Positions 1-32,000 of a stretch of 32,000 nt of DNA are shown piece by piece. How positions within the stretch are numbered: position 1 is the stretch's first letter; each line of letters begins with the position of its first letter. This DNA is from a bacterium. GTDB lineage: Bacteria; UBP7; UBA6624. Location: the NCBI GenBank assembly GCA_002716355.1, contig PBAU01000013.1, positions 1 through 32,000 on the forward strand, in the 5' to 3' direction. A program made the translations under genes and the position numbers. The notes beneath the pieces are model-generated. The model made no database searches. It was not told the DNA's origin and saw only the letters and a program-made list of their open reading frames with translations.

Positions 1-123
1 CTTTACTTCTGCTTCTAAAGCCTTATCTTTGGCCTTGATGAAGTTTGGAAGTGCTAAAGCAACAAGAATTCCGATGATTGTTATAACCACCAAAAGTTCA
101 ATAAGAGTAAAACCTCTTTTCAT
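1..123 (-). CDS. Type IV pilin / GspG-like prepilin, N-terminal 41 codons only (gene runs off the window start)
   Basis: The reverse complement of 1-123 reads ATG MKRGFTLIELLVVITIIGILVALALPNFIKAKDKALEAEVK with no stop. It has a class III signal peptide (G|FTLIE) followed by a hydrophobic helix. AGGAGG SD at 133-138 (minus). The N-terminus is paralogous to the two downstream-listed pilins. Confidence 0.8.
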   Translation of the reverse strand, partial: MKRGFTLIELLVVITIIGILVALALPNFIKAKDKALEAEVK

Positions 124-161
124 AATGTATAACCTCCTAAAAATTATAAATATAAAGATTC

Positions 162-205
162 TTTCGTATCTTTGATAACGAAAGTACAAGGGTCGAAGCC
201 CTTGT
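162..205 (-). other. Two adjacent stem-loops in the 175-nt spacer upstream of the third pilin gene (candidate 5' UTR structure)
   Basis: TTCGT(163-167)/ACGAA(178-182), extendable with one bulge. ACAAGGG(186-192)/CCCTTGT(199-205) with a 6-nt loop. Both were read directly from the sequence. Confidence 0.35.
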
Positions 206-262
206 TCTTCCGTCCATTTCAATCTTTAAATCCATTTTCCTAAAACCTTTAAATTTTTGAGC

Positions 263-278
263 GGGGGGCGAACCCCCC
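263..278 (-). terminator. GC-rich hairpin downstream of the 374-aa pilin gene (candidate intrinsic terminator, attenuator or mRNA-stabilising element)
   Basis: GGGGGG(263-268)-CGAA-CCCCCC(273-278) lies 21 nt past the TAA at 299-301, in an otherwise AT-rich spacer. The trailing tract on the minus strand (GCTCAAAAATTT) is only weakly U-rich, so termination is probably partial. Confidence 0.45.
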
Positions 279-298
279 ACTCTTGTTGTTTTCGTAGA

Positions 299-1423
299 TT
301 AGTTACCTCTTTTAACCCTGGCGTCTACACCAGATGCTAAAGTTGTAGCCAAAAAGTCAGTAATTCCATCAGGACCAGAACCACCTGGGTTCTCGTCACC
401 TGCAGGAAGAGCGTTAACTACCCAAGTACCACCTGGGCCATTAGAAGCCGCAGGACTTGCTCTTGGATCAGGTTCGAAGCTGAAGTATCCAGTTGGATGC
501 CACATAGCTCCTCCCCAGCCGTTCCACCAGTAGAAATCACATTCTGTACCATAAGTACTGTTACCACTCTGCCAACCACATGGAGTCATGTGTGTTACAT
601 CTTCACCTGGGCTAGTAAGACCAGAAAGTAGTGAAAGTGTGTAACCAGCAACTGCGTGACCAACGATCATTTGCGCAGGGTTTGAACCAGGTTCACCTAA
701 AGCGAATCTGTGGTTCAATGCTGACATTGTGTCCAAGAAAATTGGGTGATAGTAGAAGTGTCCAGGCATCTGATTCTGCATGTAAATACTGAAATCAGAG
801 TTGGTGTCTTCGTTTGCCCATGTACTTACCCATGGCCAGTCACCACGCGTATTTGAAACATCCATCATTAGGTTACCACCCATACCCATCCAACTAAAAT
901 AGTTGCCGCATGTGTGGCCTTGACCGTAACAGGACTGTTTTGAGAACTTCTTGAATGGGTTAGCTGGGTACTGTGAAAGGTATCCATTAACCATCAAAGC
1001 GTCCATACAAACAGGCAAACTGCCATAGTCATCACCCGCTGCTGGCAACAAGCTGTCAGTACAAAAACCTGGATCAGGTTGATTGTCCTGTACACCTGTT
1101 TGACCTGTAGCGTTGTTGATGTTGTCTGCAAACGCGCCTTCTACGTCCATGTAGGACCAGTAGAAGTTACCCGGTGCCATTCTTACTACATTGTAAGAAG
1201 GGTCACCACCACCAAGGAACCAAGGGTAAAGACCATTCCAGTCAGTACCATATCTCTCTAAAGCAACCTGAATTACACGTAAAGCAGATTTTGCTTGAGC
1301 TTCCTTAGCTTTATCTTTTACCTTAATGAAGTTAGGTAAAGCCATCGCTACGAGAATACCGATAATAACGATAACTACCAAAAGTTCGATTAATGTAAAT
1401 CCACGATTTTTAATATTATTCAT
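299..1423 (-). CDS. Giant GspG/type IV pilin-like protein (374 aa) with prepilin N-terminal cleavage/methylation motif
   Basis: MNNIKNRG|FTLIELLVVIVIIGILVAMALPNF. GspG-like landmarks are GYLSQYPANPF, GHFYYHPIF and the C-terminal GPDGITD...SGVDARV. It has 13 Trp and 6 Cys and is Gly-rich. ATG at 1421-1423; GGAGGT SD at 1430-1435. Confidence 0.85.
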   Translation of the reverse strand: MNNIKNRGFTLIELLVVIVIIGILVAMALPNFIKVKDKAKEAQAKSALRVIQVALERYGTDWNGLYPWFLGGGDPSYNVVRMAPGNFYWSYMDVEGAFADNINNATGQTGVQDNQPDPGFCTDSLLPAAGDDYGSLPVCMDALMVNGYLSQYPANPFKKFSKQSCYGQGHTCGNYFSWMGMGGNLMMDVSNTRGDWPWVSTWANEDTNSDFSIYMQNQMPGHFYYHPIFLDTMSALNHRFALGEPGSNPAQMIVGHAVAGYTLSLLSGLTSPGEDVTHMTPCGWQSGNSTYGTECDFYWWNGWGGAMWHPTGYFSFEPDPRASPAASNGPGGTWVVNALPAGDENPGGSGPDGITDFLATTLASGVDARVKRGN

Positions 1424-1437
1424 ATATATTACCTCCG

Positions 1438-2517
1438 TTACTCGTGCATATTTGGTAGATCAGCATCGTCCATAGGGACTCTTGCGTCAACACCACTTGA
1501 GATCACTGTAATGACTCCATCAAACTGACCATCAGGACCATTATTCATGTCTGATACCTGTCTGTTTTTGCAGTCAAGTCTTGTGTCTCCATCTATATCC
1601 CCGGTGTATGGAGAGTCGCCTTCACAGAAATAAGTATTCTCTCTGAAGTCTCCATATCCGTCATATACATCATGACCTTTGTTTCCTGGAGCACCATATA
1701 CTGAAATGTGGTAACCTAATGGGGCTTCACCCATCCACCACTGTCCGTACATTTTTTCTCCACCGAAAATTGGGTAGTAATAGAAATTACCAGCCATAAA
1801 AGGTCTGTGATACATCTTCGCAGTCTGACAAAGTTGTTGAGCACAATTTACAGTGCCGTTGTTTGCAGGTAATGGTGGAGGCGGAGGATGTCCGTTCCAA
1901 CCACGAGATCGGCCAGGACCACCAGCTATGCTTGGTGCTATACATCCATAACCTCCCTCTGTTACTTCCCACATTGCGTCCCCTGAAGGACCACCAACGC
2001 GTCGACCACCTAAACTACCAGCATTGCCAGTAGCAGATCCAGTAGGACTGCTTGCACAGTCACCACTTCCCCAAGCTTCATCATCCCACTCAAAAGCACT
2101 GTTTGTGCTTCCGTCTGCGTAGGCCCAAGTCATACCTGGAACTGAGAAGTTGTGCCCACCGCCGCCTGCGGCAAATGGGTTCTTAGGGTAAATGGAAAGA
2201 TATCCAAAAGTCAAAAGTGCATCACCGTCGCCACAGCGAGCGTTGCTTGCACAATATTGATTGAAATAAGGAGAGAGTGGCGAAGCGTTTGGATCTGTCG
2301 CATCTCCTCCCATCAACCAGTATGGATATTTTCCGTCATGTTCAGTTGCGTATCTTTCAAGAGCAACTTGGATAACTCTAAGATTACTCTTTACCTGGGA
2401 TTCCATAGCTTTCTCTTTAACTCTTATGAAGTTAGGAAGAGCAATTGCTATAAGAATACCGATGATAACGATAACAACTAACAACTCGATTAGGGTAAAA
2501 CCCTTGTTTCGATTCAT
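1438..2517 (-). CDS. Giant GspG/type IV pilin-like protein (359 aa), paralog of 299-1423
   Basis: Internal ATG at 2515-2517, preceded by AGGAGG (2524-2529), gives MNRNKG|FTLIELLVVIVIIGILIAIALPNF. Shared landmarks are GYLSIYPKNPF, GNFYYYPIF and GPDGQFD...SGVDARV. It has 8 Cys and a PPPPPLP tract. The ORF-track start at 2631 adds 38 non-pilin residues and is rejected. Confidence 0.85.
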   Translation of the reverse strand: MNRNKGFTLIELLVVIVIIGILIAIALPNFIRVKEKAMESQVKSNLRVIQVALERYATEHDGKYPYWLMGGDATDPNASPLSPYFNQYCASNARCGDGDALLTFGYLSIYPKNPFAAGGGGHNFSVPGMTWAYADGSTNSAFEWDDEAWGSGDCASSPTGSATGNAGSLGGRRVGGPSGDAMWEVTEGGYGCIAPSIAGGPGRSRGWNGHPPPPPLPANNGTVNCAQQLCQTAKMYHRPFMAGNFYYYPIFGGEKMYGQWWMGEAPLGYHISVYGAPGNKGHDVYDGYGDFRENTYFCEGDSPYTGDIDGDTRLDCKNRQVSDMNNGPDGQFDGVITVISSGVDARVPMDDADLPNMHE

Positions 2518-2630
2518 CGAAATACCTCCTAAAAATTGAGATTTAATCCTGTCTGATAAATCAGAAGGAATAAGACATTTAGAACTACCTTTTTCAAGGT
2601 TTAAAAAATTAAAAAACTTACTAATCATCA

Positions 2631-3842
2631 TCAGAACAAATCCACAATACTAAATACAGGCAAGTAAAGAGCTACAACTATAACTCCAACAATGACACCT
2701 ATAACCATAATCATAATCGGTTCAATAAGACTTGCCAACTGTTCTACAGTTGCATCTATTTCCTCGTCATAAAAATCAGCTACTTTATGCAACATAGATT
2801 CAAGATTACCTGCCTCTTCCCCAACCGCAACCATGTTATATACCATAGCAGGAAAAACACCTGTTCTTCTCATTGGTATACTTATGGCTTCACCCTCTCT
2901 AACCCTGTCTCGTATATAGTCAACAGTTTTTTCAATGACATGATTATCAGCTGTCGTTTTGGTAACATCTAAAGATTCCATTAATGTTACACCTGACTGT
3001 ATTAGCGTCCCCAATGTTCTGGTAAACCTGGAAACACCAACCATTCTTGACAATTTTCCAAAAATCGGTATCCTCATAATTAAACCGTCTAGCAAAATAT
3101 GCCCCCATTTTGTTTTTCTAAACAAATAAAACAACCAAATGGCGACCAGTGGCAAAGGTATCAATAATGGATTTGCTATTATCCAATCTGAAGCATCCAT
3201 AAGTGTTTGAGTCATAGCTGGCAATGGGGTCTTTCCTTCTGATATCTCCTCAAAGAAAGAAGCAAATTGAGGAACAATAAACAACAAGATACCCATTGTG
3301 ATTAAAAAAGCAGCAATGATAACAAATAAAGGATAGGACATAGCAGCTTTTATTTTATGCCTGAGCTTTAATTCTTTTTCAAAAAAGGTTGCCATCCTCT
3401 CTAAAACATCCTCTAAAACACCACCAATCTCTCCTGCTCTGACCATAGATCTGAAGAATGGAGAAAAAGCTCTCTTGTGCAGACCCATTGAATTATGTAA
3501 AGTTTCACCTGCTTGGATCTTCTTTCTTAAATCAACAAGAATGTCTTTAAAATGTGGGAACTCTGCTTGTTCCTCGAGTGTTGACAATGCCCTAGCTAAA
3601 GTCAAACCAGCTGAAACTAGAAGAGCAAATTGCCTACTGAATATAGTCAGAACCTTAAGGCTGACAGGTTGAGCAGTTCTTAATTTCTTGAGGAACTGAT
3701 TTTCTTTTTGCTCTTTAATTCTTATTACTGTCAAATTTTCAGCCTGTAGAGCATCTATAACAGTTTGAGCAGTATCAGCATTTAATCTTCTGGTGATCGT
3801 CTTCCCGGACGTATCGCGCGCAGTAAACAAATATGTAGGCAT
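2631..3842 (-). CDS. pilC: Type IV pilus / T2SS inner-membrane platform protein (GspF/PilC family)
   Basis: 403 aa with duplicated T2SSF-type repeats carrying MVRAGEIGGVLEDVLERMA and MVAVGEEAGNLESMLHKVADFY. Three hydrophobic segments. Typical N-terminus MPTYLFTARDTSGK. Confidence 0.9.
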   Translation of the reverse strand: MPTYLFTARDTSGKTITRRLNADTAQTVIDALQAENLTVIRIKEQKENQFLKKLRTAQPVSLKVLTIFSRQFALLVSAGLTLARALSTLEEQAEFPHFKDILVDLRKKIQAGETLHNSMGLHKRAFSPFFRSMVRAGEIGGVLEDVLERMATFFEKELKLRHKIKAAMSYPLFVIIAAFLITMGILLFIVPQFASFFEEISEGKTPLPAMTQTLMDASDWIIANPLLIPLPLVAIWLFYLFRKTKWGHILLDGLIMRIPIFGKLSRMVGVSRFTRTLGTLIQSGVTLMESLDVTKTTADNHVIEKTVDYIRDRVREGEAISIPMRRTGVFPAMVYNMVAVGEEAGNLESMLHKVADFYDEEIDATVEQLASLIEPIMIMVIGVIVGVIVVALYLPVFSIVDLF

Positions 3843-3888
3843 AATTTAAAAGCTATGTTTCTTGGCGCGAAAGAGACTTAGCCTTTTG

Positions 3889-3917
3889 ATTATACATAAA
3901 ATTAACGAAAATATCAA
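3889..3917 (-). promoter_or_regulatory. Candidate sigma70-type promoter for pilC and the pilin genes
   Basis: On the minus strand, TTGATA (3917-3912), an exact 17-nt spacer, then TATAAT (3894-3889) preceded directly by TG. The -10 lies 47-52 nt upstream of the pilC ATG (3842). Confidence 0.5.
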
Positions 3918-3919
3918 AT

Positions 3920-3934
3920 CCCTACGTAGTAGGG
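3920..3934 (-). terminator. Candidate intrinsic terminator after pilT
   Basis: On the minus-strand RNA, CCCTAC-TAC-GTAGGG is followed by ATTTGATATTTTCG (U-rich). It starts 31 nt after the pilT stop (3965-3967). The short 6-bp stem makes this only moderately convincing. Confidence 0.4.
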
Positions 3935-3964
3935 GGCAAATGCAACTTTTGAAACAACTCTCCT

Positions 3965-5113
3965 TTATTGTGGTATAAATTCTGCTGTTGGCTCATTGTC
4001 AGAATCAGCTTCCTCACCAGAAGCTTCGGAAAGTTCTGCCTCCTTGGCGGCAATCAAATTCCTTAATTCCTTTGCATTATGACATCTAGACATAGCTGTC
4101 TCAAGTGTTATGAGGTTTGCAAAATAATAATCTCTTAAACATTGATCCATTGTTTGCATTCCTTCTTTCTTGTGTGTCATCATGGTTGATGGTATTTGAT
4201 AAATTTTCCCTTCCCTTATGAGGTTCCTAACAGCTGGAATACCTACCATCATTTCGAATGCAGCCAAACGGCCAGGACGATCAGACCTCTTCAACAACGT
4301 TTGAGACATGATAACCTGAATACAGTTAGCCAATTGCGCTCTAACCATTTCCTGCTGCTCAGCTGGAAAAACATCAATTATCCTGTCAATTGACATTGGT
4401 GCATTAATCGTGTGAATGGTTGCAAAAACCAAATGCCCTGTTTCAGCCGCAGTTATAGCGGCTGCTATAGTTTCCAAGTCCCTCATTTCTCCAACGAGAA
4501 TTATGTCTGGATCCTGCCTCAAAACCCTTTTCATTGATTCGGCAAAGGAAAAAGAGTCCACCCCAATTTCCCTCTGGTTCACAATTGAACTTTTGTGCTT
4601 ATGCGAAAATTCAATTGGATCCTCCAGGGTGACAATATGCTTATGGGTTACGTCATTGATATGATTCAACATAGCAGCCAAACTGGTGGTTTTACCTGAA
4701 CCAGTAGGTCCGGTAACAAGAACCAAACCTCTCGGTTCAAAAATTTTCTTTTTAATAATCTCAGGTAAAAGAATTTCCTCCATTGTTGGTATCCTTAAGG
4801 GCAAAGCCCTGATAGCAAAAGCAACAGATTCTCTTTGGAAGAAAAAATTACACCTAAACCTGCCGAGCCCCTCTTGTTCATAACCGAAATCTAATTCTTT
4901 TTCATTTTCAAATTTTTTCCTCTGCTCTTCACGAATCATGGAATAAGCCAAGGTTCTAGTGTCTTCACTCGTTAAAACAGGAAAGTCTTCAAACTGCTTG
5001 ATTTCTCCAAAAACTCTACAGGATGGTTTTGCTCCTACTGATACATGCAGGTCACTGCCGTTTTCCTCGTGCAACCTTACTAAAAGTTCAAGAATTGTTT
5101 CTTTAATTGCCAT
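3965..5113 (-). CDS. pilT: Type IV pilus retraction ATPase PilT (382 aa) with acidic C-terminal tail
   Basis: Walker A GPTGSGKTT, Asp box GEMRD, His box ATIHT, and the PilT-signature AVRNLIREGKIYQI (AIRNLIRE motif). GGGAGG SD upstream of the ATG at 5111-5113. Extra tail AAKEAELSEASGEEADSDNEPTAEFIPQ. Confidence 0.9.
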   Translation of the reverse strand: MAIKETILELLVRLHEENGSDLHVSVGAKPSCRVFGEIKQFEDFPVLTSEDTRTLAYSMIREEQRKKFENEKELDFGYEQEGLGRFRCNFFFQRESVAFAIRALPLRIPTMEEILLPEIIKKKIFEPRGLVLVTGPTGSGKTTSLAAMLNHINDVTHKHIVTLEDPIEFSHKHKSSIVNQREIGVDSFSFAESMKRVLRQDPDIILVGEMRDLETIAAAITAAETGHLVFATIHTINAPMSIDRIIDVFPAEQQEMVRAQLANCIQVIMSQTLLKRSDRPGRLAAFEMMVGIPAVRNLIREGKIYQIPSTMMTHKKEGMQTMDQCLRDYYFANLITLETAMSRCHNAKELRNLIAAKEAELSEASGEEADSDNEPTAEFIPQ

Positions 5114-5126
5114 AAAGACCTCCCAT

Positions 5127-6947
5127 TTACTCCTTTACAAAAGGAGCAAGCATTTTTGGAGCTTCAGCGAGTTCAGGAATTTTCTTCTCAGATTTGGTTG
5201 TTTCTTCAGATTCCTCATACCCTCCACCTATTTCTATTGCAAGCTCTTCTGGAGGGCAAACTCTAAATAGCTCATCCATGGAAACCTGTCCGTCCAAGAC
5301 TCTAGTAAGGCCTGACTGAAATAATGTATCCATACCCTCATTAATCGCTTCAATTTTGATCTCTTTTTCACTAGCCCCTTGCAAACACATATTTCTTATT
5401 TTGTTTGTCATAACCATCATTTCAAAAATTGCTGATCTTCCTTTTGCCCCTGATCCATTACAAAATTTACACCCAGGAGCGTTATGAACCAATGGTGGTG
5501 TATCTTTGTCATACCCAACCTTTCTCAAAATTGGCTTCAAGCGATCAAACTCTTCCAAAGACATTTCTTCATGTTCTTTGCAATGCTCGCATAACTTTCT
5601 AACCAACCTCTGAGCAACAGCTCCAGATAAAGTTGCATTAACCAAAAAAGGCTCTATGCCCATATTGGTTAATCTTGTTATAGATGAAGCAGCATCATTG
5701 GTGTGAAGTGTTGAAAACACCAAATGACCAGTTAGAGAAGCTTGTATGGCCATCTCCCCAACCTCAAAATCACGAATCTCACCAACCATCATGACGTCAG
5801 GATCTTGTCGCAAAAAACTCCTAAGAGCAGATTCGAAAGTTAGACCCACTTTATTATTCACTTGAACCTGATTAATTTTAGGAATCTGATATTCAACAGG
5901 ATCCTCAATGGTGGTTACGTTAATATCATCACTTGCTATCCTTGAAAGGCTAGCATTTAATGTTGTAGTTTTTCCTGAACCTGTAGGTCCAGTTAGAAGA
6001 ATAATACCATGTGGTTTTTTTAAAAGCTCTGTCCATATGTCTTGTTCTTTTTTGGTAAAACCCAAATCTTCAAGCGTCAACATTGATGCTGACCTGTCCA
6101 ACACACGAGCAACAACCTTTTCACCATTGACAGTTGGAACTGTAGATACACGAAAGTCTATCTTCTTCCCAGAGATTTCTTTTGCTATCTTTCCATCCAA
6201 TGGCTTCCTTCTCTCGGAAGTATCCAGGTTTGCCAAAATCTTAAAACGAGCCACAACAGCAGATAAAGCTGTTTTTGGAATGTCCATCATTTTTTGCAAG
6301 ACTCCATCAACCCTAAATCTGACTTGAAGCTTTGTTTCTTTGGGTTCAAGATGAATATCACTGCATCCCATCTCTACAGCACTCGTCAACAGGCTTTCCA
6401 CAAGCTTGATGATTGGAGCATCATCAACATCCAAAGCCTTGGTCATCTTTTCTAGCTCTTCAGAAAGTAAACCCTCAGCACGTCTCTGGTCTTCAAACTC
6501 CTTTACGGCTTTTTCTGCTTCATGCGCTTTGCCGAAATACTCATCAAATGCATGTTTGTAAGATTCATCACTGGTGATCAAGGGCTTAACCGCTTTGCCT
6601 GTAGAAATCCTGATATCATCGATTGCAATAACATTTAAAGGATCAACCATAGCAACAAGGAGGGTGCTATCAACCTCTTTGATTGGTATGGCTCTATATT
6701 GCTGTATTTTCTCAACAGATAAAAGTCTTGCAGTGGTTAAATCAATCTCCTCTTCATACAAATCAACTTTCTGAATTCCCATCTGACGAGATAGTGCATC
6801 GAGAATCTCATCTGGAGTTGAAATTCCCATATCGATGATGGCTTGACCTAGCCTCTTTCCCGTTTTTTGCTGGTTTGAAAGAGCCTCCTTAAGTTGGTCA
6901 GATGTTACTAAACCTTCATCAACTAATATATCTCCAAGTCTTTTCAT
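5127..6947 (-). CDS. pilB: Type IV pilus assembly / T2SS ATPase (PilB/GspE family, 606 aa) with N-terminal MshEN-type domain
   Basis: Walker A GPTGSGKTTT, GEIRD, STLHTN, and the tetracysteine CEHC...CKFC. The N-terminus carries two RLGxx(L/I/V)2xxG(L/I/V)2x4(L/I/V)x3LxxQ motifs. GGAGGA SD upstream of the ATG at 6945-6947. Confidence 0.9.
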   Translation of the reverse strand: MKRLGDILVDEGLVTSDQLKEALSNQQKTGKRLGQAIIDMGISTPDEILDALSRQMGIQKVDLYEEEIDLTTARLLSVEKIQQYRAIPIKEVDSTLLVAMVDPLNVIAIDDIRISTGKAVKPLITSDESYKHAFDEYFGKAHEAEKAVKEFEDQRRAEGLLSEELEKMTKALDVDDAPIIKLVESLLTSAVEMGCSDIHLEPKETKLQVRFRVDGVLQKMMDIPKTALSAVVARFKILANLDTSERRKPLDGKIAKEISGKKIDFRVSTVPTVNGEKVVARVLDRSASMLTLEDLGFTKKEQDIWTELLKKPHGIILLTGPTGSGKTTTLNASLSRIASDDINVTTIEDPVEYQIPKINQVQVNNKVGLTFESALRSFLRQDPDVMMVGEIRDFEVGEMAIQASLTGHLVFSTLHTNDAASSITRLTNMGIEPFLVNATLSGAVAQRLVRKLCEHCKEHEEMSLEEFDRLKPILRKVGYDKDTPPLVHNAPGCKFCNGSGAKGRSAIFEMMVMTNKIRNMCLQGASEKEIKIEAINEGMDTLFQSGLTRVLDGQVSMDELFRVCPPEELAIEIGGGYEESEETTKSEKKIPELAEAPKMLAPFVKE

Positions 6948-6977
6948 AAAATTCCTCCAGCTTTAATGATTATAAGT

Positions 6978-9077
6978 TTAAAAAAAAGAACTTTTCCCAT
7001 ATAAAGCAATCTCAAAAGCTTTTAACTCGTTTATTATCCGGCTTTTTTTTGTTTTTACATGCCATCTCAAAGCAAATTCCCTAAGGGTTTCATGATTTCT
7101 TTTTGACACACCATCTTTTTTAGCCAAGTGTATCCATTTTCGAATCTTCCTTACAAGCAATCTTTTTTTTGAAAAAAAATCAATCTTCCTGATAAAGCGA
7201 ATGAGACCGTAAAAAGAAATCAAGAAAAATAAACCAATCAAATAAATCCTGATATTTGTCCATATTGCATCTAACCTATTGCTCCATGTTAGGAATTCAA
7301 TATTCTCAACCAGATTATCGACTGCTTTTCTGACTTGGCTAAACGCCCCAGCATCTGAATCTGATTGAGATTCACTTGAATTAGCAAGATTGCTTTCAGG
7401 TGTTGGGTCAATTGGAATCCAGCCATGCTCCTCTGACCAAAATTCAACCCAAACATGAGCATCTTTTTCACGAATCAAATAAGATGACTTCCCTGCAATT
7501 TTTTCTCCTCCTTGGTAACCGCCAACTAATCTTGTTTTTATATTCAAAATTCTCCCCATGACACCTAATGCTGAAGCGAACATTTCACACCATCCAGATT
7601 GTGATTCAAATAAAAACCAATCACTTGATTCAAAACCTACTGGCAAAGCATCAGTTTCAAGACTGTACTGCATGTTTTCTCTTAGATAAATGGCGATTCT
7701 TTCCATTTTTTCTATTGAATCTCCCTGTCCAGCAATAGATTCTGTCAACTCAATAACCCTTATCGAGATCTCAGGCAGAGAAAGGTAATCGATATATGGT
7801 TCTACTAATCCATTTGAATTTGGATTTGGTATATTTGGATTCAGCATTGCGCCATATGAAGAATCAAAAGAATCTGTATCCAGAATGCCTGTCTGCAATC
7901 GCTGTCCTTCTGTGAAGATGCTTTCAATTTGATAATTGAAATCTGCTTGCGTTTCAAAAGGGGTCAAAATAGCGCTATTAGGTGATTGATTCAAATATAA
8001 ATTTGAAATTGATAAAAAATTATTTATAGGCCCAAATGAGATACGATTCGGTATCCATGGTGTAAACAAAAAATTCCCATGGCTTTTCAAAAAGGTAACC
8101 GATCTATTTATTTTGATTAAATTTTGATCATTTTTCTCAAAATCAAAATACCTATACTCTTCAGGCTTTATATTAAAACCATTAATTGAAGTGTTTGAAT
8201 GTATAGACCTGGTTGACCTTCTAGAAGATTCCCATGATGACCCTGCAAAAACATCAAAAACCACACCTCTCCAATAGGTTGATGGGCCAGTAACCTCTAA
8301 AGCTGGCTCTTCGCTTAAATGAACATTCTCCTTTCTGCTTAAATTTAAAAATGGAGAAAATCCAGAATAAAAACTTCTTGGCACAATATCTGAAGAAAAA
8401 TTTGTATATCTATAAGGTGTTATGTTCTCGACTCCAACTTGAACATCTCCACCCAAATTTCTAATAATTTTCGATGGAGCAATTGATTCAGAAACAACAA
8501 CAAGCCCGAAGACTATAAAAAGCAATCTTGCAATATACCTTTTGAATACAAAAAACCATTCATTTTGAATTCTTTTATCCTCATCCGTGCGAACCAACAT
8601 TGGGCAACCTGTAATTAATCCGATAATAACAATAGATAAAATTATTGCATTAAATGTAAATAGAGACGATGGTGAAACACCAGCAACAAATACAGCAACA
8701 CTAAAAGGTATCAATGAAAAAAATTTAATATCCCTGGCATTAACTAATTTAAATGTATAAAGAATCAAAAACAAGGGCAGAATGTCTGAGAGAAAATCAT
8801 AAACAGACACACCATTTTTAAAACTTTCTGAAATCTTAATGTAAAACAAAATAGCTGCAACAACCTCAACAAACCATCCGGCAATATTGGTCCATTTCTG
8901 CGTTGAAATAAATCTAGAAAACAACAATCCCAAAACACAAGGAACTAATATTTTTGATAGAGCCATACCCATGCCATAAGATTGCGAAAAGATAACGGAA
9001 GTGGTGCAAATCATCAAAATTAACAAAAGCTCCAATGCGGCCCTTCTGCCTCTAGCCTGAACAAAAAAATATTTCAT
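6978..9077 (-). CDS. Polytopic membrane transglutaminase-like protein (TgpA/DUF3488-like, 699 aa)
   Basis: The N-terminus has about 6 TM helices, followed by a large extracytoplasmic region. Transglutaminase core is GWCEMF (Cys497) ... DAHVWVE (His541) ... IPIDPT (Asp557), followed by a C-terminal TM helix. The start overlaps the DUF58 stop as ATGA. Confidence 0.85.
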   Translation of the reverse strand: MKYFFVQARGRRAALELLLILMICTTSVIFSQSYGMGMALSKILVPCVLGLLFSRFISTQKWTNIAGWFVEVVAAILFYIKISESFKNGVSVYDFLSDILPLFLILYTFKLVNARDIKFFSLIPFSVAVFVAGVSPSSLFTFNAIILSIVIIGLITGCPMLVRTDEDKRIQNEWFFVFKRYIARLLFIVFGLVVVSESIAPSKIIRNLGGDVQVGVENITPYRYTNFSSDIVPRSFYSGFSPFLNLSRKENVHLSEEPALEVTGPSTYWRGVVFDVFAGSSWESSRRSTRSIHSNTSINGFNIKPEEYRYFDFEKNDQNLIKINRSVTFLKSHGNFLFTPWIPNRISFGPINNFLSISNLYLNQSPNSAILTPFETQADFNYQIESIFTEGQRLQTGILDTDSFDSSYGAMLNPNIPNPNSNGLVEPYIDYLSLPEISIRVIELTESIAGQGDSIEKMERIAIYLRENMQYSLETDALPVGFESSDWFLFESQSGWCEMFASALGVMGRILNIKTRLVGGYQGGEKIAGKSSYLIREKDAHVWVEFWSEEHGWIPIDPTPESNLANSSESQSDSDAGAFSQVRKAVDNLVENIEFLTWSNRLDAIWTNIRIYLIGLFFLISFYGLIRFIRKIDFFSKKRLLVRKIRKWIHLAKKDGVSKRNHETLREFALRWHVKTKKSRIINELKAFEIALYGKSSFF

Positions 9078-10183
9078 AAATCAGAAACCCAGTATTGAGA
9101 TTTTTTTTTCCAAAAGATTGAAACATTGTCACCAGTTGGTATTTTTTGTGGTGTCAAAATTCCAAAAGACTGTGTTGGGATTTTGACTTCACTAGGCAAT
9201 ATGAACAAAGAGTTACCGACATGTTTTTTCGGCGTGAAATCCTGGTTGGAAAAATCTTTTGGCAAAAGAGCCAATGAATGAAATATCTTATTTAAAATGC
9301 TTTCTCCATCAGAAGGCATAATCCTTACAACTTCATCCCCCTCATAAAGAAAACCAACAGGATATTTTCTGGAAGCCCAAAATGATGCCCATGCAGCAGC
9401 AATTTTGATTCCGTTTTCCCAATGGTCATGAGAGTCCCAACCTTTGTTGCTTAATCTTATCCAGGCACCAATCCCTTCAAGATGGTGGAATTTTTTAACC
9501 ATTAATTGCCCTGTTTTTTCAGAACTTACCCTGTCAATATTCTTTAAAGAGTCTCCAAAAACATACTTGCGTATACCTAAAAAATCCTGACTTGATCCTT
9601 CCCTTTCAACCATGCTCCCATCCTCAACCTGGAAAGGCAAGCCAAAACCTAAAGGTTGTCTTTCATTAATCTTCACCTGTATTCTTTGAGGATAAATAAT
9701 TATTTTTTCAGATTGGTTAATTTTTAAATTTCTGCTCACCAATCCAAAACAATCTTTCCAAATTAAATTTACATTTAAAGAATCAGTTACACCTCTTTTT
9801 TTTCTTTTGAAAACGCCTAAAACGCCTTCTTTGATGCTTTCATCAGTGCCAGGGTTAACTGAAACTTTAATTTTTTTATTTTCTTTATCTTTGCAATAAA
9901 TACTTAATCCATTCCAAGCTGCACTGCCAAGCTTCTCTAAAGAATATCGAATTTTGCTTTCCTCATAAGCGAAAATTTCTTTTGGGAATACAACCTTGAA
10001 ACCTTGTGGGTCAGACAAACGCTTAATCTCGATAAAACCCGAGACGACCAGAGAAACCAAGATAAAAGAAATAATTTCTAAACCTTTAATTCCCAAAACA
10101 TTATGTCCAAACTGATACAAAATAAACGCAAGAAAGACAACCGTCAAACCTTGTGGAGTAAACCCCGGTTTTGAATTTAGCAT
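9074..10183 (-). CDS. DUF58 domain protein (MoxR-associated)
   Basis: Two N-terminal TM helices. DUF58-type motif DFLGIRKYVFGDSLKNIDRVSSEKTGQLMVKKF. Sits between MoxR and the transglutaminase, as in canonical MoxR-DUF58-TGase operons. Overlaps the MoxR stop by 1 nt (TAATG). Confidence 0.8.
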   Translation of the reverse strand: MLNSKPGFTPQGLTVVFLAFILYQFGHNVLGIKGLEIISFILVSLVVSGFIEIKRLSDPQGFKVVFPKEIFAYEESKIRYSLEKLGSAAWNGLSIYCKDKENKKIKVSVNPGTDESIKEGVLGVFKRKKRGVTDSLNVNLIWKDCFGLVSRNLKINQSEKIIIYPQRIQVKINERQPLGFGLPFQVEDGSMVEREGSSQDFLGIRKYVFGDSLKNIDRVSSEKTGQLMVKKFHHLEGIGAWIRLSNKGWDSHDHWENGIKIAAAWASFWASRKYPVGFLYEGDEVVRIMPSDGESILNKIFHSLALLPKDFSNQDFTPKKHVGNSLFILPSEVKIPTQSFGILTPQKIPTGDNVSIFWKKKSQYWVSDL

Positions 10184-11106
10184 TATGCTATAGGAGCCGG
10201 TATGCTTTGAAGTATTTCTTTTATCTTGTCTTGACTTCTGCTTAAAGAACCACCGTCATCCATCATTCTGTGAGCAAGAACTGGAATTGCTAACTCTTTT
10301 ACATCGTCTGGTAAAACGTAATCCCTTCCTTTCACCCAGGCTCTAGACCTTGCCACTCTTGACAAAACAATAGCACCCCTAGTGCTTACCCCTATTAGCG
10401 AATTGTTTTCTCTGGTCAGTCTAACTAAATCAACAATATAACTTTGAACCAAATCACTAATATGAACTTTTCTTGCTGCATCTATACATTGCTTAACTTT
10501 AGAAACATCAAAACAAACCTTCAAGTCATTTAATGGATGTTTATCATTTTGTGAATTTAATATTTCAATTTCACTCTTCTTGTCAGCGTAGCCTAATGTA
10601 ACCCTGGCAGCAAACCTATCCAATTGAGCACATGGAAGCTGAAACACTCCTTCATGCTCAACTGGATTCTGAGTTGCAATTACCAAAAAAGGATCTGGCA
10701 AATCTCTCGTGATGCCATCAACAGTTATTTGTCTTTCCTCCATTGATTCCAGCATTGCAGATAAAGTTTTTGGAGATGCTCTATTTATCTCATCAGCCAA
10801 AACGATACTGGAAAAAAGTGGACCTTTGGAAAATTCAAAACCACTTCTATCTGTTTTCATAACTGTTGAACCAGTTAAATCACTAGGCAGCAGGTCAGGG
10901 GTCATTTGAATCCTTTTAAAATCTAAACCAAATGTTTTTGAGATCGCTTTTGCCAAAACCGTTTTGCCTGTTCCCGGAACATCTTCAATTAAAACGTGCC
11001 CTTCAGCAAATAAAACAGTAACAATAAGCTCTATCTCATTTTTTTTTCCAAAAACAACATTTTGCAAGCTTTGCAATAGTGAATCAACTTCTTTCTGAAT
11101 TGTCAT
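10183..11106 (-). CDS. MoxR-family AAA+ ATPase
   Basis: 307 aa. Walker A EDVPGTGKT, Walker B VLADEINRASPKT, and a MoxR-typical C-terminal half (GVSTRGAIVL...LAHR). Confidence 0.9.
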   Translation of the reverse strand: MTIQKEVDSLLQSLQNVVFGKKNEIELIVTVLFAEGHVLIEDVPGTGKTVLAKAISKTFGLDFKRIQMTPDLLPSDLTGSTVMKTDRSGFEFSKGPLFSSIVLADEINRASPKTLSAMLESMEERQITVDGITRDLPDPFLVIATQNPVEHEGVFQLPCAQLDRFAARVTLGYADKKSEIEILNSQNDKHPLNDLKVCFDVSKVKQCIDAARKVHISDLVQSYIVDLVRLTRENNSLIGVSTRGAIVLSRVARSRAWVKGRDYVLPDDVKELAIPVLAHRMMDDGGSLSRSQDKIKEILQSIPAPIA

Positions 11107-11124
11107 GAGTCCAATTTGTATATT

Positions 11125-12531
11125 TTACACAGCTCCTTTTCTATTTACAACAGCAGGAAGTGTCAATATTAAAATTTTTATATCTTGCCAAGGTGACCAA
11201 TTTTGGACGTACCATGTATCCAGTCTCACCCTTGCATCATAAGATAAATTGCTTCTTCCTGAAACTTGCCATAAACCAGTAATTCCAGGTTTAGCTGAAA
11301 GCAATAAATCCTGCCAATCTCCATATCTTTGCAGCTCTTCATTTACAACCGGCCTAGGTCCAACAAGACTCATATCGCCCAAGACAACATTTAAAAATTG
11401 CGGAAGCTCGTCTAGACTCGTTTTTCTCAAAAAAGAACCGAGTTTAGTAATTCTGGGATCTTTTGCTATTTTATGATTTTTGTCAAATTCATCCTTTAAA
11501 TGAGGACTATCTTGGAAAACCTGCTCTAATGTTAAATTTTGCATTGTTCTGAATTTAAAAAGATTAAATTTTCTTCCAGACCTTCCTAATCTTGCATGCA
11601 TAAAAAAGGGATTGTGTCTATCTATCACCAAAATTAAAACAGCGGTAATTAACATGATTGGCAAGAATAACATAAACAAAAACAAACCTATGGAAAAATC
11701 AAAAAATCTTTTTGATATTCTTGCCGGTAAACCAACAAGTGAAAAATGGTCCCCGATCAAAGGAAGGCCTATTTCATCAACTGATATAAAGCCATAACCC
11801 TCCAGTCTAGGGAGTGTTTTTATTGGGATATCCCAACGATATCCAGCATATTTAATCAACCTTAAATTTTCCTGGCTGATTGTCTCCTCAACAATCCCCA
11901 TATAAACAAGCTTGCCTTCTTTCATCATCTCTATTTTTTTAATATTTTCAGCATTAATGGCAATCTTTCTAACTTTTACCTGAATATACCTAATATTAAA
12001 AATATTATCAATAAGTGCAAAATCTTGATCATTGCCAAACCACCACACTTCTGTTTTGATGCCTCTAGAAGCAATGATCCTGCGATAAACCCAAGACAGT
12101 AAATCATGATTCAATTGCAAAACCACTATCGCAAAAAACCACCAACTTAAAAAACGACCCGCTGGGGCAAACGGAGTCAAAAACATGGAATCAAAAAAAG
12201 ATTCAAACTCATTGGATGGAAATGAAAAAACAAAAAAGCCCCTCAGGAAAAACAACACGCAGAGGGAAATGGTTACAGAAGGAAAGGCCAGGCTCCAGGA
12301 TGAGAATGGCCTTAAATGCTTTTTAATTGGAAAATAAGCTTTTTTGTATGATTTTAAAAAAATACAAATCAAAGGCACAATCATCCCACTTAAGGGGATT
12401 GTTTCATCCAAACGAACATATACAGTGTCCGAAAAAGGGTTATAGCGACTTAAAACCAACAAATCCCAAAGCTTAAAAAGCAAAAAATAATCAAGCAATG
12501 CATGAAATATTTTTAAAAGCTCTCTCTTCAT
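11125..12531 (-). CDS. Polyprenyl-phosphate glycosyl-1-phosphate (priming) sugar transferase, WbaP/EpsL-type
   Basis: 468 aa with an N-terminal multi-TM region. The C-terminal bacterial sugar transferase domain reads LGRSGRKFNLFKFRTM...DELPQFLNVVLGDMSLVGPRP...PGITGLWQVSGRS. Confidence 0.9.
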   Translation of the reverse strand: MKRELLKIFHALLDYFLLFKLWDLLVLSRYNPFSDTVYVRLDETIPLSGMIVPLICIFLKSYKKAYFPIKKHLRPFSSWSLAFPSVTISLCVLFFLRGFFVFSFPSNEFESFFDSMFLTPFAPAGRFLSWWFFAIVVLQLNHDLLSWVYRRIIASRGIKTEVWWFGNDQDFALIDNIFNIRYIQVKVRKIAINAENIKKIEMMKEGKLVYMGIVEETISQENLRLIKYAGYRWDIPIKTLPRLEGYGFISVDEIGLPLIGDHFSLVGLPARISKRFFDFSIGLFLFMLFLPIMLITAVLILVIDRHNPFFMHARLGRSGRKFNLFKFRTMQNLTLEQVFQDSPHLKDEFDKNHKIAKDPRITKLGSFLRKTSLDELPQFLNVVLGDMSLVGPRPVVNEELQRYGDWQDLLLSAKPGITGLWQVSGRSNLSYDARVRLDTWYVQNWSPWQDIKILILTLPAVVNRKGAV

Positions 12532-12536
12532 AAACG

Positions 12537-13622
12537 CTATCCTGCTACCTTTATGGTTGATTTTATATTCTCTGCAAATCTATCTGAGCTGAATTTCAAA
12601 GCTTGATCCCTGCAGGCATCTGGAGATATTTTCAAATCTTCAAACCTCTCAATAGCATCATTTAAAGAATGATGATCGTCATTCTCGTAAAAAATACCAC
12701 TTTCGTCATTCTTGATGGTTTCAAGAGCTCCGCCTTGCCCTAAAGCAACAACAGGCGTACCACATGCCATTGCCTCAACGGGCACGAGTCCGAAATCCTC
12801 TACAGAAGTAAAAATCAAAGCTTTAGAGCTTCTATAAAGATGCCTTAACTTCTCATCACTTAAATTAGCCAAAAAATTAATATTGCTGTATTTTTGAACA
12901 TTAGGATAATCGATTTTTCCACTTCCAACTATGGTTATATTTTTTTTGTTCCTAACAAAAGCGTCTATAGCTGTGTTTATTCGCTTATACGGTACAAATC
13001 TACTAACAAGAAGATAACCATCTCTCTTCTTGGCTTTTGCTGGTTTGAAAAACCTTGTGTCGACTGGTGGGTAAATAACTTTTGAATCCCTTTTTAAATA
13101 CTTTTTAATCCTTCTTGAAACAAATTTAGAAATTGCTATAAATTGGTCGACTTGTTTTGATTTTTCAAACTCCCATTTTTTAATTCTTGGATGTATGTAA
13201 TCAAAAAACATTGCTGCAGCGCCACTTAAAGAATCTCTGTAAACACTCTTTTGATCGCTAATCCAACGTATAGGGCTGTAGCAATAACAATAATGGTAAG
13301 TTTCTTCTGAGACGTTGATCCCTTTAATAAATCCATGGCAATTTGAAATATGAACCTTGGATGTAACTGTTGGCAATTGCTCTACCGCGTGCTTTCCAAG
13401 CATTGGAATTAACTTTCTGTAGTTTTTTTTCATAGTGGGAATATTATTCAAATAACTAAAATAAAAATTTTCATCCTCTAATAAGGATTTCCATTTTTTC
13501 TGATCGGCCCACAAGCAATATAAATCTGATTTTGGAAAAATTTTCAAAAGCTCTAGGAAAACCCTCTCGCTGCCCGCATGGTCGCCAAGCCATGGATGAG
13601 ATATCGAAAAATCAGATTTCAT
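12537..13622 (-). CDS. Glycosyltransferase, GT4 family (GT-B fold)
   Basis: 361 aa. The C-terminal retaining-GT signature is SVEDFGLVPVEAMACGTPVVALGQGGALE. Confidence 0.85.
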   Translation of the reverse strand: MKSDFSISHPWLGDHAGSERVFLELLKIFPKSDLYCLWADQKKWKSLLEDENFYFSYLNNIPTMKKNYRKLIPMLGKHAVEQLPTVTSKVHISNCHGFIKGINVSEETYHYCYCYSPIRWISDQKSVYRDSLSGAAAMFFDYIHPRIKKWEFEKSKQVDQFIAISKFVSRRIKKYLKRDSKVIYPPVDTRFFKPAKAKKRDGYLLVSRFVPYKRINTAIDAFVRNKKNITIVGSGKIDYPNVQKYSNINFLANLSDEKLRHLYRSSKALIFTSVEDFGLVPVEAMACGTPVVALGQGGALETIKNDESGIFYENDDHHSLNDAIERFEDLKISPDACRDQALKFSSDRFAENIKSTIKVAG

Positions 13623-14541
13623 ACCAATTAAAATATTCTTTTAGTACATTTTCCCAGCTAAAGACTTTAACTATTTTATTTTGTTTTTTTGTCCAGCTAA
13701 TGTAATTTTTTTTTACGTTATGAAGCATTTCATCATGATTCCAATCAGGAAAGTCATTTTTTTTAAAAGGTGGCTTGTATGGAGGTGGTGAAAGCACTGG
13801 GATACCCATCTTTAGCAATGACAATAACGTTGTTCTTCTTGGTGACGTACCGTCTGCAAAAGGCAAAATTCCAATATCTCCCCATTTTATTTCACCTGCT
13901 ATCTCCTCAATAGAACAATTTTGTCTTAATTCAACATCTGTACATCCAGCAAGAAAGCTCTTTAAATTTAAATTATCTTTACTGTTGGTAAACACAACTG
14001 GCTGATCCCAACCCAAATCCACAGAGTAATTAAACAATTCAGACAAGGTGTCTATGTCCTTGCTTTTAGAAAAAAATCCAAAAAAAACTAACCTAAATTT
14101 TTGAGGTTTTATATCTTGTCTCAAAACAGCATCAAAAGAAGAACCTATAGGAAGGTAAGTTTTTGATTCAGGATTATTTTTAAAAAGGGGACATGCTAAC
14201 ATTTCAAATTGGTCAGAAAATCCAATTTTTTTTGACATTATTCCCAATATTGAATATTGAATTTTCCTCAATAAAGAAGCAAGGCTCCATTCGTGCAACA
14301 TTAAATATCTTTTACTTTTGGGAACCTGGGCATAAATTTTTATTTGCTCAAATTCATTTCTCCAACCTTTGCTTGGGGCGTGAAGATGAACAATTTCATC
14401 TTTTTTTAATTTAAATTCTTCATTCAAAGATGGATGCCAAACTCTTGAGCATGAACCCATCTGACGGCTTAAAGATTTGACAAAATCTCCAACTCCGCAC
14501 TTGCCTTTATCAACAGTGCCCACAATATGAACGATTTTCAT
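13612..14541 (-). CDS. Divergent GT-B-like glycosyltransferase (309 aa)
   Basis: The N-terminus MKIVHIVGTVDKGKCGVGDFV resembles GT4 N-terminal domains. The C-terminal PFADGTSPRRTTLLSLLKMGIPVLS replaces the usual E-x7-E motif. ATGA overlap with the upstream gene and an 11-nt overlap with the downstream gene. Confidence 0.55.
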   Translation of the reverse strand: MKIVHIVGTVDKGKCGVGDFVKSLSRQMGSCSRVWHPSLNEEFKLKKDEIVHLHAPSKGWRNEFEQIKIYAQVPKSKRYLMLHEWSLASLLRKIQYSILGIMSKKIGFSDQFEMLACPLFKNNPESKTYLPIGSSFDAVLRQDIKPQKFRLVFFGFFSKSKDIDTLSELFNYSVDLGWDQPVVFTNSKDNLNLKSFLAGCTDVELRQNCSIEEIAGEIKWGDIGILPFADGTSPRRTTLLSLLKMGIPVLSPPPYKPPFKKNDFPDWNHDEMLHNVKKNYISWTKKQNKIVKVFSWENVLKEYFNWYEI

Positions 14542-15593
14542 TTATTTACCTCTTTAAATATGCATTTAAATGCTTGCTTTATATCGTTTCCTTTTATTTT
14601 ATCCAACTGCAATTTTGCCTTTTCGTTAACGGCTCTGTATTGCTCTTCAGTCAAATTGCAAGAATTTTTGATGCTTGAAACAAGGCTTGATATTGTTGGG
14701 GCAAAATAATCAACTGCACTTCCCCCTACCTCTCTTGAAACCTCAGTATCAAGAGCACAAACTGGAATTCCAGCAACCATGCCTTCGACAATTGGCAAGC
14801 CAAAGCCTTCAATTTCAGATGGATAAACAAGGCAGTCAACATTAGCTAAGATCTTCCTTAAATTCTGATCAGTGCAATCCTGATGCCAGGCAACACCTAA
14901 ATTATTTGCTTTTTTCAAAACCGAAAAAGATTCTTTTCCACAGTAACCAACCCACTCCATGGAATATCCATCATCAACCAGTAAAGAAAAAGCTTCCAAC
15001 AGTAAATCTAACTTTTTTCTGGGGGAAATTGCGCCCAGGTATAAGATTCTTTTTTGACATGTAGTAAAACTCCTTTGGGAATTTTTTTCAAGCAAACCAT
15101 CTATGCTTGGGTAAAAATGAAGAAACTTCCCCTTTGGAAAAATTTTTTTCAATTGTTGACATGACCATGCAGAATCAGAAAAGACAAAACTTGCTTTGGA
15201 AATACTTTTTGGAGTTCTCAACTTAAACCAAAATTTGGCTTTCCAGTCTAAATCATTTGGGAATAACCAAGGTATAGGGTCATGGACTGTTAAAAATACA
15301 GGGCATGAAAAATCATATTGTGGCAAAGTCCAATCAGGAGACCAGAAAGCTGACATGGCTCTATGCTCTTTTTTCAAAATACCGGGCAATATTAAAACTT
15401 CCCATAAAGGCCTTGCGACACCCTCTCTAACAATCAGTCTTTGAGATTCTTTAAATAAATTACAAATATTATTTGGGATCTTTTTTCTAGAAACAAAAGT
15501 TACATTGCCTGGACTGAACCTTATAACATCACGAACATAACGACCAATGCCTCCGGTGAGAGTGCAAGAGGATATGTCAATAAAAAGAGACAT
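14538..15593 (-). CDS. Glycosyltransferase, GT4 family
   Basis: SEIEGFGLPIVEGMVAGIPVCALD motif. I place the start at the ATG at 15591-15593 (MSLFIDIS), 1-nt overlap with the upstream TGA. The ORF-track start at 15596 is a TTG one codon earlier. Confidence 0.85.
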   Translation of the reverse strand: MSLFIDISSCTLTGGIGRYVRDVIRFSPGNVTFVSRKKIPNNICNLFKESQRLIVREGVARPLWEVLILPGILKKEHRAMSAFWSPDWTLPQYDFSCPVFLTVHDPIPWLFPNDLDWKAKFWFKLRTPKSISKASFVFSDSAWSCQQLKKIFPKGKFLHFYPSIDGLLEKNSQRSFTTCQKRILYLGAISPRKKLDLLLEAFSLLVDDGYSMEWVGYCGKESFSVLKKANNLGVAWHQDCTDQNLRKILANVDCLVYPSEIEGFGLPIVEGMVAGIPVCALDTEVSREVGGSAVDYFAPTISSLVSSIKNSCNLTEEQYRAVNEKAKLQLDKIKGNDIKQAFKCIFKEVNK

Positions 15594-17992
15594 CAATTTT
15601 TAACCTCATAAAACACATAGGTCCAACAAGATTTTTCGGGTTTTTGACCTGTTGCTTGATCGATAGCGTCCAAAAATAACTTGTGTGAATCAGGTCTTGC
15701 ATACAGGAAGCCTTCTTTTTTTGAAAACACAGAGGCATCTTCAATTGAGGCCTCAATAGCACTCCATGTAGATGCCATATCATCCTTGTTGGTCTCTCTT
15801 ACAAGAAGATACTGTCTTGGCTTAAGGTCAGACATTGCCTGCAATGTATAAATAAGCTCTGCAAGGTTTGATATAGTGTAACCATTTATAAAATCCTCCC
15901 TGTAGTAATCTCTTTCTGAAATTACAAATGTATCAGAATCCATATTAATTTCCTCTTTTGCCAAGCCCGCTAATGGGGTTTCGTACCCGCAATGAAGAGG
16001 GCCTTTGTTGAAAGCAGTCCCGACATAACCAAAACAACATATGACTGAAAACCATATTGAAAAATGTTTCTTTTGTTCTATTTCAAGGTTAGAAAAACAT
16101 TTAGACAAGATGATAGATAACGGCACAATTAAAAAAGCTATTCGTGTAGGGATAAATGAAATACCTATATTGATTCCAGAAGTCAAAATTAAACAAAAAA
16201 CAAATGCTCCTATTAAGTATTTAAAGACTGAATTTAATTCTTTTTTATTCACATTTAAGCCTTTAGAAAGAGCAAAGGGTATAAGAAGGAGGCAGAAAAT
16301 CCATATTGGATTAACAGGGTAATAATGACCAAAAATAAATGAAACTTGAGAATAAGCTGTTTTAATAATTGATTCCAAAACAATGTCTACAAAATCATTA
16401 CTGTTGCCTAATCGACCCTGCGCCTGATTAAAAAGTGTAAAAAATCCAGGTATCCAAAACAGAGATGAGAAAAAAGCATCTCTTCTTGTGTTTTGAATTG
16501 ATTTTTTTGGAGAAAATAAAGTTGTAAACCAAACAATAAGGATGCCTAAATGTGTTGTGTATGCAAGAATAGTTCCTGCTATTTTTCGAATATTGCAAGG
16601 CTTAACATGATCTCCAAGACGCATAATCCAGGCCGTCAAAAAAACGACCATCGAATAGTAACGAAATTGCAAACCAATAAAAAGAGTGAAGGGTAGCATC
16701 CATAATATCCAGGCTGCGATTTTTAACTCAGGCCTAGGCGACCTAATCAAAATTCTGCCACTTAACCAAGCAAACAGTATAGGCAATGCATATCCAAAAG
16801 ATCCTGCAACAGAAGAGAAAAACCATTGGGATAAAAAATAACCTGGAGGATGAACATCATTCGCCAAAAGGTTAAATACATTTTGAAAATTGCCAGACAC
16901 TACATGGTGTGTAAAAATTTCATCAGGCCATCCCCCTTGCTTAATTGCAGATAATTCAAAACCAATAAACAACCATAAAATCAATATCAACCAACCAAAT
17001 CTTTCTAGACCTATCAAGGGTCTGATTGCACGGTCATGAGCCCAATTTAAAAAACCATCAAAAGGGTTTTTTCTCTTGCTCCATCTAGGAGCAAACCATT
17101 TATGGATTTTTGAATCCTTCTGTGTTCTTATCAATTCAATTTCTTTTGATTTTCTAAAAAGAAAATATTGAGAAAAAACAATATGTATCCAGGCCAACAA
17201 TAAACCCAAAAGTCTATTTGTGTTTGTGATTGAATAAATTAATCTTGCAAATTCATTAATAAAAGAAAAGGGCATATACAAAAAACGTGTATGCCAAGTA
17301 TTCAAGCATTTCCAATTCACTATTCGATTTCTTTCTTGGTAGAAATATTTTTTCATAGGGTGCATAGCCTGATCAACAGAAGCTTGACCTTGATGCAAAA
17401 CAATGCAATCATTAGTTTTCTTAACTTGCAATCCAGCCAAACGTAATCGCCAACCAAAATTAACATCCTCTCCATACAAAAACAAATCTGAATCCATTCC
17501 ATTCACAGAAACCCAAGCCTGCCTGCTGGTGATAAAAATAGCACCTGATGGATAAAAAGTCATTGCTGGGTTGTGGAACCAATTTGGAATAGTTGTCAAA
17601 AAGGGATTGAGAGTGCCTCCCATTTTTTCATTTTGTTCTGATTTATTATTGATCAAGCAGCTTAAAGCACCAATTCTTTCATCTTTACTAATACCTTTAA
17701 GCAAAACTTCTAATACATTTTCTTCTAGCTCTAAATCAGGATTCAAAAATATTACAAAATCACCTTTTGATTTCGAAAAGCCTACATTACATCCCCCGGC
17801 ATATCCAGAATTTTTGCTTTGGGGGAAACATTTAAAGTTAAATTCGCTTTCCAATGGTTTCCAGCCACCTTCTCCTGAATTATCTATAACTATAATTTCA
17901 TCAGGTTGTCGGGTCTGCGATCTTAAACTCAATAATAAATTTTCTATACAGGGTTTTGATTTGTAAGCAACAATAACAACAGACAACTTCAT
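15593..17992 (-). CDS. Fusion protein: N-terminal GT2 (GT-A) glycosyltransferase + polytopic GT-C-like (PMT_2/ArnT-like) membrane domain + about 145-aa C-terminal soluble domain
   Basis: Residues 1-230 carry VVIVAYKS, IIVIDNSG, FLNPD and GEDVNFGWRLRL (GT2). Residues about 235-655 hold more than 10 hydrophobic segments, with WPDEIF (D357-E358) and DVHPPGYF (381-384) in the first loop, typical of GT39/83 GT-C enzymes. Confidence 0.75.
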   Translation of the reverse strand: MKLSVVIVAYKSKPCIENLLLSLRSQTRQPDEIIVIDNSGEGGWKPLESEFNFKCFPQSKNSGYAGGCNVGFSKSKGDFVIFLNPDLELEENVLEVLLKGISKDERIGALSCLINNKSEQNEKMGGTLNPFLTTIPNWFHNPAMTFYPSGAIFITSRQAWVSVNGMDSDLFLYGEDVNFGWRLRLAGLQVKKTNDCIVLHQGQASVDQAMHPMKKYFYQERNRIVNWKCLNTWHTRFLYMPFSFINEFARLIYSITNTNRLLGLLLAWIHIVFSQYFLFRKSKEIELIRTQKDSKIHKWFAPRWSKRKNPFDGFLNWAHDRAIRPLIGLERFGWLILILWLFIGFELSAIKQGGWPDEIFTHHVVSGNFQNVFNLLANDVHPPGYFLSQWFFSSVAGSFGYALPILFAWLSGRILIRSPRPELKIAAWILWMLPFTLFIGLQFRYYSMVVFLTAWIMRLGDHVKPCNIRKIAGTILAYTTHLGILIVWFTTLFSPKKSIQNTRRDAFFSSLFWIPGFFTLFNQAQGRLGNSNDFVDIVLESIIKTAYSQVSFIFGHYYPVNPIWIFCLLLIPFALSKGLNVNKKELNSVFKYLIGAFVFCLILTSGINIGISFIPTRIAFLIVPLSIILSKCFSNLEIEQKKHFSIWFSVICCFGYVGTAFNKGPLHCGYETPLAGLAKEEINMDSDTFVISERDYYREDFINGYTISNLAELIYTLQAMSDLKPRQYLLVRETNKDDMASTWSAIEASIEDASVFSKKEGFLYARPDSHKLFLDAIDQATGQKPEKSCWTYVFYEVKN

Positions 17993-18924
17993 CCTTTTCT
18001 CCTAAATGGATTTAACCTGAATCCACAAATCCATTTTGCCATATTTTCTTCTGAACAAATCCGTCTTTTTTGTATGATTTCTCTCCAAGAGTTCAATTTA
18101 GCATTATCACCTGGATTAAAAGTTGCTGCCAAAGGATCTTTTAAAAAACCCCAGAAAAAACTAATAGCGCAAAATAAAGACGCTGACATTCTCTCGTTGT
18201 CTGATAAATTTTTAAAAATAATTTTCAAATAATTACTTGCCCCTTTTTTTCTGACTTTCAGTATATGCCGAACACCTGTAGATCCTCTTTGATGAATCGC
18301 TGGAGCACCAGGAATAATCCAACTTTCCCAATTTAAATGTCTCAACCTAATATTCAAATCAACATCCTCAAGGTAAGTTCCAAAAGATTCATCAAAGAAC
18401 TCGTTTGCAACTGCTGCCTCTTTTAAAGCTGAGTATCTATAAACTGTGGCAGTGGCAGAGAGTCCGAAAACTTCCTCAGGTTCATCTATCCTCTTGCCAG
18501 ACATTCCAGAAAATCTCTCAGTGCAAACCCAGTCATTCCATAACATATGGCCCGCAGTATCAACTTGTCCTTGTTTGTTTAAGATTAACCCTGAAACAGC
18601 TGCCGCCTTTTTGTTGTCGTCTAAAAATGACTCTGCATTCTTGATCCAGTCTAAAGGTATAAGGCAGTCCTGGTTCAAAATGCAAACATACTTTGATTTG
18701 TTCATTGACAAACCAATGTTTACAGATTTAGCAAACCCAACATTCTTTTTGTTATGAACAACATTAACTTTAATCCCGTCAAACAAACTTGCGGAACTGT
18801 CTTCAGAGGCATCATCAATAACTATAACCTGTTCCAAAAAAGATGAATATTTATTTATGGTTTCAATAAATTTTTTACTGATAATATTTTTTGCATTAAA
18901 AACAGGAATAATCAGAGTTGTCAT
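17989..18924 (-). CDS. Glycosyltransferase, GT2 family
   Basis: TLIIPVFN, VIVIDDASEDSS, ILNQDCL and YLEDVDLNIRL motifs. ATGA overlaps at both ends. Confidence 0.85.
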   Translation of the reverse strand: MTTLIIPVFNAKNIISKKFIETINKYSSFLEQVIVIDDASEDSSASLFDGIKVNVVHNKKNVGFAKSVNIGLSMNKSKYVCILNQDCLIPLDWIKNAESFLDDNKKAAAVSGLILNKQGQVDTAGHMLWNDWVCTERFSGMSGKRIDEPEEVFGLSATATVYRYSALKEAAVANEFFDESFGTYLEDVDLNIRLRHLNWESWIIPGAPAIHQRGSTGVRHILKVRKKGASNYLKIIFKNLSDNERMSASLFCAISFFWGFLKDPLAATFNPGDNAKLNSWREIIQKRRICSEENMAKWICGFRLNPFRRKG

Positions 18925-19913
18925 AATGTTTTCAACTCCTTTAGAGTTTCGCCAATTGCCTTTTCAACTGTTTTTGGTTCCCATTCATCGGGAGCCTTAA
19001 ATGAAGAGCGGTTTTTAAGGACTGCTCTAATCGCTCTCGGTAATGATTCTTTATCCTGGGGATCACCATAAGGCTTAACAACGGGTAACGCCTCTCTATG
19101 TGACGGAATGTCAGACATCAAAACGGGTGCGCCACAGGCAGCTGCTTCCATTGGCACGAAACCAAAACCTTCTGCAAGGCTTGGGCACAAAACAGCAATT
19201 GCAGATCTATAAAAACAAATAATCTCTTCCGTTGTTTTATACCCTTCGAATTCAACCTTATCCCCTAGTAAACCTTTTGCAAGGGTCTGAAGTTTTGCTG
19301 GAACAAGTCCCACTACTTTCAATTTTGGAGAATTCTTAACAGAAAATATTGCATGAATTACAGATAGAAAATTTTTTCGTTTCGGCCATGCCCCAACCAT
19401 TAAAAAATAATCCTGTGTGTTTGTTTCACGTTTCTTAAAAGCATCACTTAACCCATGCTGCACTACAACAGTTTTCCCTAGAGAGGGAAAAACTTTATGT
19501 AAGGTTTTTTGAGTTTCATAACTTACACAAATTCTCAAATCAGCTATTTGCCATGATTGTGGAACTATTTTTTGCCAATACCAACGATTAAAACGTCCTA
19601 GTTCATAAGGATGAGTCAAAGGTATTAAATCATGAACTGCAATTGCTAAAGGCATATTTTTTACCTTTTGAGCGCTGAATCCGGGACTAAAGAGGATATC
19701 GGCTGATGTCAAAGATGCATATGATGGCATTTGTATTTGTTCCCACCACGCTCTAGAAAGCGCTCCTGTAATGGGTTTATCTGATTTTCTTTTCAGCTCA
19801 ATGACATTGACATCTTTTCTTGCGGAAAAGCCTTTACGCATTAAATCTGTATAAACACCAACACCAGTATTCTTACCTCCAATGGCAGTTTGAATGTCAA
19901 ATGCTATTTTCAC
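18921..19913 (-). CDS. Glycosyltransferase, GT4 family
   Basis: SLAEGFGFVPMEAAACGAPVLMSD. I prefer the GTG at 19911-19913 (VKIAFDIQ, read as MKIAFDIQ) because it forms a GTGA overlap with the upstream stop, matching the operon pattern, and is preceded by AGGTGGGGGG. The ORF-track GTG at 19925 is possible. Confidence 0.8.
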   Translation of the reverse strand: MKIAFDIQTAIGGKNTGVGVYTDLMRKGFSARKDVNVIELKRKSDKPITGALSRAWWEQIQMPSYASLTSADILFSPGFSAQKVKNMPLAIAVHDLIPLTHPYELGRFNRWYWQKIVPQSWQIADLRICVSYETQKTLHKVFPSLGKTVVVQHGLSDAFKKRETNTQDYFLMVGAWPKRKNFLSVIHAIFSVKNSPKLKVVGLVPAKLQTLAKGLLGDKVEFEGYKTTEEIICFYRSAIAVLCPSLAEGFGFVPMEAAACGAPVLMSDIPSHREALPVVKPYGDPQDKESLPRAIRAVLKNRSSFKAPDEWEPKTVEKAIGETLKELKTL

Positions 19914-20683
19914 AAAACCCCCCACCTAAATAACAACTTACGCCATTTGAGCATTATTAAATCTTTTCCCTGGCTTAATATTTCAAAAAACCACCAGAAA
20001 ACATTCAACTTTAATGCTTTATAGTGTCTTGCTGTAAAAATTCTTTGCCCACGTAAAAAAATACCATTTAAACGATCTGGTGAAAAATCTCCTGTTGTAA
20101 CTCCACGAATATGATCTACCTTAACAGAGTCTGTGTAAACAATTGACAAACCTTGTTCTTTAGCTCTAAAGCTAATATCTACATCTTCCCAATATGCAGG
20201 ATGGAAAGCCTCAGAAAAACCATTAAGCTTACACCAATGCTCTTTTCTCGTTAGGAAACATGCACCATTAGCGTATCCTGGATGTTTTTGGTTGTAAGTA
20301 GGCCAAGGTCTAGCATTCCTAATATGCAAACCAATTAAAGATTCATTGATTGTCTTATTATTTTTTTGAGTGTTTATCATTGGAACAACTGCAAAAATAT
20401 CAGGATTGGATTTAATAATCTCCAACATAGATTCAACACAACCTTCTTTTGGTTTGATATCATCGTTCATTATGAGTATAAATTCAGATTGACAATGCTT
20501 AACAGCATTGTTGACAGATTTAGAGTAACTAGGTTCAGACTGAATAAAAGTCGTATGTTTGAAATTTGCACAATTTGACCCAGACAAAAAAATATTGCGG
20601 GAACCCTGTTTGTGAAGCCATTCAATAAGGCTTTCCAAATAACAGCTTCTACCCAAAGTGGGTATAACAACATCAAAAGACAT
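19910..20683 (-). CDS. Glycosyltransferase, GT2 family
   Basis: 257 aa with FDVVIPTLGR, LIMNDDI (DxD) and YWEDVDISFRA. Confidence 0.8.
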   Translation of the reverse strand: MSFDVVIPTLGRSCYLESLIEWLHKQGSRNIFLSGSNCANFKHTTFIQSEPSYSKSVNNAVKHCQSEFILIMNDDIKPKEGCVESMLEIIKSNPDIFAVVPMINTQKNNKTINESLIGLHIRNARPWPTYNQKHPGYANGACFLTRKEHWCKLNGFSEAFHPAYWEDVDISFRAKEQGLSIVYTDSVKVDHIRGVTTGDFSPDRLNGIFLRGQRIFTARHYKALKLNVFWWFFEILSQGKDLIMLKWRKLLFRWGVL

Positions 20684-20692
20684 ACTTAAAAG

Positions 20693-22816
20693 TTATGTAG
20701 AAGGGTTGGGGTCAAGTGGAACATCACCCATATCTATCGTTCTACCGGCTTCAACAATAACGGTTTCTGTTGTGCCCATGTAGCCACTGGCGGAAATATC
20801 AATCTCTTTAAAGCCAGGGATAATATTATCAATTCTGAATAAACCTATATTATCAGTAACATCTATCTGTCCAGTACTTCTTACAAGAACAACAGCGTTA
20901 GGGATTGGAAGATTCGTAACAGAATCTCTAACAATACCAGTTAATGCACCTGTTGTTGCATCTCCAATCTGGCTTATACCAATAAATCCAGAACCAAATG
21001 CATCTTCAATAATGGTAGTCTCTCCTGATGTTACACTGAATTCAACAGCTGCTGAATGGTAACCAGGTGCACTAACCGTAACAGATCTGATTCCAGGAGG
21101 TACAGTTGGGAAAGTTAACCTTCCTTCAGAATCTGTACTTCCAGTTACGTTTCCAGCAAACATACCTAAAACTACAGATGCATTTTCAATCGCAACACCT
21201 GTGCCTGAATCTCTAACAACAAGCTCAGCAGAACCGTTTCCTGGAACAGGACAATTCTCTCTAAAGAGTATGAGAAGTTCTGGATCTCCACCAACCCTCT
21301 TGTCCAAGACAAATATCCTGCAGAAGAAATCAAAAGAGACATCCATTGGCCCTTCGATACCAGCCGCAGGAGAGTGTGCTTGGTTGATTGTTCTCAAGAA
21401 GTTCAAGTTTGTGTCCAATACAGTAACCCTACCGTTTCCAAAATCAGATACATAAATCTCATTAGGGAAAACTTGTTTGTCTATACTGATTCCCCATGGC
21501 TGCAAGAAATGGACATTGTCTCCACCTGTATTTGATCCGAAACCACCTACACAATATTGTTGTTCAGGTGGTGCTGGAGGGGTATAAGGAGATGCACTAT
21601 GGGCATCTAGAAGATCTGGTATAGGTTGAGTTATGCAAACACCTGGACCCAAACCAACATTCCCAACATAAACCATTCTGTTGTCAGAAGTAAAATCAAA
21701 ATCAACCATTCTGCCAACATTGAAATTAGTTGGAAGACTCCAAGCAGCTGGTGCGCTTCCTGGTCCCGTAAAAACATGCATGCGGCAATCTCCAGGATTT
21801 GTGCTGAAACCATCTCCGGCATTGCTTTCATAAGGGCATGTTTGAGAATCACCTGGAGTGTATCCAGCACCTTCACCCTCTAAACCCTCACCTCGAGTCC
21901 AGCCAATAAGTAGGGCTTGTGGTGTATCGCCTCTAGTGTCAGGATTGTCATCAGTTGAATCTTCACATGTTATTTCCCCGAAATTTGGCCATACCGGCTG
22001 CCCTACAGTTCTTTGCCAAAGGTTTCCATAAGCATCCCATTCAACACCCAATTGACCAGGTCCTCCTGGAAGCCCATTAACCTGGAAAGGCGTTCCTTGT
22101 GCGTCATAAAGAGTATCTCCAGCAAATTCAACCAATTCATTGCCCATTAGCCAAAAATCTCTGGGGCCTATTGGACCACTGTCACCCTCTTCAAGATCAC
22201 AATTAAATGAATAGTCATCAGCTGCATCGCCACCAGGTATAGCATTTCTTGAAGTTAGTCTGTAACCCCCTAAACCACCCCAAACGCTTGCAGCAAAATA
22301 ACCAGCACCATTTAGTATTCCATGAGGATCGCCAACGAGATCCAGGAAAGTGCCGTCATTTTCAGGTGGCCATATGAAATTACCACCTTGGAAGAAACAA
22401 TCATCATCAAAATTCAACGGTCTTGCAATTGGTCTTCCAATACTGTCAAAAACCAAAACACCCTCTGTTGTTGAAACCAAAATAACATCTCCTATCTCTG
22501 GGAAGTAAGCATTGGTCAAACCTGTTAGACCAGGGTAATCACCCAAACCACTGCTATCAGCAGATATAGAAGGATTGGTCAATGGGTTTCTGAAAGGTGT
22601 CAAGGATCCATAAAAAGGATTGACACAGTCAGTTAGCTCACCATAAGCAACACCAGTTCCTGTAGAAGAATTACCACCATCGGAAGGTAATGTATCGCCA
22701 GGGAAACCGCCGCCAGCAGGATCTGGAACTATACCTACAGGACTTGAGTTTTGACATGCAGAAAAGAAAAGTGAAAACATGACTAAAAATGTAACTGTAA
22801 ATTTATTTTTAAACAT
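20693..22816 (-). CDS. Lipoprotein with NHL/beta-propeller-like region and two C-terminal carboxypeptidase-regulatory-like (CarboxypepD_reg) domains
   Basis: Start at the ATG at 22814-22816, with GGAGGAAG SD 9 nt upstream; the track start at 22822 is a TTG. Lipobox LFFSAC. NHL-like strand motif IYVSDFGNGRVTVLD. The tandem C-terminal modules are GSAELVVRDSGTGVAIENASVVL...GRLTFPTVPPGIRSVTVSAPGYHS and GALTGIVRDSVTNLPIPNAVVLV...GLFRIDNIIPGFKEIDISASGYMG. Confidence 0.7.
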   Translation of the reverse strand: MFKNKFTVTFLVMFSLFFSACQNSSPVGIVPDPAGGGFPGDTLPSDGGNSSTGTGVAYGELTDCVNPFYGSLTPFRNPLTNPSISADSSGLGDYPGLTGLTNAYFPEIGDVILVSTTEGVLVFDSIGRPIARPLNFDDDCFFQGGNFIWPPENDGTFLDLVGDPHGILNGAGYFAASVWGGLGGYRLTSRNAIPGGDAADDYSFNCDLEEGDSGPIGPRDFWLMGNELVEFAGDTLYDAQGTPFQVNGLPGGPGQLGVEWDAYGNLWQRTVGQPVWPNFGEITCEDSTDDNPDTRGDTPQALLIGWTRGEGLEGEGAGYTPGDSQTCPYESNAGDGFSTNPGDCRMHVFTGPGSAPAAWSLPTNFNVGRMVDFDFTSDNRMVYVGNVGLGPGVCITQPIPDLLDAHSASPYTPPAPPEQQYCVGGFGSNTGGDNVHFLQPWGISIDKQVFPNEIYVSDFGNGRVTVLDTNLNFLRTINQAHSPAAGIEGPMDVSFDFFCRIFVLDKRVGGDPELLILFRENCPVPGNGSAELVVRDSGTGVAIENASVVLGMFAGNVTGSTDSEGRLTFPTVPPGIRSVTVSAPGYHSAAVEFSVTSGETTIIEDAFGSGFIGISQIGDATTGALTGIVRDSVTNLPIPNAVVLVRSTGQIDVTDNIGLFRIDNIIPGFKEIDISASGYMGTTETVIVEAGRTIDMGDVPLDPNPST

Positions 22817-22818
22817 AA

Positions 22819-24486
22819 TCAACTTCCTCCACCCTCAGCGGTAGCAAAACCATTCTCGGGATAAAGCCTGAAATTACCAGTATCCCAGGTTCCTGGAGAC
22901 ATCACAACTATACGTGCATCCTGAGCCCTGTAGCCACTTGCTTCGACCTGCACTGTTAAGAAACCACCTATCGGAGCATAAAACTCAAATGCACAATAAG
23001 CATCCAATCCACTTGTGTATGTGATTTCAGAACATATTTCTTCTTCATTGAAGTCCAATAATCCTTGCGCAACCACTCTTACGGTAACTTCTTCTGGCAT
23101 ATTGTCGCCGATTGGCGCATTGGGATTTTTGATTTCAGCTGTACCTGTAACTTTAACAAGCCCTGGCTCTACAAGCTCATTGCTGTTATCGATAAGGTCA
23201 GTTGCTGTTAACGCTCTTGCATGCATCGCTGAACCAAAATTACTCAAATCCTTATCTCTTATAACAATCATGAACTCATCATTTGCAGTCAAGCCATTGT
23301 TTGTCAAGTTAGCCGAAGTTAAAGCAGTAAAGGCATTAAGAGTCGAAGAACCAGCATCACCAACAAAATAACGGAGATTCTGACCCCTCACAGGAATGTT
23401 TCCAAGTGCACCACCATTTCCAGCAAGAAAATCAAAAGCAATCGCTGAGCTTTGGAACGCGTGTGTGCATTCTTCATTTGTGAAGCATTGAATGGTGAAG
23501 CCTAAAGCTTGCTGTCCACCCTGCTCATCAGATCCATTTAAAACACCGATAGATAGGATGTTTGATTCCGCGGACTTCAATGCATTGGCAAGTATCTGAT
23601 CGTCAATTCGTGAATTTGCCCAAAAAAGCTGGAAATCAACATCATTAATCAGATTAAGCATTTCATTTCTGAGCTGTCCGCTATGTGGTCCAAAATAAAC
23701 GTCAATACCGTACCTGTTATCAACAATGATATTCTCGCAATGAGAAGCTGTGCTTTCTTTCTGACCCTGAAATTGATTGTTTTCAAACATCTGATCAAAA
23801 TCCTGGTTGAAACAATTCGCCAATAATGTGTTCTGAAGCCTCATTGAGAAATTAGACATTGAATAAAATGAATTTGATAAAAAGTTTCCTGAAGAAACTA
23901 TAACCTCATCACCATCAATGACCATGTATTTTGAGTTCATAAGTGTGTTTAAGTCATTACCGTCAGTAACAACAACCGCACCAGCAGTTTCTAAGTTTGA
24001 ATAAACAGTTGAATTTGTATTGTAAAAATAATTATCAACAACTATGTTCACGCTAACACCTTTAGCAAGAGCAAAAAGGATTGCATCTTCAATATCTGGC
24101 CTGTTAGCAATATCTGGAACAGCGATATTAACCACTGAATCAGCAGCACTAATATACTCTGATGCATCAAAAATTGCATTTACATGAGATGGGAATTGCT
24201 GCTTAATGCTGTTCAACAATAAAAAACCATCTGTGTTTGTGTCTACACATTCGGTATGAAACCCTATTGCTAAAGGATCTGAAACAAACGCCTCTAAGAC
24301 TTGACCTGAATCCTGATAGTAAACAATTGGATTTCGATAATTTGGATCTGTCGCATCAGGATCCCAACTATCACTGCCATAACCAGAGTAAGGACCACAA
24401 GAAACAACTTCAAGAGCATCCCCACTTGCGCAAGAAGTTACAACTGCCACAAACAGCAAAACTAAAAAATTCAACTTAACTTTCAT
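22819..24486 (-). CDS. Lipoprotein with duplicated phospholipase D-fold domain (both HKD-like motifs have Asn in place of His) and a C-terminal beta-sandwich domain
   Basis: Lipobox VVTSCAS. PLD half 1 reads SVVNIAVPDI..ILFALAKGVSVNIVVD ... NSKYMVIDGDEVIVSSGNF, i.e. NxK(x)4D(x)6SSxN. Half 2 reads IDVYFGP...FQLFWANSRIDDQIL ... NLRYFVGDAGSSTLN. C-terminal module: FLTVQVEASGYRAQDARIVV. Confidence 0.65.
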   Translation of the reverse strand: MKVKLNFLVLLFVAVVTSCASGDALEVVSCGPYSGYGSDSWDPDATDPNYRNPIVYYQDSGQVLEAFVSDPLAIGFHTECVDTNTDGFLLLNSIKQQFPSHVNAIFDASEYISAADSVVNIAVPDIANRPDIEDAILFALAKGVSVNIVVDNYFYNTNSTVYSNLETAGAVVVTDGNDLNTLMNSKYMVIDGDEVIVSSGNFLSNSFYSMSNFSMRLQNTLLANCFNQDFDQMFENNQFQGQKESTASHCENIIVDNRYGIDVYFGPHSGQLRNEMLNLINDVDFQLFWANSRIDDQILANALKSAESNILSIGVLNGSDEQGGQQALGFTIQCFTNEECTHAFQSSAIAFDFLAGNGGALGNIPVRGQNLRYFVGDAGSSTLNAFTALTSANLTNNGLTANDEFMIVIRDKDLSNFGSAMHARALTATDLIDNSNELVEPGLVKVTGTAEIKNPNAPIGDNMPEEVTVRVVAQGLLDFNEEEICSEITYTSGLDAYCAFEFYAPIGGFLTVQVEASGYRAQDARIVVMSPGTWDTGNFRLYPENGFATAEGGGS

Positions 24487-24555
24487 AAATTATCAACCCC
24501 ACGATTGTATTACAACAAAATGCCTTATCGTACATTTTGATCAACTTGGTTTAAG

Positions 24556-25392
24556 CTAATGCTTATACTGTAAGTATAAATCCCTTAAAGAATCCTTCCA
24601 ATGCGGCATTTCCCCAAAACCTAAATCACTCCATCTTTCCTCTAAAAGTATTGATCTTTTTGGCCTTTTTGCCGCTAGAACGAGATTTTCTGTAGAGATT
24701 CGATTTAGCTGTACATCAATGGATTTAAGCTTGAGGAGCTTGTAGGCAAAATCAAACCAGGATGCCGTCCCTCTTGAAGATATGTGTACAACACCCCTGA
24801 AATCACCTTGCATTAAATCAACCAACCTTTGGGCAAAATCAAAAACATATGTTGGTGAGCCAACTTGGTCATCAACTATATTGAGCTTCTTATTCCTTCT
24901 TGCAGCTTGAGTGATCTTTTCTGGAAAATGATTAGCTCCAATTCCATAAAGCCAAGACGTTCTTGCGATAATTGAATTTGGCACTCGTGCAACCTCAACC
25001 TCTCCAAGCATTTTTGATTTTCCATAAAAATTTATTGGATTAACTTTGTCTGAAAATCTATATTCACCAATGGAACCGTCAAAAACATAATCAGTTGAAG
25101 GATAAACCAATTTAACATTATTACGAATACACCAACTCGACAAAGCTCCGATCGAAAAAGTATTTAATGCTAAACATAATCCTTTTTCTGATTCTGCCTT
25201 GTCTACAAGAGTGTAAGCGGATGCTACCAAGACATGAGTTGGACCAAAAGACTGCAGAGCATCAAAACAGGGATGCTTCTCCATAGGTAAATCATTCCTT
25301 GAAAAATTTACTAAATCAATATTTTTATACTCAGAATAAGCTCTTGCTGCTTGAGCGAGTTGTCCATATTTACCTATTATTGCTAATCTCAT
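24556..25392 (-). CDS. rmlD: dTDP-4-dehydrorhamnose reductase
   Basis: 278 aa. MRLAIIGKYGQLA Rossmann start, the RmlD-typical STDYVFDG, and GSPTYVFDFA. Confidence 0.85.
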   Translation of the reverse strand: MRLAIIGKYGQLAQAARAYSEYKNIDLVNFSRNDLPMEKHPCFDALQSFGPTHVLVASAYTLVDKAESEKGLCLALNTFSIGALSSWCIRNNVKLVYPSTDYVFDGSIGEYRFSDKVNPINFYGKSKMLGEVEVARVPNSIIARTSWLYGIGANHFPEKITQAARRNKKLNIVDDQVGSPTYVFDFAQRLVDLMQGDFRGVVHISSRGTASWFDFAYKLLKLKSIDVQLNRISTENLVLAAKRPKRSILLEERWSDLGFGEMPHWKDSLRDLYLQYKH

Positions 25393-25430
25393 ATTAAAGT
25401 ATTTTATGTTATCCTCTATTCTGTAACAAT

Positions 25431-25694
25431 ATGAATGATTTGTTTGACATTCTTCAAAATTACTCTATTGGATTGCCTAGAGAGTGGGTGGAATTAATAA
25501 TTATTGCCATTTTAGGCTTCATTTTTACTATCATTTATCGAACTTCAAAAATATTCATGAAGGTAACAATTTGGCTTACTGTTGTTGGAGTTATCTTTTT
25601 GTCCATTTACTCATTGCTACAAAAAAACAAGCTGATTGAACAGGATTCAATTTCGCTTGAGCAATCAATGCCCGAGCCAGCAAGTGACAGATGA
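25431..25694 (+). CDS. Small membrane protein (87 aa, two predicted TM helices), unknown function
   Basis: ATG at 25431. Hydrophobic segments LIIIAILGFIFTIIY and VTIWLTVVGVIFLSIYSLL. Its stop overlaps the lpxC start as ATGA, which suggests translational coupling. Confidence 0.5.
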   Translation: MNDLFDILQNYSIGLPREWVELIIIAILGFIFTIIYRTSKIFMKVTIWLTVVGVIFLSIYSLLQKNKLIEQDSISLEQSMPEPASDR

Positions 25695-26479
25695 AAAGAA
25701 AAACAGTTCAAAATTCAATTACTGCAAGCGGCCTAGGTGTTTTTAGCGGCAAGGAAACACAATTAAAAATTTCACCTGGGGATGAAGGTCTGATATTGTC
25801 TTTCGGCGGAAAGTCTATAAGAATTGGTGAAAACTGGAAACACTTGGGCAGATGCTCTTCTGTAAGGGTCAATGACGCTGATATAAAATTGACAGAACAT
25901 TTTTTAGCAGCTGCAAGAATATGGGGGCTTACAGATGCATTCATTGAGATAAGCTTTCCTGAATTTCCAATACTAGATGGATGTGGTTTAGAGTGGTTTC
26001 AAATGCTCGAAAGAGGCAAAGCAAGCTTTTTAGATAAAGAAATTGAAATATTCACCCCATCCAAAACGATAATTTACGCACAAGATGATATCTTCCTTTG
26101 TTGGAAACCGTCAAAAGACTTAAAGGTAACAATTCTTTATCATCATTTAGATGATCGTATTCCTGTTTATTACGAAACATTTGATCTCAAGAATGAAAAT
26201 GATAAAAAAACAATCTTGAAATCAAAAACATTTATTTTTGAAGAGGAGATTAAAGGCTTACTTGAACAAGAAATCATCAATCATGAATCCGAAAAAGCTA
26301 TAAATTCTGTAGAAATAATCGGCCAGAAAGAACCTGGTTTATTCATCCCAGCACATAAATGTTTAGATTTAATAGGCGATATCTATCTTTCAGGTAAATT
26401 TTTTTCAGGAGAATTTTTAAGCGTAAGAGGGGGACATGCATCAAATCAAAAATTATTAGAAAAAGCTTTAAAAAAATAA
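25691..26479 (+). CDS. lpxC: UDP-3-O-acyl-N-acetylglucosamine deacetylase (compact, 262 aa)
   Basis: LTEHFLAA (Glu-His, Zn ligand), FPILDGCGLEWF, SKTFIF, AHKCLDLIGDIYL (His/Asp Zn ligands) and VRGGHASNQKLLEKALKK. Closest in layout to short Aquifex-type LpxC as I recall it. Confidence 0.85.
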   Translation: MKRKTVQNSITASGLGVFSGKETQLKISPGDEGLILSFGGKSIRIGENWKHLGRCSSVRVNDADIKLTEHFLAAARIWGLTDAFIEISFPEFPILDGCGLEWFQMLERGKASFLDKEIEIFTPSKTIIYAQDDIFLCWKPSKDLKVTILYHHLDDRIPVYYETFDLKNENDKKTILKSKTFIFEEEIKGLLEQEIINHESEKAINSVEIIGQKEPGLFIPAHKCLDLIGDIYLSGKFFSGEFLSVRGGHASNQKLLEKALKK

Positions 26480-26498
26480 TCTAGAATCAGAGTCTAGT

Positions 26499-26666
26499 AT
26501 GAACAGTCAATTAATTTTGCCAACAATATTACTCTTTGGTTTTGTTTTCATAATTGCAATGCTTATGAGAAGCCTTAGGCCCAGAAGATCAAGTGCTGGT
26601 TTAAAAAGAGCCAAGTTGAAAAATGAAATTGACAAGATATTAAAAAAAGATAAGGACGGTTTTTAA
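26499..26666 (+). CDS. Small single-pass membrane protein (55 aa), unknown function
   Basis: MNSQLILPTILLFGFVFIIAMLMRSLRPRRSSAGLKRAKLKNEIDKILKKDKDGF is my own translation; the ORF is below the 60-aa cutoff of the track. The TAA at 26664-26666 abuts the purE ATG at 26668. Confidence 0.4.
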   Translation: MNSQLILPTILLFGFVFIIAMLMRSLRPRRSSAGLKRAKLKNEIDKILKKDKDGF

Positions 26667-26667
26667 A

Positions 26668-27114
26668 ATGATTGGAATAGTTTTAGGTTCACCCTCAGAC
26701 AAAAAAATAGCTGATAAGGGAATAGCAATTCTGGAGGATTTAAACATACCTCACAAGTTGTTTATTCTTTCTGCACACAGAACTCCTGACCTTTTGGAAA
26801 AAGCTATTAATGAAAATGGCGATATCAAAGTATGGATTGGTTTTGCAGGCTTAGCTGCGCATCTTTGTGGTGTGATAGCCTCACATACAACAAAACCTGT
26901 TATAGGTGTTCCTGTTGCATCAGGGGCGCTTGCTGGCATGGATTCATTATTGGCAATGGTTCAAATGCCATCTGGTATACCTGTTGGTGTTGTGGGTATA
27001 AACAATGCAAAAAATGGCATGCTCCTAGCATGTCAAATATTAGGCATTGAAGATTCTTCAATATCTGAAAAAATAAAAAACCAGAGGCTCGAATCAAGAA
27101 AAAAATATGGTTGA
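26668..27114 (+). CDS. purE: N5-carboxyaminoimidazole ribonucleotide mutase / AIR carboxylase catalytic subunit
   Basis: 148 aa. IGIVLGSPSD, the PurE signature SAHRTPD, and GLAAHLCGVIASHTTKPVIGVP. Confidence 0.9.
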   Translation: MIGIVLGSPSDKKIADKGIAILEDLNIPHKLFILSAHRTPDLLEKAINENGDIKVWIGFAGLAAHLCGVIASHTTKPVIGVPVASGALAGMDSLLAMVQMPSGIPVGVVGINNAKNGMLLACQILGIEDSSISEKIKNQRLESRKKYG

Positions 27115-27649
27115 TAGATCAAATGATCGCATCTCTTTAAGAGTTGCTTATTTGATTACGGGTATACATGCTGTTCCCGGTTCTAATCTGCTGTTGCTTG
27201 AATCAAGTGATGAACCAGATTCTGTTATACCGGTGGTGATTGGTCATAGAGAAGCTGAGGCTATCCGAGAGGGTTTAACTCAAAACTATAAAGAAAGACC
27301 GTCTCCTTATGACCTGTTTGTAAATATGGTTGAAATAGCCGATCAGGAAGTGGTTGAAGTTTTGATTGACAAGGTAAAAAAGGGAGCCTATCATGCAAAA
27401 ATCACAATTGTTGTTAATGATAAAAAGATTCAACTTGACAGCAGAACTAGTGATGCAATATCAATTGCATTAAGAACTCATTCACCATTTTTTACAACAA
27501 GAGAAGTTTTTGAACTATCAAGAAGAGACAAATCTCAATACGCAGCCTTGATACAAAAACAACCAAAAATTACCAATGATGAAAAAGACGGATCAGAGTT
27601 TAAAGACTTTCTTGATGAGGCTAACCTAGAGGAACTTCAAGAAGAATAA
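27107..27649 (+). CDS. Bifunctional nuclease family protein (DUF151/BFN domain)
   Basis: IPVVIGHREAEAIREGL...RPSPYDLF...YHAKI...DSRTSDAISIALR matches the BFN/DUF151 pattern. 8-nt overlap with purE. Confidence 0.75.
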   Translation: MVDRSNDRISLRVAYLITGIHAVPGSNLLLLESSDEPDSVIPVVIGHREAEAIREGLTQNYKERPSPYDLFVNMVEIADQEVVEVLIDKVKKGAYHAKITIVVNDKKIQLDSRTSDAISIALRTHSPFFTTREVFELSRRDKSQYAALIQKQPKITNDEKDGSEFKDFLDEANLEELQEE

Positions 27650-27650
27650 T

Positions 27651-27740
27651 CGGAGAGTGTGGGATTCGAACCCACGATACAGCTCATCGCCGCATACACG
27701 CTTTCCAAGCGTGCGCCTTCGTCCACTCGGCCAACTCTCC
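27651..27740 (-). tRNA. tRNA-Ser (anticodon GGA), 90 nt, no encoded CCA
   Basis: The minus strand reads GGAGAGT-TG-GCC-GAGTGGACGAA-GGC-G-CACGC-TTGGAAA-GCGTG-(21-nt variable arm)-GTGGG-TTCGAAT-CCCAC-ACTCTCC-G. It has a 7-bp acceptor stem, the 3-bp D stem typical of Ser, a long variable arm and discriminator G. Confidence 0.9.
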
Positions 27741-27779
27741 AACGAAAAAATTCTACCCCCGTATACAATAAAAAACATC

Positions 27780-27929
27780 ATGAAGAAAAGTGAAAATTCA
27801 AACAATGATAAAGATCAATACAGTGTAGGAATGATTGTTTTGAGCATGGCTTTTTTTGCCAGTGAAAATCCTGCCTTAGGTATTATTTTCTTGGTAGTTG
27901 CAATAGCCCCATCCTTAGAGAAAAATTAA
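27780..27929 (+). CDS. Possible small membrane protein (49 aa)
   Basis: The in-frame ATG at 27780 gives MKKSENSNNDKDQYSVGMIVLSMAFFASENPALGIIFLVVAIAPSLEKN, with two hydrophobic stretches. There is no clear SD. The upstream part of the track ORF overlaps the tRNA and is discarded. Confidence 0.25.
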   Translation: MKKSENSNNDKDQYSVGMIVLSMAFFASENPALGIIFLVVAIAPSLEKN

Positions 27930-27945
27930 AAATAAAACCCAAAAA

Positions 27946-28659
27946 CTACATCAAACCATACGAAATCATCTGCTGAGTTGCTAAGTTTGACCAACCTTTA
28001 TTTGCTAAGGGACTTGCTGGTGATGGATGAAGCACTTTGCCAATTTCTACATTTCTATTTTTAAGAATTTTTCTTGCTTTAGATTCTGCATAATTACCGA
28101 TCCCAATAACCCACTTGCAATTCATAGCCATCACCAAATCTAATAAAAATTCACCACATAACTCTTCAAGAGCAAGCCTTTCGGTTAAATTTATTTTTTC
28201 AGGTGTAATGTTCCTGCCTTGGGTGTCAAAAAAAGCCAATGGGCAATAATTATGCACAAAACAATTACAAAAAAAATTATCGGCATTGCTCCAGTTCTCC
28301 TCAACCCACGCCCAAAACCTAGATCCTGAAACCTCCTGTCTGGAACAGGCAAAACCATCAATTGGCCTTTTGTTATGCTCTAAAGCTGGCTTGCCTATTT
28401 TTGTTTCAATTTTTAAAAAATTTTTAACAGGATGAATTGCGCCAAAAGGAATCCCTGTTTGGGCCATGCCCCAAGGTCCAGGATTCATGCCCATAAATAA
28501 TATATCTTTTTGGCCGTTTCCATATTTTTTCAAATATAAACTATATGAATCAACAGCATACTCAATGGGGTTGTAAACAATCAGATCTCTATCAAAAATC
28601 AAATTATTTAGATTGTTTGAAAAAATTTTGACTTTTTGCAAAATGCTATAACCAGTCAT
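27946..28659 (-). CDS. Family 3 (SMUG1-type) uracil-DNA glycosylase
   Basis: FMGMNPGPWGMAQTGIPFG and HPSPASPLANKGW correspond to SMUG1 motifs GMNPGPFGMAQTGVPFG and HPSPRNPQANKGW. ATGA overlap with the upstream MBL gene. Confidence 0.8.
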   Translation of the reverse strand: MTGYSILQKVKIFSNNLNNLIFDRDLIVYNPIEYAVDSYSLYLKKYGNGQKDILFMGMNPGPWGMAQTGIPFGAIHPVKNFLKIETKIGKPALEHNKRPIDGFACSRQEVSGSRFWAWVEENWSNADNFFCNCFVHNYCPLAFFDTQGRNITPEKINLTERLALEELCGEFLLDLVMAMNCKWVIGIGNYAESKARKILKNRNVEIGKVLHPSPASPLANKGWSNLATQQMISYGLM

Positions 28660-29507
28660 AAAAACGTCAACTCTCCGTCTTCAGCAACACCAAAATGATT
28701 TTCTCTTAATTTTTTAAACTCACTACTTGACTTATCCAATAATGGATTTGTTTGATTGAGGTGAATAAATTTCAATTTTCTTTTCATTTCTACACTTAAA
28801 TCTTTCAGATCTTCAATTAAATTTTCAACAAGTGGATGAGGCACTGAATTGATATTTCTTGAATCCAATTCTTTCCTGTTCCAAAATGTACCATCTAGAT
28901 AAAACACGTCTACTTCATGCAGTATCTTCAAAAAATCACCCTTCCATTTCTGCAAACTGTCACAATCAGGAAAATAACCAATTTTTCGGTCGCCTGTTGC
29001 TATAACATAACCAAAAGTATCCCCTTTTGCCCTATGAGGAACCTTTACAGCTTTAGCTTTAATATTTCTAGTCAAATGAAACAAATTTCCTTCCGTTATC
29101 TTTTCAAAAAAAATATTTGTGTTGAATTCAAAAATGTCACAATACTTTTTAATTATTGAAATGTTGTCACAGCTTGAAAAAATTTTAAAATCTTGATGAT
29201 TTAACCCTTCCTTGCTCAACCAACCAAGGCCCCCTATGTGTCCCCAATGGGTATGGGTAATGAGTATTCCTGAAAGAGGGTTTTTTGATAATTCTAAAAG
29301 TTTATCTAGCTGATAAGGCAAATGCGGAGTTGCATCTATCAAAAAACTTTTTTTCTCTATTCTGTCAACAATCCCCAAGCATGTTATTTTTTCTTTGATT
29401 ATTGCATTTTGAAAATATTCTTGCTGTTTCATGTTAAGAGAACCCACATGAGGGTAACCACCATCCTGCACAATACCTAAAACTATTCCAAAAAAATCTT
29501 TACTCAA
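28656..29507 (-). CDS. Metallo-beta-lactamase-fold hydrolase (PqqB/PhnP-like), TTG start
   Basis: GIVLGIVQDGGYPHVG N-terminal strand. The motif ILITHTHWGHIGGL has Gly in place of Asp in HxHxDH. Later features: VPHRAKGDTFGY, FPDCD and FIHLNQTNP. The only in-frame start near the N-terminus is the TTG at 29505-29507. Confidence 0.65.
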   Translation of the reverse strand: MSKDFFGIVLGIVQDGGYPHVGSLNMKQQEYFQNAIIKEKITCLGIVDRIEKKSFLIDATPHLPYQLDKLLELSKNPLSGILITHTHWGHIGGLGWLSKEGLNHQDFKIFSSCDNISIIKKYCDIFEFNTNIFFEKITEGNLFHLTRNIKAKAVKVPHRAKGDTFGYVIATGDRKIGYFPDCDSLQKWKGDFLKILHEVDVFYLDGTFWNRKELDSRNINSVPHPLVENLIEDLKDLSVEMKRKLKFIHLNQTNPLLDKSSSEFKKLRENHFGVAEDGELTFL

Positions 29508-29511
29508 ATGC

Positions 29512-29958
29512 TTATTGCTTCAAATCCTTTTTTAGGATTTCTTGGATTTTTGGTTCAGGTTTCCAGTAACCAGGACCCTTTAAGACTTTACCTCTGTCAT
29601 CATAAATAGGATTTCCATCCTGGTCCAACTTAGAGAAATTTGAATCCATAATAACATTCAAAATATCCTCCATTGGAAGACCCCAGCTTTGAGCCTGGGT
29701 GAAACAATAAACAACTATATCCCCTAGCCAATCAGAAACTGCTGTAAGTATCTCAAGCTGTTCCTCCTTGGACAAATCTTTGCCTTTTTTACCCTTGTAC
29801 ATTTCGAAAATATCTTCAGCTTCCTTTACCTCTTCAAGAATAATATCTTGAAACCCCTCTAAAGTTTTCAATTCACGTAATCTTGGGCTTGAAGGCATAT
29901 CAAGCTTATACATACTGTTGAATTTTTTTATATCATTAATAAATTTTTTAGAAACCAT
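29512..29958 (-). CDS. MazG-like all-alpha nucleoside triphosphate pyrophosphohydrolase (148 aa)
   Basis: Acidic helix pattern ILEEVKEAEDIFE ... DWLGDIVVYCF ... MDSNFSKLDQDGNPIYDDRGKVLKGPGYWKPE is typical of small MazG/DR2231-like NTP-PPases. The ATG directly follows the phoD TAA (TAAATG). Confidence 0.6.
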   Translation of the reverse strand: MVSKKFINDIKKFNSMYKLDMPSSPRLRELKTLEGFQDIILEEVKEAEDIFEMYKGKKGKDLSKEEQLEILTAVSDWLGDIVVYCFTQAQSWGLPMEDILNVIMDSNFSKLDQDGNPIYDDRGKVLKGPGYWKPEPKIQEILKKDLKQ

Positions 29959-31389
29959 TTACTCGTCAATCCTTTCTGCCGACCAAGAATACCGATATTC
30001 ATTTTCATCTGAGAACTTCCACTCTCCAAACATGAAATCCTGATTTCTGCTTAATGAAAATCGCACTTGCCCACTTTTTGGATTAGAGGAAGGGTTTTCC
30101 CATTCAGCTTTCAGAACAATTTTGTCACCAATACGTGTGACCAATCCTCTAAATGTTCCTATTGGCAATCCTGTTTCTGGATCGCTGTAACTACCTAAAT
30201 AATATGTTTTTCCTTTTTCTTTCACTTTCTTAACCTGCATTAAACCATAAGAAGAGTCCCAATCACCTTCAAACTTAGGAGTAAAAAAATTTCGATATAT
30301 AGATGAGCTGATAAGTTTCTTTTCGAGTGTGTATTTAGGATTACTCAGGCTGCTCAAATTAAAAGAATGAAACAACTTCTCCTCTCCTTCAACATTTATT
30401 ATGCCCAGCTTTATCGTTGGGTCGCTGAGGTCCCAATCAATTTCAACAAATCCAAAATTTTTATCAAGAAAAGGTTTTTTTATTCTGTTTTTATTCGGAG
30501 CAACACCGCTCCAAACATTAGTTAACCCACTTGAAGTAAGGTCATAAAGAGGATAAAGCCCTTCTTTTTCAATCATGGATAACTCAGCCCAATGTGTGTC
30601 TCCACTTAAAAAAATTACGCCTTCCGCCTTTGTTTTTTGAATCAATTGGATCATTCTCTCTCTTTCTAACGGCATATTGGCCCAAGCTTCCCATCCATTA
30701 AACTCAGGAAGAAATTGAGTGCTCATGCCAAACAACCTAACCTTTGCTGGAATTTGAAGCTGTTCCTCAAGCCATTGCCATTGCTCCTCACCAAGCATTG
30801 TTGCTTTTTGATCGATTGTTGGAACATATGAACCCATAAATCTTTGAGACATGCGGTCATTTCTTGGGCTTGAAGAAAGCTTGGTGCGAAATGTCCTCAC
30901 ATCCAAAAGGATTAATTGCACTCTTTGTTCTGCAGGGCCAAAAAGATATGAATGATAAATTCCTGGATGTTGCCATCTTTCTGAATCGTTGGGTTCCTCG
31001 AAAAAATCAAGCATTACCTTTTTGGATTCTTCTTTTTTGGGATACTCTAAACCTCCATCGTTGACTCCATAATCATGATCATCCCAGGTTGCAACAACAA
31101 ATGAATTTCTTTTTAACATTTGATAACCGGGTTTTTGTCCAAGCTTCTCATATTGAGCCTTAAGATGATCCATATTTTCAGTATCACCATAAACATTATC
31201 TCCAAGGAACATGAAAACGTCAGGACCCCAATCATTAACTGCAGACCAAATAATCTGCTCTGCATTTTGATTTGCACAGGACCCAAAAGCGATTCTTGTG
31301 ACCACTTTATCAAATGCTTCTTGTGCCTTTAATTCAAATAAATTAAACCAAACAGAGAAAACAAAAAATAATAAAAGTCTTTTACACAT
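29959..31389 (-). CDS. phoD: PhoD-family alkaline phosphatase/phosphodiesterase with signal peptide and an extra C-terminal domain of about 130 aa
   Basis: Start placed at the ATG at 31387-31389 (MCKRLLLFFVFSVWFNLFELKAQ, signal peptide). Metallophosphatase motifs are FLGDNVYGD, ATWDDHDYGVNDGG and LSGDTHWAE. The C-terminal region (from about SLSNPKYT) lies outside the PhoD core. Confidence 0.8.
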   Translation of the reverse strand: MCKRLLLFFVFSVWFNLFELKAQEAFDKVVTRIAFGSCANQNAEQIIWSAVNDWGPDVFMFLGDNVYGDTENMDHLKAQYEKLGQKPGYQMLKRNSFVVATWDDHDYGVNDGGLEYPKKEESKKVMLDFFEEPNDSERWQHPGIYHSYLFGPAEQRVQLILLDVRTFRTKLSSSPRNDRMSQRFMGSYVPTIDQKATMLGEEQWQWLEEQLQIPAKVRLFGMSTQFLPEFNGWEAWANMPLERERMIQLIQKTKAEGVIFLSGDTHWAELSMIEKEGLYPLYDLTSSGLTNVWSGVAPNKNRIKKPFLDKNFGFVEIDWDLSDPTIKLGIINVEGEEKLFHSFNLSSLSNPKYTLEKKLISSSIYRNFFTPKFEGDWDSSYGLMQVKKVKEKGKTYYLGSYSDPETGLPIGTFRGLVTRIGDKIVLKAEWENPSSNPKSGQVRFSLSRNQDFMFGEWKFSDENEYRYSWSAERIDE

Positions 31390-31402
31390 ACAGATTAATT
31401 TT

Positions 31403-31477
31403 ATACGCTTCGCCAGCGCGCAAGCGCATATACATCGCACATAATGCGATCGAACATGCGCGCAAGCGTATGTATAA
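31403..31477. repeat. GC-rich nested inverted repeats plus a 20-nt imperfect direct repeat in the phoD / unknown-gene divergent intergenic region
   Basis: Direct repeat: GCGCGCAAGCGCATATACAT (31416-31435) versus GCGCGCAAGCGTATGTATAA (31458-31477), 16/20 identical with the first 11 identical. Inverted pairs: ATACGCTT(31403-10)/AAGCGTAT(31464-71), GCGCAT(31424-29)/ATGCGC(31456-61) and ATCGCA(31434-39)/TGCGAT(31445-50). Confidence 0.7.
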
Positions 31478-31513
31478 AGAAACCAACAACACTTATCCCA
31501 AGTATATGTATTA

Positions 31514-31529
31514 GTGAATTTAAATTCAC
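31514..31529. promoter_or_regulatory. Perfect 16-bp palindrome (candidate operator)
   Basis: GTGAATTTAAATTCAC, 47 nt upstream of the ATG at 31576 and 125 nt upstream of the phoD ATG on the other strand. Confidence 0.4.
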
Positions 31530-31575
31530 AGCCCTTTATCACATTGATTTTAGGGAATAATTAGGAGGTATATTT

Positions 31576-32000
31576 ATGTCTATAGACAAACTAAAAACTT
31601 TAGCACAAACTGCATTATTCATAGTTTTGGCAGTGGGAATGTGGAGAGTGTTAGATGCATCAGCAACATATATCATGAGTGCAGACAGTATGACTGGGCG
31701 TATTGATGGAATTCTTGTTGAATACCAAACAGCTGTAGGTGACGTTGGCGACAAGCTAAACACAATGATGGATGCTCAAATTGAAGTAGTTGGAGCTATT
31801 GAACAAAGTGTTTCAGCTTCAACTTCACTAATTGAACAAAGCAAAGAAAGAATCACCTGGGCAGCAAACATGTCTGAAAATCTTTTTCCTGCAGAAGCGC
31901 AGACAAATATCGGATCATTGTTAAGAATGGCTGTTGCAGCTTTGACTGATGCTATAACTTATCTTGTAGAAAACCCAGATGATGTCAATGGAGCATTAGA
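31576..32000 (+). CDS. Hypothetical membrane-anchored protein, N-terminal 141 codons (continues past window end)
   Basis: AGGAGG (31563-31568) lies 7 nt before the ATG at 31576. The frame is open to the window end: MSIDKLKTLAQTALFIVLAVGMWRVLDAS..., one N-terminal TM helix followed by predicted helical sequence. It is absent from the ORF track, probably because it lacks a stop. Confidence 0.6.
   Translation, partial: MSIDKLKTLAQTALFIVLAVGMWRVLDASATYIMSADSMTGRIDGILVEYQTAVGDVGDKLNTMMDAQIEVVGAIEQSVSASTSLIEQSKERITWAANMSENLFPAEAQTNIGSLLRMAVAALTDAITYLVENPDDVNGAL

Follow-up and report, generated by a model that had tools for sequence, protein, structure and literature searches.

The first 25,392 nucleotides of the window (the whole 32,000-nucleotide stretch of DNA that was analyzed) carry type IV pilus genes, a MoxR–DUF58–transglutaminase trio, and a glycan-assembly cluster with two lipoproteins. 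The question raised by this locus is whether these modules form one translationally coupled unit, as the first-pass annotation proposed, or whether only some of them belong together. Minus-strand genes run without a break from rmlD (24556-25392) to a truncated pilin gene at the window edge (1-123). The array is thus co-directional as described, although we count 20 genes in it rather than 21.

Gene content and layout of the array

In the direction of reading, the array contains the following features.

24556-25392, minus strand: RmlD (dTDP-4-dehydrorhamnose reductase), first gene of the run (RmlD_sub_bind, 2e-64)
22819-24486, minus strand: lipoprotein 2, PLD-like domain (Pfam, lipobox)
20693-22822, minus strand: lipoprotein 1, NHL-like and CarboxypepD_reg domains (Pfam, lipobox)
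19910-20683, minus strand: GT2 glycosyltransferase (Pfam)
18921-19925 or 19913, minus strand: GT4 glycosyltransferase (Pfam)
17989-18924, minus strand: GT2 glycosyltransferase (Pfam)
15593-17992, minus strand: bifunctional glycosyltransferase of 799 aa, N-terminal GT2 (1.8e-21) and C-terminal multi-TM GT-C (PMT_2-like)
14538-15596, minus strand: GT4 glycosyltransferase (Pfam)
13612-14541, minus strand: 309-aa protein without a Pfam match
12537-13622, minus strand: GT4 glycosyltransferase (Pfam)
11125-12531, minus strand: WbaP-like polyprenyl-phosphate sugar-phosphate transferase, the priming enzyme (Bac_transf, 3.9e-60)
10183-11106, minus strand: MoxR-type AAA+ ATPase (AAA_3, 7e-58; AAA_lid_2, 6e-18)
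9074-10183, minus strand: DUF58-like protein with an N-terminal TM, middle gene of the trio (DUF58 E value of 2.8e-4, below the cut-off)
6978-9077, minus strand: TgpA-like membrane transglutaminase (TgpA_N, 5e-14; Transglut_core, 4e-21)
5127-6947, minus strand: PilB extension ATPase with a tandem N-terminal MshEN c-di-GMP-binding motif (T2SSE, 1e-132; MshEN, 4.7e-16)
3965-5113, minus strand: PilT retraction ATPase (Pfam T2SSE, 1.2e-44)
3889-3934, minus strand: hairpin CCCTACTACGTAGGG at 3920-3934 and promoter-like TTGATA-17-TATAAT at 3889-3917, between pilT and pilC (sequence scan)
2631-3842, minus strand: PilC platform protein, two repeats (Pfam T2SSF, 7e-65)
1438-2517, minus strand: large pilin 1, 359 aa from ATG 2517 (N_methyl, 2.7e-10); the mechanical ORF reaches 2631
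299-1423, minus strand: large pilin 2, 374 aa (Pfam N_methyl, 1.1e-9)
186-282, minus strand: two stem-loops (259-282 and 186-205) in the pilin 2–pilin 3 spacer (fold energy of -52.7 kcal/mol, z of -4.86)
1-123, minus strand: 5' end of a third large GspG-like pilin gene, ATG at 123-121, MKRGFTLIELLVVITIIGILVALALPNF preceded by AGGAGG; runs off the window

Overlaps of 1 to 11 nt occur at seven junctions inside the glycosyltransferase block and at two further junctions inside the MoxR trio. The 4-nt overlaps previously read at 9074-9077, 14538-14541, 17989-17992, and 18921-18924 are all present, as are the 11-nt overlap at 13612-13622 and the 1-nt overlap at 10183; the 4-nt overlap at 19910-19913 holds given an internal GTG start, and the 1-nt overlap at 15593 holds given an ATG start. 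Gaps at module borders are 18, 30, 69, 113, 122, and ~173 to 175 nt, the 69-nt gap being the one that follows rmlD. On the other side of rmlD, a divergent pair, orf87-lpxC, lies 38 nt away. Because coding sequence makes up 96.8% of the window and overlapping or abutting neighbors also occur among the unrelated genes to the right of the array (PurE and BFN by 8 nt, UDG and MBL by 4 nt, and unk148 and PhoD with 0 nt between them), tight junctions are nothing special here.

PilB matches the TIGR02538 PilB model at 4e-178, and its c-di-GMP motif scores 69 bits with NF053729 (cut-off, 38). PilT is 64 to 99% identical to the PilT proteins of relatives, in whose loci a second pilT gene follows the third pilin, a position that lies just outside the edge of the window. 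Large pilin 2 has the prepilin N-methylation motif, a GspG-like N-terminal helix (N-terminal match to TIGR01710 GspG), and a GspG-like C-terminal DG…SGVDA loop, a motif that is conserved across clades. The start of the first large pilin is most likely ATG 2517, which has AGGAGG 8 nt ahead of it and leaves a 113-nt gap after pilC; in relatives, 150 nt separate the orthologue, as called, from pilC. Full-length orthologues of the third pilin are 334 to 365 aa long in L008 and L029. The Ser/Thr content of the pilins is not elevated.

In the transglutaminase, a multi-TM domain at the N terminus is followed by a large soluble region, which includes the transglutaminase core, and then by one more TM. 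We conclude that it is related to TgpA because it has both TgpA_N and Transglut_core, because C497, H541, and D557 are invariant, and because its sole PDB match is Pseudomonas aeruginosa TgpA (6g49, E value of 1.2e-27). The DUF58 identity given earlier to 9074-10183 falls short on Pfam score (20.6 bits versus a cut-off of 23.4), and it rests on position, the place between MoxR and the transglutaminase being conserved, and on the orthologues in L032 and L117, which match DUF58 firmly. The MoxR protein is of the classical AAA_3 type (195 bits, versus 36 bits for bpMoxR).

The glycan cluster amounts to seven to eight glycosyltransferases, two lipoproteins, and RmlD. The WbaP-like transferase matches TIGR03022 and TIGR03025 below their equivalog cut-offs. 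The 309-aa protein may be a degenerate GT-B enzyme, judging from an hhalign comparison of its family with the neighboring GT4 (probability of 63%, E value of 7e-5, 137 columns). Both lipoproteins have the lipobox previously ascribed to them (FFSAC and VTSC), and both are conserved in the 60% clade. The 799-aa protein had been called a GT2; this is correct for residues 1 to ~250, whose best PDB match is dolichol-phosphate mannose synthase (5mlz, E value of 5e-4), but the C-terminal GT-C domain, with WPDEIFT and DVHPPGYF motifs, had been overlooked. The protein has about eight hydrophobic segments; how many times the chain crosses the membrane between the GT2 domain and the "DE" loop of the GT-C domain is ambiguous, and so is the side of the membrane on which that loop lies.

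A direct Pfam scan of the GT-C part matched no model. Among nine weak relatives scanned after an exhaustive search, seven match PMT_2 (one of them also PMT) and one matches GT87. An hhalign comparison of the GT-C part gives 99.8% probability (E value of 1.5e-28, 343 columns), a score inflated by relatives that were picked for resemblance to the query; the Pfam matches of the weak relatives are independent of that selection. The GT-C part is very rare, with three strong representative clusters among the 1.8 billion proteins of the exhaustive search. Two AlphaFold models were poor (pLDDT of 38.8 and 51.3). As stated earlier, no array protein matches Wzx, Wzy, Wza, Wzc, an ABC exporter, PilMNOPQ, or PilD (Pfam, E value of ≤1e-3), and the accompanying suggestion, that a periplasmic acceptor such as a protein might receive the glycan, gains some support from the PMT_2-like GT-C domain.

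Conservation across related contigs

The adjacency of the modules is not peculiar to one genome, and our literature searches found no described system that combines the trio, the pilus, and the glycan cluster. The order glycosyltransferases–WbaP-like transferase–MoxR–DUF58–transglutaminase–PilB–PilT–PilC–pilins recurs where the transglutaminase is only 35 to 39% identical and GC is 51 to 70%, and genomes as far apart as 36% and 70% GC share the full order from the glycosyltransferases through PilB. The full order recurs, but the linkage of all three modules does not hold throughout, the glycan cluster being the looser part. The deep core consists of MoxR–DUF58–TgpA-like transglutaminase–PilB–PilT–PilC–three large GspG-like pilins–second PilT. 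The stretch from MoxR to the pilins is found in L001/2, L003, L005, L006, L008, L009, L011, L029-31, and L032 and also in L034, L035, L114-116, and L117/118, which have GC of 0.36 to 0.72, PilB identities of 51 to 100% (the deepest, 51 to 53%), and transglutaminase identities of 30 to 99%. Its outer flanks vary: a WbaP cluster, Peptidase_M23, or FtsX/HlyD lies upstream, and GroES/EL, an SLH protein, or an aminotransferase lies downstream. Beyond this group, none of 78 PilB loci at 38 to 45% identity has a transglutaminase, MoxR, or DUF58, and none of 17 ordinary TgpA-like loci has PilB or WbaP, while MoxR is nearby in 16 of the 17. In the fragment L007, the transglutaminase adjoins PilB with no MoxR or DUF58 directly upstream, and in L033 (PilB identity of 50%), PilB–PilT is present and the trio is absent.

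The glycan cluster is complete in L001-L006 and L029 (GC of 0.36 to 0.70), is reduced to a GH-like gene, a GT4, and the transferase in L032, and is absent from L117/L118, where a Peptidase_M23 gene precedes MoxR. Its borders are also open to insertion, as seen in L035 and L114: a GNAT and BKACE gene pair lies at the WbaP|MoxR border in a relative with a 97 to 98% identical PilB, and an additional 632-aa gene lies at the rmlD|lipoprotein border in the 60% clade. Because of this reduction or absence in deep relatives and these insertions, we conclude that the deep selected link joins the MoxR trio and the pilus genes rather than three modules. Judged by gene order, the glycan cluster is a more recent and looser neighbor, and the locus as a whole is a genuine variant of a pilus locus rather than a single fused operon of 25 kb.

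Internal punctuation and transcription units

The hairpin and TTGATA-17-TATAAT promoter reported between pilT and pilC are matched by the sequence and are conserved in the 65 to 88% clades; L032 has TTGACA-17-TAAGAT in the corresponding position. This site had been called the only convincing punctuation in the array, a view contradicted by the stem-loops before the last pilin, the 113-nt gap before the first, and the 69-nt gap after rmlD. In L001, L035, L008, and L029, compensatory substitutions preserve both stems of the 175-nt pilin 2–pilin 3 spacer. In the window, a promoter-like TTATCA-18-TATATT follows these stems at 149-178 (sequence scan). The stems probably act as a terminator/attenuator or as a stabilizer. 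The conserved internal promoter and hairpin, the conserved hairpins before the last pilin, and border gaps of 18 to 30 nt without overlap are at odds with one translationally coupled unit. Based on sequence motifs only, the 25 kb is probably divided into several transcription units, which would be roughly rmlD or the lipoproteins through pilT, then pilC, then pilin 1–pilin 2, and then pilin 3 onward.

Alternative readings, related systems, and a proposed mechanism

We consider it probable that this is a type IVa-like pilus locus, specific to an uncultured bacterial lineage, in which a TgpA-type transglutaminase, MoxR, and DUF58 are a fixed upstream component, and onto which a glycan cluster was joined upstream, in the same orientation, in the sub-lineage of the window. 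The retention of the order from glycosyltransferases to PilB at 36% to 70% GC, the overlaps within the glycosyltransferase block and the trio, and the protein-mannosyltransferase-type GT-C domain could also be explained if all 20 genes were a translationally coupled superoperon for a single pathway that makes glycosylated pilins or lipoproteins. There is a precedent in TfpW, a GT-C-fold enzyme at a pilin locus that glycosylates pilins in the periplasm (bioRxiv 10.1101/2020.04.19.049825). Such a superoperon is nevertheless unlikely, given the conserved signals ahead of pilC and pilin 3, the border gaps, the insertions in close relatives at WbaP|MoxR and rmlD|lipoprotein, the deep relatives that keep the trio and pilus with the glycan cluster missing or reduced, the overlaps between unrelated genes, and pilins that lack Ser/Thr enrichment. 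At the other extreme, the modules might be functionally unlinked, their proximity reflecting only common descent in genomes that are compact and strand biased. The trio would then be a housekeeping envelope operon of the usual kind, and the glycan cluster would be an ordinary locus for O-antigen, capsule, or S-layer glycan. MoxR–DUF58–TgpA is a widespread self-contained operon (PMC3507681), L033 has PilB–PilT without it, the window is densely coding with overlaps between unrelated genes, and synteny is uninformative at the distance of the 60% clade, where it extends even to lpxC, an unrelated divergent gene. What makes this reading unlikely is that the trio, or at least the transglutaminase, stays beside pilB over GC of 0.36 to 0.72 while both outer flanks change, that this adjacency occurs in none of the 78 plus 17 control loci, and that archaeal type IV pilus loci are independently tied to transglutaminase-family peptidases and vWA plus MoxR/GvpN pairs (PMC4858521).

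The absence of Wzx/Wzy/Wza from the window would be accounted for if the pilus-like machine were the export route for the polysaccharide of the upstream cluster, as was once proposed for cyanobacterial hormogonia. We detected no family of flippases, polymerases, or outer-membrane exporters in the array, and its pilins resemble T2SS GspG; moreover, the hps cluster of filamentous cyanobacteria, like the window, associates minor pilin or pilin-like genes with a multi-glycosyltransferase polysaccharide cluster. In the cyanobacteria, the pilin genes and the polysaccharide genes are both functionally tied to pilus-based motility, and pilB and pilQ mutants lose polysaccharide (PMC12288463). Against this, hps includes Wzx/Wzy, a Wza-type exporter was later found, and pilus export is no longer favored (PMC12288463). 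Unlike the window, hps lacks ATPases, PilC, and the MoxR trio, and the weak N-terminal matches of the window pilins to the HpsC model cover the generic prepilin helix only. Since two PilT retraction ATPases favor a true retractile pilus, deep relatives have the pilus genes without the glycan cluster, and export genes may lie elsewhere in the genome, pilus-based export is highly improbable here.

The closest known counterpart to the trio is P. aeruginosa PA2875-PA2874-PA2873 (MoxR–DUF58–TgpA), with which the window shares genes, order, and overlapping junctions. P. aeruginosa TgpA has six TMs, is co-transcribed with PA2875-PA2874, and has a periplasmic domain that is transglutaminase active in vitro (PMC3507681); it is known for this activity and for its essentiality. 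The TgpA-like enzymes of both have an N-terminal multi-TM domain, a large soluble Cys-His-Asp region, and one later TM. The difference lies in context: the trio is on its own, with no pilus or glycan genes beside it, both in Pseudomonas and in the 17 ordinary loci that we fetched, whereas here it directly precedes pilB lineage-wide. Archaeal type IV pilus loci are linked to a surface transglutaminase-fold enzyme and to a MoxR-type ATPase with a vWA-like partner, for which roles in pilin processing or regulation were suggested (Makarova, Koonin & Albers 2016, PMC4858521). However, the proteins belong to other families (arCOGs), the two links are found in separate groups of archaea and do not make up a single trio, and the archaeal loci lack the TgpA_N membrane domain and PilT, both of which the window has. 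The Esr MoxR–vWA–transglutaminase modules of Actinomycetales sit in Esx secretion operons, where posttranslational control and covalent attachment of a surface protein by the transglutaminase were proposed (bioRxiv 2026, PMC13622651). Esr and the window are alike in placing a MoxR/partner pair and a transglutaminase within the operons of an envelope-spanning machine; they differ in that the Esr machine is Esx, not a pilus, that beta-propeller sensors, Ser/Thr kinases, and FHA proteins are part of Esr clusters but missing from the window, and that the window MoxR is of the classical type. Pilin glycosylation loci (P. aeruginosa TfpW and TfpO/PilO, Neisseria pgl with PglL, and cyanobacterial Ogt by pilA) have glycosyltransferase genes beside pilins, as here. 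In the window, however, the GT-C is fused to a GT2, a stretch of ~12 kb that includes the MoxR trio and the ATPases separates it from the pilins, and there is no Wzy_C-type oligosaccharyltransferase; glycosylation of the pilins here is putative.

In the pilus locus that we favor, conserved gene order is what suggests that the MoxR trio and the pilus are functionally linked. If oriented like that of its homologue, P. aeruginosa TgpA, the transglutaminase domain would face the periplasm and may act there on a substrate related to the pilus, for example, the pilins, which are unusually large, or a glycan or envelope component associated with the pilus. MoxR and DUF58 would then serve the enzyme as a putative chaperone or regulator pair powered by ATP. 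In the cytoplasm, the glycan cluster would assemble an oligosaccharide on a polyprenyl carrier. In ArnC/ArnT, GtrB/GtrC, and Ppm1/Pmt, a GT2 charges polyprenyl phosphate and a GT-C partner transfers the sugar outside the cytoplasm. Those pairs are two proteins, whereas both parts are fused in the 799-aa protein, and the GT-C part, unlike the named pairs, is very rare and has no direct Pfam match. The fused protein would combine two steps, synthesis of a polyprenyl-phosphate sugar and, at the outer face of the inner membrane, transfer of the sugar to an acceptor, for which a pilin, a lipoprotein, and the glycan itself are candidates. If it acts in this way, the GT-C domain provides a glycosyl-transfer step outside the cytoplasm.

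Gene content of the array

Based on an ORF listing together with Pfam and NCBIfam scans, the minus-strand run from RmlD to a truncated pilin is unbroken, as the first-pass annotation had described; of the 21 genes claimed for it, we counted 20, and the 21st was not found.

Genes of the array in transcription order
24556-25392 (-): RmlD, first in transcription order
22819-24486 (-): PLD-domain lipoprotein, lipobox present
20693-22822 (-): lipoprotein with NHL-like and CarboxypepD_reg domains, lipobox present
19910-20683 (-): GT2
18921-19925 (-): GT4
17989-18924 (-): GT2
15593-17992 (-): 799-aa GT2 protein with a long membrane domain
14538-15596 (-): GT4
13612-14541 (-): 309-aa protein, no Pfam match
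12537-13622 (-): GT4
11125-12531 (-): WbaP-like Bac_transf priming enzyme (Bac_transf 3.9e-60)
10183-11106 (-): MoxR AAA_3 ATPase (AAA_3 7e-58, AAA_lid_2 6e-18)
9074-10183 (-): DUF58-like protein (20.6 bits, under the 23.4 cut-off)
6978-9077 (-): TgpA_N + Transglut_core membrane protein (TGase)
5127-6947 (-): PilB with MshEN domain (T2SSE 1e-132)
3965-5113 (-): PilT, 382 aa (T2SSE)
2631-3842 (-): PilC (T2SSF 7e-65)
1438-2517/2631 (-): large prepilin 1 (N_methyl match)
299-1423 (-): large prepilin 2 (N_methyl match)
123-1 (-): third prepilin, first 41 codons (G|FTLIEL motif readable)

The pilus genes resemble type IVa systems in their PilB-type extension ATPase, PilT-type retraction ATPase, PilC platform protein, and prepilins with the G|FTLIEL N-methylation motif. 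PilB scores 593 bits against TIGR02538 (E 4e-178), somewhat below the equivalog cut-off of 675 bits, and its MshEN c-di-GMP-binding motif is present twice and intact in both cases: RLGDILVDEGLV…Q and RLGQAIIDMGIS…Q (NF053729, 69 bits, cut-off 38). In relatives a second PilT paralogue lies downstream. PilD, PilMNOP and PilQ were found neither in the window nor, in relatives, within 10 kb; these components may be encoded elsewhere in the genome. At 340-410 aa, the pilins have an N-terminal helix like that of GspG; a C-terminal NGPDGxxDG…SGVDA segment, conserved in the three paralogues and from clade to clade, is taken here to be a GspG-type loop. The idea that this segment signals sorting or processing by the TGase was rejected, as the segment resembles the usual GspG-type DG…D loop.

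The MoxR protein of the trio has both AAA_3 and AAA_lid_2 domains. The DUF58-like protein is below its Pfam cut-off in the window; its positional orthologues in two distant relatives (contigs L032 and L117) match DUF58 at E<=1e-5. The TGase combines a multi-TM TgpA_N region with a Transglut_core that has the Cys-His-Asp triad: hydrophobic segments extend to residue 195, followed by a soluble region with the catalytic core (444-558) and a further TM segment (604-622), and C497, H541 and D557 are invariant in eight relatives. The sole PDB match of the TGase-family profile is Pseudomonas aeruginosa TgpA (6g49, E 1.2e-27); an AlphaFold model of the TGase, with pLDDT 51.3 from an 8-sequence alignment, is too poor for judging location or fold. 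On these domain and profile matches we assign the window trio to the MoxR–DUF58–TgpA family, its DUF58-like protein scoring under the Pfam cut-off. P. aeruginosa TgpA is an essential inner-membrane protein with a periplasmic transglutaminase domain that is active in vitro, and is co-transcribed with PA2875 (MoxR) and PA2874 (DUF58); also mentioned there is WbmE, an O-antigen-modifying enzyme of the periplasm with a transglutaminase fold (PMC3507681).

The genes to the right of the array are unrelated: a divergent orf87-LpxC pair, PurE, a BFN-domain protein, tRNA-Ser, UDG, an MBL-fold protein and PhoD. The tRNA-Ser (anticodon GGA, 27650-27741, minus strand), the sole match of an Rfam search, starts at the base directly after the stop of the BFN-domain gene, and a mechanical ORF that overlaps it (27657-27929, plus strand) is probably spurious. 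The closest public sequences are a contig of a Tara Oceans assembly (L034, 98-100% protein identity) and protein CL659_05840 [bacterium].

Conservation of gene order in relatives

Contigs were fetched for relatives of the TGase, PilB and the 799-aa protein, and homologues of every window protein were mapped on them by tblastn. All carriers of the locus are uncultured and are known from metagenomes only. The architecture proposed in the first-pass annotation does recur: the order GT2–GT2/TM–GT4–309aa–GT4–WbaP–MoxR–DUF58–TGase–PilB–PilT–PilC–pilins is found at four levels of TGase identity.

Fetched contigs with the conserved order, by TGase identity
87-99%, close relatives: L001/2, L034, L035
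60-67%: L003, L008, L009, L011, L114-116
39% (GC 0.51-0.52): L004/5, L029-31
35% (GC 0.70): L006

In these groups the pilus proteins (PilB 69-100%, PilT 78-99%) are far better conserved than the trio and the glycosyltransferases. PilB is 69-74% identical between the window, at GC 0.36, and L006/L007, at GC 0.70-0.72, with the adjoining TGase down to 35%. Since the divergent lpxC is also syntenic in the 60% group, synteny is uninformative at that distance, and it is the deeper contigs that count.

Gene order in deeper relatives
L032 (PilB 53%, GC 0.55): AlaRS, GH42/GH5-like, GT4, Bac_transf, MoxR, DUF58, TGase, PilB, PilT, PilC, three large pilins, PilT2, GroES, GroEL
L117/L118 (PilB 51-53%, GC 0.59): ZnuA, Peptidase_M23, MoxR, DUF58, TGase, PilB, PilT, PilC, three large pilins, PilT2, SLH protein
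L007, 3-3475 (short fragment, GC 0.72): FtsX, HlyD, TGase, PilB
L033 (PilB 50%): PilB–PilT only

The L117/L118 contigs contain no glycan genes at all, and in L007 an FtsX-type permease and an HlyD-type adaptor stand upstream of TGase–PilB instead of MoxR and DUF58. Among 78 metagenomic control PilB loci (38-45% identity), none has a TGase, MoxR or DUF58 gene within the fetched flanks. Likewise, PilB and WbaP are both absent from the neighbourhoods of all 17 ordinary TgpA-like loci (from Desulfobacterota, Bdellovibrionota, Myxococcota, Aquificota and Flavobacteriaceae), 16 of which have MoxR nearby.

Taken together, the relatives and the controls indicate that the array is layered. MoxR–DUF58–TGase–PilB–PilT–PilC–three large pilins–PilT2 is a deep, bounded unit, and the glycan cluster is a shallower addition upstream of it. 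The borders of the glycan cluster are soft: in L035, with PilB 97-98% identical, a tightly packed, co-directional pair encoding a GNAT acetyltransferase and a beta-keto acid cleavage enzyme (BKACE) is inserted between WbaP and MoxR (4511-5834), and the 60% group has an additional 632-aa gene after rmlD. The association noted at first pass thus exists and is conserved, but the three modules are not fused into one unit; the strong link is between the trio and the pilus.

The predicted GT2–GT-C protein of the glycan cluster

The 799-aa protein had been called a GT2 at first pass, and its C-terminal domain was the main feature overlooked there. Its C-terminal 500 residues contain about 8 hydrophobic segments and have no Pfam match even at E<=10. 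An exhaustive HMMER search of 1.8 billion representatives gave three strong clusters and 19 weak matches. Nine of the weak relatives were scanned with Pfam: PMT_2 was matched by seven (one of which also matches PMT) and GT87 by one, and the remaining one had no match. Profile-profile comparison of the strong and weak groups (hhalign) gave 99.8% with E 1.5e-28 over 343 columns, a score that is inflated because the comparison set was picked for weak likeness to the query, although the Pfam assignments of the set are independent of that picking. A profile of the weak relatives had no match in the PDB. The motifs WPDEIFT and DVHPPGYF, which follow TM 332-350, align with WxDExFT and DVHPPLxY of PMT_2-like proteins, which is the GT-C arrangement of an acidic DE motif in the first loop and then HPP(L/G)Y. 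Based on this transitive and profile-profile evidence, we conclude that the 799-aa protein is a predicted GT2–GT-C fusion. Two hydrophobic segments lie between the GT2 domain and the DE loop, so that the loop would face outward only if one of these segments is an interface helix. The AlphaFold model of the fusion (pLDDT 38.8 from a 7-sequence alignment) is unusable for fold comparison.

Pairs such as ArnC/ArnT, GtrB/GtrC and Ppm1/Pmt make a polyprenyl-phosphate sugar and hand the sugar to an acceptor outside the cytoplasm. The best PDB match of the GT2 part is dolichol-phosphate mannose synthase (5mlz, E 5e-4). The fusion is very rare, and its target for glycosylation could be periplasmic; should a pilin be that target, the fusion would represent a new route of pilus glycosylation. 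For the 309-aa protein, a degenerate GT-B is a tentative assignment (hhalign 63%). The PLD-domain lipoprotein (22819-24486) has weak matches to DISARM DrmC, via the PLD domain only, and an extracytoplasmic PLD-fold enzyme within a glycan cluster is unusual.

Punctuation, expression units and possible function

The junction coordinates first reported for the array are correct, given two alternative start codons, and the hairpin and promoter between pilT and pilC are present, with a promoter match of 11/12. This site had been taken as the only punctuation, which does not hold. The 175-nt spacer between pilins 2 and 3 contains two strong stem-loops (-52.7 kcal/mol, z -4.86), downstream of which are a promoter-like site and then AGGAGG; both stems are retained in relatives via compensatory changes (for example ACAAGGGC…GCCCTTGT, ACAGGAGC…GCTCTTGT, GAGGGGC…GCCCCTC). 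The start of pilin 1 is almost certainly ATG 2517, behind AGGAGG, which leaves 113 nt between pilC and pilin 1, compared with about 150 nt in relatives. Gaps rather than overlaps are also found at the borders of WbaP and MoxR (18 nt), TGase and PilB (30 nt), and RmlD and the lipoprotein (69 nt). The hairpin and promoter 5' of pilC are kept in the 65-88% groups, and L032 has TTGACA-17-TAAGAT at the promoter position. A search for sigma-54 promoters 5' of the pilins gave matches no more frequent than chance.

Between the pilC promoter and the pilC start is a leader of about 45 nt (3843-3888, minus strand; …AGGCTAAGTCTCTTTCGCGCCAAG…) that is almost invariant in L001, L035, L008 and L011, including relatives whose TGase is only 65% identical. 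This near-invariance suggests a regulatory element, and the leader has no Rfam family match. The divergent starts of rmlD and orf87-lpxC are only 38 nt apart (25393-25430), so the promoters of the two directions must overlap or sit within coding sequence; L114 shares this arrangement.

Translational coupling of all the minus-strand genes, as first proposed, would make the array a single superoperon. Its junctions do overlap; however, the window is 96.8% coding, and unrelated neighbours overlap or abut as well (PurE and BFN, -8; UDG and MBL, -4; unk148 and PhoD, 0; orf87 and LpxC, -4). Because tight packing is general in this genome, overlaps by themselves say little about functional coupling, and with conserved punctuation inside the array we regard a superoperon as unlikely. 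The same packing could be read as mere juxtaposition of modules with no functional link, which is improbable for a trio locked to the pilus genes across very different genomes. Export of a polysaccharide by the pilus is a highly improbable reading. The front end of a polysaccharide pathway is present (the Bac_transf priming enzyme, three GT4 and four GT2-domain proteins, including the GT2–GT-C fusion), and a Pfam check of the 19 complete array proteins bore out the reported lack of export genes: flippase/ABC exporter, polymerase, chain-length regulator, outer-membrane exporter and ligase families are all absent. A MoxR–vWA conflict or defence system was rejected, since PADLOC gave generic AAA and PLD-domain similarity only; the array has no beta-propeller, kinase, FHA or effector partner genes.

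We consider it probable that the product of the locus is a type IVa-like pilus of unusually large pilins, retractile and c-di-GMP-responsive, that the TgpA-like enzyme would have a pilus-related substrate in the periplasm and MoxR/DUF58 as a chaperone or regulator pair, that the upstream cluster would build a polyprenyl-linked glycan which the GT-C domain may decorate or transfer, and that expression would be from several co-directional units. Any specific substrate within this picture is put forward with far less confidence. It is possible, though doubtful, that TGase, MoxR and DUF58 form a dedicated maturation or control module of the type IV pilus in this lineage. In that role the TGase might act on the large GspG-like pilins in the periplasm by covalent cross-linking, trimming or anchoring; alternatively, the module might gate pilus assembly.

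Archaeal type IV pilus loci have been linked to transglutaminase-family peptidases and, separately, to vWA and MoxR/GvpN pairs (Makarova et al., PMC4858521), and MoxR–vWA–transglutaminase modules within Esx secretion operons have been proposed to control secretion (2026 preprint, PMC13622651). Precedents for glycan genes at pilus loci are pilin glycosylation by the GT-C enzyme TfpW (bioRxiv 10.1101/2020.04.19.049825) and the cyanobacterial hps cluster (PMC12288463). In the literature searched, which covers part of the journals, we found no report of a bacterial trio fixed to pilB. The locus is of moderate interest as a handle on the function of TgpA-type systems, within the limits of what gene order in uncultured organisms can show. 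The trio is widespread, and its lock to the pilus in very different genomes gives the hunt for a substrate a concrete place to begin. If the trio does serve the pilus, this would be the first physiological substrate class for MoxR–DUF58–TgpA, and a bacterial counterpart of the unexplained transglutaminase and MoxR links at archaeal pilus loci.

Two variations were observed near the second PilT gene in relatives. In L008 (9713-11896), the third pilin is present as two tandem copies upstream of the second PilT; they are 334 and 365 aa long and have the same N- and C-termini. In L029 (19324-21623) and L031 (9744-12043), three conserved genes without a Pfam match (196, 141 and 340 aa) follow the second PilT; the 340-aa protein has 31% similarity to a large pilin, and the three could be minor pilins or assembly factors.

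Follow-up and report, generated by a model that had tools for sequence, protein, structure and literature searches.

One gene encodes a GT2 domain joined to a polytopic membrane module

In three-component glycosylation systems a GT-A enzyme at the cytoplasmic face of the membrane and a GT-C enzyme at its outer face serve one pathway, and their genes lie together (PMC5836110, PMC10821137). The locus analyzed here raises the question of whether both kinds of enzyme can reside in one polypeptide and, if so, which steps such a protein would carry out. In the window, the whole stretch of 32,000 nucleotides that was analyzed, a 799-residue product is encoded by one uninterrupted open reading frame on the minus strand (15593..17992, with the stop codon at 15593-15595 in the ORF list); the coordinates of all its features refer to this strand. 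The gene overlaps both neighbors, its start with the stop of the GT2 gene upstream (17989-17992) and its stop with the start of the GT4 gene downstream (15593-15596). The original prediction described a single chain with a GT2 (GT-A) domain and, behind it, a PMT_2/ArnT-like GT-C domain; profiles, residue conservation and a structural model bear out this arrangement, which homologs share. All of the motifs quoted there are present (IIVIDNSG at residues 33-40, FLNPD at 82-86, GEDVNFGWRL at 174-183, WPDEIF at 355-360 and DVHPPGYF at 379-386). The coding position given for DVHPPGYF, 16835-16858, was exact; that of WPDEIF had to be moved by 6 nucleotides, from about 16907-16924 to 16913-16930.

The GT2 domain and its hairpin

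Residues 1-230 (17303..17992) form a GT2 domain of the GT-A fold, predicted to be cytoplasmic. Pfam PF00535 matches residues 4-151 with an E-value of 1.8e-21 (77.3 bits against a cut-off of 23.3), and the four GT-A core motifs, as defined in PMC7185993, are all found: a DxD variant (N84-P85-D86), the G-loop (G150), the xED motif (E175-D176) and the C-His (H200). In alignment A5, D86 and E175 never vary, and conservation reaches at least 90% at N84, G150, D176 and H200.

This domain had been likened to lipid-sugar synthases of the ArnC/GtrB/Ppm type, a claim against which the NCBIfam results, the paralogy within the cluster and the xED motif all speak. The ArnC, GtrB and DPM models of NCBIfam gave zero matches to the domain even at E<=1. 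Its top NCBIfam matches were glycan-elongating GT2s, namely EpsD, MftF, PglI, GlfT1 and a rhamnosyltransferase, with scores all so far under the equivalog cut-offs that specific orthology cannot be claimed. Two soluble GT2s encoded in the cluster (17989-18924 and 19910-20683) share 25% identity with the domain, have no TM segment and show the same 'NPD' form of the DxD motif; the nearest relatives of the domain outside the clade are stand-alone GT2s of 290-330 residues. One source annotation assigns COG1216 to the protein. The best PDB sequence match is the Dol-P-Man synthase 5mlz (E 1.7e-4), which covers only the generic N-terminal residues 1-107. In enzymes with hydroxyl acceptors the xED aspartate serves as catalytic base; Dol-P sugar synthases lack it, since the phosphate acceptor of polyprenyl-phosphate GT2s requires no such base (PMC7185993). 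The conserved E175-D176 and the lack of any GtrB, ArnC or DPM match at E<=1 speak against membership of the domain in the polyprenyl-phosphate GT2s (GtrB/ArnC/DPM1, 'GT2-DP').

Judged by its sequence, the GT2 half resembles glycan-elongating GT2s and not the GtrB/ArnC/DPM1 synthases. It shares with COG1216-like enzymes of the WbbL/GlfT1/PglI/EpsD type the best NCBIfam similarity, the COG1216 label, the LNPD and YGED motifs, and a unit of about 300 residues with a hydrophobic or amphipathic C-terminal tail; unlike them, it is fused to a GT-C module.

According to the model and to hydropathy, the GT2 unit ends in a helical hairpin at residues 233-288 (17129..17296), which may either anchor the unit to the membrane or span it. 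It consists of helices 233-256 and 258-288 (H9-32 and H34-64 of the model, pLDDT ~70-80), and the only clearly hydrophobic stretch within it is the core at 260-279, with a hydropathy peak at 261-279. A stand-alone GT2, P0143, has the same hairpin at its C-terminus, and a K/R tail as well. Residues 289-327 (17012..17128) are a K/R-rich linker, with 10 K/R against 3 D/E, that is predicted to be cytoplasmic; the low pLDDT at model residues 64-81 fits a flexible linker.

A divergent GT-C module of the PMT_2 type

Standard searches do not recognize the membrane half. Residues 230-799 matched no Pfam or NCBIfam family, even at E<=1, and did not reach the PMT_2 gathering score, and PDB sequence searches with the membrane half were negative or insignificant (ArnT at E 0.71). 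An exhaustive profile search reached only stand-alone proteins of about 500 residues, which profile A2 matches across positions 35-400 with E-values down to 1.4e-15 among 1.84 billion sequences. Pfam detects PMT_2 in 36 of the 58 relatives found in this way (best E 4.7e-20). Two of the proteins hit by the A2 profile, P0010 (E 7.9e-11) and P0014 (E 6.8e-7), are themselves above the PMT_2 gathering score, and source names of the relatives include 'glycosyltransferase family 39', 'mannosyltransferase' and 'ArnT-like'. When A2 was aligned to PMT_2-annotated proteins with hhalign, the probability was 97.4% (E 1.3e-11), and DE fell on DE and HPP on PLY.

The DE and HPP signatures, named in the original prediction, proved to be conserved hallmarks of these GT-C relatives. 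D357-E358 is coded at 16919-16924, within WPDE at 16919-16930, and D379-V-H381-P382-P383 at 16844-16858. The 58 homologs share only 15-20% identity with the query, yet D357 and E358 occur in every one of them and D379, H381, P382 and P383 in at least 90%, a conservation beyond what chance would give. These residues, together with R444 and Y446, are invariant in the clade, and invariant or at least 90% conserved in distant relatives.

The AF2 model (pLDDT 85.2, pTM 0.81) has about 11 membrane helices; its alignment consisted mostly of PMT_2 relatives, so that model and sequence-based assignment partly share their evidence. The best Foldseek matches of the model were ALG12, ArnT, STT3, AftD, Pmt4 and ALG9 at probabilities of 0.97-1.0, with modest E-values (1.5e-4 to 1e-2) and TM-scores of 0.26-0.53. 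The high-probability matches were GT-C enzymes throughout, and Pmt4 and Pmt1/2 appear among the structural matches. Wzy polymerases, WaaL-PglL ligases (Wzy_C), Wzx flippases and acyltransferase_3 gave no Pfam match and were not among the high-probability Foldseek matches. The membrane domain thus does not model as a Wzy polymerase or an acyltransferase, outcomes that, like a lack of conservation of the DE and HPP residues, would have spoken against the assignment. In all, the profile search, hhalign, conservation and the AlphaFold model show that residues 328-660 (16013..17011) are a real, divergent GT-C module of the PMT_2 type.

Hydropathy and the confident model also back the predicted division, in which the region from about 328 to 660 is polytopic and the tail from about 661 to 799 is a soluble alpha/beta domain. 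GT-C enzymes are defined by 8-13 TM helices and an acidic motif of the DXD/DEX type in an extracytoplasmic loop (PMC5836110), and the module has a helix number in this range and an acidic motif in a loop predicted to be extracytoplasmic. This first loop (EL1, residues 351-383, 16844..16942), which carries the putative catalytic residues, is net acidic across the family (-2.2), and the segment before TM1 is net basic family-wide with 10 K/R; D357-E358 stands directly after TM1, in a position predicted to be outside from the charge bias only. The C-terminal domain (residues 661-799, 15596..16012) comprises strands and helices at model residues 449-573 (pLDDT ~85-93) and is predicted to be periplasmic, as in ArnT, because of the parity of 11 TM helices and the positive-inside pattern. 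The topology is ambiguous at residues 446-533, and an arrangement with 11 TM helices would put the K/R-rich segment 494-505 in the periplasm.

The module shares with ArnT (GT83) and bacterial PMT_2 enzymes (PF13231; GT39/GT83) a predicted N-in topology, an acidic first periplasmic loop after TM1 with the DE motif, an HPP(L/G)Y segment further downstream, and about 11-13 TM helices followed by a C-terminal soluble alpha/beta domain. It is linked to PMT_2 by homology at the profile level and to ArnT by a structural match of the model to 5f15/5ezm at probability 1.0. Unlike these enzymes, it does not by itself reach the Pfam PMT_2 threshold, with 15-20% identity to the nearest PMT_2 proteins, and is preceded in the fusion protein by a GT2 unit of about 330 residues.

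Conservation of the fusion and of its locus

The same two-domain architecture was found in six homolog clusters at 60-99% identity. P0007 (772 residues) is also a fusion and is 36% identical across the part covered by alignment A4 (residues 225-799). The fusion is kept in at least 7 protein clusters, always at the same locus and in one uncultured marine lineage, and sources annotate it as 'hypothetical protein' or just 'GT2'. Its N-terminal GT2 unit of about 330 residues is absent from all 57 nearest stand-alone GT-C relatives.

The surrounding cluster encodes a Bac_transf priming enzyme, three GT4s, one GT-B-like protein, two soluble GT2s and RmlD. Among the ORFs of the window there is no Wzx, Wzy, ligase, ABC transporter or GtrA-type flippase, and no separate GtrB-like synthase. 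In keeping with the original prediction, the fusion protein may therefore take the place of a flippase, polymerase or oligosaccharyltransferase. The fusion protein had been described as the only polytopic protein besides the priming enzyme; this holds within the sugar-transferase block and fails beyond it. A polytopic TgpA-like transglutaminase is encoded at 6978-9077, just past the priming-enzyme gene.

Downstream on the same strand lie genes for two N_methyl pilin-like proteins (374 and 397 residues) and for PilB, PilT and PilC, an arrangement conserved in relatives. The original prediction connected the fusion protein with these pilins, a link for which we found no specific evidence and which we consider weak. 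Synteny in all relatives spans the whole region, including the housekeeping genes LpxC and PurE and also BFN, so that co-location with pilins reflects a lineage-wide gene order and tells little about function. The pilin genes stand 13-15 kb from the fusion gene, and MoxR, DUF58 and TgpA genes separate the glycan block from the pilus genes. The pilin-like proteins (299-1423 and 1438-2631) are Gly-rich as described (12-14%); their S+T content of 11-12% does not make them Ser/Thr-rich. Genes of the D-Araf (DprE1/DprE2) type were found in no ORF of the window.

TfpW of Pseudomonas aeruginosa is a GT-C pilin arabinosyltransferase whose loop 1 and large C-terminus both lie in the periplasm; it has been proposed to combine several roles (bioRxiv 10.1101/2020.04.19.049825). 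By this description the fusion protein is similar in its GT-C enzyme, its predicted periplasmic loop 1 and C-terminus and the pilin genes in its neighborhood. It differs in that its gene is not adjacent to pilin genes or accompanied by D-Araf pathway genes, and TfpW has no GT2 domain. The locus does not fit a pilin arabinosyltransferase system of the TfpW type, with the pilin genes 13-15 kb off beyond MoxR/DUF58/TgpA and PilB/T/C and no DprE-type domains in the window ORFs.

Proposed function and alternatives

We lean towards a bifunctional inner-membrane glycosyltransferase, an elongating GT2 joined to an ArnT/PMT-type GT-C, whose cluster, conserved and specific to the lineage, would make a polyprenyl-linked surface glycan. 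The GT2 domain would lie in the cytoplasm, kept at the membrane by the 233-288 hairpin and the K/R-rich linker, and would be an inverting, metal-dependent GT-A enzyme that uses the DxD motif (D86) and the xED base (D176). Like the neighboring soluble paralogs, it most likely uses a nucleotide sugar to extend the growing lipid-linked glycan by one residue, attached to a hydroxyl group. In the C-terminal module (residues 328-799), a divergent ArnT/PMT-type enzyme, TM1 would run from inside to outside and place both the first loop (D357-E358, D379-x-H-P-P) and the alpha/beta domain in the periplasm. There the GT-C would move a sugar or glycan from a polyprenyl-phosphate-linked donor to an extracytoplasmic acceptor, taken to be the cluster's own glycan, in a step of late decoration, polymerization or attachment. 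The fusion would hold the cytoplasmic and periplasmic steps of one pathway together. In GtrA/GtrB/GtrC, ArnC/ArnEF/ArnT, CsbB/GtcA/YfhO and GacI/J/K/L, a GT-A inside and a GT-C outside are likewise encoded together; the fusion differs from these systems in being one polypeptide, in a GT-A half that keeps xED and groups with glycan-elongating GT2s, and in a window without a GtrA-type or Wzx-type flippase.

A natural covalent fusion would mean that two steps of the pathway are physically coupled. It offers a handle for giving function to a very divergent PMT_2-like GT-C subfamily overlooked by standard annotation, and a compact scaffold to study or engineer trans-membrane coupling. If the GT-C handles the Und-PP-linked product of the cluster, this would explain surface-glycan assembly in this lineage from a locus with no recognizable Wzx, Wzy, ABC transporter or ligase genes. 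We consider it quite improbable that the chain goes as far as finishing, flipping and attaching the glycan. In this case the GT2 would complete an Und-PP-linked unit in the cytoplasm, and the GT-C would translocate the unit and polymerize or ligate it at the periplasmic face, in place of Wzx, Wzy and a ligase or oligosaccharyltransferase, the functions that a deeply conserved and otherwise complete cluster lacks; the Wzy-, ABC-transporter- and synthase-dependent pathways would then be joined by a fourth way of assembly.

Characterized PMT_2-type enzymes take polyprenyl-monophosphate monosaccharide donors which, with no GtrB-like synthase in the window, leaves room for the two-step scheme of the original prediction. 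Here the GT2 would charge undecaprenyl phosphate with a monosaccharide, as ArnC, GtrB and DPM1 do, and after flipping the fused GT-C would transfer that sugar to a periplasmic acceptor. GtrB-type enzymes have two C-terminal TM helices, which the layout of the hydrophobic hairpin ending the GT2 unit recalls. The match to 5mlz over residues 1-107 points the same way, and GT-A and GT-C genes are typically adjacent in three-component systems (ykcBC, csbB-yfhO, ykoST; PMC5836110), which favors fusion. We nevertheless regard this scheme as doubtful, given the nearly invariant xED motif that polyprenyl-phosphate GT2s lack, the NCBIfam preference for elongating enzymes over ArnC, GtrB and DPM, the COG1216 annotation and the NPD motif shared with TM-less paralogs.

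It appears unlikely that the GT-C instead acts as TfpW or bacterial PMTs do and glycosylates secreted proteins, be it the pilin-like proteins encoded some 13 kb downstream or others. PMT_2 relatives do include protein O-mannosyltransferases, Pmt4 and Pmt1/2 are structural matches, pilins are glycosylated by the GT-C enzyme TfpW (bioRxiv 10.1101/2020.04.19.049825), and the pilin-like and PilB/PilT/PilC genes keep their order and strand in relatives. Set against this are the lineage-wide synteny, the intervening MoxR, DUF58 and TgpA genes, the ordinary Ser+Thr content of the pilins, the lack of DprE1/DprE2-type genes in the window, and the position of the gene among polysaccharide glycosyltransferases and the priming enzyme with overlapping stop and start codons. 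It is least probable, and in our view very improbable, that the GT-C half is a catalytically dead anchor or scaffold that tethers the GT2 domain. Many GT2s need membrane tethering, and divergence has carried the module under the Pfam PMT_2 threshold; however, its putative catalytic residues (D357-E358, D379/H381/P382/P383 and R444/Y446) are conserved in the clade and in distant relatives from active families. Moreover, the 500-residue module including its periplasmic domain is kept in P0007, which is 36% identical across the part covered by A4, and the GT2 unit, like stand-alone P0143, has a putative hairpin anchor of its own.

A single open reading frame encodes a GT2 domain and a polytopic membrane region

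The fusion gene (15593..17992, minus strand) is one unbroken 799-codon ORF in the ORF list and a member of a long array of same-strand genes. It overlaps both of its neighbours, with its ATG in the stop codon of the GT2 gene upstream and its own stop codon in the start of the GT4 gene downstream, a pattern typical of translationally coupled operon genes. The hydropathy profile of the product runs from a soluble N-terminal third through a hydrophobic segment (about residues 260-279) and a polytopic region (about 326-640) to a soluble tail. All the motifs quoted in the original prediction were found, namely IIVIDNSG (residues 33-40), FLNPD (82-86), GEDVNFGWRL (174-183), WPDEIF (355-360) and DVHPPGYF (379-386). 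The last of these is encoded at 16835-16858, exactly where it had been placed, and WPDEIF at 16913-16930, 6 nucleotides away from the earlier estimate.

The membrane half is a divergent GT-C module

Pfam and NCBIfam models scanned directly against the membrane half gave no match, and searches of PDB sequences with this half as a single sequence, as a close-clade profile or as a 58-sequence profile returned nothing significant; ArnT appeared only at E 0.71, ranked under spurious hits to YetJ and GPCRs. Only six homolog clusters (60-99% identity), all of about 800 aa and all with the GT2 domain, came out of a word-indexed search of 5.8 billion proteins. Searching 1.84 billion representatives exhaustively with HMMER and a profile of the C-terminal 500 residues of the close clade yielded 78 proteins at E<=1e-3. 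Matches from the clade itself were P0005, P0007 (772 aa, GT2-fused, 36% identity over the region of residues 225-799) and the fragment P0008, and those from outside it were stand-alone proteins of about 500 aa, aligned over profile positions ~35-400. Two homologs score above the Pfam gathering threshold for PMT_2: P0010 (E 7.9e-11 with this profile) and P0014 (E 6.8e-7). PMT_2 was detected in 36 of the 58 relatives of the membrane half (best E 4.7e-20), and single relatives among the 58 match PMT, GT87 and Mannosyl_trans4, which we take to be members of the GT-C clan. Matches of a second profile search are named 'glycosyltransferase family 39', 'mannosyltransferase' or 'ArnT-like' by their sources.

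In the 58-sequence alignment, where identity to the query is 15-20%, D357 and E358 are the sole invariant columns, and conservation is 90% or higher at D379, H381, P382, P383, R444 and Y446. Comparison with hhalign of the close-clade profile and 25 PMT_2-annotated proteins gave a probability of 97.4% (E 1.3e-11) and paired WPDE with DE, HPPGYF with PLY and the arginine of RYYS with a conserved Arg. Because the direct Pfam threshold is missed, the membrane half represents a very divergent subfamily.

A full-length AF2 model based on a six-sequence alignment (pLDDT 37.9) was set aside. For residues 225-799 a 96-sequence alignment gave a model with pLDDT 85.2 and pTM 0.81; this alignment consists mostly of PMT_2-like sequences, and the model corroborates the sequence result rather than being independent of it. 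The model starts with two helices that form a hairpin (233-256 and 258-288), followed by a K/R-rich disordered segment that leads to TM1 (328-350). Two short helices (356-366 and 369-376) in the next loop precede TM2, which is long (384-416), and after it come about nine more membrane helices up to residue 660 and an alpha/beta domain (~673-799). The top seven Foldseek matches in the PDB were all GT-C enzymes, as was every match with a probability of about 0.9 or more spanning the membrane module (at least 244 aligned columns). The GT-C matches were ALG12 (E 1.5e-4, TM 0.46/0.53), ArnT (5f15/5ezm), yeast STT3, AftD, Pmt4 and ALG9, then AglB and Pmt1/2; AftA was matched with a probability of 0.60. 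DNA-methyltransferase Rossmann folds were matched over short stretches (~116-132 columns), probably owing to the alpha/beta domain at the C-terminus of the model. MFS and other transporters reached probabilities of at most 0.23 and TM-scores of about 0.1, and no Wzy, ligase, flippase or acyltransferase fold was among the Foldseek PDB matches of the model. The ranking puts a Wzy, acyltransferase or transporter fold out for the membrane domain. The outcomes that had been named in advance as speaking against GT-C are thus absent: Foldseek gives GT-C with no Wzy or acyltransferase, and the DE and HPP residues are conserved. On the profile alignments and the predicted fold, the membrane half is homologous to ArnT/PMT-type GT-C enzymes and would work like them.

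Inferred topology

The GT2 domain is necessarily cytoplasmic because it uses nucleotide sugars. The segment preceding TM1 (289-327) contains 10 K/R and 3 D/E, and in a comparison of 88 homologs the loop that follows TM1 has a net acidic charge (-2.2) and loops 2-3, 4-5, 7-8 and 9-10 are net basic. Taken with the cytoplasmic GT2 domain, this charge pattern indicates that TM1 runs from inside to outside and that the loop carrying the DE and HPP residues (351-383) should be periplasmic. The hairpin (233-288) would start and end in the cytoplasm, either as a TM hairpin or as an interfacial anchor. In an 11-TM reading the C-terminal domain would lie in the periplasm, as it does in ArnT. The region 446-533 is ambiguous in topology; under the 11-TM reading its K/R-rich part (494-505, with the invariant R504-D505) falls in the periplasm where, speculatively, it could bind the donor phosphate.

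The N-terminal half resembles glycan-elongating GT2 enzymes

Residues 4-151 match Pfam Glycos_transf_2 (E 1.8e-21, 77 bits against a cut-off of 23.3). In an alignment of the GT2 domain of the fusion with P0007, both soluble GT2s encoded in the cluster and six relatives that stand alone, D86 (which closes the DxD-type N84-P-D86), Y173 and E175 do not vary, and conservation is 90% or higher at N84, G150 (G-loop), D176 (xED Asp) and H200 (C-His). The DxD, G-loop, xED and C-His are the four GT-A core motifs as defined by Taujale et al. 2020 (PMC7185993). The nearest NCBIfam models to the domain are EpsD, MftF, PgaC, PglI, GlfT1, rhamnosyltransferase, HpsN/E, TuaG and WcaE, all matched far under their equivalog cut-offs, and in the same scan the ArnC, GtrB and DPM models gave no match even at E<=1. 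The acceptor of all these enzymes is a hydroxyl, in most cases on a lipid-linked glycan. A close homolog of the fusion is labelled COG1216 by one source. The domain shares 25% identity with each of the soluble GT2s encoded at 17989-18924 (E 9e-10) and 19910-20683 (E 3e-13), and the LNxD and EDV(N/D) motifs are common to all three.

Outside the clade the nearest relatives of the GT2 domain are stand-alone proteins of 290-330 aa. The best of them, P0143 (37% identity, E 9e-39), also has the hydrophobic helices and a K/R-rich tail that is the counterpart of the linker in the fusion, which indicates that the N-terminal ~325 residues already existed as a complete GT2 unit. Judged from its sequence, the N-terminal half appears to be an ordinary GT2 of the glycan-elongating kind.

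Gene cluster and conservation of gene order

According to Pfam annotation, the cluster, read on the minus strand from high to low coordinates, opens with RmlD (24556-25392). Within 20693-24486 follow the genes for a PLD-like (PLDc_2) protein of 555 aa, which has a TM segment at its N-terminus, and for a 709-aa Gly/Pro-rich protein with C-terminal CarboxypepD_reg/PEGA beta-sandwich domains. These two are unusual opening components for a glycan locus, and the PLD-like protein could be a phosphotransferase. Next come GT2, GT4, GT2, the fusion, GT4, a 309-aa GT-B-like ORF, GT4 and the Bac_transf priming enzyme (11125-12531), followed by a MoxR AAA+ ATPase (10183-11106), a DUF58 protein (9074-10183), a polytopic TgpA-like transglutaminase (6978-9077), PilB, PilT, PilC and two N_methyl pilin-like proteins (299-1423 and 1438-2631). 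LpxC, PurE and a BFN-domain gene are divergently transcribed upstream of RmlD; the adjacent LpxC indicates that the host lineage is diderm.

The full gene order, including the housekeeping genes, is kept in marine metagenome contigs with homologs of 60-75% identity, and the same order is also found around P0007 (36% identity). This indicates an old fusion that has been kept stably within a single marine diderm lineage of uncultured bacteria. In all related loci the MoxR/DUF58/TgpA block (6978-11106) lies between the glycan cluster and PilB/PilT/PilC, and the 309-aa ORF (13612-14541, minus strand), which has no Pfam match and by eye looks like a degenerate GT-B/GT4 enzyme, lies between two GT4 genes. 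Two related loci, L001 (1553-3451) and L004 (1536-3458), contain an extra ORF of 632-642 aa between RmlD and the PLD-like gene. Its product has no Pfam match; an LSSC lipobox marks it as a lipoprotein, and it contains Asp-rich DGWxD repeats together with numerous 'HPEC/HPDC' Cys repeats. Since this ORF is missing between 24486 and 24556 of the window and from a third locus, L005, it represents an indel polymorphism within the cluster. We considered it as a missing polymerase or flippase and rejected it, because the product lacks a TM bundle and is a lipoprotein rich in Asp and Cys. Directly upstream of LpxC, and overlapping its start, is an 87-aa ORF with two hydrophobic segments (25431-25694, plus strand), and the related loci have an ORF of 86-88 aa at the same place. 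A tRNA-Ser (GGA) at 27650-27741 (minus strand), the sole RNA gene found in the window, adjoins the BFN-domain gene.

Proposed activity of the fusion protein

Polyprenyl-phosphate GT2s lack the xED Asp, since a phosphate acceptor needs no base (PMC7185993). Because the fusion conserves this residue, we read the acceptor of its GT2 half as a hydroxyl, which the family affinities and the cluster paralogs further support. On balance we lean towards a joint reading in which an elongating cytoplasmic GT2 and a periplasmic GT-C with a polyprenyl-phosphate donor serve the same glycan. The GT2 domain would be an inverting DxD/xED-type enzyme adding one sugar onto a hydroxyl of a lipid-linked glycan at the cytoplasmic face. 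The GT-C module, via its D357-E358 loop, would act at the periplasmic face with a polyprenyl-phosphate-linked donor, and may modify, polymerise or attach the glycan on which the GT2 half had worked. The main rival is the model of the original prediction, in which the GT2 half makes the Und-P-sugar used by the GT-C half. The typical adjacency of GT-A/GT-C gene pairs, which makes them fusion-prone (PMC5836110), speaks for it, as do the two-helix hairpin at the end of the GT2 unit and the lack of a GtrB-like gene in the window, but the presence of D176, the affinity to glycan-elongating models and the soluble paralogs argue against it and we consider it doubtful.

Glycosylation of pilins or other proteins by the GT-C module (O-glycosylation) is improbable. 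The two pilin-like proteins (374 and 397 aa) are unusually large pilin/pseudopilin-like proteins, each with a GspG/PulG-like N-terminal methylation motif, and have bodies rich in Gly, Asn, Trp and Tyr, with a PPPPP stretch in one. They had been described as Ser/Thr/Gly-rich, which holds for Gly; Ser plus Thr is ordinary at 11-12%. Co-location with the pilus genes is no specific evidence of a functional link, since the entire order including housekeeping genes is conserved. Pfam annotation of the ORFs in the window revealed neither Wzx, Wzy or Wzz nor a ligase or an ABC transporter. That one chain stands in for Wzx, Wzy and the ligase, by completing the glycan, moving it across the membrane and polymerising or ligating it, seems quite improbable, and that the GT-C half is a dead scaffold very improbable indeed.

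Occurrence of GT2/GT-C fusions

The unusual feature of the protein is that a GT-A on the cytoplasmic side and a GT-C facing the periplasm are covalently joined. We found no GT2 domain in the 57 nearest stand-alone relatives of the membrane half, nor in matches of the second profile search outside the clade. Literature searches aimed at natural GT2/GT-C fusions turned up no described example, only GacJ-GacI fusions and the engineered WpsB-WpsA (PMC10821137). The fusion would be noteworthy to specialists, with uses in annotation and in work on mechanism. Some GT2+PMT_2 architectures appear to be listed in Pfam, and uniqueness across all GT-C families is therefore not claimed. One protein from the second profile search, P0086 (818 aa), has a relative of the GT-C module joined to Acyl_transf_3 (PF01757) and not to GT2, indicating that the divergent PMT_2-like subfamily has been joined to differing cytoplasmic or membrane partners in other lineages.
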